From contig NC_057718.1 in assembly GCF_004010195.1 (NCBI RefSeq), forward strand, positions 118,143 through 160,493: a stretch of 42,351 bases of DNA. Reading direction: 5' to 3'. The position numbers and the translations under genes are program-made. Positions 1 to 42,351 of this stretch are shown here, piece after piece. The notes beneath the pieces were generated by a model. That model did not search any database. It had not been told where the DNA came from and saw nothing but the letters and a program-made list of their open reading frames with translations. Within the stretch, counting starts at the first letter, position 1, and every line of letters begins with the position of its first letter. The stretch comes from Chiloscyllium plagiosum (taxonomy: Eukaryota).

Positions 1-156
1 ACTCTCTCCCCACCCCCCCCCTCCTCTAGCTTATCTCTCCACGCTTCAGGCTCTCTGCCTTTATTCCTGATGAAGGGCTTTTGCCCGAAACGTCGATTTT
101 GCCTGTCCTCGGATGCTGCCTGAATTGCTGTGCTCTTCCAGCACCACTGATCCAGA
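1..156 (+). mobile_element. Penelope-like element 3' region (family A), tail-less arm, abutting or inserted into a family-B PLE
   Basis: Matches the family-A 3' sequence (cctgatgaagggcttttgcccgaaacgtcgatt...ggatgctgcctgaattgctgtgctcttccagcaccact) seen about ten more times in the window. It stops before the usual tail. Confidence 0.8.
63..98 (+). ncRNA. Minimal type I hammerhead ribozyme motif, family A (core intact)
   Basis: attc-CTGATGA(67-73)-a-gggc/tttt/gccc-GAA-ACGT-C(94)-gatt. Predicted cleavage after GUC94; stem I is weak. Confidence 0.75.
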
Positions 157-545
157 GAACACAGGGGGCCAACACCTTCAACCTATTTAGCTATCGCTGT
201 TGTTAACAGCTAACTCGAGAATGCAACTTCAAAAAAACGGTTTTGTGATTTACACATGAAAGAAGTGAAACTATCATTGTATTCTAACAGATGAAAGGGT
301 TAATAGACAATCAATTTTTCAATGTATAATTTCAGTTACATCACACTGTAAATTTTTGCTATAAATTCTGTTTTTTGCTATAACTTTTTGCTATAAATTA
401 CGATCGAGCCCTCCACTATCACCTGATGAAGGAGCGTTGCTCCGAAAGCTAGTGTGCTTCCAATTAAACCTGTTGGACTATAACCTGGTGTTGTGTGATT
501 TTTAACTTTGTACACCCCAGTCCAATACCGGCATCTCCAAATCAT
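153..545 (+). mobile_element. Penelope-like element 3' UTR fragment (family B)
   Basis: Highly similar to 4515-4885, the 3' end of the GIY-YIG-encoding element, including the tail ...ccggcatctccaaatcat. Confidence 0.85.
420..454 (+). ncRNA. Minimal type I hammerhead ribozyme motif, family B (intact)
   Basis: cac-CTGATGA(423-429)-a-ggagc/gtt/gctcc-GAA-AGCT-A(451)-gtg. Stem I cac/gtg, 5-bp stem II, palindromic AGCU helix III. Confidence 0.8.
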
Positions 546-1067
546 TCTCCACAGGCACTGTCTACAATTCCTCTCTGTTTCTTAACCAATGACATAGATT
601 CTGTTCCTTAACCTCTACTCCCAAAAATGAAGGCAATTGCAAATGTAACATTTACTTTGAAGCCAAAGCCACAATAAATCAAGAAATATACAGCCTCAAG
701 GCGATTACTTTGGGCAGTAAGATGTTTGCTGCTTTCAACACAAATAATTGAATTGCATAGTGTTAAAGATACAATATTGCCTCATTAAAGGAGTGAGAGT
801 AAAGTCCAAATAAATCCTCTCTGTATTGTGCAAATTGTGCCCAGAGGCAGTTTCGATATTGGTTGTTGTTGTGTTGGAGAAAACTTCAGTATAATAACAA
901 TCGCTTGATTGGCTTTTAGGCAAGTGTTTATATAAAGTATGATATATCGGTAACACGGCAGAATGACTGAGTTTGTGAAAAGGAAGCATCACTTTTCTCC
1001 TTTAACTCTAACATTGTTAGATAATTGGAGATGGTCGATAAGGTGAATAGCAGGCAATGTCAACATC

Positions 1068-1285
1068 CCATCCAGACTGGATTTTTATTATACTAAAACT
1101 GTTGTAGTGAGAGGGGTTAACTGGAGCTTGTGATTGTGATTGATGTCAGTCTCTATGGATCCTATTTGTGTCTCTGGAGGGTTTACTTCGTCTATTAATA
1201 AGGGGCTTCTTTCAATGAGGTATCCCATTTGATCAGTGGCAGCGTGTTCCTCAAAAAGGTTGGGATCAGCAGCTCCAGAGAAAGA
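1068..1285 (+). promoter_or_regulatory. Putative promoter/5' UTR of the GPCR gene, conserved with 31507-31720
   Basis: Shared blocks ccatccaga, gttaactg, gtcagtctctatggat, ttcaatg, ggtatcc and gggatcagcagctccagaga in the same order. AT-rich TATA-like tattaataa near 1193. Confidence 0.5.
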
Positions 1286-1289
1286 CAAA

Positions 1290-1373
1290 GATTGGAATCT
1301 CAGAACAACAGACTGGAATGTTCCAACAATGGATCAGAATCTGAGAACAATAGACTGGAATGTAACAACAATG
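1290..1373 (+). repeat. 21-bp tandem repeat x4 (42-bp higher order) overlapping the start of the GPCR exon
   Basis: In-frame translation DWNLRTT/DWNVPTM/DQNLRTI/DWNVTTM. Confidence 0.9.
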
Positions 1374-1503
1374 GACAGAAGGTTATCCTGGGGTCTTTCC
1401 TGGCTTTCTCAGGATTGGTCCTGGTTAGAGTTGCGGATAGAAGGTGTGCTGCTGATTATTCAGGCAGGTTACTATCCAATTCTTGCTATTGTTGGTGTTC
1501 CTG
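1329..1503 (+). CDS. Coding exon 1 of a GPR139/GPR142-like class A GPCR (N-terminus and start of TM1)
   Basis: MDQNLRTIDWNVTTMDRR...VLLIIQAGYYPILAIVGVP followed by a perfect phase-1 donor G|GTAAGT at 1503/1504. The YY-x-IL-x3-G-x-P TM1 pattern ending at an intron resembles GPR139-family exon 1 as I recall it. NVT glycosylation sequon present. The ATG at 1371 is an alternative start. Confidence 0.7.
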
Positions 1504-2027
1504 GTAAGTCTGTCTTTATCCACTTATTAAATCTATGAGCCATTGTGAACGCCATCGCTATAATTGTTATTTTTATTTGGTAAAGATGTAAACTATTATA
1601 TTCACTTTCAATCACAAACGCCATTCATATTTCATAAATTTTATTCCATTCATTTAAAAACATCTGAGGAGGAACAAATGTGTTCATAACCTGTTATGAA
1701 AGATCCCAGCCGATATAAACTCTTGCTGATTAGTGTCCTATATCTTTAAATACAACATACGTGAGACAATTTGTTTAATTTCAGTTACTTGTGTGTGGTT
1801 AATTTGAAAGAGAGAGAAATGGCTCTTAAGATTGCAAAAGATGTTCTGGGGTTTGAAGATGATTCCCAAATTTGCCAAGAAAGTTTAGAAAGACAAAAAA
1901 AGGCCATACTTTTAGAATTAGCAAAGACGTTAGAATTGAGTTTAACGAAAGACAAAAGTAAAACTGAAATTCTAAGTTAAAAATCACACAACACCAGGTT
2001 ATAGTCCAACAGGTTTAACTGGAAGCA

Positions 2028-2062
2028 CACTAGCTTTCGGAGCGACGCTCCTTCATCAGGTG
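2028..2062 (-). ncRNA. Minimal hammerhead motif, family B (intact)
   Basis: Reverse complement: cac-CTGATGA-a-ggagc/gtc/gctcc-GAA-AGCT-A-gtg. Confidence 0.8.
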
Positions 2063-2737
2063 ATTGTGGAGGACTCAATCCGAACACACATAGAATTTAT
2101 AGCAAAACTTAACAGTGTGATATAACTGAAATTATACATTGAAAAATTGATTGTCTGTTAAGCCTTTCATCTGTTAGAATACAGTGATAGTTTCACTTCT
2201 TTCATGTGTAAATCACAAAACCTTTTTATTAAAGTTGCATTCTCGGGTTAGCTGTTAACAATGGTGATAGCTAGATAACATGTTGAAGGTGTTAGCCCCC
2301 TGTGTTCTCTGTCTATGACCTGATGTTTAGATTGATTCTAATCTAAAAAGTGAGATAACAGAGTTTTACATAAATTCATGCAGTTTTTGAGCTCAGAGTT
2401 CTACATGAATGTATGCAGTTTTTGAGCAAAGTGCAATGTAACTCTGCAAGTACAAATTCACCCCACAAAATATATGTGTGCATGTGGGTTTTTGTCTGTG
2501 TGTGTGTCTGTCTGGGTTGGGGGTTGTGAGTGTGAGATAGTGTATGTGTGTGGGTGTAGTGAGTGCAGAGTGTCTTAAGTCTGTGAGGGGGTGCATGTGT
2601 GAGTGTGGGAGTGTGTGTCTATAAGGGTGTGTGTAGGTGTCTGTGTGTGCGTCCGTGTGTATAGGAGTGCCTGTGTGTGTGTGAGTGTGTGTGTGTGTAG
2701 GAGTATCTGTGTGTGTGTGTGTATAGTGCAATGGTGG

Positions 2738-3124
2738 TCACCTGTAATGTGACATGAACCCAAGGTCCCGGTTGAGGCCCTCCCTGTGGGTACCGAACTT
2801 AGCTGTCAGCCTCTGCTCAGCCACTTTTCTCTGCTGCCTGTCCCGAAGTCCATCTTGGAGGATGGTCACCCGAAGGTCCGAGGCTGAATGTGCTAGACCA
2901 CTGAAGTGTTCCCCAACTGGGAGGGAACCCTCCTGTCTGTTGATTGTTGTGCGGTACCCATTCATCCGTTGCCGTAGCCTTTGCTCGGTTTCCCCAATGT
3001 GCCATGCCTCCGGGCATTCTTGCCTGCAACGTATAAGATAGACAACATTGGCTGAGTCACATGAGTACCTGCCATGTACAAGGTGGGAGGTGCCCTCACG
3101 CGTAATGGTGGTATCTATGTCCAC
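2738..3124 (-). pseudogene. PLE GIY-YIG endonuclease domain (left arm)
   Basis: NVVYLIRCRQECPEAWHIGETEQRLRQRMNGYR...VGEHF...EQRL...GLNRD. Confidence 0.85.
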
Positions 3125-3487
3125 ACTCTGACACGTCTTGCAGCATCCACCATGACAGGGTTGTATGGAGTTGTCCTGAGAGCCGGGCAGTTTGCTACGA
3201 ACAATGATCTGTTTGAGGTTTGGGGTTGTTTAAAGGCAAGTAGTGGAGGTGTGAGGAAGTTCTTGGTGAGGTGCTCATCTTCATTGATAATGTGTTGCAG
3301 GTCACGAAGAACATGGCGTAATTTTTCAGCTCTCTGTCGGTTGCAGCACGTGTCTGTCTCCTGAGGAGGTCATTACGGTTCCTTGCTGTGGCACGGTGGA
3401 ACTGGTGGTCGATGAGTTGAGCATCGTACCTGTTCTTGTGAGGGCATCCCTGAGTGCTTCCAGGTACTCAACGTTACCCTCACAAGA

Positions 3488-4196
3488 ATGGGGTATGATG
3501 CCCACCTCATCGACAGCCAGTTCCAATGTGCCACAGCAAGGAACCGTAATGACCTCCTCAGGAGACAGACATGTGCTGCAACCGACAGGGTACCCTTCCT
3601 TGTTCAGTATTTCCCAGGAGCTGAAAAATTACGCCATGTTCTTCATGACCTGCAAAACATTATCAATGAGGATGAGCACCTCACCAAGACCTTCCTCACA
3701 CCTCCACTACTTGCCTTTAAAAACCGCCAAACCTCAAACAGATCGTTGTTCGTAGCAAGCTGCCTGGCTCTCAGGACAACTCCATACAACCCTGTCACGG
3801 TAGGCGCTGCAAGATGTGTCAGAGTGTGGACATAGATACCACCATTGCGCGTGGGGACACCTCCCACCTTGTACATGGCAGTACTTATGTGACTCAGCCA
3901 ACGTTATCTATCTTATCTGCCCGGAGGCATGGTACATTGGGGAAACCGAGCAAAGGCTACGACAACGGATGAATGGGCACCGCACAACAATCAACAGACA
4001 GGAGGGTTCCCTCCCAGTTGGGGAACACTTCAGTGGTCCAGGACATTCAGCCTCGGACCTTCGGGTGACCATCCTCCAAGGTGGACTTCGGGACAGGCAG
4101 CAGAGAAATGTGGCCGAGCAGAGGCTGATAGTTAAGTTCAGTAACCATAGGGAGGGCCTCAACCGGGACCTTGGGTTCATGTCACATTACAGGTGA
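3488..4196 (+). pseudogene. PLE ORF C-terminus with GIY-YIG endonuclease (right arm, frameshifted)
   Basis: GYDAHLIDSQF...RVPFLVQYFPG...PPLLAFK, then NVIYLICPEAWYIGETEQRLRQRMNGHR...GLNRD. Confidence 0.85.
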
Positions 4197-4759
4197 CCAC
4201 CATTATATTATACACACACACAGATACTCCTACACACAAACACACACCCCACACTCACACATGCACCCCCTCACAGATTAAGACACTCTACACTCACTAC
4301 TCACACAAATACACTTTCTCACACTCACAACCCCCAACCCAGACAGACAGACACACACACACACAGACAAAGACACACAACACACATATATTTTGTGGGG
4401 TGAATTTGTACTTGCAGGGTTACATTGTACTTTGCTCAAAAACTGCATGAATTTATATAAAACTCCGTTATTTCACTTTTTAGATTAGTATCAATCTAAA
4501 CATCATGGCTTAGACAGAGAACACAGGGGACCAACACCTTCAACATATTGTCTAGCTATCACCATTGTTAACAGCTAACCCGAGAATGCAACTTTTTTAA
4601 AAAAAGGTTTTGTGATTTACACATGAAAGAAGTGAAACTATCACTGTATTCTAACAAATGAAAGACTTAACAATCAATTTTTCAATATATAATTTCAGTT
4701 ACATCACACTGTAAATTTTTGCTATAAATTCTGTGTGTTAGGATTGAGCCCTCCACTAC

Positions 4760-4794
4760 CACCTGATGAAGGAGCGACGCTCCGAATGCTAGTG
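4760..4794 (+). ncRNA. Hammerhead motif, family B, core-mutated (GAAA>GAAT)
   Basis: cac-CTGATGA-a-ggagc/gac/gctcc-GAATGCT-A-gtg. Confidence 0.6.
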
Positions 4795-6139
4795 TGCTTC
4801 CAATTAAACCTGTTGGACTATAACCTGGTGTTGTGTGATTTTTAACTATGTACATCCCAGTCAAACACCGGCATCTCCAAATCATGAAATTCTAAGGGAG
4901 TTAGTCAAGCACTTAGGTATGTCAGAGTAACATACAAGTACAGTAGAGTGAGAGAACTTAATTTACAATTAAGGAAAATGGAGCTAGAAGATAAAGAAAA
5001 GGAGAGAGAAAGAGACAGAGAAGAAAGAGAGAGAAAGAGGAAAAAGAAATAGAGGGAGAGATAGGGACACTAACAGATATCGCCATAGTAACTGTGAGCA
5101 ACACACTCTCTATCAAAGATACCTTTTTCTTAAGAAACATCCATACCGCAAAAGACCAAAGACAACCCAGGGAGATTTCTAGCTAGAGGAAGACAGACAC
5201 AGGAGATGATAGCTGCTGTGTGGTTTTGAAATTAAGTTGATGTAATTTTAACACACGTGGTTATTGGAACAGTACATTGTTAGTGAGTTGGAGGAAAATA
5301 ACAAGCAGTTAAGAGAAAGGAGGGTTAGAGTTGTAAAAAGTTGTTTAATGTTCACTTTTAGAGGTAAAGAATAAATTGATATTTTTTCTTTAAATAGTGG
5401 AATTTGGGAGTACTCCGTCATTCATACTTTAACAGATTACGACGTGAGGTGAGCTTTTCTTAGTGTTTGGTTTAATTAGCAGAGGGGTTCACTGCTATGT
5501 TGCAACAATACAGAGTGACTCCATTCTGTCCTGAGATGATGTTTATCTCTCTATATTCCATATATCACCAAACTGATCTACTGCAATCTCCATAATATTC
5601 CCAGTCTTCACTTCTCCCACGTTACTATTTCTGAATATACCATCACCTACACTTTTCTAGTTGAAGTTCTCTTCTAGCCACTCTTCCAGTTATAAATATT
5701 TTATAACAATCATATTCTTGTCTCTACCAGGAACTACACCAGGTGCAAAATTTGAAGCCAGTTTGTTTCTAAAATGAGCTGGTCACAGCTTTATGTCACC
5801 TGTTTCAGCATAACCTGTAACCTCATAGTAGGGAGAGGACTGTGCTGTCAGTGGCCGTGAAATTACAGTTTCATTAAACTGCTTTGATAGTAGAACATTC
5901 CAAGTAGGAGTGAGTGCCATGTCCATCCTCTCTCAAGTGCAGTGCTCCCATGTATTAATTCGGTGACGGAGGCGATCTCTGCCCATTGCTGAGGAGGATA
6001 TATTAATTCTGTCTCCACAGAGGAAGGTACTGAAAATCTTCAAGAAATTCTATGGGACAGAGTAACTGGTGAAAAGAAGAAACTGTGGGAGATTAGGATT
6101 AAGAAAGAGAAATTACTCAAAAGACGAACTGAATTTAAG

Positions 6140-7662
6140 TTTGGTAAACTGCTGCCCCAGACGGGTTCCATCCCAGAGTATTCAGGGAGAGCACAGTAGA
6201 GCTAATGAAAGAGTTATAGTCATACAAGACAAAAACAGACCCTTCGGACTAACCAGTCTGCACCAACCATAATTCCCAATCTAACTGAGTTCCACCTGGC
6301 AACGCTTGGCTCATATCCATCCAGACATTCCCTATACATGTACTTATCCACATGTCTTTTAAACGTTGAAACTACAAGAATTAATTATTGAATATCCTTC
6401 AAAATTAGTTGGACTCTGGAAATTCCGGTTCCTGCAGACTGGAAAGTAGCTACACCCACGCACTCTCTTCTTCTGTCTCTCGCTCTCTCTCACACACACA
6501 CATACACACAAATCTGTGGGTCAAATTTGTATTTGGAGATACAGGTGTGGTGGATAGCGAAGATGGTTAGTTCAGAGTACAACGAGATCTTGATCAGATG
6601 GGTCAATGGGCTGACAAATTGCAGATAGGGTTTAATTTAGATAAATGTGAGGTGCTGCATTTTCAAAAAGCAAATCAGAGCAGGACTTATACACTTAATG
6701 GCAAGGTCCTTGGGAGTGTTGCTGAACAGAGACCTTGGAGTGCAGATTCCTTGAAAGTGAAGTTGCAGGTAGACAGGATAGTAAGGAAGGCATTTGGTAT
6801 GCTTTCCTTTATTTGTCAGAGCATTGAATATCAGATTTGGGATGGCATGTTGCAGCTGTACAGGACATTGGTTAGGCCACTTTTGGAATATTGTTTGCAA
6901 TTCTGGTCTCCTTCCTATCCGAAAGATGTTGGGAAACTTGAAAGGGTTCAGAAAAGATTTTCAAGGATGTTGCCAGGGCTGGAGGATTTGAGCTATACGG
7001 ACAGGTTGAATAGGCTAGGGCTGTTTTCCATGGAGCATCTGTGGTGACTTTATACAGGTTTATAAAATTATGAGCGGCATGGATAGGGTAAGTAGACAAG
7101 GCCATTTCCCTGGGCTGGGGGAGTCCAGAACTAGAGGGCACAGGTTTAGGATGAGAGGGGAAAAGTTTAAAAGGGACCGAAGGGACAACTTTTTCATGCA
7201 GAGAGTGGTACATGTATGGAATGAGCTGCCAGATGAATTTGTGGAGGCTGGTGCAATAACAACATTTGAAAGACATCTGGATGGGTATGTGAATAGGAAC
7301 AGTTTAGTGGGATATGGGGGTTTAGATTAGAGTGGTGTTGGAAAAGCACAGCAGGTCAGGCAGCATCCGAGAAGCAGGAAAATCGACGTTTCGGGCAAAA
7401 GCCCTTCATTCGGAATGGCTTTTGCCCGAAACGTCAATTTTCCTGCTTCTCGGATGCAGTCTGACCTGCTGTGCTTTTCCAGCACCACTCTAATCTAGAC
7501 TCTGGTTTCCAGCATCTGCAGTCCTCACTTTTGCCTTAGTGGGATATGGGCCATGTGCTGCCAAATGGAACTAGATTAGGTTTGGATATCTTGTCGGCAT
7601 GGTCGAGTTGGACTAAAGGGTCTGTTTCCATGCTATACATCCCTGTGAATCCATGACTCCAT
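6140..7662 (+). mobile_element. CR1-clade LINE (HER1-like) 3' part, RT C-terminus and 3' UTR; contains an antisense CR1 tail (~6210-6375) and a mini-PLE
   Basis: WADKLQIGFNLDKCEVLHF...LYRTLVRPLLEYCLQFWSP...LERVQKRFSRM...TRGHRFR, followed by a short tandem 3' terminus. Confidence 0.85.
7319..7535. mobile_element. Miniature fold-back PLE (family A) with degenerate hammerhead motifs
   Basis: Inverted arms of ~80 bp, ~35-nt tail on the right, perfect 15-bp TSD ttagtgggatatggg at 7304-7318 and 7536-7550. Confidence 0.9.
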
Positions 7663-8744
7663 GTCTCTCTCACAAGCAACTGACGAAGGAGAGTATTTTC
7701 AAATAAACTGGTTGTAATATAACCTTGTAGCATGTGATTTTTGACCTTGTATAACCCAGTCCAACATCAGCCCCTCTACATTATTGCTGCACATGGACAC
7801 AGGTTGCTTCAGGAGCTGAGGGGTGATGAATTGTTCTGAACATTGTGTGATTTTCAGTAAACATCCTCACTTTGGTTCTTACGATGGGGGCAAGATACTG
7901 ATGAAGCAACTGAAGGCGTTGGTGCTGAGGATGCTACCCTGACAATCTCCTGCAGAAATGTACCAATACTGAGAGAATTGATGTCCAGGAATCACAAACA
8001 TCTTTCTTTGTGCTATGAATGAATCCAACCAGTGGAAAATTTGCATCTAATTCCCATTAAGTGCGATTTTGTTCAGCTCCTTGATACCATCTGAGTCAAA
8101 GACTGCCTTGATATCAGGGCCAGTTACTCTTACCTATGCCCCGTGTTCACTTCTTTTGTTAATGTCAATAGGTTATGATGTAGGAGTTGGAAATGTTTTC
8201 GCATATCTGGAATTTTCTAATCCAGTTAGTTAGCGGAGCTTGATCACTGAAAGTATTTAGAAAGGAGGTAACTGGATTTTGATTTGTCAGAATGTTAAGG
8301 GCTATGAAGAATTAGACATCAGAGAGATTTCCAGACCTAGAGCAGATCAGCACGATCTTATTGATGGGCAAGGCAGGCTCGGGGATATGGGGGAAGGGGA
8401 CGAATAAGCTGCTCATGTTTATAATGTTCTTCTATTCTGTTATTGAGAAGTTTGTGCTTGTTATTTTCCTGAAAGTTCTGTTATTGAATGTTGTAGTCAG
8501 TGAGACCAGAGATTTTGATCTCTGTGAGATATGAGAGATGTATCCAAGTGAATCTGGGTGTATATCATGACCAACAAATGAAGCACAAGTTGCAGAGAGG
8601 GGAATCTCTATAGAGAGAGAGAGACAAGGAGCTTCTTTCACAACGAGCCTGGGTTTTCCAAATACGTTTTCCAAACCACCGTAAACCGTATGCAACAGTC
8701 TTGAGGGTTTGAATAGTGTCTATTTCTGTGCACTGGATTATCAA

Positions 8745-9295
8745 AGAATAGAATTCCTACAGTGTGGAAGCAGGCCCTTCTGCCCAACAAGTCTTCACCG
8801 ACCCTCTGAACAGCAACCCACCCAGACACATGCCCCCCCCCCTACCCTATTAGCACCTAACCTACACATCCCTGAATACTATGGGCAATTTATCATGGGC
8901 GAGCCACCTAAACTGCATATCTTTGGATTGTGGGAGGAAAGAGCTGGAAATGTGTTGCTGGAAAAGCGCAGCAGGTCAGGCAGCATCCAAGGAGCAGGAG
9001 AATCGACGTTTCGGGCATGAAGAAGGGCTCATGCCCGAAATGTCGATTCTTCTGCTCCTTGGATGCTGCCTGACCTGCTGCGCTTTTCCAGCAACACATT
9101 TTCAGCTCTGATCTCCAGCATCTGCAGTCCTCACTTTCTCCTATTGTGGAAGGAAACCAGAGCACCCAGAGGGAACCCACGCAGAGATGGTGAGAATATG
9201 CAAGCTCCACACAGACGATCGCCTGAGGTTGGAATTGAACCCGGGTCACTGGCACTGTGAGGCAGCAGTGCTAACCACTGAGCGACCGTGCCACC
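8745..9295 (-). mobile_element. HE1-type tRNA-derived V-SINE, interrupted by a mini-PLE
   Basis: Reverse complement matches the copies at 11949 and 19162 (ggcacggt...cagtggttagcactgctgcctcacag head, CR1-like tail). Confidence 0.85.
8941..9142. mobile_element. Miniature fold-back PLE (family A)
   Basis: Near-perfect inverted arms, 34-nt tail, 14-bp TSD attgtgg(g/a)aggaaa at 8927-8940 and 9143-9156. Confidence 0.9.
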
Positions 9296-9599
9296 TACTT
9301 ATTGGAAAAAGTGGCCTCTGAGTTATCCTGTCCAGCAGATTTGAGGGGCCGAATGGAATGGAGGGACATGGGACTGAGGAGCAGGAGTGGATCACTAGAT
9401 ACTTTCAGCCATTTCCACCAGACAGTAAGATTCTGGCTGCTCTGGTCATGGTCTCAGTCCATGTCTATATCCCATGACTCACTTGTATTTCAAATATTTT
9501 GCTTTGAAAGAACTGTAAACAGAGAGGCACCACAAACTTCTGGGCAAGAGAGTTTCCACACTGAAAGGCCGTTTTAGAATTTCTCCTCATCCATCTTAT

Positions 9600-9840
9600 A
9601 GAGTTAGAGAGCTATACAGCCTGGAAACAAACCGGTTAATCCAACTTTCCCATGCTGACCAGCTGTCCTAAACCGATCTAGCCCCATTTGCCAGTATTTG
9701 GCCCATATCCCTCTAAACCATTCCTATTCATGTACCCATTCCAGATGCCTATTAAATGTGTAATTGTACCAGCTTCCACCACTTCCTCTGACAGCACGGT
9801 CTGAGCGTGCATCACCCTCTGCCTGAAAAGGTTGCCACTT
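9600..9840 (-). mobile_element. CR1 LINE 3' tail fragment
   Basis: Reverse complement similar to 7190-7660 (EEVVEAGTIT...GLEGYGPNTGKW). Confidence 0.75.
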
Positions 9841-9849
9841 TGATATCGG

Positions 9850-10028
9850 ACATGCACACACACATAAACACATACAGACGCACACACATAGATAGACATG
9901 CGCACACACACACAAACAGAAACACAAACAGATGCAGACACATACATTCATGCATACACGTGCACAGACACATACACTTAGACACACTCACCCAAACTCA
10001 CACACGTACAGACAGACACACACACATT
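9850..10028. repeat. Degenerate (CA)n-rich simple repeat
   Basis: cacacacataaacacatacagacgcacacac... Confidence 0.85.
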
Positions 10029-11948
10029 CTTCTGATGACAAACAGAAAAGCAAAATTTCTGCGATATTAATTTGAAACAACTTGGTCCAAACATTGGTTG
10101 AACTCATGACAAAAGGAAACATGAGAGATTGTCCCAAATATTATTCATAAGACCATAAGACAAAGAAGCAGGAATTTGGCCATTTAGCCCATCATGTCTG
10201 TTCCGCCATTCAATCGTGGCTGATAGGCTTCTCAATCCCATTGTTCTGCTTTCTCCCTGTAATCCTTGATCCCCTTTAGAATCAAGAAACTATCTTCAAC
10301 TTAAATGTACTCAATGGTTTGGCTTCCACAGCCTTCTGCGGCAATAGATTGACCACTCTCTGGTTCAAGTATTTTCTCCTTATCTCTGTTCCAAAAGCTC
10401 TTCCCTTTACTTTAATGCTGTGCCCTCGGGACATATTCTCTCCTACCAAAGGAAACATCTTCCCAAAATCCACTCTGTCCAGCTATTTGGTATTCTGTAA
10501 GTTTCTATTAGATCCCCCCTCATCCTTCTAAACTGCATCGAGTATAGACCCAGAATTCTCAAACGTCCCTCATAATTTAAGCTGTTCATTCCTGAGACCA
10601 TTCTTGTGAATCTCCTCTGAACACATTCCAAGACTAGTTCATCCTTCCTGAGATATGGGGCCCAAGACTGTTCACAATACTTCAAATGTGACCTGACCAG
10701 AGCTTTATAAAGCCTCAGAAGTACATCCCTGTTTTTATATTCATGTCCTCTTGAAATAAAATGCCATCATTGTATTTGCTTTCCTAATTCCTGACTCAAC
10801 CTGCAAGTTTACCTTGAGAGAATCCTGGACTAGAACTTTCAAGTCTCTTTGCACTTCAGACTTTTGAAGTTTCTCCCCATTTAGAAAATAGTCCACGCCT
10901 CCAATTTTCCTACCAAAGTGCATGCTCTCACACGTTCCCATGTTGTCTTCCATCTGCCACTTCTTTGTCCACTTTCCTAACCTGTCCAAGTCTTTCTGCA
11001 GCCTTCCCGCCTCCTCAATGCCATCTGTCCCTCTACCTATCTTTGTACCATCTGCAAACGTAGCCAGAATGCCCTCAGTTTTTTTCATCTAGATTGTTGA
11101 TGCATAAAGTGAAATGTTATGCTCCCAAAACTGGGTCTTGCAAAACACCACTTGTCACTGGCTGCTGCACTGAAAACACTTTCATCCACATTCTCTGCTT
11201 TCTGTCAATGGATTCCAGGATCTTACCCATGACTAAAATTAGGCTAATTGGCACCACCTTGCCTTTAACACCATGGGCCCTTATCTTACTCAGTAGCCTC
11301 CTGTGTGACATATTGTCAAAGGCCGTCTTGAAGTCCAGGTTGATAACATCCATTGCCTCTCCTTGGTCTAATCTGCTTGATACTTCCTCAAAGAATTGTA
11401 GCAGATTTGTTAGGCAATGACCTCCTCTTGATGAAACCATGTTGACTCTGCCCTATTTTACCATACACTTCCAAGTATTAAGAAATCTCATCCTTTCTGG
11501 TGGATTCCCGGGTTGTACCAATGACTGAGATTAGGCTAATTGGTATGCAATTTTTCCATCCTCTGCCTTACTCCCTTTTTAAACCAAGGTGCTACATTAG
11601 CAATTTTCCAGTCCTCTCTCACCCTCCCTGGTTCTAGTGATTCCTGAAATTACCACTATCTCTTCAGCTATCTCTCTGAGAACTCTGGGGTGTAGCCCAT
11701 CTGGTGCAGATGATTTATCCACCTTCAGGACATTCAGTTTTGCTTGCACCTTCTCCTTGGTGATGATCACCATACTCAGCTCTGCCCTCTCACTCTTTTG
11801 AATTGTTGGGAAATTTCTCATGTCTTCCACTGTGAAGACTGACATGAAGTAATTATTCAGTGTCTGAGCCATTTGTTTGTTCTCCAATGCTACCTCTCCT
11901 ACGTCAATGTCCATTTTTTCTTTTCTGTTGCTCTTTATACAACTAAAT

Positions 11949-12241
11949 GGGTGGCACGGTGGCACAGTGGTTAGCACTGCTGCCTCGCAGCGTCAGAGAC
12001 CCGGGTTCAATTCCCGCCTCAGGCGACTGACTGTGTGGAGTTTGCATGTTCTCCCCCGTGTCTGCGTGGGTTTGCTCCAGTTTCCTCCCACAGTCGAAAA
12101 ATGGTTAGGTGAGTTGGCCATGCTAAATTGCCTGTAGTGTTAGGTGAAGGGGTAAATGTAGGGGAATGGTTCGGCGGGTCAGTGTGGACTTGTTGGGCCA
12201 AAGGGCCTGTTTCCACACTGTAAGTGATCTAATCTAATCTA
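11949..12241 (+). mobile_element. HE1-type V-SINE
   Basis: A box tggcacagtgg, B box gggttcaattcc, central gtgtggagtttgca domain, (aatct)n tail. Confidence 0.9.
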
Positions 12242-12739
12242 AAGAAACTCATACAGTCTTTCTTTATATAACTGGCTAGCTTACCCTCATATTTAATCTT
12301 CCCCCCCCTTATTTCTTTTTTGTTGTTGTCCTGTGTTGGTCTTTGCAAGCTTTCCAATCCTTTGGTTTCCCACTGCTCTTCGCTACTTCATATACTTTCT
12401 CTTTTGCTTTTCTGCCCTGACTTACCTAGTCAGTCACGGTTGTCTCATCCTCTCTGTACCATGCTTGATTTTCCTCTGGATGAATCTCTGCTGTGTCTCC
12501 TGATTACTTTCAGAAACTCTTGCCATTGCTGTTGCACTGTTTTTCCTGCTAGGCTCTTTTCCCAGTCAGTTCTTCCCCAGCTCCAGCCTCATGCCTCTAT
12601 AGTCGCCTTTAGTCAGCTGAAATGCCATTATCTCTGATTCTATATTCTCGCTCTCAAATTGAGGAGTAAATTTTATCATATTATGATCACTACTGCTGCA
12701 GGAATCCTTCATCTTAAGGTCCCTTATCAAGTCTGCCAA

Positions 12740-14198
12740 AAGTCTTTCAAAAGTCACTGGAGTCAGGGAAAGTCCCGGATGATTGGACGATCGCTGTTGT
12801 AACCCCCTTGTTCAAAAAAGAATCAAGACAAAAGATGGAAAATTAGAGGCCAATTAGCCTAACCTCGGTTGTTGGTAAAATTCTAGAATTCATCATTAAG
12901 GATGAGGTTTCTAAATTCTTGGAAGAGCAGAGTCGGATTAGAACAAGTCAACATGGATTTAGTAAGGGGAGGTCGTGCCTGACAAACCTGTTGGAATTCT
13001 TTGAAGAGGTGACAAGTAGGTTAGACCAGGGAAACCCAGTGGATGTGGTCTANNNNNNNNNNNNNNNNNNNNNNNNNNNNNNNNNNNNNNNNNNNNNNNN
13101 NNNNNNNNNNNNNNNNNNNNNNNNNNNNNNNNNNNNNNNNNNNNNNNNNNNNNNNNNNNNNNNNNNNNNNNNNNNNNNNNNNNNNNNNNNNNNNNNNNNN
13201 NNNNNNNNNNNNNNNNNNNNNNNNNNNNNNNNNNNNNNNNNNNNNNNNNNNNNNNNNNNNNNNNNNNNNNNNNNNNNNNNNNNNNNNNNNNNNNNNNNNN
13301 NNNNNNNNNNNNNNNNNNNNNNNNNNNNNNNNNNNNNNNNNNNNNNNNNNNNNNNNNNNNNNNNNNNNNNNNNNNNNNNNNNNNNNNNNNNNNNNNNNNN
13401 NNNNNNNNNNNNNNNNNNNNNNNNNNNNNNNNNNNNNNNNNNNNNNNNNNNNNNNNNNNNNNNNNNNNNNNNNNNNNNNNNNNNNNNNNNNNNNNNNNNN
13501 NNNNNNNNNNNNNNNNNNNNNNNNNNNNNNNNNNNNNNNNNNNNNNNNNNNNNNNNNNNNNNNNNNNNNNNNNNNNNNNNNNNNNNNNNNNNNNNNNNNN
13601 NACCGTTATGCTACTGAGACTTTATAAAGCTCTGGTTAGGCCTCATTTGGAGTACTGTGTCCAGTTTTGGTCCCCACACCTCAGGAAGGACATACTGGCA
13701 CTGGAGCGTGTCCAGCGGAGATTCACACGGATGATCCCTGGAATGGTAGGTCTAACATATGAGGAACGGCTGAGGATCCTGTGATTGTATTCTTTGGAGT
13801 TTAGAAGATTAAGGGGAGATCTAATAGAAACTTACAAGATAATACATGGCTTGGAAAGGGTGGACGCTAGGAAATTGTTTCCGTTAGTCGAGGAGGCTAG
13901 GACCCGTGGACACAACCTTAGAATTAGAGGGGGTAAATTCAGAACAGAAATGCGGAGACATTTCTTCAGCCAGAGAGTGGTGGGCCAGTGGAATTCATTG
14001 CCGCGCAGTGCAGTGGAGGCCGGGACGCTAAATGTCTTCAAGGCAGAGATTGATAAATTCTTGATGTCACAAGGAATTAAGGGCTACGGGGAGAATGCGG
14101 GTAAGTGGAGTTGAAATGCCCATCAGGCATGATTGAATGGCGGAGTGGACTCGATGGGCCGAATGGCCTTACTTCCACTCCTAGTCTTATGGTCTTAC
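12740..14198 (+). mobile_element. Younger 5'-truncated CR1 LINE inserted antisense into the older CR1; spans the assembly gap
   Basis: SQHGFSKGRSCLTNLLEFFE before the gap; [15 protein letters not shown] and RRLRGDLIETYK..TRGH after it; ends tcttatggtctta. Confidence 0.9.
13053..13601. other. Assembly gap (N run)
   Basis: 549 consecutive N. Confidence 1.
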
Positions 14199-15499
14199 AA
14201 CACTGAATTCATTATTGTCTGTTCACTGGTGGTCTCCATCACAAGTTGCTTCAAAAAGTCATCTCATAGATACTCCACAAATCCCTTTTCTTGTGATCCA
14301 CTAGGCTGTAACTTTGCCTTTCTGAAACATCTTTTCTATCCCCTGGTGTATATTGAACCCCAACTTCTGCCTACTGTTTGGAGGCCTGGACATGATGCCA
14401 ACTATGTTTCTTTTAATCTTTGCGGTTCCTCAATTCCACCCACACAGGTTCTTCACCATCTGACCCTATTTGGTTCCTTGCTATTGATTTAACTTCATTT
14501 CTTACTAAGAGCGTAACCCCACCACTCTACTCCCACTGAATATTCAGCTCACAATTCTGATCCCCTTGCAGCCACATTGTCGTGATACTCACCAAATCAT
14601 ACCTACCAATTTGGATCATCACCAAAAGCTCATATACCTTATTCCTTATAGTGTGCACATTCAGATAAAACACCTTGAGTCCTGAACTAACTTTTCCTCT
14701 ACCTATTGTCATTCGTTTGTCCAGTGGGCTTGAAGGTTGATTGCTAACCCTTTCCAGATGCTCTGTCTTACTTGTATCTATGCGAGAGATTTTAATAAAT
14801 TCTCCTAAGTTCTGCACTGTTAGCTCTTCTTTTAATTCAGGTTTTCTAATTTCCCCTATCACTGATACCAGCCCCTCAACCCCCACATTTAGTTTAAAGC
14901 CTTGTCTGCAGCCCTAGTTATGCAATTCACTTGGATTCTGGTCCCAGGACGGTTCAAATGAAGACCATCCGATCAGAACAGATTCCTTCTTTCCCAGTAC
15001 TGGTGTCAATGTCCCATGAATTCAAACCCCTTTCTCCCACACCAACGCATTTACCTGCTTAGTCTTATTGATCCTGTATGAATTAACTCATGGCTCAGGT
15101 CACAATCTAGACATTATTACCTTTTTGGTTCTGCTTTTCAATTTAGCTCCTAGCTGTTCACACTGCCTTAGCAGAACCTCTGCCCCAGCTTTATCTGTGT
15201 TGTTGGTACCAACCTGGAACACGGCTGCTGGATCTTTACCCTCCCACTCCAAGTTCCTCTGCAGCTCAGATGAGATATCCCAAACCTGAGCACCAGGCAA
15301 GCAACACAACCTTCGGGACGCTCAACTGTGATCACAGTGAACAGTGTCTATGCCCCTAACCATACTATTCCCATTACAACATTTCTCTTCTCTGCCCCCA
15401 AATGAATGGCTCCCTGCACCACGGCGCTGTGGTCAGTCAGCTCCCTGCAGTCCCCATTCCCATCCGCATAGGGAGCAATACTCTTGAATCTGTTTTGCA

Positions 15500-15795
15500 A
15501 GGATAGAGTCATAGAGGTGTGCAGCATGGAAACAGACCCTTCAGTCCAACCTGTCCATGCCGACCAGATATCCCAACCCAATCGGGTCCCACCTGCCAGC
15601 ACCTGGCCCATATCCCTCCAAACCCTTCCTATTCATATGCCCATCCAAATGCCTCTTAAATGTTGCAATTGTACCAGCCTCCACCACATCCTCTGGCAGC
15701 TCATTCCATTTTCTGCGTGAAAAAGTTGCTCCTTTGGTCTCTTTTATATCTTTCCCCTCTCATCCTAAACCTATGCCTTCTAGTTCTGGACTCCC
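15500..15795 (-). mobile_element. CR1 3' tail nested in ORF1 of the older CR1
   Basis: atagagtcatagag terminal repeat, then sequence homologous to 9600-9840. Confidence 0.75.
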
Positions 15796-16436
15796 TCCTG
15801 CAACTCTACCACCTGAATCCCTCTACCTGCCTCACTCATAACGAAACCCAGCTGTCACTGACCAGTGGTTGAATTCGAGTTAGTTAGTCTAATGGGCACG
15901 ACTGTTTCCTGAAACACTCCCTGATGCGTTGCAATGTTTGAAACTCAGACTCATAACTGAGCCAGAGTTCTTCCAGCAACCAAACTTTACAATCGACATG
16001 GTCACTGGAAACCACAATGGGATCAACTAGCTCCCACATCATGTAGAAACAATACATCACCTGACCCTCCACCCTCATTTTATATAATTACTTTTGAATC
16101 TGTTTTTGTTATTTTTAACTGTTTTTGTATTTCTGTTTATGAAAGTTGCAATCAATAAATAAGTTGTATTCAATAAATTAACAAGATTCAATTTAGCACA
16201 GATTCAAATTTATAAGACTCTTTATTAGCCAATCAAATCACAGGCCTTCTGTGATGTCTCCTTTCAGTCTCACACTCCGAATCAGAAACAGAATCACTGA
16301 CCTTATCTGCCTGTTCTCCGCTCAGCTCCTCTTCCAAAGTGAAGGCCCCAATCCACATGGTGAGTTTTCATACCAAGTGCCTTCCCGAGTTGCTGTCTGC
16401 TAAAGTACTCTCCTAAAGTGAAGTTATTCTACTCCA

Positions 16437-18452
16437 TTTTGAACAGAGCGGCAGGAGAGAGGGTATAGAGAAGTGAGGGTCAGGTTTTCCCACTTAAAAA
16501 GGTAGGTCAGGTTTTCCCACTTAAAAAGGGAATGACTGCAAGAGTCAGGCCTCCCTTTTGAACAGGGCAGCTAGGAGAGAGGGGGGAGAGAGAAGCGAGG
16601 GCTGCTGGGAAGTTTTTAAGTGGGTGAGATCTAAACCCAAGACCCTACACCACAGGGCCTCCCTCCCACACACCTCCTCTAAACTTACTAGAGTCTGTAA
16701 ACGCGGCATGTTTACAGGTTTCTCTTTTTTTCTCTTTTGTTCTCTTCCTTGTTTAGTCCTGTGTGGGCTTTCAGATTAGCGGGGTATGGCTGACAGGGCA
16801 GTTGCATGTTCCTCCTGCAGAATGTGGCAGGTCAGAGACATTACACATGTCTCTGCTGACCACATCTGTGGGAAGTACACCCAACTCCAGCTCCTTGAAA
16901 ACCAAGTTAGGGAACTGAAGCTGGATGAACTACGGATCATCCGGGAGGCTGAGGGAGAAATTGAGAGGAGTTACAGGGAGGTGGTCACTCCTCAGACACA
17001 GGATAAAGACAGCTGGGTTACTGTCAGGGGGAGGAAAGGGAGCCAACAGATAGAGCAGGGATCCCCTGTGGCCATTCCTCTCAGTAATAAATATACCGTT
17101 TTAGATACTGCTGGTGGGGATGGCCTACCAAGGCAAAGCCATAGTTGTCAGGTCTCTGGCACTGAGCCTGGCACTGAGGCTCAGAGGGAAGGGGGGAGAA
17201 TAGAAAAGTGCTAGTGGTAGGGGACTCAATAGTTAGACGGATTAACAGGAGATTTTGTGGTCAGGAACAGAACTCCTGGAAGGTATGTTGCCTCCCTGAT
17301 GCCAGGATCTGGGATGTTGCCTATCGAGTTTACAGGATTCTGAACGGGGAGGGGGAGCAGCCAGAAATCATGCTACATATTGGCACCAATGATATAACCA
17401 GGAAAGGGATTGAGGATCTGCAAAGTGACTACAGAGAGCTAAGTTAGAAGCTGAAGAGCAGGACGAGTAGAGTAGTGATCTCAGGTTTGCTATCAGTACC
17501 ACGAGGCAATGAGGTGAGGAACAGTCAGCAAGTGCAGTTTAATACATGGCTGTGCAGCTGGTGCAGGAGGGAGAGCTTCAGATATTTAGACCATTGGGAT
17601 GCCTTCTGGGGAAGGTAGGACCTGTACATGAAGGACGGGTTGCACCTGAACTGGAGGGGCACAAATATCCTGGGTGGGAGATTTGCTTGTGTGGTTCGGG
17701 AGGGTTGAAACTAGTTTAACAAGGGGTTGAGAACCAGAGCCACATATCTGAGAGGGGGGTTAGTTGTAGATGGAGCAATGACAGGATGTAGTGAATCTAT
17801 CGGGAAGGTTTCTCATGCGATGAAACAAAGGGATCGGTTAAAGTGTGTCTGCTTTAACGCAAAGAGTGTCAGAAATAAGAGTGATGAACTTGGAGAATGG
17901 ATCAGTACTTGGGACTATGATGTTGTGGCTATAATGGAGATGTGGGTTTCACAGGGGCAGGAATGGTTGCTAGATGTTCCAGGGTTTAGAATGTTTAAAA
18001 AGAACAGGAGGATGGGAAAAGAGGAGGGGTGTGGCATTGCTAATCAGAGAGTGCATCACAGCTACAGAAAGGAAGGTTGTTGAGGAAGGTTTATCTACTG
18101 AGTCAGTATGGGTGGGAGTTAGGAAAAGCAGGGGAGCAGCCACCTCATTGGGGGCTTTCTACAGACCCTCTAATAGCAATAGGGTGATTGAAGAACTCAT
18201 AGGCTGGCAGATTTTGGAAAAATGCAGATGTGCAGGGATTTTGTTATTGCTGACTTCAACTTTCCCAATAATGACTGGAACCTCCTTAGTGCAGATGGTT
18301 TGGATGGACCCGTTTTTGTCAGGTGTGTTCAGGAGGGTTTCCTTACTCAGTATGTAGACAGGCCGATAAGGGGAGAGGCCATTTTGGATTTGGTCCTCGG
18401 CAATGAGCCAGGACAGATGTCGGGTCGCGTGGTGGGAGAACACTTTGGTGAC
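16437..18452 (+). mobile_element. CR1 LINE 5' part: repeat-containing 5' UTR, ORF1 (zinc finger, SGNH esterase), ORF2 APE domain
   Basis: ORF1 from 16786 MADRAVACSSCRMW..HICGK; VVGDSIVR; HIGTNDI; DGLHLN. APE motifs CFNAKSVRNK, DVVAIME.W, ADFNFP, LDLVL. Confidence 0.9.
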
Positions 18453-18454
18453 AG

Positions 18455-19810
18455 GCATCTACCGTGCCTATCTCTACTACCTCTGCTGGCAATGTGTTCC
18501 AGACGTCCACCATCCTCTGTGTGAAGTAGTTGCTGTGGGTATCCCCCTTAAACTTTTCACCTTTCACCTTGAAAGCATGACCTCTCATTGTGGAATCCTT
18601 CACCCCGGGAAAAAGCTTGTCTCTATTCACCCTGTCTACACCCTTCAGGATTTTGTAAACCTCAGTCAGGTCCCCCCTCAATCTCTTTTTCTCTAATGAA
18701 AATAAACCTAACCTACTCAACCTCTCTTCATAGCTAGCACCTTCCATACCAGGCAACATCCTTGTAAACCTTCTCTGCACCCTTTCCAAATCATCCACAT
18801 CCTTTTGGTAATGTGGTGACCAGAACTGTACACAGTATTCTAAATGCGGCCAAACCAACTTCCTATGCAATTTTTAACATGGCTTGCCAGTTCTTATACT
18901 CAATACCCCGTCCGATGAAGGCAAGAATACTATATGCCTTCTTGACCACTCTATCCACCTATGCAGCAACCTGTGCAGGGTACAATGGACCTGCACTCCC
19001 AGATCTCTCTGCTCATCAACTTTTCCCAAGACTCTTCCATTCATTGTATATTCCCTCTAGAATTAATCTTGCCTAAATGAATCACCTCACATTTGTCTGG
19101 ATTGAAATCCATCTGCCACTTTTTCGCCCAACTCTCCAGTCTATCTGGAGCAGCGTGGACTGCATGGTGGCACAGTGGTTAGCACTGCTGCCTCACAGCG
19201 CCAGAGACCCGGGTTCATTTCCCGCCTCAGGCGACTGACTGTGTGGAGTTTGCACATTCTCCCCATGTCTGCGTGGGTTTCCTCCGGGTGCTCCGGTTTC
19301 CTCCCACAAGTCCAAAGATGTGCAGGTCAGGTGAATTGGCCATGCTAAATTGCTCGTAGTGTTAGGTAAGGCGTAAATGTAGGGGTATGGGTGGGTTGCG
19401 CTTCGGCGGGTCGGTGTGGACTTGTTGGGCCGAAGGGCCTGTTTCCACACTGTAAGTAATCTAATCTAATCTAATATCCTTCTGTATTCTTTGACAGTCC
19501 CTTATGCTTTCTGCTACTCCACCAATCTTCGCGTCATCTGCAAACTTGCTGATCATACCAACAGTGCCCTCTTCCAGATCATTTATGTATATTACAAAAA
19601 ACAGTGGCCTCTACACTGATCATTGGTCACCTTTCTCCATTTCGAGAAACTCCCTTCAACTACTGCTACTACTACTCTGTTGCTCAACCAGTTCTTTATC
19701 CACCAAGCCAGAACACCCTGCACACCATGTGACTTCACTTTCTCCATTAGTCTACCATGGGGAACCTTATCAAGCGCCTTACTAAAGTCCATGTGTATGA
19801 CATCTCCTTC
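18455..19810 (-). mobile_element. CR1 RT fragment with nested HE1 SINE
   Basis: [44 protein letters not shown]. Confidence 0.85.
19162..19475 (+). mobile_element. HE1-type V-SINE
   Basis: tRNA-like head, V-domain and (aatct)n tail; highly similar to 11949-12241. Confidence 0.9.
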
Positions 19811-20129
19811 ATGACAAATGGCTCCACTTGAAGATGTGTTTATATGTGCCCATGTAACTTAAAAATGAAACGTTTAATACCTTCACAATGCCTGTTAAAA
19901 TATATGCGCCTTATTGTTAAATTAGTTCCCCAGTTTTATTCTCCCATACTCTGGCAAGTATCCAACCGGTATTCAACAGCTACACACTCCTCAAGGTCTT
20001 ATATGGTCAATAAGAACATCTCTCATTTTGAGGTTTATATTGTTAATCCTTTATAACATAATGCCTTCATCCCACCACCAAGCAATGAGAAACATCTTTG
20101 AAAAGTTTTGAAAAAAGTTTTTTTTCAGT

Positions 20130-20660
20130 TTAGGACTTCATAACTACACGCAATACTTCAGATGTGGTCTTAGCAATTCCCTGTACAACTGCTTGAAAAC
20201 ATCCCTAAGATCATACCTGATACCCTTTGCAAGAAACAGCATAATTGCATTTATCTTCCAGATCACTTGCTGCATCTTCATTCTAAGTTGATATGATTCA
20301 TGTACCCAGATACACAAATCCCTCTGTACCACTGACCTTTGCATTTTCTCTCTATTTAAATAATTTACTATTGTTTTATATTTCCCCAAAACACAAATTT
20401 GCAGTAATCCATTTATTTTGTTTTTGCTAAAGGTTTGCCCACTAACTTCCCCTGTATGTATATCATTGCAGACTCTCAACTCCACTTTACAACTTATGAA
20501 ATCAGAATCTTGTTGGGTAAATGAATTAAGCTCCAATACAAATCATTAATCTTCATACAAATCATTAATCTTGATTGTAAATAGCTGATGACCTCACACT
20601 GATCCCTAGGCACTCTTTCCAACTTTCCAAACTGAAAATGAGTAATTACTCTGTATTTCT
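20130..20660 (-). mobile_element. Old CR1 RT fragment
   Basis: QRDL...QLYRELLRPHLKYC. Confidence 0.65.
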
Positions 20661-22254
20661 TGGTTGCAAGCCAGGGCTCCCCTGTTCCTGGGGAGCAGCC
20701 TAAAAACGTAACATGACCTCCTCCTGTGCTGTGTAATGTGTGCAAAGGACTGAATATTTCATTCTATTCCTGCGTAAATCCTTAGACAGGCAGAATGGTT
20801 TCTTCCCGTTTCATTGTAATGATCCTGACTAGCTGCATGGGGTTTTCCTCTACCTCTGTAATAGCCTCGAGGGGTTGAGTGAAAGAACAACACATGGGGT
20901 AGGAGTAGTAGTTGGTTATTCAGCCCCTTGACCCTGCTGATTATGAATGACCAATTACAGTTTAGAATGTTTCGAAAGAAACTTTAGAAAGTTTAGAATG
21001 ATCATGGCTGCTCTAATTGTGGCTGAACACCCCTTTCCTGTCTATTCCCAATAAGCATTGAGTCCCTTGTCCATCAAAGATCAGTTGAGATCAGCATTGA
21101 ATATATTTAATGACCCAGTTTCAACTTTTCCCTTGGGATGAGAACTCTGCAGATAGCACAACCTGAAAGAGATTGAAACATCCTTCTCTCAATATGAATT
21201 GGAAAACCCTTTATTCTTAAAAGTGTTAAACTCACAGCAAGTCACCTCCTCTTTTGAGAAATAAGGCCACAACAAATAAGAACGTGCAGTTTCTCAAACC
21301 AATCAAACATTCAGTAAAGTATTTATCAAACTCAGCCTCCACTGCTCTCTCACAAAGACATTTTCAATACCTTCAGGCAATAAGCTTAAGAAATTGGAGC
21401 AAAGTTAAGCTATTTGGCCCATCGAGTGTACTCTGCTGTTTGATCATGGCTGACATGTATCTCAACACAACTGCCTTCTCATTGTAACCGTTGATCCCCT
21501 TATTAATCAAAACCTATCTATTTCTTTCTATCTGTATGTGCTTCCATGCATTTCCACTTGATGGCAGGAGACAGAGTGGTTATGGGCGTGGAATGTTTTT
21601 TTCAGACCGGAGGCCTGTAAACAGTGGCATTCCGTAGGGATCAGTGCTAGACCCTCTTTTGTTTGACATTTATATCAGTCATTTCAACGCGCTCATAGAA
21701 GGCATGATTAGCAAGTTTGCAGGTGAAAACAAGAGTGGTTATCTAACATTACAAAGAGATCTTGATCAATTGGATCAATGAGTCATAGATTTGAACAGCT
21801 AAAAAACACACCCTCCAGTCCAATTCGTCCATGCCGACCAGACATCCTAAATCAATCTACTCCCATTTGCTAGCATTTGGCTTATTATCTCTCTAAGCCT
21901 TTTCTATTCGCATACCCATCCAGATGCAATTTAAATGTTGCAATTCTACTAGCCTCCACCATGTTCTCTGGCAGCATGTTCAATACACGCTTCACCCTCT
22001 CTGCATGAAAAAGTTGCCCTTAGATCACTTTTAAATTTTTTTCCTCTCACTTTAAAGCTATGCTGTCTTGTTTTGGACTCCCCTAACCTGGGGAAAAGAA
22101 CTTCACTGTTTACCCTATTCTGTGTCCCTCATGATTTTATTATCTCTATAAGGTGAAAATTTGACTCCAATCAGTACGAATGCCTGTGCTTTCAGTCACT
22201 CTGGGCCTAAATTCTGAAATTCAATACTGCCATTTCTTCCTTCCTGATTAAGTC

Positions 22255-22572
22255 ACAATTCCACAATAATTATAATCAACTTGTTCCGACATATAATGAA
22301 ACACCTCTGTGGGGTTTGAACCTAGACTATTGGGCCCAGAGGTAGGGACACAAGAATCACTCAGAAATAGCCCCTAAAGTTGCAACATTATTCTCATGTG
22401 TGTTTGTTCATCAACATGTTCTGACATGCTGTGACACAACTCTGCAACAGGTAGGATTTGAATCCAGACCTTCTGGTACAAAGATAGGCACACTAACACA
22501 AATTTAGGAATTGGAATTGAATCTAGGGTTCTGGCCTAGAGGCAGGGGTGGTACTCAATGCACAAGACCTAA
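22255..22572 (-). repeat. Three degenerate tRNA-like (SINE-head) units in tandem
   Basis: gggtttgaacctaga..ggcccagaggtagggacac / ggatttgaatccaga..ggtacaaagataggcacac / ggaattgaatctagg..ggcctagaggcagggg (reverse-complement B-box GTTCAA-like). Confidence 0.5.
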
Positions 22573-22636
22573 ACAATGCCCACATTTTGGGTCACATTTT
22601 ATGTGCCAGCTTTCAGCTCTGTATGGATTTATTAAA

Positions 22637-22724
22637 GCTGAAAATGTGTTGCTGGAAAAGCGCAGCAGGTCAGGCAGCATCCAAGGAACAGGAGAATCGA
22701 CGTTTCGGGCATAAGCCCTTCCTC
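22637..22724 (-). mobile_element. Single-arm mini-PLE (family A), truncated within the hammerhead core
   Basis: 14-bp TSD atggattt(a/t)ttaaa at 22623-22636 and 22725-22738. Confidence 0.85.
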
Positions 22725-25022
22725 ATGGATTTTTTAAATCTGTTTAACTTTACTGAATTACACAGGAAACATTTTTCATTGTTAAACAGATGCAGGGTAT
22801 TTGTCTTAACTATAGGAAGTATTCCACCATTGAGATAAAATGTGAACATCTTTAATTGCTTGGTTATGACTTCCAATTTACATGGTTAATATATCCGTAG
22901 ACTGCAATATTAGGGAAGAAATCCTGCAGACACATTCTGCGCAATGAAGGATCTCTAATAAATATTATTACTGAGCACCACAGACAATGAAAGAGTAAAT
23001 TTCTGGTTCCAGAAGACCATATTGCAGATCATTATTTTCAGCCTCTAACATGTGACTGCCCTCTTCCTAAAGCCATTAAATGATAAAAGGCAACTTATTA
23101 TATTCCAGCCGGTCCTCACCACTGGCTGGGTCTGCAATCCACCCCCATCCTCCTTCTGCTCACACAAGCAAAACCAAGCTCAGGGTCTTTGTGAAAATCA
23201 AAGCCCGGTTTTCAGGGGAGAGTCTTTTAAAACTGAAGGGGGAGAGTGAAGGATGTCATATCCCTTACTCGGCTGAGGAGTGCAGATGGAGTTGAACTTG
23301 GATAAATGTGAGGCGTTGCATTTTGCTCAAGCGAAGTCAGACATATTAGTCAGAACAGAGAGACCTTGGCATTCAGGTACAGTTCTTTGAAGTTTGTATC
23401 ACACATACATCGGTTGTTAAAAAGGTGTTTATATAACTTACCTTCATTATACAACCTTGGAGTTGGAACATTATGTTGTGATTATGGAATACATTGATGA
23501 GGCCTCTTCTGGAGTACTGTATCCAGTTCTGGTCGGCCTCTTATAGGAATTACATTATTAACCTGGAGTCAGTTCAGGAGAAATTTACTAGGATGTTGCC
23601 TGGAATGGAGAGTTTGAGATAAAGTATTACGCTACATAGGCTGGGACGTTTTTCACTGGAGCCTAGCACGTTGATGGGTAACTTAGAGAGATTTATTAAA
23701 TCCTGAGAAGTATAGAACATAGAACATAGAACAATACAGCGCAGTACAGGCCCTTTGGCCCTCGATGTTGCGCCGATCCAAGCCCACCTAACCTACACTA
23801 GCCCACTATCCTCCATATGCCTATCCAATGCCCGCTTAAATGCCCATAATGAGGGAGAGTCCACCACTGCTACTGGCAGGGCATTCCATGAACTCACGAC
23901 TCGCTAACATCTGTCCTATACCTACCCCCCCAACTAACTGTCCAACTAAGTTTTCAAACAGGCAACATAAAGAACATAGGCTGAATTTTACCAGCCCAGT
24001 GAGTTGGTTTGGGAGGCAGGAGGCCTCATAAAATGGTACAGAATGTATTAAGAGGGGAGAATATTGTCTTTCTGCTATCATGATTCATTAGCAAGTGGTA
24101 GTGTGGCCATGCTTACCACAAGGCCAATAAATTCAATGAAGTGAAAAATTAAGGGCCACTCCTACCCCATCAGCATTTTACTAGAATCAGGAGGTGTGCT
24201 GTTGTGCAGATAGAACAGAGAAGGTCTTTTCCCTGGGGTGGGCGAATCCAGAACTAGACAGCAAAAGTTGAGGCTTAGAGGAGAAAGATTTATTAGGGAC
24301 CTAAGGGGCAACCTTGTCACTCAGAGGATGGTGCATGTATGGAATGAGCTGTCAGAGTAAGTTTTGGAGGCTGGTACAATTACAACATTTAAAAGGCATC
24401 TGGATGGGTAACACCGCTAGTGGCGGCACTCCAAGATGAACCTTTGCCATCAACTACTACCCTCTGTCTTCTTCCAGCCGGCCAATTCCTAATCCAAACC
24501 TCCAACTCGCCCTCAATGCCATACCTCCGTATTTTTTTGCAGTAGTCTACCATGGGGAACCTTCTCAAACGCCTTACTAAAATCCATATACACCACATCT
24601 ACTGCTTTCCCCTCGTCCACCTCCTTAGTCACCTTCTCGAAGAATTCAATAAGGTTTGTGAGGCACGACCTGCCCTTCACAAAACCATGCTGACTATCCT
24701 TGATCACATTATTCCTATCCAGATGTTCATAAATCCTATCCCTTACAATTCTCTTTAAGATTTTGCCCACAACAGAAGTGAGACTCACCGGCCTATAGTT
24801 ACTAGGGTTATCCCTACTCTCCTTCTTGAACAAGGGAACCACATTTGCTAGCCTCCAATCTTCTGGCACTACTCCTGTAGACAACGAGGACATAAAAATC
24901 AAGGCCAATGGCTCTGCAATCTCTTCCCTTGCTTCCCAGAGAATCCTAGGATAAATGCCATCAGGCCCAGGGGACGTATCTATAGATAAGGTGAATGGCA
25001 GATCTCTTTTTCCCTGGGATGG

Positions 25023-26783
25023 GAATCCGTGATACCGTTTAACCACCACTTCTGACTGTGTAATGACATGGGGAGGCAAGTAGAGAGCAATATTGTGTCA
25101 CTTGACACACCACAAAGACAGTCAGATCTTCCACACATGTAGATGTGCACACACACACACACGCAAACGCATACAAACTACACAGACTCGGATGCACACA
25201 CAACCCAATATAGACACATGGAGACACACATTAATATGATGACATGTGAGTCTGTCAGTAATATCTCTTGTTCCTTGGTGCATTGTAATATTTCACTCAC
25301 TCTGTCTACTTTGTGTAAGTATTTCCAGTGCTTAGTTGGCAGTGTATCATTATTTGATTAGCTCCAAGAAAAAATTGTCAATGTTTTGATCGGTCCGTGG
25401 GGTGTGTATCAATATTTCACTTGCTTATACCAGTGAGTATGTCAGTATGTCAGTTGTTCTGCATAAAACATGACTATGACAATTTCAAGTCTCGGGAGAT
25501 AGTGAAAGGTGAGAGGAGAAAGATTTTTAAAACTACATTCTTTTAATTAAACAAACAGTGGTTCGTGTGTGAAATGAACCTCCACAGGAAAAGGTGGGTG
25601 AGGGTGCAGTTACAATGTTGTAAAATCATTTGGATAAGTTCATGAATAAGAGAAGGTTTGTAAAAATAAGGGCGCAGGCAGATGGAACGAGTTTAGTTTG
25701 GGACTAAGTTCAGTATGGACAGGTTGGACCGAAGATTCTGTTTCTGGACATTATGACTGTAGGTGCGTTTGTGTGTCTGTGTATGGATCATAGTGTTTCT
25801 GTCTGTGTTAATGCCTATTTCTGTGTGTCCCCCTTGCATGTCTATCACTGTACGTGTTATGCGTGTTCCTGTATTAGTCTGTGTATGTATGTTTGTATCT
25901 CTACCTGTGCATCTCTGTGCGATGACAACTCTTTTGTTTTGGGTGTGAATTATTGAAATGAGAGTCAAAGTCTCTCTCTCCCCCTGCCTCTACCTCCAGC
26001 TGCTCCTATTTTGTTTAAAGTGATACAATGCAGTCTTTTTCTGTTGGTTTTAGTACATTTAAATCAATTCTCACATGTAAGATTAATTGTAAGAGTAAGT
26101 CATAAAACTTTGCAAGTTACAGAAAATGCAATAAAATTCATCTCATCTCCTTCAAAAATGGTTCATTCGGAGGTGCCTGGATATAATTACAGTGGAAATA
26201 CTTTTTAATGTGTATACTCTGTGTCAGGGTCAGGAAAACTGCCCAGAAACAAATCATTTCCACATTGCAAAGACAGTGCAAACATTTCTCCACATGTGCA
26301 TATTCCACTCTGAGGGCCCTGAGTATAGTTGCAATCCTCCCAATACTAGACTGTGTGTCTGTGTATATGTGTGTGGGTTAATGGTGCTGTCAGTTTGAAT
26401 GATGCTGTGAGCTGCTGTCCTCCCTCTCTGACTGAATCCGTGATACCATTTAACCACCACTTCTGACTGTGCAATGACATGGGGAGGCAAGCAGAGAGCG
26501 ATATTGTGTCACTTGACACACCACAAAGACTCTGGATTAGTGGTGCTCCAGAATCTGGTTTCCAGCATCTGCAGTCATTGTTTCTACCTACACCACAAAG
26601 ACAGTCAGATCTTGATCAGTCGATGCTTAGTTGGCAGTGTATCATTATTTGATTGGCTCCAAGAAAAATTTGTCAACGTTTCGGTCGGTCCGTGGGGAGT
26701 GAATTAATACTTCACTTGCTTATACCAGTGAGTACGTCAGTATGTCAGTTGTTCTGCATGAAACATGACTATGACAATTTCAA
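25023..26783 (+). repeat. Local duplication of ~270 bp of apparently unique sequence (25023-25488 and 26434-26783)
   Basis: gaatccgtgatacc...atgactatgacaatttcaa occurs twice, each copy with a private insertion. Confidence 0.9.
26531..26589 (+). mobile_element. 59-bp minimal PLE insertion (inverted stub plus tail)
   Basis: Perfect 13-bp TSD acaccacaaagac at 26518-26530 and 26590-26602; the empty site is present in the paralogous copy near 25107-25119. Confidence 0.9.
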
Positions 26784-27304
26784 TGCTTGCGGATGGCACC
26801 AAACCTGGAAGAATCAGAAAGTGTTTGGAGGACAGTGTAGAACTCCAATGGGACAGTGACAAGTTGCTTAGTATTCAGCGATATGGCAAATGAAGTTCGA
26901 TGCAGTTCAGTACGAACTGATGAACTTTGATAGGAAGAACATTGAAAAACAATATACAATAGACTGTACATTTATAAAGGGATACAGCAGCAAAGGGTTC
27001 TGGGTGCATATGATCACAGATTATCGAAGATGTCAGAAGAGTTGGAGACAACTGGGAGATCACAGAGACGATGTGTTGTGAGACCACGCTGTTGCCCCCC
27101 GAGACCTTGGAGATTCCATTTGTACCGGCTCAACATAAAAGACAGGTGGCATCAGTGCCGTGGCTTCTGTGTTGTGCCAGATGGAAACAGAACCGACAGT
27201 GCGTTTAGAGCGAGAATTGACTTTCACTGAACATTTCTCCTTACACAGTTGGTACAATGTAGATGTTTCCTAATCTCTACACGAGTAGTTCTGGTCCTCT
27301 CCAA

Positions 27305-27771
27305 TGTTGTGGGAAAAATCACCAGCCTCCAAGTCAGAGTTGGGGTTCAATGACAGAGTTTATTGTACAAGGAAATACCGGAGCTCTGGGGAGAGAAAGA
27401 CACCAACAGCACAGTGGTCAGCTGCAAGTCTTCTCTCTACCCAGAGCACATATCAAGATACTTTTATACATTTTGTCACATAATAGGTCAGCGATGAGGC
27501 TATTGTCTCTGTAACATAGTTTGTTTATTGTAAACTTTGCAGAATCATTGATAGTTTCAATGCAGTCGTTGTCAGTTCCAGCACAGCTTTTGTTAATGTC
27601 AGTGCTGTCATTGTCAGTTTCAGTGCAGATATTGTCAATTTCAACATCTGCGCAGATTTCCAATGCTGTAGTAATGGGTGTTAATCACTCTTTCCAAGAA
27701 GGACGATTACTGCAGCCCAGGCTATCAACACTTTGTATTGAGTCCGTATCAAACAATTCGCATTTCTATCA
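27305..27771 (-). mobile_element. Probable solo LTR
   Basis: TG...CA ends. On the minus strand TATAAAA (~27465) lies about 100 nt before AATAAA (~27360). Degenerate tgtcagtttca repeats in the U3-like part. No clear TSD. Confidence 0.4.
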
Positions 27772-27886
27772 AAGGTAAAAACAATGACTGCAGATGCTGG
27801 AAACCAGATTCTGGATTAGTGGTGCTGGAAGAGCACAGCAATTCAGGCAGCATCCAAGGAGCTTTGAAATCGACGTTTCGGGCAAA
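27772..27886 (-). mobile_element. PLE family A 3' end, truncated in hammerhead stem II
   Basis: ggtaaaaacaatgactgcagatgctgg...gaaatcgacgtttcgggcaaa. Confidence 0.8.
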
Positions 27887-27919
27887 TTGGACTCAGACAC
27901 TTCAGCAAGCAGTATAAGC

Positions 27920-29097
27920 TATTCATGTGTATGCTCTCCCCGACTGGCCTTAAACTGATCAACTAGGTTGTGAGTGCATTGTGCTGGCATCCGGGTGGCC
28001 CCTGGCAGTATCTGTGTTTGCTCTGCTGTCTCTCTCCATATTGTGGTCCGGCAGCCATCTTGTGTGCCAAGTGGCCAACTTATGCCTAGTGTTACCCTGC
28101 CCCATGCCATCTCCCACTTCACCAAATTATGTCAGGGCCCTCCCCACATGGTGGGGATAAAAGCATGAGGGAACAGATATCAGGGACTCTAACACTCACC
28201 ATGGCACTTTCTGTCCTATTACATGCTGTTTCTCCTAAGGAAAGGGAAGCAGTGAGTGAGGGTGGAAGTGGGTGACCCTGCTGGTTGTGCTGGTTTGGGT
28301 TTGGGAGAGAAAATAGTGAGGTGCCCAAAATGAATCAGTCGATAGTTTTGGATCTATAGAGTTTTATTGGTGCAGGGGTATTGTGAAAGGAGAGAGAGAA
28401 AAGGGGCAAGATGCTGCATGCAGTAGTGAGAGTGGTCGAGTATGTGCCTTATTCAGGGTAGGTGCTACAACAGATAAACAGTGAGTGTGAGAGAGCAGAG
28501 AGAATACGGTGACACCTATCCTGTCAGAGTGGGTATAGTTATTGACACTTGTCCTATATTGTTGGACATTTCTTCAAATGTGATACATGGGTGGCAAACT
28601 CGGCTCGGCAGGTCTGGTGGTGTGGTCTCCTCTGGGAAGAGAATGGTCCTCCTCTGCACTAGACCATCCACCAGGACCTCCATGCCCCTGTTGACAAATA
28701 GCCCCTTATCTGTCATTCTCAAAGTAAACCATGCAGGGCAGCTCTGAACTGAGAAGGTTCAACCACGTGTCCATTGTCCTTTTAAAGGTAGACCAGTGCC
28801 AGGGATCATGGAATTTCCAGGGTTATATGGGCGATGGTGAGTACCTCCAACCATGATGGCTGGGAGAATCGGGCTGGTATTGAAAGGGAGGGATGCCAAG
28901 GCGTAGGTCATTAATGAGGTGATTTGGATAAGATAGCACCAGAAAACTACCCTTGTGCAGACAATCCCTCTGTCACACTCAATTGTTGACCTTACTCACG
29001 GTTAAGAAGCTGCAGAACGAGTGCTCATTCAAAACTCTCCATCACCTAAAATTGCATGAAAACCCTATTTATTCAACATTACTGGAAATTCTGACCC
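27920..29097 (-). mobile_element. Degenerate PIF/Harbinger element with a Myb/SANT-like ORF relic
   Basis: F.NRGMEVLVDGLVQRRTILFP (28716-28620) resembles Harbinger Myb-like N-termini as I recall them. TIR-like gggtcagaatttcc end at 29097. Confidence 0.45.
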
Positions 29098-29741
29098 ATT
29101 TTGCAGAACGCTATTGAAAAATCTTCATTTCAGCATTTTGAAACCAGTGAACTCATCTTTCCATGACATTGTCTCTCCGTCTCCCTCTTTCTGTCTGTAT
29201 TCCAAAATTCTCCCAGTGATTTCATGTCCATAGTACCTCTTGTCATGGCTCAATTGAGACATGGAGCTATAAATAGATGGGAGTTGCATGTCCTGTCACC
29301 TCCAGCATGGGCTGAAAGTTTCCCCACGCTGGGCAGCAGTCTAACACAGTCTTACCAAGCACTGGGGTTGTCTACACAATACTGCTTGCTGGGGGTATTA
29401 TTCCTCTAGGTTTACAGACCAATTCATTGCTGCTCGCTGCATAGCATTCAAGGTGAGCAGACATCTACTCCAGGTTAAAAATAAATAGACCACTATGGTC
29501 TGTAGTGTTCCCCGTGCTGGTCACATAACCAGTCTGAGTTGATAGATCAATGCACTGTTGTGGTGTGCAGAAGTTCCACAGATGGCTGGAGGGTACTTGC
29601 TTGTACATTAGCCTGTCTACACTTTGCTTTTCTGATGTTTCATCTAGGTTTATAGTGTCTGGGATGTTTCTGTAAGGTAGATTGAGAATGCAGTACAACC
29701 AACCATTTCAGCTGATCTGGCAATGCCTTTATTTTATGTTC

Positions 29742-30097
29742 AAAATGTATTGCTGGAAAAGTGCAGCAGGTCAGGCAGCATCCAAGGAGCAGGAGAATCG
29801 ATGTTTCGGGCATGAGCCCTTCCTCAGGAATGAGGCGAGTGTGCCAAGCAGGCTAAGATAAAAGTTAGGGAGGAGGGACTTGGGGGAGTGGCGTTGGAAT
29901 CCTCCAACCACAAGGGATGAACTCAGATTTCTCCAGTTTCCTCATTTCCCCTCCCCCCAACTTATCTCAGTCCCAACCCTCAAACTCAGCACCACCTTCC
30001 TAATCTGCAATCTTCTCCCTGACCTCTCCGCCCCCGCTTTTCCAGCAACACATTTTCAGCTCTGATCTCCAGCACCTGCAGTCCTCACTTTCTCCTG
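29742..30097. mobile_element. PLE family A with inverted arms; hammerhead motif on minus at 29796-29831
   Basis: 12-bp TSD tattttatgttc at 29730-29741 and 30098-30109. Reverse complement attc-CTGAGGA-a-gggc/tcat/gccc-GAAACATC-gatt. Confidence 0.85.
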
Positions 30098-30270
30098 TAT
30101 TTTATGTTCTCAGTTTGATGATTTACCCTTCAACAGCTGACTCCGAATGGTCCCATTCCAGTTTCAACCCCCGTATTTCTGCAACTTCTTGTCCAATAAA
30201 TAATTTTCCAATTTAAACGTGAATAACTCTGCTATATATTTACCTGGCCTTTGGTACTGTTCACTCTGGA

Positions 30271-30852
30271 GTTAAAAATCACACAACACCAGGTTATATT
30301 CCAACAGATTTACTTGGAAGCACTTGCTTTCAGAGCACTGCTCCCTCATCAGGTGGTTGTGGAGTATAACTTATACAAAATTACATTTTACTTGCACAAA
30401 AACTGCATGAATCCATATAAGATTCTGTAAATCAGTTTTTTAAGATTAGAATCAGACTGACCATTGTGGCACAGACAGCTTTACAGGAAGTTAACACCTT
30501 CAATACCTTATCTGGGCCGACACGACATCAATTGTTAGCGTGCACTTGAGAATGTAACCTTTAAAAAAAAGATTTACGATTTACATACGAAAGAATTGAA
30601 ACCAACATGGTCATGCTAAAAGATGAGAGACTTAACAAACAATCCGGGTCATTTTCAATATATAATTTCAGTCACTTCACTTTGTAAACTTTTGTTATAA
30701 ATTCTGTGTCTTACAATCTTATTCTTCACAATCACCTGATGAAGGAGCAGCACTCCAAAAGCTAGTGCTTCCAAATAAACCTGTTAGACTATAACCCGGT
30801 GTTGTGATTTTTAACTTTGTCCACTTCAGTTCAACACTGGCATCTCCAAATC
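30271..30852. mobile_element. PLE family B variant with inverted arms and two degenerate hammerhead motifs (minus ~30321-30355, plus ~30733-30767)
   Basis: Ends match 1977ff and 4740-4884. Confidence 0.85.
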
Positions 30853-31728
30853 CTGTTCCTGTGTAATAGGTTTGTGAAAATAGATGTCCTCCTCCTGCTC
30901 CTGAGTAACAGGCTCCAATAGCTGTATGCTCACCTGCTGCTCCTGTGGAAGGGAATTGAGCGACTGAATCGTCTCTTCCCATTCCTTACAGCTTCTATTG
31001 ACTGAAAGCCTTTTGCCTGTTTCTGTAAAACATCTCAAAACCTGAATCATGTGTTTGTGTTTTCTTTCTCAGTAAAGGAGCAACCAAGCTGAATGCCAAT
31101 GCTTTTGGATGATAGATGTGAAAAGCTTCTGTGTAACAGGCTCGAGAGGCTGAATGGCCTCCTCCTATCCCTCTGTCACAGGCCTATGGAGAAACAATTA
31201 CTTCCCCTATTTCTGAGCAGCATGTTGATACTCTTTCTCAAGGTTATGAAAGGGTTTGATAACATGGCACTTAAAATTTGGAGCAACATTACACAAAATC
31301 ACCGACAATAACTATTATTATTCTAGTTTATGGTCTCAACTAGATATTTTATGCAGCTCGTCTGTTTTTTTTTATCCCTGTCTCCTTTTTCAACAGGGTC
31401 GGACATATACAACCCTGCAGTGTTCTGGCACTACTTACGCACACAAGGGAGAAAGATTAAAAGGATTGAAAGATTAATAGTCCATCCCTCACCAACCCGC
31501 TACAGTCCATCCAGATTGCTCCTTTTTAATGTAAAATGAAAAGTGATGTAAGGAAGGAGTTAACTGAAACTGTTTGTTAAGTGATTGCGATTAAATGTCA
31601 GTCTCTATGGATTCTAATTATCCCAGTAAAGGGTTCCCATCTTTTAATTATACGTGGGCTCCATTCAATGTGCCAAGGTATCCAACAGCACTAAAAGGGA
31701 TCAGCAGCTCCAGAGAGAGGGGAGGAAA

Positions 31729-31854
31729 CATCGGAATTTGAGAACATTAGACAGGAATATTCCAACAATGGATCCGAATTTGAGAAAAATAGACTAGAAT
31801 GTTTCAACAACGGATCAATATCTGAGAACTTTAGACGAGAATGTTCCAATAGTG
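31729..31854 (+). repeat. 21-bp tandem repeat x6, homologous to 1290-1373
   Basis: HRNLRTL/DRNIPTM/DPNLRKI/D*NVSTT/DQYLRTL/DENVPIV. Confidence 0.85.
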
Positions 31855-31990
31855 GACAGGGGTTTATCCAAGGAGGTTTGGATTCTTCCTACACATTATG
31901 ATTGATCATCTTTAACACTGCAGATCCAATATGCACTTTACATTATTCAGTATTTTTATTATTCTATCCTGGCTTTCTGTGGTGTCCCTG
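31768..31990 (+). pseudogene. Pseudogenised paralogous exon 1 of the GPR139-like GPCR
   Basis: MDPNLRKID*NVSTT...HYD*SSLTLQIQYALYIIQYFYYSILAFCGVP. TAG at 31795 and TGA at 31903 both align with Trp in copy 1. The donor reads G|ACAAGT instead of G|GTAAGT. Confidence 0.8.
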
Positions 31991-32260
31991 ACAAGTCTCA
32001 CTGTCCAGTTATTGGTTCTATAAATTATGTATAACTGTTTTCCATTCTTTTCAAAATTCTACACTCCTTGCTGCTGTTTTTGTTCCTGCTGGGAGTCTGA
32101 CTCCAGATATTCACTCAGCAAACCATTACTAACTACATCAGTAAAGTTGTTCATTCACAATCTCCCTCTTTGTTTCTGTCAGTGTCCCTTGTGGGGAGCA
32201 CAGAGATCACTGTCTTCTGTTTTAGTTACAGACTGCATTTCCTGCCTCTGACTCCATCCT

Positions 32261-32397
32261 ACTCATTCCTGATGAAGGGCTTTTGGCTGAAACGTCAATT
32301 TTCCTGCTCCTTGGATGCTGCCTGACCTGCTGTGCTTTTCCAGCAACACTCTGATCTTGATTCTGACCTCCAGCATCTGTGGGTCTTTTTCGCCTTT
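32261..32397 (+). mobile_element. PLE family A 3' end with hammerhead motif 32265-32300 (stem II damaged)
   Basis: attc-CTGATGA-a-gggcttttggct-GAAACGTC-aatt. Confidence 0.8.
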
Positions 32398-32898
32398 TTC
32401 ACCTCCATTCTATCAGTGGCCAATATCTCAGGCTGAAACAGATGAATTACAATGGTGTTGAAACGTTTGGCCATTAGCTGATACCTGACATCATACCATG
32501 ACCATTCCTAAATTTAACTGCTGACACCATCAGAACATACTTCACTGGCTCATCCCATCTGCTATTTGAACCTTGAGCTATGAAGTACAGTCTTAATGAT
32601 GTCAATAATCTGCTGCTGACACTCCCAGCTTCAAAGCTGCAGAAGCAATCTGAGTCAAAACTCAATTACTCATATCCGAACTCATACCAAAATCCCATCC
32701 ATCCATCATTCCTGTGTGCACTGATCAATAATGCTATTGAGTCTGGCAATGCTTTTGTTTTAATATTCTCAAGCATATTGTGGGATATAGGTAAAGTAGC
32801 GTTACTTCTGCAATCATATTTACTTATGCAAGGTAAATGAACTCGCACCAGTGTATAATTGTTTCAGCCAAGAGCTGAGTCAACAAGAATGGAAACTA

Positions 32899-33462
32899 TG
32901 TGAAGGAAATACATAATTGTTTTTGTATTAGCTGAAATGTGCCTGCAAAGAATGATAGATGTTACAGACAAATAGATAAGGTGCTGTGAGGGGAGGGGGT
33001 TAAGCTAGATACGCCTGTACAAACAGTAGTTATAGGCATCTGTTTCCCGCTTCTGCAAAAACAAGAACAAAACACAATCAAGAAGTCATGAGGTCATAAG
33101 GTCATAACAAGTAAGGGAGGATATACCTAACAATGGACCGCAGCAGGATGTGGTCAAACGGCCTTGTGAGGCCAGAAATAAGCATTTTGTCACAGACAAG
33201 GCCGGATAAGGCAAGAGATGAACAAGAGTAATGGGCGCCGGTCTTAGAGAGGTGGGAGATGTAAACAGGGGAGGAGCAATGGGAGGAGAGAATAGGGACC
33301 AAATTACATAAATGTTGTGTACTAGTTGAATTCAGTGTGTGTGTCCCTGCCTTGTGGACAGTGGACACCACACCCTCTTGCAAGAGTAAAATAAATGACA
33401 CTACTGATTCAGATCTTGTCTCGGACTGAAATCATTGAAGTGAGTGAGCTTTGTTTCTCACA
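32899..33462 (+). mobile_element. Probable solo LTR (ERV/gypsy-like)
   Basis: tgtga...tcaca inverted termini, cataaa TATA-like ~33308, AATAAA ~33390. No clear TSD. Confidence 0.5.
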
Positions 33463-33871
33463 ATATCATCACATCTGTCCAGAAACATGTCTCAGTCTCT
33501 CTCTGTTGATTATACAAAAACCTGTTGGTTGTTTCACTTTTAAACGTTTTTACCTCTGTGCGTGTTCTCTCTCAAACAATGTTTTCACATCTAACCTTCC
33601 CTCCACAAACTCCCACAATCCCCCACTCTCACCAACCCTTACACACTCACTCACACATGCACATCCCTTCTCTTGTATTAGTTCAATAGAGATATCAAGA
33701 CATAACTTTGTGGGAGCCCCATTTACTGTAACTCAGCATTGGCTTCAAGTTTTCCTATGTTAGCTAATTAGCTAGTGCAAGTATAGTAGCAATACACTGC
33801 CAAAAAAATTGCAATGCCCTCTATGTTGGACAGTTAGTCCAATTTACTGAGCAATACACCAGTTTGATCTA

Positions 33872-34085
33872 GGAGAAAGTGAGGACCGCAGATGCTGGAG
33901 ATCAGAGCTGAAAATGTGTTGCTGGAAAAGCACAGCAGGTCAGGCAGCATCCAAGGAGCAGGAGAATCGACGTTTCGGGCATGAGCACTTCTTCCTGAAG
34001 AAGGGCTCATGGCAGAAATGTCGATTCTCCTGCTCCTTGGATGCTGCCTGACCTGCTGCGCTTTTCCAGCAACACATTTTCAGCG
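33872..34085. mobile_element. Miniature fold-back PLE (family A), tail on the left
   Basis: Inverted arms; 13-bp TSD ccagttt(g/a)atcta at 33859-33871 and 34086-34098. Confidence 0.9.
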
Positions 34086-34299
34086 CCAGTTTAATCTACA
34101 CAGCTCTCGATGCTGGGCGGTCATTTTGTCCCAGTTTATGCTGCCTGGGCTGGTTCTGTGAGACATGTTTAGAATTTGATAGAAAGAAACATTTCAACTG
34201 CTCTGGTATTGATTTTATTGGATGTTTCCAACATCTCACTTCTCCACATATTCCTACTCCACTGTCTTTTTTCCAATATTTCCACAACATGGAGTCTTA

Positions 34300-34580
34300 G
34301 AGAACATATACCATGGAGACAGACCCTCTGGTCCAACTCATTCAAGCCAACCACACATTCTAAATTAATCTAGTCCCAGTTGGCAGCACTTGCTCCATAC
34401 TCCTCTAAACCTTTCCTATTCACGTAACCATCCCCATGCCTTTTAAATGTTATAAATGTACCAGTCTCCATCACTTCCTCTGGCAGTTCATTTCATTCAT
34501 GCACTATCTTCAGTGTGAAAAAACTGCCCCTTATGTCCATTTTAAACCTTTCCCCTCTCATTTTAAACCTATGCCCTCCG
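34300..34580 (-). mobile_element. CR1 3' tail fragment
   Basis: Homologous to 9600-9840 and 21781-22155. Confidence 0.7.
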
Positions 34581-34670
34581 GGCACATTCTCAGTTAATTA
34601 ATTGTTTCTTTCTATCTTTAATGTGGACCTTTCTGTCCATCTGAGTCTTTCCCTGACCTTGGTTTATGGC

Positions 34671-35414
34671 TCAAAGTGTGTGGCGTTGGAAATGCACAGC
34701 CAGTCAGGCAGCATCCATGGAGTAGGAGAATTGGTTTCAAGCATAAACTCTTCATCAAGAATGAGGCTTGTGGCCCCAGGGTGCTGAGAGATAAATGGGA
34801 GGGGGTAGGGCTGGGGTGAAAGTAGCTGGGAATAAGATAGGTAGATGAAGGTGGGAGTGAGGTTATAGATTGGAGAAGAGGGTGGACCAGTTAGTTGGGA
34901 AGGAGGATGGACAGGTAGGACAGTTCAAGATGGTGGTGCCAAGTTGGATCAGGGATAAGGTGGGGGAGAGAAAGTGAGGAAACTGGTGAAACTCACATTG
35001 ATCCCGTATGGTTGCAAGATCCCAAGGCTGAAGATGAGGCATTCTTCCTCCAGGAATCGGGTGGTAAGGGTTTGGAGGTGGAGGAGGCCCAGGACTTGCA
35101 TGTCCTTGGTGGAGGAACAGATAGTGAAAGTATTCGGCTAATGGGCAGTGCGATTGTTTAATGCGTGTGGCCCAATTCTCTGAAACGTTCCACAAGTTAG
35201 CGTCCTGGCACATTTTGTCTCCAATGTGGAGGAGACCATATCGTGAGCAACAGACACAGTAGATGATGTATATGGAAGAACCTTCATTCCTCATGAAAAG
35301 ATTATGCTTGAAACGTTGATTCTCCTGTTCCTCAGATGCTGCCTGACTGGCTGTGCTTTTTCAGCACCAAACTCTTTGACTTTGATCTCCAGCATCTGCA
35401 GTTCTCACTTTCTC
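34671..35414. mobile_element. Older PLE (family A-related) with a GIY-YIG relic on minus and an inverted 3' arm
   Basis: IIYCVCCSRYGLLHIG in ORF 34863-35294; both ends carry degenerate hammerhead-region sequence. This links family A to a GIY-YIG PLE. Confidence 0.8.
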
Positions 35415-35869
35415 TTTGTTTCTTGGCTTCCTAGTATATAGAATGCAGGCAGTGTGAAACTCAGAAACAATGAAGTTGTGTGTATTGGGCTGTTGGTCAC
35501 TTGCCGGGTGTCCCATGTGGTGCTCTATTTTGTATAGGGGTTTGAGTAGCTTCGACTCATGCCTTTTGAAACTTGATGTGTGCCTGTGCACTGTGTAGCT
35601 ACGTTTGTCCCTCTCAGCTGATCGTGCAGTCAGTAACATCAGGAAGCCCCTCGAGTATTACTGTAAAGGACCAAGCATCTAATGCGCAGCTCAGGCGTTT
35701 CTGTTTAACTCCTGTTATTGAAATGTTAGTGGAGGTGCTGGGTATGGTTTTCTGGATCTTGTGCTGTGAGCTGTTTCAAAAATTCAGGGAGACCTGAGGA
35801 TTTGGTTACCCAACTCTGGCTGGAGCATATGGATGGTAGATACAGCATCTGGGTCTGCAACATGAAAAA

Positions 35870-36475
35870 CAAATGGAGCAGAGACTGCAGAGAGGGGAAG
35901 TTCTGAAACCACAGAGTGAGTCTGTGCGGGGAAAGGGATCTGCCGTATCCACCAGGGTTATCAAAGAACAGCTTCCCAAGTTACACTTAACCAAGGAGCA
36001 GAGTGTCAGAAGATTCTGATTGAACAAACAGCTGGTGTCACCTCCTTCAACATGACCTGCAGCTTCACACCAGAGGACAGTGTTGCCAGTGGCTATTAGG
36101 ATCACAGTTTCATTCAGCTTCTATGATCCAGAACTTTCCAGGTAGTGGAGCGTCACACATCCATCATCTTCCAGTTTCTCAACATCAATGACATCATTTG
36201 GTCACGGAAGATATATGTGATGGATGAGGTGCATACAATGTTGTCTCACTTAGCAGGGAGCTGACACATATATCCTTGTTTTCCTAGTACAGCAGGATTC
36301 CTGATGTTCTGCAGGGACTGCAAGGTCCCCATGCCAATCGGGAGGGGTAGAGGAACTGAAGAAACTCTCAATCCAGTAAGTTGCAGTATGACCATGCACT
36401 GTACATCATGTTGGTGAATACTTACTCTCCTGGCAGCAGCCACTGCCTCTTTATTCAGAAGCATTGTCTCTGGGT
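35870..36475 (+). pseudogene. Degenerate PIF/Harbinger (HARBI1-like) DDE transposase
   Basis: LTKEQSVRRF*L...RTVLPVAIRITVSFSFY...AGF...YDHALYIMLVNTYSPGSSHCLFI, matching the LPVA-K-T-AL-FYA and CDH...VNARYPGSSHDAFI blocks. Confidence 0.65.
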
Positions 36476-36499
36476 CTCCATGAAGAAAGATTTATTTCC

Positions 36500-36795
36500 C
36501 AACAGTGGAAACAGGCCATTTGGTCCAACAAGTCCATACCAACCCTCCAAAGAGGAAACCACCCTGACCCATTTCCCTCTAATGTACCTAACACTATGGG
36601 CAATTTAGCATGGCCAATTCACCTGACCTGCACATCTTTGGACTGTGGGAGGAAACCAGAGTACCTGGAGGAAACCCACGCAGACACTGGGAGAATGTGC
36701 AAACTCCAAACAAATGGTTGCCCGAGCTTGGAATCGAAACCAGGTCCTTGGCACTGTGAGGCAGCAGTGCTAACCACTGAGCCACTGTGCCGCCC
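36500..36795 (-). mobile_element. HE1-type V-SINE
   Basis: Reverse complement begins gggcggcacagtggctcagtggttagcactgctgcc. Confidence 0.9.
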
Positions 36796-37109
36796 TTAAC
36801 TACTGGAATGGCCAGTATGCCATCTCAAAAAGATGGCCTCTCTGATGAAGGCCGTTTCCTTGGAACACAGTTCAAAACACACTCCACCTCACCACTCCCT
36901 ACTGACTTTACCTATCTATACACTTTTGGAAACTCCACCCTCTCTTGATAATTTATTTTCTTGCGTATCTCAATTTTCTCATTGCCTGATATACCTGCAT
37001 GTGAGATTTGTATGATACACACAAGGGCATGCAGACCCTTTAGCACTTAGAAATTTCTCTCTATTTAGATAACAATTTGCTTTTCTATTATACTGACAAC
37101 AATAGATAA

Positions 37110-37915
37110 TGTCATGTTACACTTGTATAATTCATTGGTGAGGCCCCACTTGGAACATTGGGTGCAATTTTGGTCACCCTGTTATAGGAAAGACATAGTT
37201 AAGCTGGGAAGAGTGCAAAGAAGATTCACAAGGATGTTATCAGGACTATAGGCCTGAGTTACAGGAAGAAATTGGCCAGGATAAAACTTTATTCCTTGGA
37301 ACATAGGAGAATAGTGTTAACCTTATAAAACCATGAAGGGCATAGGCGGGAAGAATGTATATAGTCTTTTTCCCAGGGATGAGAAGTTGAAAACTGGAGG
37401 ACATGGATTTAATGTGAGGGGGAAAGGTTTAAGAAGGACCTGAGGGGCAACTTCTTCACACCTATAGCAGTGTGTATATGGAATGGGCTGCCAGAGAAAG
37501 TGGTTAACAGGTAGGAGACTAGGAGAACACAGAATGCCAGGCAGCATCTGGAGGTGGACAAGTTGACATTTGGAGTGTAACCCTTCTTTAGGACTCAGAA
37601 GTCCTGAAGAAAGGTTACACCCAAAATGTCAACTTCTCCACCTCCTGATGCTGCCTGGCTTGCTGTGTTCTTCCAGCCTCCTGTCTATCTATTTTGGATT
37701 CCAGCATCTGCAGTTTTTATGTCTCTAGGGGAAGTGGTTGAGGCAGATACAAGAGCAACATTTTAAAAACATTTGTATAGGTACAAGGATGGTAAGGGTT
37801 TAGAGGGGTATGGACCAAATGTGAGTAAGTGGAATGAGCTGAATGGGCACTTTGGCCAGCATGGACCAATTTGGGCTGAATGGGATGTTTCCATGCTGTA
37901 TTACTCTATGACTCT
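37110..37915 (+). mobile_element. CR1 3' fragment with nested mini-PLE
   Basis: [23 protein letters not shown]; actctatgactctat terminus. Confidence 0.8.
37506..37726. mobile_element. Miniature fold-back PLE, family C, with two degenerate hammerhead motifs (minus 37562-37594, plus 37601-37633)
   Basis: The two arms suggest a consensus gtc-CTGAAGA-a-gggt/tac/accc-(G)AAA(C)GTC-(g)ac. Imperfect TSD ag(a/g)g(a/g)aagtggtt. Confidence 0.75.
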
Positions 37916-39465
37916 ATAACTCATATTTAGCCATGTTACATTTCACTGCGAAATGTTATCCCTTCACCTAAACTATCCATTATGGTTCGAACATTTCTTA
38001 AATTGTCATTACAACTTTTTTTCCCTCATTGCTGAAAATTTAGCATTTCTTATTGCTTCATCCAAAGAATACAACAGATGGCAAGCAGTTGGGGCCTGAG
38101 ATCTGAAGTCTCCAGCACCTCAAAATTTGCCAACCAGAAAACAATGCATCTATCCCATCTCTGCATTTTGGCGGTTTACATTTCCTCTGTCCAAGCCAAT
38201 AAACTACTCCTAACCCCCTGTGCTCTTATTTTAAGGATTAATCTTTTTTGCAGAACCTTATTCCATTCCTTTTGGAAGTCTACATATATTGATGCTCCAG
38301 AATCCCCATTATCCACCTTGCCTGTCCCATCTTTAAAGAATTCGAGCAAATAATTCAAACACAATTCTGCATGGGGTGGTTTGCTTTAACACTAGCTTGA
38401 CCACCAAACTAGAGATCAGGCTGTTTTAGAATTGATGGTGAGTGATCAGAAGTGCTAATTAAAAACCTTTTTTGCCTAGTGTTGCTGAGACTAAAGCTGG
38501 AATGTTGTGTACAGTTTTGGTGTCCCAATTTAAGAAAGAATATACTAATGGCAGAGGAAGCTCTCCAGCTTAATCCCTCAGGCAGCAAATTTCCTCTGAT
38601 GAGGAAACTCAGTCTGTATTCTTTTGAGTTCAAAGAATGTGAGTGATTGCAGTGAAACTTAGAATATTCACACAGAGGGGACTGACTGACACAGGGGCAT
38701 GGAGAAGTCCAAGCAGGCAAAGTTAGAAAGAATCCCAAGGAATTCTAAAAGTACATAACACAGAACATAAAAACCAGGGAACAATTAGGGCCCAGTAGAA
38801 ACCAAAGGGAAATATGTATGTGGAGCTAGGCAACATTGATAAAGTGTTACATGAGTGTTTCGCCTCTGTTTTACTTTGGAGAAGGACGCTGCAAGTACAG
38901 AATTCATGAGGATAGACCTTGAAGCTCTTGAGTAGATTGATATAAAATGTGAACTGAGATTGATGGTTTTGGCTGGCATAAGGTTGGACAAACCACCAAG
39001 TCCAGATGAGTTGAATTTCAGGCTGAGGGTTAGAAACAAAGGAGGAAGGAACCTAACTCAAATTCTGTTGTAGAATGTGGCTAGCTGGGAGGTGTCAGAG
39101 GACTGAACGGGAGGTTCCCATTCATAGGAAGGATGGCAAAAATAGACCAGGGAAAATTGGACAAGAGAGTATCAGATCATTCTTAGGGAAACTGTTAGAG
39201 AAAATAGTAAAGGAGAAAATTGATCTCCAATTAGAGAGGCAATGTTTGATCAGGGATCGTCAGCATGACTTTATCAGAGGGAAGTTGTGCTGAACGAATG
39301 TTATTGTTTTTTCAAGGGGGTCATTTATATTTGTTTAGCAAGGCCTTTAACAAAGCCTCATATAAGAAACTGATAAACAATGTAAAATCTCATTGTATCA
39401 AGAGATTGGCAAGTTGCCTCCAACATTGTCTTAGTGGCGGGAGACAGATGGCGGTGGTTGAAGAC

Positions 39466-39563
39466 GGGGTAAAAACAATGACTGCAGATGCTGGAAACCA
39501 GATTCTGGAATAGTGGTGCTGGAAGAGCACAGCAGTTCAGGCAGCATCCAAGGAGAAGCTCCT
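39466..39563 (-). mobile_element. Mini-PLE family A (tail plus partial arm)
   Basis: Perfect 14-bp TSD cggtggttgaagac at 39452-39465 and 39564-39577. Confidence 0.85.
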
Positions 39564-39835
39564 CGGTGGTTGAAGACTGTTTGTGCGACTTCAGACGGGT
39601 TTTTGCTGGCATTGCACAGGGATCAGTGCTGTGTCCCTTACCATTCTTGGTTTTCATAAACATTACAGATATGAATGCGGACAGGGATGGGGCAAGTGTG
39701 ATAAGTAGGTTTGTGCTCGACACAAAGATTGACTAGGTAGTAAGTGGAAGGTTTTATGTTGCAGGATGCTACAGATGGAATGGTCAGTTGGAAAGATCAA
39801 TGGTAGATGGAATTGAATCCTGCCAAATATGAAGT

Positions 39836-39923
39836 GAAAAATCACTCAACACCAGGTTATAGTCCAACAGGTGAACCTGGTGTTGTGTGATTTTTAACTT
39901 TGTCCAACACCAGCTCCTCCAAA
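39836..39923. mobile_element. Mini fold-back PLE, family B termini only
   Basis: aaaaatcactcaacaccaggtt / aacctggtgttgtgtgattttt inverted pair; imperfect TSD at(a/g)tgaagtga. Confidence 0.75.
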
Positions 39924-40827
39924 ATGTGAAGTGATATGCTTTGGAAGATGGAACGAGACAGGGGAGTATTGAATGTATGGTAACACAAGAGGAAGTTTGG
40001 AGATTAATGAGTAAGAAGCCAAAGGGGGCTGAATGCATCGGCATAGCCTTTATATATCAAGGCATAGCTTGTAATACAGGACGTTGGTTAGGGCAAGATG
40101 AAATACTGTGTGCAGTTCTGGGAGCCACATTGCAGGTAGGGTGTGATTGCACTGGACCAGGTGCAGAGAAGATTCACTAGGATGTTGCCGGGATGGAGCA
40201 CAGCAGTTATGAAGACAGACTGGATAACCTTGGATTGTTTGTTTTTGTGCAGAGAAGGCTGAGGGGGGTGTAATTCAGAAGTATAAAGTTACAAGTGACA
40301 TGGACATGGAGAGACAGCAGCTGTTCTTTTAAAGTGAAGGGTTCAATGTTTAGAGAGGGTGTGAGGATTGCTTTTCAGATGGTGTTGGGGATCTGGAGTG
40401 CACTTCCTGAGAGTTGTCACTTGTAACCACACAAGCATTAAAAAGTACTTGGACGAGCATTTGAAGCATTATTACATTCATGTAAATGGACCTCGTGTCA
40501 GAAAATGGGACTGATTTTGATGGTGCTGTATTTCTAACAGTACAGAGTCTATGCTTCTGTGATTGTATGATTGTAGAAGTAAATCAATGAGTAGCTTAAA
40601 ATGGGAATTGATGATTCTATTAAGAGCAAATTAGCAATGGTTATAATGGCTTCTAAAAGAATGCCAAAGAGAAAGGTAAGAGAAAGAATTGCAGCTACAT
40701 TACTATCTGAAAGAAGGGAATGAAGAATGGGAAATTGTCAGAAACTTTAAGCAACTACTTCAGTTCTATCTTCACAGAAGAAAACACGACAAAACAACAA
40801 AAAATCCCAGCAGCACTAGAAAACTAA

Positions 40828-41122
40828 TGTTGCAGACATTTCATCCCCTGTCTAGGCGACATCCTCAGTGCTTGGGAGCCTCCTGTGAAGCGCTTCTGTG
40901 ATCTTTCCTCCGGTATTTATAGTGGTTTGAATCTGCTGCTTCCGGTTGTCAGTTCCACTATAAATACCGGAGGAAAGAGCAAAAGGCGCTTCACAGGAGG
41001 CTCCCAAGCACTGAGGATGTCACGTAGACAGGGGACAAAATGTCTGCAACACAAATTCCCAGCTCGGTGAACAGAACCACAACAACGATCACCCGAGCTA
41101 CAAATCTTCTCACAAACTTTGA
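40828..41122. mobile_element. Miniature fold-back PLE, family D, with hammerhead motifs at minus 40832-40871 and plus 41008-41047
   Basis: Inverted arms of ~100 bp; perfect 13-bp TSD actagaaaactaa at 40815-40827 and 41123-41135. Minus arm reads gca-CTGAGGA-t-gtcgcct/agac/aggggat-GAAATGTC-tgc. Confidence 0.85.
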
Positions 41123-41784
41123 ACTAGAAAACTAAGTCTGTGAGTAAAAGGGAATAGAATAAAATCATCAATAAATGCTTTTGCAGAAATTATTTGAAAC
41201 GAATGTGATGGGTATAGACAAAGTCAACACAGATTTATGATTTGTAAATGATATTAGAGAAAGTAACTGGTAGATAAATTATGGACAAGCAATGGATGTA
41301 ATGCATTTAGGTTTTCAGAAAGATGTTTGACCCGAGTGTGTAAAACCAAATTTTATGGGATTAGGGTAAATATGCGGACATGGTTTTAGAATGGGAGAGC
41401 TGAAACGAAACAATGAGTCAGAATGAAAGAATGTTTGCTTGGACTGGAAGGCTCATGAGGTTGCAGGGATCTGTGCATGGGCCCCAGCTGTTCACAGTAT
41501 GTATCAAACATTTAGTTGAGCGAATCAAATGCAATATTTCTAAGTCTGATGATGGCACTAAATGACATTGGATTGTGAGTGGTGAGGAGGATACAGCAAA
41601 GCTCCAAGATGATTGAGACAAGTGGAGTAAATGGGCAAATACGTGGGAGATGAAGAGAAATGCGGATAGATGTAACGTTGTGAGAAACTAGAACGGCAGC
41701 CTACTATTTGAAAAGGGATTGATTGAAAAATGATATACAAATGGATTTATGCTCCAGCTTTTTTTTGCTTTTGTTTCTTCTACA

Positions 41785-42040
41785 CAGAACCCCACTGGTC
41801 CTCACCTACCACCCCACCAACCTCCATATACATCATATCATCCGTCGTCATTTCTGCCACCTCAAACGGACTCCACCACCAGGGATATACTTCCCTCCCC
41901 TCCTCTATCAGCGTTCTGAAAAGACCACTCCCTCCGTGACTCCCGCGTCAAGTCCACAACCCCCACCAACCCAACTCCACACCCGGCACCTTCCCCTGCA
42001 ACCGCAAGAAATGCAAAACTTGTGCCCACTCCTCCCCCCT
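41785..42040 (+). mobile_element. Older PLE (Neptune-type) RT-EN linker fragment
   Basis: PLVLTYHPTNLHIHHIIRRHF...PSPPLSAF*KDHSLRD...GTFPCNRKKCKTC. Confidence 0.8.
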
Positions 42041-42351
42041 GAAAAATCAGTCCTCAGCAGAGGCCTCACCTTCATTCCCCTACGCTCTCGGATTAACGAG
42101 TTCAACACGCGGCGTGACATCAAACAATTCTTCCGCCGCCTTCGCCTCCGCGCCTACTTCTTCAACCAGGATTCTCGCCCACCCTCTGACGACCCCTTCT
42201 CCCGCCTCCAACACACCCCATCCACCTGGACACCCCGTGCTGGCCTCCTACCTGCCCTCGACCTCTTCATAGCCAACTGCCGCCGCGATATTAACCGCCA
42301 CCTGAACTCCCCCACCCCTCTCACCCACTCCAACCTCTCACCCTCGGAACG
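42041..42351 (+). mobile_element. Young PLE, N-terminal part of the RT ORF, open to the window edge
   Basis: EKSVLSRGLTFIP...QFFRRLRLRAYFF...STWTP...LDLFI...HSNLSPSE: 103 codons without a stop, CpG-rich. Confidence 0.8.

Follow-up and report, generated by a model that had tools for sequence, protein, structure and literature searches.

The analysed window, a stretch of 42,351 nucleotides from Chiloscyllium plagiosum, contains minimal type I hammerhead motifs in excess of chance, insertions with the anatomy of Penelope-like elements (PLEs), and a remnant of a reverse transcriptase (RT) and GIY-YIG protein adjoining motifs of one family (Table 1). The sequence reads as the first-pass annotation described it for family A at 63–98 (forward strand) and for family B at 420–454 (forward strand) and 2028–2062 (reverse strand).

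Table 1 Hammerhead motifs, PLE insertions and coding remnants in the window
Feature	Position	Strand	Remarks
A motif	63..98	+	Intact core: CUGAUGA, extra A, helix II 4 bp, 4-nt loop, GAA, ACGU, C17 at 94; helix I 2 bp; relaxed descriptor only
A motif	29796..29831	-	Intact core CUGAGGA; tetrad ACAU, non-palindromic; helix I 2 bp
A head-to-head pair	7319..7535		Junction within motif; tail on right arm only; target-site duplication 15/16
A head-to-head pair	8941..9142		Junction within motif; tail on right arm only; target-site duplication 13/14
A head-to-head pair	33872..34085		Junction at core; tail on left arm only; target-site duplication 12/13
A copy	22646..22725	-	5'-truncated within core, start ~U4
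A copy	27810..27886	-	5'-truncated in loop 2; tail present
A copy	32265..32350	+	Core intact; helix II damaged (GGGC/GGCU)
Older A subfamily copy	34680..34768	-	C3 to U; helix II GAGU/GCUU; helix III deleted
Older A subfamily copy	35281..35369	+	G5 to C; C17 to U
B copy, 3' UTR only	157..545	+	5'-truncated; short-form end 506; 39-nt tail 507–545
B motif	420..454	+	Strict descriptor matched: helix I 3 bp, extra A, helix II 5 bp, AGCU, A17 at 451
Large B pair, head-to-head, 5'-truncated PLE copies	1977..4883		Arms ~1.43 kb, 92–95% alike; centre near 3431–3491
B motif, left arm of large pair	2028..2062	-	Strict descriptor matched
Mirror copy of ORF remnant	2741–3466	-	Left arm of large B pair
Frameshifted ORF remnant, right arm	3422..4193	+	RT end, Cys/His linker, GIY-YIG-type endonuclease
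B motif, right arm of large pair	4760..4794	+	Decayed: A15.1 to U
B copy	30270..30364	-	Decayed motif: U16.1 to A, G-U at 10.1–11.1, extra nucleotide G
B copy	30652..30824	+	Decayed motif: G12 to A
Small B head-to-head pair	39838..39921		Tail on right only; target-site duplication 12/13
Family C head-to-head pair	37506..37729		Decayed A-related subfamily; tail on right
Family C motifs	~37560–37600; 37597–37637	-; +	Palindrome; each arm a decayed relative of A
Family D head-to-head pair	40828..41120		Right arm alone with 73-nt extension; target-site duplication 14/15
Family D decayed motifs	40832–40871; 41008–41047	-; +	Helix II mismatch in both; G12 lost in right arm

Motif architecture and families

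The motifs share a layout consisting of a helix I of 2–3 bp, CUGANGA, one unpaired nucleotide, a helix II of 4–7 bp, GAA, and a four-letter helix III. The extra nucleotide that had been claimed to follow A9 was seen between positions 9 and 10.1 in all four families (A, A, A, and U in A, B, C, and D, respectively). Families A and B close helix II with G10.1-C11.1, as do one arm of C (left) and one arm of D (right); the left arm of D has G-U. The helix III tetrads ACGU (A) and AGCU (B) are self-complementary, and that of D (AUGU) is not. In both A and B the predicted cut lies 55–62 nt 5' of the short-form end.

We re-implemented the published RNAmotif descriptor for minimal hammerhead ribozymes (min-HHRs), which is contained in the available part of the supplement of PMC4209133, and obtained two strict matches, both in family B (423–451, forward strand; 2059–2031, reverse strand). 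With a helix I of at least 2 bp there were four matches, the additions being family A at 67–94 (forward strand) and 29827–29800 (reverse strand); family A escapes the published form because its helix I has just 2 contiguous pairs. Among 200 dinucleotide shuffles, a strict match was found in 1/200 and a relaxed match in 0/200. The loose pattern CTGANGA...GAAA occurs 11 times in the window versus 3.49 expected, a number reached in 0/100 shuffles, and such a raw count overstates significance because the copies of a repeat lack independence. Descriptor matches and layout together support the original assignment to minimal type I hammerheads of the PLE kind.

By our own count, hammerhead remnants are present at 23 loci (13 of family A, 6 of B, and 2 each of C and D) that trace to 17 insertion events, in agreement with the "more than a dozen copies" first noted; a complete motif persists at just 4 of the 23. 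The division into four distinct families did not hold. Judged from its substitutions, family C is best read as a CpG-decayed subfamily of A and not as a separate architecture: G12 is gone from both arms and G5 from one, and the differences between the right arm and A fall at CpG sites. The target-site duplication of the C pair is weak (9/10; equalled in 22/300 shuffles). Family D is a single decayed palindromic insertion, a second copy being absent from the window, and its predicted cut lies 7 nt before the end of the left arm and 80 nt before that of the right arm. By eye, the stretch that hosts family D reads as a LINE RT ORF.

Insertion anatomy and the family B coding remnant

The 3' extension is confined to one end in 7/7 head-to-head inverted pairs, and 6/7 pairs have target-site duplications of 12–15 matches, each equalled by at most 1/300 shuffles. 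Such a combination of one-ended extension and duplication is described as PLE-specific in the accessible portions of Craig 2021 and Frangieh 2024 (PMC11167929).

The large B pair (2.9 kb), which is flanked by a target-site duplication (1964–1976 and 4884–4896) and has a 3' tail on the right arm only, encodes the C-terminal ~265 residues of an RT and GIY-YIG protein. Its arms align with residues 376–642 of a 643-aa shark protein and with residues 614–880 of an 881-aa RT protein, and the nearest relatives of the encoded protein are shark proteins. Structural alignment of the COOH-terminus of the 881-aa protein with GIY-YIG clusters yielded TM values of 0.78–0.86, with 4 of 9 rows reaching the bar set by the tool; sequence searches of Pfam, NCBIfam, and PDB did not call the endonuclease of the B remnant, and a structure model of the window ORF itself failed (pLDDT 42). 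The B motif is positioned downstream of the stop codon of the endonuclease, within a ~650-nt 3' UTR. In the copy that consists of this UTR only, ATTAAA is located at 463–468 and poly(A) addition was observed at 480 and 483. The small B pair is without a hammerhead because it is truncated 3' of the motif.

The proposal that the motifs are carried by PLEs is thus well supported by the insertion signature in all seven pairs and, for family B, by the link to the RT and GIY-YIG ORF; for A and D, no PLE ORF was linked to either family within the window.

Relation to known hammerhead elements

Cervera and de la Peña (2014, PMC4209133) described min-HHRs in the pLTRs of metazoan PLEs. The extra nucleotide after A9, the G10.1-C11.1 pair, the palindromic helix III, and the existence of covarying families were all published in that study, and the window motifs are therefore of a known kind. 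Both sets are laid out as type I, with helix I open, and have a CUGANGA and GAA core, an unpaired nucleotide between A9 and G10.1 ahead of the G10.1-C11.1 pair, and a palindromic tetrad as helix III, implying dimers. Also alike are the short helix I (3 bp, together with the extra A, for vertebrates in the available part of the supplementary alignment), the presence of several consensus families per genome, the predominance of solitary copies on truncated elements, and opposite-strand pairs 100–700 bp apart. The 2-bp helix I of family A resembles a Drosophila virilis variant. Helix II is 4–5 bp in A and B, whereas it is 7–8 bp in the Schistosoma families (PMC4209133). The shark families found here are absent from that study, and "shark" and "Callorhinchus" have no occurrences in the accessible portion of its supplement.

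According to the available sections of Frangieh 2024 (PMC11167929), the Poseidon PLE of Anolis carolinensis (PAc) likewise has a hammerhead some tens of nucleotides upstream of its 3' end and an optional tail of 30–40 bp, the latter because of two reverse-transcription start sites, and it cuts and extends both target strands, which fits the head-to-head twin insertions of the window. The one-sided extension of family D is longer, at 73 nt. The PAc motif overlaps the ORF's start, whereas the family B motif falls within the 3' UTR; the AUG within the A and B cores opens just 8–17 codons.

We consider it likely that the 3'-terminal fragments strewn across the window derive from endonuclease-encoding PLEs and from short derivatives of these, that each element type has a minimal type I hammerhead motif near its 3' end, and that the copies are mostly dead. 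Nearly all copies in the window are indeed 5'-truncated in or near the motif, twinned head to head, or mutated, often at CpG. By analogy with published PLE work, two motif copies in transcripts of a master element would pair via the palindromic helix III and would cut after C17 or A17, with cleavage serving to process read-through or multimeric PLE RNA. The predicted activity is probably weak and may require protein.

Conservation and alternative readings

Core nucleotides were expected to be better kept than their flank. This was the case for family A, in which the core carries the majority letter in 102/105 cells versus 598/656 in the 3' flank (Fisher p = 0.033); yet the longest well-kept block of family A lies outside the motif, 20–52 nt downstream of the cut (428/461 cells match), and the second core strand of family B is mutated in 3/5 copies. 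Among the variants listed, changes within the A motif are confined to N7 and loop 2, and those within the B motif to loop 2 and a deletion of 2 nt where the 3' strand of helix I starts. Helix II reads GGGC/GCCC in A, GGAGC/GCUCC in B, and GGGU/ACCC in C, and helix I reads UC/GA in A, CAC/GUG in B, and GCA/UGC in D. The compensatory stem changes first proposed are apparent between families, where the motifs compared had been chosen because they fit the model, but are not convincing within families.

These conservation data bear on the possibility, which we judge unlikely, that the conserved motif is an RNA module of PLEs but not a ribozyme in vivo, with the helix II hairpin and its flanking purines serving as a signal (structural or protein-binding) or as a hitchhiker and the hammerhead likeness being vestigial. 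In family A the catalytic letters are the best conserved, and a hairpin signal would need no CUGANGA, GAA, and palindromic tetrad across three lineages with different stems. The motif of the Anolis PLE cleaves, and its C3 and G8 mutants show the behaviour anticipated of a hammerhead, according to the portion of Frangieh 2024 at hand (PMC11167929); the same portion reports that ribozyme mutants do not affect insertion in vitro, as a non-ribozyme module would predict, and that reads ending at the ribozyme site were not seen. No read starts or ends stood out at 94/95, 451/452, or elsewhere in one poly(A) single-cell RNA run, a library ill-suited to the purpose. Also consistent with such a module are the low in vitro activity of metazoan min-HHRs (PMC4209133) and the suggestion in the available part of Craig 2021 that hammerheads merely parasitise PLEs. 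The helix I of 2–3 bp points the same way, as does the finding that energy minimisation predicts a fold other than the hammerhead (-7.2 and -8.8 for the hammerhead versus -11.4 kcal/mol); predicted dimers pair via helix II, not helix III.

Non-LTR retrozymes of animals were reportedly described by Cervera and de la Peña in 2020. It is highly improbable that family A represents monomers of such elements, that is, of tandem hammerhead repeats spread via circular RNA, instead of fragments of autonomous PLEs. Motif-bearing units did not form arrays in the window according to Tandem Repeats Finder, the target-site duplications and one-sided tails resemble PLE insertions, and the unit ends lie off the predicted cut: no A copy in the window starts at position 95, and the end lies 62 nt past the cut in every case, or ~97 nt with the tail. 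The A copies are nevertheless short, share just ~60 nt upstream of the motif in 3/5 longer copies, and are tied to no ORF in the window. In one DNA run, 137,831 contig pieces aligned to 560 bases, and copy number therefore appears very high. As stated in the accessible text of a preprint (Li et al. 2026), retrozymes derived from PLE pLTRs are present in one chondrichthyan. Animal non-LTR retrozymes likewise have type I hammerheads in short, non-coding, very abundant units related to PLE pLTRs, and solitary "monomer" copies of them are common.

Hammerhead families in Rfam comprise type I and type III together with the HH9, HH10, and type II variants; the window motifs have the catalytic core letters in common with them and differ in lacking a closed helix III and in having the extra nucleotide. 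A search of the whole window with Rfam 15 detected no hammerhead family at the gathering score or at E up to 10, and no model reported the sites on 441 bases at E up to 10. Because of this, the sites would be overlooked by standard annotation. Chance resemblance within abundant repeats unrelated to hammerheads would explain the blank Rfam result and draws on the non-independence of repeat copies, which inflates the shuffle-based significance, but it is close to refuted given that three lineages with different stems have the full layout at a similar 3' place in PLE-type insertions, that one of them (B) is tied to an RT and GIY-YIG ORF, and that the extra nucleotide, G10.1-C11.1, and the palindromic tetrad all lie outside the search pattern. 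A very large repertoire missed by standard annotation, as originally suggested, fits the Rfam result together with the number of aligned contig pieces.

Hammerhead families and their decayed copies

The first-pass annotation had placed minimal type I hammerhead motifs (min-HHRs) of Penelope-like elements (PLEs) at one site for family A and at two sites for family B, and our reading of the sequence agrees exactly at all three. We searched the window with a re-implementation of the RNAmotif min-HHR descriptor from the supplement to PMC4209133, which in the supplementary form used here places CUGANGA and GAAA-NN-U-H around a helix II of 3–7 bp with a loop of 3–10 nt and permits G-U pairs in a helix I of 3–7 bp. 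Under the strict descriptor the two B motifs passed, with any match at all obtained in 1 of 200 dinucleotide shuffles; relaxation of helix I from 3 to 2 bp added two A motifs, with matches in 0 of 200 shuffles. No further locus in the rest of the 42-kb window passed the strict or the relaxed form. A loose core pattern matched 11 times in the window versus 3.49 expected (at least 11 in 0 of 100 shuffles), and the matches at 7925, 26917 and 34491 were set aside as having no family context and lying within the chance number. Rfam 15 returned no hammerhead family at the gathering score, at E ≤ 10 for the whole window, or at E ≤ 10 over the 441 bases around the A and B motifs.

Coordinates of hammerhead motifs and other features within the window
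Feature	Position	Strand	Remark
Family A motif	63-98	+	AUUC, CUGAUGA, A, GGGC-UUUU-GCCC, GAA, ACGU, C, GAUU
Family B motif	420-454	+	CAC, CUGAUGA, A, GGAGC-GUU/GUC-GCUCC, GAA, AGCU, A, GUG
Family B motif	2028-2062	-	as for 420-454
A match, relaxed descriptor	67-94	+	helix I of 2 bp
A match, relaxed descriptor	29827-29800	-	helix I of 2 bp
Conserved A block	114-146		equivalents in 15 other A/C copies
A/B junction	156/157		short-form 3' end of A copy (end without tail) adjoins 5' end of truncated B copy
ATTAAA signal	463-483 region		12 nt past predicted B cut
Open frame	1202-1504	+	ends at GTAAGT donor-like site; 42-nt tandem repeat inside
PLE endonuclease fragments	2741-3046, 3918-4193		
Twin hairpins	7331-7489, 8977-9071, 37565-37630		long hairpins formed by inverted PLE twins
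Assembly gap	13053-13601		549 N
Non-PLE retroelement fragment	17715-18080	+	
Non-PLE retroelement fragment	24516-25097	-	
Non-PLE retroelement fragment	41125-41740	+	
ORF upstream of an A copy	34866-35360	-	not PLE-like
Second PLE-like ORF fragment	41750-42351		distinct; runs off window end

Helix I comprises 3 bp in B and 2 bp in A, the latter below the descriptor minimum; a 2-bp helix I was accepted for a D. virilis variant in PMC4209133. As read from the sequence, helix I has 3 bp in D and up to 7 bp in C, provided that its now mismatched first pair is counted. An unpaired nucleotide follows A9 in all four families; it is U in D and A in the other three, apart from a G in a single B copy. 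The G10.1-C11.1 pair is kept in intact copies of both A and B and in one arm each of C (left) and D (right), and G-U takes its place in the other arm of D and in a single B copy. The tetrad 15.2-16.2, through which two copies could form helix III if it is palindromic, is so in B (AGCU) and in the majority of A copies (ACGU), whereas one intact A copy has ACAU, and C and D have AUGU. In energy models the helix II hairpin persisted and helix I did not; the predicted dimers formed via helix II, without helix III.

Self-BLAST and alignments identified 23 loci in the window that retain at least part of a motif, of which 13 belong to A, 2 to C, 6 to B and 2 to D; the loci trace to 17 insertion events. 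The complete motif is found at only 4 of the 23, and the descriptor core together with helix II likewise at four (2 A and 2 B). The incomplete loci are truncated at the 5' side inside the motif, interrupted by a head-to-head twin junction at or near it, or mutated; of the five B copies in which the second core strand survives, three lack A15.1, U16.1 or G12. The copies in the window are relics.

Families C and D miss the descriptor because their core or helix II is mutated. C had been listed as a distinct family but does not represent an architecture of its own, given that it aligns with A via a strongly conserved block downstream of the motif. The second core strand of the C right arm differs from that of A at CpG sites, G12 is lost in both C arms and G5 in one, and the fourth pair of helix II is changed on both sides (GGGU/ACCC in C versus GGGC/GCCC in A). 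D is a single palindromic locus with no second copy in the window. Its arms carry CUGAGGA, U, a helix II of seven positions of which one or two are mismatched, GAA on the left or AAA on the right, and then AUGU, C and UGC; D is plausibly a third, decayed lineage. A cross-family MAFFT alignment displaced the B and D stems relative to A.

The features remarked on at first pass turned out not to be new: the unpaired nucleotide after A9, the G10.1-C11.1 pair, the palindromic helix III and covarying consensus families are all described in PMC4209133, which also gives thousands of copies per vertebrate genome. Its supplementary alignment contains fish, lamprey, coelacanth and frog motifs with a 3-bp helix I and the extra A; sharks are absent from the paper, with 0 occurrences in the supplement. 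PLEs of cartilaginous fish are known at survey level, and hammerhead retrozymes together with PLEs have been reported for one chondrichthyan in a 2026 preprint. Of five papers on hammerhead ribozymes and Chondrichthyes, none is about shark PLE hammerheads as far as title and abstract show. The motifs establish no new principle: their class, unusual features and link to PLEs were already published in 2014. The annotation was a correct catch of additional, mostly dead shark PLE copies. Its suggestion of a large, poorly annotated repertoire fits both the lack of an Rfam match and the 137,831 contig pieces of one probable DNA run that aligned to positions 1-560 (13,790 for a possible RNA run). Minimal hammerheads borne by shark PLEs are thus very numerous and go unseen by Rfam-based annotation, which is of use for repeat and noncoding RNA annotation of cartilaginous-fish assemblies.

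Insertion anatomy and coding remnants of the carrier elements

The window contains seven inverted pairs, or twins, each made of two 5'-truncated copies (arms) in head-to-head orientation. Family A accounts for three of the pairs, C and D for one each, and B for two, of which one is small and the other spans 2.9 kb. In all seven, one arm carries a 3' extension that the other arm is without, with a length of ~35 nt in A and C, 39 nt in B (26 nt in the small B pair) and 73 nt in D. A target-site duplication with 12–15 matching letters, equalled by at most 1 of 300 shuffles, flanks six of the seven pairs; the C pair has a weaker duplication, in which 9 of 10 letters match and which 22 of 300 shuffles equalled. 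Given these direct duplications and one-sided extensions, each pair represents a single insertion event. Craig et al. 2021 (PMC8557442) and Frangieh et al. 2024 (PMC11167929) describe as PLE-specific an anatomy in which a 5'-truncated copy lies next to an inverted, likewise truncated twin and only one end carries a tail of 30–40 bp. Frangieh et al. attribute the tail to two reverse-transcription start sites and show cutting and extension of both target strands. The inverted pairs show this anatomy of endonuclease-positive PLE insertions.

Neither a full-length copy nor a direct partial tandem (pseudo-LTRs) was found in the window, where all copies are truncated so that pseudo-LTRs could not show. 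A non-LTR retrozyme would be recognized by a head-to-tail tandem array of a hammerhead-bearing unit bounded by the cleavage site; no such array is present in the window, and no copy begins at the predicted cut. A, C and D show the PLE insertion anatomy with no ORF in the window. With their target-site duplications, one-sided tails and A junctions clustered at the motif, the twins are clean natural examples for the question of PLE integration, and their anatomy bears equally on the purpose of the hammerhead. The twin hairpins draw sub-threshold Rfam matches to microRNA precursors (MIR5998, E 1.5e-09, 56 bits versus a gathering score of 180), and such hairpins could seed false miRNA predictions in the genome. 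With regard to the A/B junction, 8 and 3 contigs of one DNA run connect position 156 with opposite-strand positions 545 or 546; composites of A and B therefore recur at other sites of the related genome.

Both arms of the 2.9-kb B pair resemble, with frameshifts, the last ~265 residues of shark proteins, the matched segments being residues 376-642 in a protein of 643 aa and 614-880 in one of 881 aa. The closest of these relatives, at 87–97% identity, are from Chiloscyllium punctatum according to NCBI names, with others from further shark genera. RVT_1 is found in full-length relatives of 881–882 aa, and structural alignment of their last 150 residues leads to clusters in which the aligned part belongs to the GIY-YIG nuclease family (TM 0.78–0.86, with four of nine rows reaching the bar set by the tool). 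Pfam called no GIY-YIG domain in 162 stop-to-stop ORFs of at least 70 aa, at E ≤ 10 on six ORFs, or in the full-length relatives; NCBIfam and PDB sequence searches yielded generic reverse transcriptase matches or none, and an AlphaFold2 model of the window endonuclease ORF had a pLDDT of 42. The GIY-YIG assignment is made because of the structural alignment of the relatives together with the motif pattern as seen by eye. The family B carrier is an endonuclease-positive PLE with a coding remnant of a reverse transcriptase and a GIY-YIG endonuclease. The B motif lies in the 3' UTR, ~570 nt past the stop codon; the short-form end follows 55 nt after the motif in B and 62 nt after it in A.

No ORF within the window could be tied to A or D, and no extended similarity links the sequences that precede the five longer A copies. 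The PLE-like ORF at the end of the window was rejected as the body of D, with 700 nt of an unrelated repeat intervening and the ORF itself rearranged. This fragment is 29–34% identical to the N-terminal part of full-length proteins, and a piece of its linker region is apparently fused directly to an N-terminal piece. Shark gene models that contain a stretch 84–97% identical to the PLE endonuclease fragments include a PPP1R12A-like isoform and several 7tm_1 receptor-like proteins, with no match elsewhere in the window; the shared stretch reflects either an element exonised at other loci or contaminated models.

Inner ends at the family A motif

The inner (5') ends of family A, in three twins and two solitary copies, all fall within 16 nt at element positions 66-81, a stretch that runs from just before the first core strand (C3 at position 67) to loop 2. 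The junction of the C twin lies 8 nt upstream of the core. Twins of B and D join elsewhere (1.43 kb upstream of the motif, ~25–40 nt downstream and ~75 nt upstream), and the clustering may therefore be a peculiarity of family A. That the hammerhead marks a point at which the PLE reverse transcriptase tends to stop or switch is an unlikely reading. If it held across the genome, the way in which PLE twin insertions form would be influenced by the folded motif or by a bound protein, the motif would have a role other than, or in addition to, self-cleavage, and a minimal mobile unit of ~100–135 nt would be defined. The clustering of inner ends at the motif may go beyond the literature consulted.

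Core constraint, transcripts and cleavage

In family A, conservation was higher in the core, with 102/105 majority-letter cells versus 598/656 in the 3' flank (Fisher p = 0.033), a value that is indicative only, the copies being related. The corresponding counts were 68/82 for helix II and 36/44 for loop 2. The longest well-kept block of A lies 20–52 nt downstream of the cut (428/461 cells) and may be a candidate recognition region for the element reverse transcriptase. Among the variants listed with a share of at least 10%, those in the A motif are confined to N7 and loop 2, and those in the B motif are in loop 2 together with a 2-nt deletion at the start of the helix I 3' strand; this placement is supportive of core constraint.

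None of the listed datasets that contain the stretch is registered as RNA. One poly(A) single-cell RNA run provided 5,170 reads for positions 1-560, and another provided 0. Read ends did not pile up anywhere on 1-560, including 94/95 and 451/452, the predicted cuts of A and B; a poly(A)-primed single-cell library is poorly suited to this purpose. Loose ends before position 63 were rejected as a common 5' boundary of A, their consensus being partly like the upstream element and perhaps a product of alignment clipping. In one poly(A) single-cell RNA run, 432 and 507 reads continue into an A stretch after 480 and 483, and coverage of 190-475 is ~10-fold biased to the motif-sense strand. Fragments of B-type 3' UTR therefore supply working polyadenylation sites. 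Genomic B copies extend past the polyadenylation site to 506 or 545, so that the polyadenylated RNA is not the template for retrotransposition.

In transcripts of an active master element, two motif copies could pair through the self-complementary tetrad and form helix III; such a dimer would cut after position 17, and cutting would trim read-through or multimeric PLE RNA. The activity of metazoan min-HHRs is low and dimer-dependent (PMC4209133), and PMC11167929 reports that an Anolis PLE motif cleaves in vitro and that ribozyme mutants still insert normally. By analogy with these systems, catalysis by the shark motifs is therefore only plausible.

Among the non-PLE retroelement fragments of the window, RVT_1 is matched by one ORF (E 8.7e-15) and endonuclease/exonuclease/phosphatase, weakly, by another; the D twin, examined by eye, is embedded in an apparent LINE reverse transcriptase ORF. 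Pfam found no domain in the open frame with the donor-like site, which could be a host exon.

Follow-up and report, generated by a model that had tools for sequence, protein, structure and literature searches.

The first 545 nucleotides of the window, by which we mean the whole stretch of 42,351 nucleotides that was analysed, consist of the 3' ends of two Penelope-like elements (PLEs), here called A and B. Both lie on the plus strand and each carries one minimal hammerhead motif (Table 1). The letters upstream of window position 1 are N (an assembly gap), and longer A copies extend further upstream. The A fragment of the window ends in ...gatccaga(a) without the optional tail, a 35-nt 3' extension that is present in five of eight A loci (L001-L008). 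Further B copies were found at 4515-4885 on the plus strand and at 2311-1974 on the minus strand. BLAST and tblastn show both to be continuous with PLE ORF remnants, since the B-type remnants at 3422-4190 (+) and 2744-3265 (-) run into these two copies, respectively. Together they belong to a head-to-head inverted pair, the arms of which are 92-95% complementary. One hammerhead of this pair is intact (2059-2031, minus strand), and the other (4763-4791, plus strand) has a changed A15.1.

Table 1. Features in the window and the evidence on which they were placed.
Feature	Position	Strand	Evidence or remark
3'-terminal fragment of A-type PLE	1-152	+	BLAST against other copies; upstream assembly gap
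Helix I 5' strand of A (UUAUUC)	61-66	+	pairs weakly with 95-100
Motif A, minimal hammerhead	67-94	+	sequence reading, motif scan
Motif A boxes	CUGAUGA 67-73; bulged A 74; helix II GGGC 75-78/UUUU/GCCC 83-86; GAA 87-89	+	
Motif A 3' side	palindrome ACGU 90-93; cleavage nucleotide C 94	+	cut expected between 94 and 95
Helix I 3' strand of A (GAUUUU)	95-100	+	
Junction of A and B fragments (between 152 and 153)	141-170	+	30-mer genome search
5'-truncated 3'-terminal 393 nt of B-type PLE, end of pseudo-LTR region with hammerhead	153-545	+	
Helix I 5' strand of B (CAC)	420-422	+	pairs with GUG 452-454
Motif B, minimal hammerhead	423-451	+	sequence reading, motif scan
Motif B boxes	CUGAUGA 423-429; bulged A 430; helix II GGAGC 431-435/GUU/GCUCC 439-443; GAA 444-446	+	
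Motif B 3' side	palindrome AGCU 447-450; cleavage nucleotide A 451	+	
Helix I 3' strand of B (GUG)	452-454	+	
AAUUAAA (462-468) and polyA addition sites (480 and 483) of B-family transcripts	462-483	+	run X21
Head-to-head inverted pair of two ~1.45-kb B-type PLE 3' parts	1974-4885	arms ~1974-3430 (-), 3492-4885 (+)	

Both motifs contain the hammerhead core boxes C3-U4-G5-A6-N7-G8-A9 and G12-A13-A14, as well as A15.1/U16.1 followed by a position 17 that is not G (A90...U93, then C94 in motif A; A447...U450, then A451 in motif B). An unpaired nucleotide separates A9 from G10.1 in each (A74 and A430). Helix II is clear, with 4 bp in A and 5 bp in B and G10.1-C11.1 as closing pair. Helix I is only 2-3 bp long and adds no stability in the energy model; in A it reads G-C, A-U, a U.U mismatch and then U-A. 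Neither motif has a helix III loop, and positions 15.2-16.2 are self-complementary in both. Since a 4-nt palindrome is too short for a hairpin, helix III cannot close inside one motif, and the A15.1-U16.1 pair can form only between copies. The boxes of A and B are spaced by 356 nt on the same strand. A reading made earlier from the sequence only had described two loopless hammerheads with 4-nt palindromes about 355 nt apart, and the letters confirm this description. An Rfam scan matched no hammerhead family, either at the gathering score or at E<=10, which is probably due to the absent helix III hairpin. The same scan returned sub-threshold miRNA-like matches only, located on head-to-head A copies at 7331-7489 and 8977-9071.

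A chance origin of the motifs is ruled out by shuffles, genome counts and reversed-pattern controls. The window contains the pattern CTGATGA-N6-30-GAAA seven times (1.42 expected), and seven or more matches were reached in none of 100 shuffles. The exact A 28-mer is present in 18,175 copies in the 3.56-Gb genome. With any A-NN-U allowed as palindrome, the A core has 30,453 genome matches and the B core 19,019, and the reversed-pattern control gave 0 in either case. In a 50-kb sample, the few intact motifs were of the A and B type only.

Copies of these repeats are organized as expected for PLEs: 5'-truncated copies, partial tandems and head-to-head inverted copies were all found. In an L008-type tandem, the two A motifs are spaced by 604 nt. 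An optional tail of 30-40 bp has been reported for PLEs (PMC11167929), and A and B match it with an optional tail of 35-38 nt, which measures 35 nt in A and is reflected in B in two clusters of 3' ends (505-512 and 543-545). At locus L045, two B motifs of identical sequence are spaced by 2,517 nt on the same strand and flank PLE ORF pieces as direct repeats; these pieces carry the motifs FLVTMDVSALY, GTAMG and YVDD. For a 410-aa piece of the B ORF, 107 longer homologues (E<=1e-5) with RVT_1 and DUF8422 were recovered, 30 of which also contain GIY-YIG. The combination of a reverse transcriptase (RT) with GIY-YIG is the PLE architecture. In the one local ORF copy examined, which is broken, Pfam scored RVT_1 at 17.2 bits, under the cut-off of 29.6, and did not find GIY-YIG. 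A protein atlas search with the local ORF pieces pointed to RVT_1/DUF8422 clusters, and a PDB sequence search gave nothing useful. The sole locus linking A to an ORF is L044, where about 240 nt separate the C-terminus of a PLE ORF from an A motif further downstream. The best protein match in tblastn was P0027 at 44% for this A-type locus and P0001 at 54-60% for the B-type remnants. These different best matches indicate that A and B are two PLE protein lineages.

The motifs are members of a ribozyme class that has already been described. The minimal hammerhead ribozymes (min-HHR) of Cervera & de la Pena (2014; PMC4209133) lack helix III and loop 3, are designed around an active dimer and are situated in PLE pseudo-LTRs. 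Their reported traits include a G10.1-C11.1 pair, palindromic 15.2-16.2, a short helix I, mostly solitary copies, and pairs 100-700 bp apart on opposite strands (PMC4209133). A and B share the loopless type-I core, the palindromic 15.2-16.2, the extra nucleotide after A9, G10.1-C11.1 and the short helix I. They further agree in their location in repeats on either side of an RT ORF, in copies that number thousands and are mostly solitary, and in nearby opposite-strand pairs. Measured against the description in PMC4209133 there is no structural difference. Helix II has 4-5 bp here and 7-8 bp in Schistosoma, and the copy numbers exceed those given there for coelacanth (~4,000) and Xenopus (~9,000). 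Thus, two very abundant families are added to a class described in 2014. A related double hammerhead is known from newt satellite 2 and the avocado sunblotch viroid (Forster et al., 1988, cited in PMC4209133 and PMC6466107). There, as predicted for A and B, weak helix III segments merge intermolecularly and the active site is built from two copies, which is thought to limit cleavage to multimeric transcripts. A main difference is that the newt and viroid motifs are described with a 1-2-bp stem, a 2-4-nt palindromic loop and loop-loop tertiary contacts, whereas helix III here comprises 4 nt in all. The Poseidon element PAc from Anolis carolinensis (PMC11167929) resembles A and B in the position of the hammerhead about 80-120 nt from the 3' end, the optional 30-40-bp tail, the tandem or partial-tandem organisation, and RNA-seq reads that do not end at the predicted cleavage site. 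It differs in that its ORF is reported to start inside the hammerhead, while the AUG within CUGAUGA reaches a stop after 17 codons in A and after 8 codons in B.

Animal type-I hammerheads are often found in short tandem repeats expressed as circular RNAs (PMC7229834), and a 2026 preprint ties such retrozymes to PLEs (10.64898/2026.07.22.740005). A and B would then be non-LTR retrozymes, an assignment that we consider extremely improbable. Window positions 1-6000 hold no tandem array of hammerhead-bearing units, for which a length of 150-450 nt is expected in retrozymes (the longest period is 42 nt), and A and B are without the helix III and loop of canonical retrozyme hammerheads. Moreover, the copies share their 3' ends and vary at the 5' end, and their boundaries lie off the cleavage sites, as the start falls at position 95 or beyond in only one of 62 A-type alignments.

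Because helix III has to form between two copies, the strand with position 17 and the 3' half of helix I would come from the other copy, and helix I would be swapped as well. Forced double-hammerhead folds, in which the known helices only were drawn, gave -13.3 kcal/mol for A-A and -17.7 kcal/mol for B-B, and -0.3 kcal/mol for A-B. ACGU and AGCU cannot pair, and helix I also differs between the motifs (UUAUUC/GAUUUU in A, CAC/GUG in B). The palindrome is hence not the sole discriminator of partners. Two claims of the sequence-only reading are sound inferences on this account. That cleavage needs a dimer through the palindromic helix III agrees with the requirement already published for PLE minimal hammerheads (PMC4209133), and that A and B should not activate each other is supported by the modelled A-B fold. 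The further idea that dimer dependence spares monomers and allows cleavage in multimeric transcripts is likewise contained in PMC4209133, and reviews cite Lunse et al. for dimeric cleavage (PMC6765202, PMC6466107). The two copies of the window are thus probably silent as monomers and without mutual activation. Helix III contributes -3.1 (A) and -4.5 (B) kcal/mol over helix II alone, and the bare palindromes -1.7 (A) and -2.5 (B) kcal/mol. By arithmetic this would amount to a millimolar affinity, which could discriminate in principle but would be too weak for partner choice in trans. The minimum free energies of monomers (-11.4 for A, -11.0 for B) and of cofolded pairs (-24.6 for A, -30.3 for B) all belong to non-hammerhead folds. 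The active fold is not favoured by the nearest-neighbour model, and in A the core UGAUG pairs with CGUCG around the cleavage site. Such a weak predicted active fold is in line with the low in-vitro activity reported in PMC4209133 and with the protein-dependent hammerhead of Anolis (PMC11167929).

We favour the view, with a probability of roughly 0.8, that positions 1-545 are a composite of two PLE 3' ends, each with the minimal hammerhead of its lineage that would be active only as a same-sense dimer, and that the palindromes are inherited lineage marks and not partner choosers. What has been observed directly is the anatomy, the number of copies, the connection with PLE ORFs and the absence of complementarity between A and B. 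Mechanistically, helix III would be reduced to A15.1-N15.2-N16.2-U16.1 with self-complementary 15.2/16.2, and the active site would form only when two same-sense copies pair through the palindrome, which brings the catalytic strand of one copy to the helix I strand and the cleavage site of its partner. The combinations of ACGU and C17 in A and of AGCU and A17 in B would have been inherited as marks from two old PLE lineages that have separate RT proteins. In life the partner would presumably be fixed by the tandem arrangement within one transcript (pseudo-LTR, ORF, pseudo-LTR), and probably also by the lineage's own, possibly dimeric, protein, and the 4-bp word would not choose. PLE hammerheads have, to our knowledge, no agreed function.

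The role of the protein may be conceived differently. A PLE RNA from Anolis with one motif was cleaved only when its protein was added, and an endonuclease-dead protein still sufficed (PMC11167929). This could mean that a single motif is cut as soon as the PLE protein of its own element binds nearby and folds it, with the palindrome as a relic or in a role other than RNA-RNA dimerisation. We regard such an assisted monomer as unlikely for A and B. The Anolis assay was performed at 500 nM RNA (PMC11167929), so trans dimers on a dimeric protein are possible, and single motifs were reported as inactive and dimeric or trimeric constructs as weakly active in PMC4209133. The A15.1-U16.1 pair, as outlined above, cannot close within one loopless motif. 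Furthermore, palindromic 15.2-16.2 is kept beyond A and B. Motifs that are neither A nor B have 9,833 matches in the genome against about 1,068 expected from the control, and the first 100 listed of these contain ACGT or AGCT in 97 cases, AGGT in 3 and ACCT in none. Examples are GAGUC-AUCUA-GACUC with ACGU and U17, and GAAGC/GCUUC with AGCU and A17.

The two words were followed over the helix II types. Among the first 100 listed of the 30,453 A core matches, 64 have ACGT, 17 ACAT, 12 ATGT and 3 ATAT, so that CpG-decay forms account for 32; the others are 2 ACCT, 1 AGGT and 1 ACTT, with AGCT in none. The first 100 listed of the 19,019 B core matches comprise 99 AGCT and 1 AGTT. A variant with a UCAU loop (224 copies) has ACGT in 55 of the first 100 listed; the other 45 are 1 AAGT, 2 ACTT and otherwise CpG-decay forms. 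Family C (helix II GAGC-UUAU-GCUC; 1,178 copies) has ACGT in 22 of the first 100 listed, and the remainder are mostly decay forms. Window variants of the A lineage with UCAU or UUAU helix II loops are located at 9017 (+), 29827 (-) and 22726 (-) and read ATGT, ACAT or ACGT. They most likely correspond to the families C and D of the sequence-only reading, for which ACGU had reasonably been supposed. Altogether, ACGU is common to at least three helix II families (GGGC/GCCC, GAGC/GCUC and GAGUC/GACUC) and AGCU to at least two (GGAGC/GCUCC and GAAGC/GCUUC), with compensatory helix II changes within each of the two groups. Four A-NN-U palindromes are possible, and the genome uses two of them for at least five helix II families. 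That the CpG-bearing ACGU was kept while helix II changed by compensation suggests a constraint on helix III in source copies, which fits the known dimer model. The palindrome thus separates two deep lineages at most, each with several families, and not the families themselves.

These data bear on the proposal, also made in the sequence-only reading, that the palindrome is a family-specific dimerisation code, selected to restrict cleavage to tandem transcripts of one family and thus insulating families from each other. The two words are indeed mutually incompatible, each helix II type goes with one palindrome (AGCT in 0 of the first 100 listed A and in 99 of the first 100 listed B matches), and the persistence of ACGU in several A-lineage families despite its mutable CpG points to constraint in source copies. 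A pairing rule of this kind would also predict the composition of head-to-head insertions. We searched for such loci by anchoring on helix II plus GAAA and allowing 8-38 nt in between, the junction being just upstream of CUGAUGA. The search returned 1,686 A/A and 1,517 B/B loci and a single A/B locus, against about 3,200 mixed pairs expected under random pairing of arms (2 x sqrt(1686 x 1517)). However, A and C have ACGU in common, and with 33 C/C loci we found one A/C pair against about 470 expected at random. The same-family exclusivity thus does not follow the palindrome, with the qualification that C is older than A and time may explain the A/C case. The distinct proteins of A and B explain the exclusivity without an RNA code, and constancy within a family follows from common descent alone. 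Two words serve at least five helix II families, helix III gains no more than -3.1 to -4.5 kcal/mol, and helix I must be swapped between partners too. We hence judge a selected code to be quite unlikely, and of the sequence-only reading as a whole, the need for a dimer and the non-pairing of A and B hold, but the family-specific code finds no support in its stated form. Among the texts searched on PLE and dimer hammerheads, we found none that puts forward a family-specific palindrome code. The nearest analogue of this idea is the palindromic dimer initiation site of retroviral genomes. This site is a short self-complementary word, and variants could limit heterodimers between lineages. It differs from the PLE hammerheads by a 6-nt loop-loop kissing contact, a measured affinity and a role in packaging, none of which is shown for the latter.

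The simplest account of the same-family head-to-head insertions is that the RNAs for both arms were bound by the protein of a single lineage, or that both arms go back to one locus or template. Snap-back copying of a single template does not suffice as the whole explanation. In 50 listed of the 1,517 B/B loci, a count by hand found the middle base of loop II to be equal in 40 pairs and different in 10, and about 26 of 50 equal pairs are expected at random (arm frequencies T 69, G 18 and A 13 of 100). As a rough argument, mutation alone should give few differences in copies that have all 34 anchor bases intact, and at least some B/B pairs seem to come from two templates. Two of the ten differing pairs are GTC versus GAC, possibly hairpin flips. 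The published PLE protein, a predicted dimer, is reported to nick and extend both DNA strands (PMC11167929). One may speculate that the palindrome together with the swapped helix I, like a retroviral dimer initiation site, brings together two PLE RNAs of the same lineage on the dimeric RT/EN protein and thereby chooses both templates of a twin-primed head-to-head insertion. We hold this to be highly unlikely, though it would explain the near-absence of mixed pairs (1,686 A/A, 1,517 B/B, 1 A/B). If the palindrome did choose partners in this manner, dimer-only ribozymes, a predicted dimeric protein that nicks both DNA strands and head-to-head insertions would be linked.

The adjacency of A and B in the window is not due to two independent insertions, which are ruled out by the recurrence of their junction. 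The 30-mer across it (141-170) is found at six other genomic places with at most two mismatches. Five of the loci (L052-L056) share the junction and differ in their 5' start within A (q1, q63, q109, q126), and at one of them, L054, both cores are intact and 325 nt apart. The recurring junction with varied 5' ends indicates a single origin of the composite, which was later copied as a whole through the 3' end of B. Most likely, it originated when reverse transcription switched from a B template to an A RNA, at the 3' end of the latter that lacks the tail. Since the composite was copied, an RNA with both hammerheads in the same sense has repeatedly served as template. This is compatible with the absence of cross-activation that we propose, and equally with a generally low hammerhead activity. 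The same-family rule of head-to-head insertions and a copied A-B composite with incompatible hammerheads provide natural test material for partner choice. This rule and the recurring A|B junction are newly reported here, as are polyA reads that extend across both cleavage sites.

The latter come from one raw polyA single-cell run (X21) with the same species label, in which 3,382 reads matched at >=90% likeness. Read starts or ends did not pile up anywhere and the depth crosses 94/95 and 451/452, as seen in a polyA library that is blind to the ~30-nt cleaved 3' piece and to 5'-OH ends, so that the missing pile-up is no evidence against cleavage. Nearly all reads of the B part have the same orientation. 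Reads that run on into polyA number 325 behind 480 and 391 behind 483, and the depth falls after 483. Such one-directional reads running into polyA show that uncleaved, sense, polyadenylated B transcripts are common. The two polyA sites lie 12-15 nt after AAUUAAA, and many reads have an A at 464, which turns this word into AAUAAA.

The two arms of head-to-head inverted pairs belong almost strictly to the same family. Genome-wide, we count 1,686 loci of hammerhead-bearing A/A pairs, 1,517 of B/B pairs and 33 of C/C pairs, C being another helix-II family with the palindrome ACGU; mixed pairs amount to one A/B and one A/C locus. Many of the head-to-head junctions are perfect palindromes, situated a few nucleotides 5' of the CUGAUGA box. 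In the 50 B/B pairs listed from the 1,517 loci, GTC and GAC occur as variants of loop II, each the reverse complement of the other inside the symmetric stem GGAGC/GCUCC, and hence some of the differences between B "subfamilies" may be hairpin inversions rather than substitutions.

Just 5' of CUGAUGA, the 5' ends of copies cluster in 31 of 62 alignments of A-type copies (61-73) and in 23 of 59 alignments of B-type copies (410-427), counts that are biased by a selection of loci made partly for an intact motif. The cleavage site shows no 5'-end cluster, and A-type copies begin at or after position 95 in a single one of the 62 alignments. One possibility is that these mini-copies of about 90-130 nt span the transcript from its 5' end to an internal start site of reverse transcription. 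At the other end (462-483), transcripts of the B family are polyadenylated at 480 and 483. Both sites lie about 30 nt 3' of the hammerhead cleavage site and 12-15 nt 3' of an AAUUAAA, for which many other copies have AAUAAA. Genomic B copies extend past these sites to 507 or 545, and hence the polyadenylated RNA was not the copied form.

For the A motif (67) and the B motif (423) there is no intact same-sense partner of the same family within the 42 kb, since the intact B motif at 2059-2031 lies on the strand opposite to the latter and two further B-type motifs each carry a single core change that should inactivate them. The junction that joins the A to the B fragment (141-170) is common to at least seven loci with differing 5' truncations, among them L052-L056, and these loci form a small chimeric subfamily with two hammerheads of incompatible palindromes. 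Directly upstream of the window the sequence reads N, being either a gap or withheld (locus L042, 9400-10000), so that the truncation of the A copy with which the window opens is artificial; 549 N lie inside the window.

Features in the window
Feature	Position	Core change
Predicted A monomer fold	76-103	
Further B-type motif	4763-4791	A15.1 to U
Head-to-head inverted pair	7331-7489	
Head-to-head inverted pair	8944-9097	
Further B-type motif	30736-30764	G12 to A
Head-to-head inverted pair	33916-34075	

In the predicted fold of the A monomer, UGAUG of the catalytic box (68-72) pairs with CGUCG (91-95), which covers both palindrome and cleavage site; the pairing lengthens helix II and buries the core, and might represent a built-in off state. 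Head-to-head A copies form long near-perfect hairpins (7331-7489 and 8977-9071), which give hits below threshold to models of miRNA precursors: mir-1791, mir-722 and MIR5998, the last scoring 56.5 bits where the gathering score is 180. Such hairpins could be candidate sources of small RNAs.

Follow-up and report, generated by a model that had tools for sequence, protein, structure and literature searches.

The window analysed in this study, i.e. the whole 42,351-nucleotide stretch of Chiloscyllium plagiosum DNA, carries many short insertions in which the 3' end of a Penelope-like element (PLE) is joined to an inverted copy of itself, and it raises the question of what sets the 5' ends of these copies. 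How PLEs transpose, and what their hammerhead ribozyme contributes, are described as open questions in the available text of PMC8557442 and PMC11167929. Positions below are those of the window; offsets are relative to the hammerhead cut site, with negative values upstream and C17 as the cleavage-site base.

The eight insertions first noted at 7319, 8941, 26531, 29742, 33872, 37506, 39836, and 40828 are genuine PLE ends laid down as an inverted copy with a one-sided tail, since an inverted arm and a target site duplication (TSD) were detected in all of them. The TSDs, initially put at about 12-15 bp, are direct repeats of 13-16 nt, with scores of 15, 11, 13, 13, 10, 8, 10, and 13 in the same order. 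Among 300 random boundary pairs the top score was 8, reached once; seven of the eight insertions score above every such pair, and the repeat at 37506 (8 nt exact; 13 nt with two mismatches) is only level with the best. An empty site for the 26531 insertion, matching both flanks, lies in the neighbouring duplicate at 25023-25130.

The inversion centre, initially placed in or just 5' of the hammerhead in several insertions, lies there in four of the eight. These are the family A fold-backs at 7320..7535 (plus strand; antisense arm without tail reaching about -31, sense arm starting at about -20/-25 and bearing the 35-nt tail; TSD 7304-7318 / 7536-7550), 8941..9142 (plus; arm ends -15 and -26, 34-nt tail; TSD 8927-8940 / 9143-9156), and 33872..34085 (minus; arm ends -25 and -30, 35-nt tail; TSD 33859-33871 / 34086-34098), and the fold-back of the A-related family C at 37506..37726 (plus; arm ends about -34 and -31, 37-nt tail, weak TSD). 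The junctions at 8941 and 33872 use 3-nt self-complementary overlaps. The centre lies 3' of the hammerhead in the 59-bp family A fold-back at 26531..26589 (plus; centre +46/+56, 37-nt tail, exact 13-nt TSD) and in the family B fold-back at 39838..39921 (plus; centre +17/+31, 13-nt TSD with one mismatch), whose tail was apparently shortened by deletion and is not countable. In the family D fold-back at 40828..41122 (plus; exact 13-nt TSD) it is some 90-100 nt further upstream than the cut site; this unit has a hammerhead in both arms (40835-40868, minus; about 41011-41044, plus). The family A insertion at 29742..30096 (plus; TSD 29726-29741 / 30094-30109) has three parts: a sense piece from about -296..-165 sits between an antisense arm to -90 and a tailed 3' end from +39. 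The tail length of 34-39 nt in the initial annotation applies to most units and the tail is longer in family D (71 nt), as stated there; the 29742 tail, at 40 nt, exceeds the range.

Single-arm copies that break off inside the hammerhead were correctly recognised at 22724 and 27886. One is a lone tail-less family A arm (22636..22725, minus) that ends at -26 within the CUGANGA core and has a decayed TSD of 18 nt with two mismatches; the other is a lone tailed family A copy (27774..27886, minus) that ends at -14 in the stem II loop, and a TSD was looked for there and none was found. Lone tailed family A copies also occur at 32262..32396 (plus; start about -34, without an inverted arm), with a weak TSD (10 nt, one mismatch) whose score of 7 is inside the null tail, and at 39468..39563 (minus; end about +7, exact 14-nt TSD). 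An older family A inverted unit at 34663..35414 (plus), for which no convincing TSD was found, joins a tail-less arm to about -550 with a tailed arm from -36, and a tail-less family A arm at 1..157 (plus) runs off the window start and was treated as censored at -93. Family B is further represented by a 3' end of about 390 nt (153..545, plus; hammerhead 423-451), an older inverted unit (30267..30855, plus; the arm without tail reaches about -45 and the tailed one measures about 475 nt), and a 2.9-kb head-to-head insertion (1977..4884, plus) with GIY-YIG coding remnants on both arms, a 39-nt tail, and an exact 12-nt TSD. A sensitive search of the window added no short A/C fragments, and none of the genome, viral, and metagenome collections searched contained a match to a 33-nt family A pattern. 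No RNA holder turned up among the indexed runs, a result that has no bearing on expression.

Judging from sequence features, families A and B appear to be endonuclease-bearing (EN+) PLEs of the Neptune-like type. The family B fragment at 2741-3229 scores 0.96-0.97 in the ESM Atlas against clusters in which 18-31% of members carry PF01541, and the long tail-less arm of the 34663 unit holds a homologous GIY-YIG remnant (34985-35267; tblastn E=3e-6). The CX2-5CxxC linker between RT and EN, an EN+ PLE trait according to the available text of PMC8557442, is present in the family B translation; it also occurs in a piece at 41760-42040 that is not tied to family A. No RT core was identified within the window, Pfam returned 0 families for four ORF fragments (window-end fragment excluded), and families C and D have no ORF attached. 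The pseudo-LTR carries a minimal hammerhead, and the inverted 5'-truncated copy, one-sided tail, and TSD occur together. Hammerhead cores with stem II were found by pattern search in families A, B, and D, and by alignment in family C. Rfam gave no hammerhead family at E<=1; its eight matches, all far under gathering scores, are of the miRNA hairpin type.

MITEs are short, hairpin-shaped, non-autonomous class II elements. The units here differ from them by their retroelement origin, asymmetric one-sided tails, variable lengths (59-355 bp) and junctions, and unrelated 13-15 nt TSDs, and the label 'MITE-like' is therefore withdrawn. Terminal inverted repeats do not extend to both ends, lengths and centres are not uniform, and no short fixed TSD with a DNA-transposase partner was found; the arms are contiguous with GIY-YIG retroelement sequence. 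As stated in the initial annotation, junctions differ: every copy in the window has its own, and several subfamilies are involved. The units resemble non-LTR retrozymes (bioRxiv 10.64898/2026.07.22.740005) in being PLE pseudo-LTR-derived, non-coding, and hammerhead-bearing; unlike those head-to-tail tandem arrays, they are TSD-bounded single events, arranged head-to-head or as single arms.

The fold-back anatomy itself is not new. EN+ PLE insertions with an inverted 5'-truncated pseudo-LTR and a 30-40 bp tail are described in the available text of PMC3846280 and PMC8557442, and the complex insertions reported there share with ours the head-to-head inverted copy, one-sided tail, and TSDs, as well as the C-terminal GIY-YIG, the pseudo-LTR hammerhead, and the palindromes or overlaps at junctions. 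Unlike them, the present units are mostly cut to 60-360 bp, with 5' ends clustered at a fixed position above the cut site. This clustering seems to be the new observation; no report of it was found in the available text of the PLE literature.

In families A and C, 12 of 18 arms terminate between 14 and 36 nt upstream of the cut site (p=5e-5), in a zone that was chosen after the data were seen and with ends read by hand. Counting one arm per insertion gives 7/11 and 8/11 in the zone (p=0.002 each). Ends per 100 nt at risk number 0.40 between +60 and 0, 2.7 between 0 and -40, and 0.33 beyond -40; this low-high-low hazard at the hammerhead is not the smooth length decay that would have contradicted the initial annotation. 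Position, not length, sets the ends: the mean end is -26.9 for tailed and -27.2 for tail-less arms, with mean cDNA lengths of 126 vs 90 nt. The cut site is intact. None of the 18 ends is at +1 (the nearest is at +7) and all 12 zone ends keep the scissile site; therefore, cleavage does not appear to cause the end position, and the suggested link between cleavage and integration is not supported. Most A/C copies break off at one fixed position shortly upstream of the cut site, which suggests that they are complete copies of the beginning of the RNA and neither random truncations nor products of ribozyme cleavage. The ends span about 22 nt and not a single base; therefore, a reading in which the enzyme runs off the RNA must assume trimming. 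At most two of eight B arms and neither of two D arms in the window end near the core.

A similar sharp peak was found in an unrelated GIY-YIG PLE family on metagenome contigs, where 13 of 25 ends lie 12-24 nt above C3. The hazard there is 3.4 per 100 nt vs 0.6 and 0.16, and the excess in the first 24 nt has p=2e-7 (5e-5 without five possibly diverged members). Tailed and tail-less arms end together despite a length difference of about 50 nt, TSDs of 10-14 nt accompany 5 of 15 short arms (null 1/208 at the same score), and the four fold-back junctions read all differ. The peak is above C3 and outside helix I in MFE folds; therefore, the enzyme seems to have already passed the ribozyme. An extended helix I as its cause was unsupported in MFE folds of six members. 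In a second outside family 8 of 27 ends fall in the first 24 nt (p=0.12), without a clear peak. A peak of 5' ends at the hammerhead thus stands for families A and C, but not as a general rule, given families B and D of the window and one of the two outside families.

Raw reads were analysed against the 29742 insertion, which carries a minimal hammerhead core at 29800..29827 (minus; C3 at 29827, C17 at 29800) and, beside it, an initiator-like YYANWYY with its A at 29831 (-31). This motif has its A at -31 in 6 of 7 A/C cores inspected; the six are related copies, not independent ones, and part of the motif also belongs to helix I and a small hairpin. In RNA reads, loci count according to how strongly they are expressed. 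In run X21 the depth is 1429 (+24..+11), 471 (-18..-31), and then 125, 133, and 121 (-32..-73), i.e. an approximately tenfold fall across the zone with a plateau after it, a fall inflated by subfamily divergence. Clipped but element-like variants continue upstream (142 X21 reads at 29822; 91 and 71 contigs at 29812), and the reference copy carries private changes at 29836-29846. Contig depth in X3 peaks at 17.6M vs 2.2-2.9M in the best upstream bins; such depths are over-smoothed and divergence-sensitive, and serve for a rough plateau only. Among the fold-back-type joints listed, 10 of 12 end at -15..-32 and none beyond, with two at +10 and +13. No pile-up at 29799-29800 was seen among the loose ends listed (24 of 1296). 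The two alternative 3' termini, 34-40 nt apart in the window, are the main loose ends in all four read runs. Start mapping in X21 showed no read-end pile-up, in a poly(A) single-cell library unsuited to show starts.

On balance, we consider it probable, if by no means assured, that the reverse transcriptase initiates at an internal site of the 5' pseudo-LTR and continues off the RNA 5' end, and that two of the resulting cDNAs join head to head. The insertions would be dead-on-arrival products of EN+ PLEs, in which each target nick may prime a separate cDNA, one per start site. Priming in the 5' pseudo-LTR of uncleaved RNA would copy the whole ribozyme and end at the RNA 5' end, which is put near -31 to -36. 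Both cDNAs would then be slightly trimmed at their ends and joined via 1-7 nt microhomologies, perhaps aided by a short self-complementary stretch that spans -36..-21. The long copies, which pass the zone without extra loss, would come from priming in the 3' pseudo-LTR. In the available text of PMC11167929, the PLE protein nicks both strands, reverse transcription begins internally at two sites spaced by the tail, a shorter template 5' end gives a shorter product, and hammerhead cleavage is unnecessary; a transcription start within the pseudo-LTR is described in PMC2377424 and PMC8557442, as far as their available text goes. In none of the copies does the ORF extend beyond the tail on its downstream side, which counts against the run-off reading. 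It is a plausible, somewhat less assured extension that most short copies are complete 5'-leader cDNAs, from start site to the first RNA base, like the strong-stop DNA of LTR elements; as part of that extension, they would integrate directly, singly or as head-to-head pairs. Snap-back of a single cDNA was rejected as a general route: the tail-less arm extends further upstream than the tailed one in at least four units (26531, 29742, 34663, 39836), and therefore one self-folding cDNA would be insufficient unless a later deletion occurred. A splice acceptor at the boundary was also rejected, as AG is absent just above the core in aligned w1, 29742, and 32262 (one is present in 34663), and the copies have no common upstream exon-like sequence.

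RNA structure is the main rival of the run-off reading, and it is a rather unlikely but substantial one. Here RT would pause or release in the folded hammerhead region, whether at stem II, at an overlapping hairpin (-36..-21), or in a hammerhead dimer formed between molecules; two cDNA ends would anneal through the self-complementary stretch. RNA structure is strongest in the zone (-8 to -14 kcal/mol per 40-nt window vs 0 to -5 upstream), and the ends fall within its most stable windows; the overlaps at 8941 and 33872, the palindromes reported at pseudo-LTR 5' ends and inverted junctions of rotifer PLEs, the dimeric action attributed to minimal hammerheads, and the 22-nt spread, which suits pausing, all agree with it. 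However, an enzyme that travels 3' to 5' along the template would be expected to stall where it first meets a hairpin, at its 3' foot, whereas 10 of 12 zone ends lie beyond stem II (4 bp); moreover, partnerless arms end at the same place (22636, 32262; L002, L004, L025, L038, L071), and the metagenome-family peak lies 12-24 nt above C3, where an extended helix I is unsupported. This rival resembles the palindrome self-priming proposed in the available text of PMC3846280, and also the RNA-structure idea of the initial annotation.

Amplification of a few short MITE- or SINE-like master units, with the peak reflecting common ancestry, is improbable. The joint 29822-30035, which may recur at many loci, was seen in three runs (4, 4, and 6 contigs), where its depths add up to 256, 237, and 395 and thus greatly exceed the 6-18 of unique sequence in X3; another joint reaches 1513 in a second species, and PLEs do have internal promoters and non-autonomous derivatives. 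But depth does not measure copy number, chance alone would repeat junctions when a very abundant family has a hot zone, and the junctions in the window, with several subfamilies, and the four in the metagenome family all differ. In addition, the RNA of the anole element must reach ORF +172, beyond the start site at +111-118; therefore, the stubs may lack the binding site. More improbable still is the absence of any true hot spot, with smooth or single-peaked lengths, detection bias, and subfamily divergence producing the peak: the numbers are small, the zone post hoc, the ends hand-read, the read data affected by divergence, and one outside family lacks a clear peak, yet the hazard is low-high-low, TSDs confirm the boundaries, arms share an end position although their lengths differ by 36 nt in the window and by about 50 nt in the outside family, and the sensitive search brought up no missed short A/C fragments. 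Least probable, and very improbable, is that hammerhead cleavage sets the ends. Different subfamilies conserve the motif, a single copy ends at about +7, and two listed joints are at +10 and +13; the expected +1 ends are absent from all 18 window ends and the 12 listed fold-back joints, and uncleaved RNA is the main substrate in vitro.

In LINE-1 twin priming both target nicks prime cDNA and the inverted 5' part is joined by microhomology, as in the run-off proposal. The two LINE-1 parts are adjacent, non-overlapping stretches of one RNA, whereas the two arms here are copies of one shared stretch, each begun at one of two fixed start sites. The Anolis carolinensis Poseidon element (PAc, PMC11167929) likewise has two 3' termini spaced by the tail, an uncleaved template, and a hammerhead about 60-120 nt upstream of the start sites; it differs in being a Poseidon-clade element studied in vitro, and the available text contains no analysis of genomic 5' ends or fold-back junctions. 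The hammerheads resemble the minimal type I motifs of PMC4209133 (CUGANGA...GAAA core, no helix III loop, palindromic 15.2-16.2 pair), including their opposite-strand pairs, there 100-700 bp apart in metazoan PLEs. That study proposes cleavage and circularisation, whereas nothing in the present ends points to a template that had been cleaved.

Such hairpins could be mistaken for MITEs or miRNA precursors during annotation. A fixed 5' boundary above the ribozyme, shared by both arm types in two unrelated animal families, is in vivo evidence for an uncleaved template, and the common boundary also points to separately primed arms. The run-off reading makes a single sharp prediction, namely where the RNA starts. 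If the 5'-leader reading is true, the stubs would mark the transcription start and the two reverse transcription start sites of each family, and the hammerhead would be uncleaved in the template used in vivo.

All eight fold-back insertions (at 7319, 8941, 26531, 29742, 33872, 37506, 39836 and 40828) are present in this repeat-rich animal DNA, and inverted arms, i.e. copies of the 3' end of a Penelope-like element (PLE), were found. Their flanking direct repeats (TSDs) score 15, 11, 13, 13, 10, 8, 10 and 13, against a top score of 8, reached once, among 300 random pairs. For the insertion at 26531, the empty site is kept in a nearby duplicate; the two copies of this local duplication (25023-25488 and 26434-26783) are 93-96% identical, one with the insertion and the other with its empty site. 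The tail length of 34-39 nt proposed in the initial annotation holds in six family A and C units (35, 34, 37, 40, 35 and 37 nt) apart from the one at 40 nt, and the longer tail of family D was confirmed (71 nt in the 40828 unit, both arms of which carry a TATA-like motif, 40958-40966, some 80 nt upstream of the cut site). The tail at 39836 is shortened. The 29742 insertion (29742-30096) is composed of three parts: between its arms sits sense sequence copied from a stretch about 165-296 nt further upstream, which implies extra template switches. In a family B head-to-head unit of 2.9 kb (1977-4884), each arm retains a GIY-YIG remnant and the 3' regions are rich in (CA)n, and an old family B fragment (7682-7793), with uncertain boundaries and an internal deletion, apparently starts in the hammerhead core. 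At 13053-13601, an assembly gap (run of N) lies within a LINE-like reverse transcriptase fragment. The hairpins at 7331-7489, 8977-9071 and 37565-37630 gave below-threshold Rfam matches to miRNA precursors, which could mislead miRNA annotation.

The anatomy of a fold-back plus a tail is ordinary for PLEs. PLE insertions typically consist of a 5'-truncated inverted copy plus a tail of 30-40 bp on one side (PMC8557442, PMC3846280 and PMC8969392), and opposite-strand hammerhead pairs are described in PMC4209133. The label 'MITE-like' does not apply, since the insertions failed the tests for MITE identity; those for retrozyme identity, as defined in bioRxiv 10.64898/2026.07.22.740005, also failed. 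By the tested features, the elements are EN+ PLEs and work like them. Families A, B and D each contain minimal hammerhead cores, as does family C by alignment. Family B arms continue into a GIY-YIG-like frame (ESM Atlas score 0.96-0.97), to which a remnant in the long arm of family A at 34663 is homologous. A Pfam scan matched none of four ORF fragments, and no RT was found in the window. A CX2-5CxxC linker in the sequence suggests the Neptune clade. At 41760-42351, PLE coding pieces stand in an odd order: immediately after the piece with the CxxC linker comes a second one, which looks like an N-terminal section of a PLE ORF.

On a scale with the hammerhead cleavage base C17 at 0 and minus values upstream in the element, core base C3 of family A lies at -27, and its two 3' termini, used by tail-less and tailed arms, at about +62 and +98. 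The 5' end of every A/C arm in the window (n=19) was read by hand; one arm runs into the window edge and was treated as censored, and the middle piece of 29742 was not counted. No more A/C fragments turned up in a sensitive search of the window. Ends occur below the cut site (+56, +46, +39, +7), in a zone above it (-14, -15, -22, -25, -26, -26, -30, -31, -31, -34, -34, -36) and far upstream (-90, -550), those of 7319 and 37506 being uncertain by several bases. The hazard of an arm ending, per 100 nt at risk, amounts to 0.40 from +60 to 0, 2.7 from 0 to -40 and 0.33 beyond -40, rather than the smooth length decay that was the alternative to a hot spot; the excess in the zone, which was picked post hoc on data already seen, has p=5e-5, or p=0.002 with one arm per insertion. 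Single-arm copies end near the hammerhead as proposed (22724 at -26, 27886 at -14); these two (units 22636 and 27774) and the other unpaired ends, those of 32262 and 34663R, share the zone of the paired ends. The positional boundary in families A and C is real. The proposed hot spot does not extend to family B, in which at most two of eight window arms end near the core, without an A/C-like peak, or to family D (0/2 window arms), and of the eight insertions, four have their inversion centre within the hammerhead or immediately above it, and the other four do not.

A generic core pattern, by which only intact cores are sampled, gave at least 120 metagenome loci with at least 126 cores, and the two largest families among the matches listed were analysed; both (families 0 and 1) are GIY-YIG PLEs by tblastn. 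Family 0 comprises 42 arms; this number excludes duplicates of the same locus, two arms that lack upstream sequence and one member that had diverged, and includes five singletons added by eye. Among the matches listed, 13 of its 25 ends sit 12-24 nt above C3, the first 24 nt giving p=2e-7 (5e-5 once five members that may have diverged are set aside); tailed ends (16, 7, 17, 19, 16, 15) coincide with tail-less ones (18, 17, 9, 20, 20); and TSDs of 10-14 nt flank 5/15 short arms vs 1/208 null pairs, with five of the 15 being fold-back arms unscorable by the search used. Family 1, with 38 arms and five duplicates removed, shows no clear peak among the matches listed (8/27 ends, p=0.12). The A/C boundary thereby recurs in one outside family of the two analysed. 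Animal DNA from metagenome assemblies also contains fold-back PLE stubs centred a little above the hammerhead (loci L014, L021, L072 and L078; also L024, L028, L086 and L093), and in the PLE families of these loci the 3' termini listed form two groups, near +60 and near +110, with a tail of about 50 nt.

Four sequencing runs were aligned to 29720-30110 at 88% likeness. Among 15 joints listed of 492, three are the reference's own layout; ten of the other 12 lie at -15 to -32 and two at +10 and +13, with none beyond -32. The different junctions had been taken to argue for independent formation. One high-depth joint (29822 to 30035) recurs in three runs, so some identical junctions may be repeated. 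Two fold-back junctions (29829 to 30070 and 29790 to 30035) that reach very high depth, 1513 and 1045, only in a related species (run X13) may be amplified units. In poly(A) single-cell RNA (X21), about 2 in 100 of the run's raw reads were used and 2501 aligned, with loci weighted by expression. Depth from +24 to -87 was 1429, 1184, 847, 471, 125, 133, 121 and 97, and 20-42 over the piece at -165 to -296. This drop is due in part to divergence, since 142 reads clipped at 29822 run on into an element-like variant, contigs clipped at 29812 into the loop of another subfamily, and the reference copy carries private changes at 29836-29846; with the 142 reads restored, about four fifths of the depth is still lost.

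Hammerhead cleavage, proposed to link the ribozyme to integration, predicts ends at +1; none was seen, and the boundary points away from it. According to PMC11167929, cleavage is dispensable, both strands are nicked and extended during integration, tail length equals the spacing of two internal RT start sites, and a shorter template 5' end gives a shorter product in vitro. A length effect was rejected since tailed and tail-less ends coincide (means -26.9 and -27.2, paired arms not being independent) despite a 36-nt length difference. Folding back of a single cDNA cannot yield the longer tail-less arms of 26531, 29742, 34663 and 39836, and so two priming events are more likely.

There is roughly an even chance that the RNA 5' end sets the end position, and we infer an RNA start site near the arm ends. 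PLE transcription starts within the pseudo-LTR (PMC2377424 and PMC8557442); a tandem transcript would therefore have, roughly 100-130 nt downstream of its 5' end, a site at which RT can start. In Drosophila, an intron lies 46 nt below the transcription start and its end meets helix I (PMC2377424 and PMC4209133). Weak signs of a start are an initiator-like YYANWYY with its A at -31 in six of seven related cores and, about 30 nt above it, a short motif common to three subfamilies. It is less probable, though possible, that RNA structure sets the position, the zone being more folded than any other part of the RNA and including a small hairpin that overlaps the core. The two causes are not exclusive, because joining may be aided by the hairpin, with the RNA end fixing how far the copies reach.

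A literature search that covered few subscription papers, and not the PLE reviews of 2005-2006, gave no description of clustered 5' ends upstream of the hammerhead, which may nevertheless already be in print. With the anatomy already known, the part that may be new is the positional boundary above the hammerhead in families A and C, which allows an unsettled question of mechanism to be tested in a simple way.
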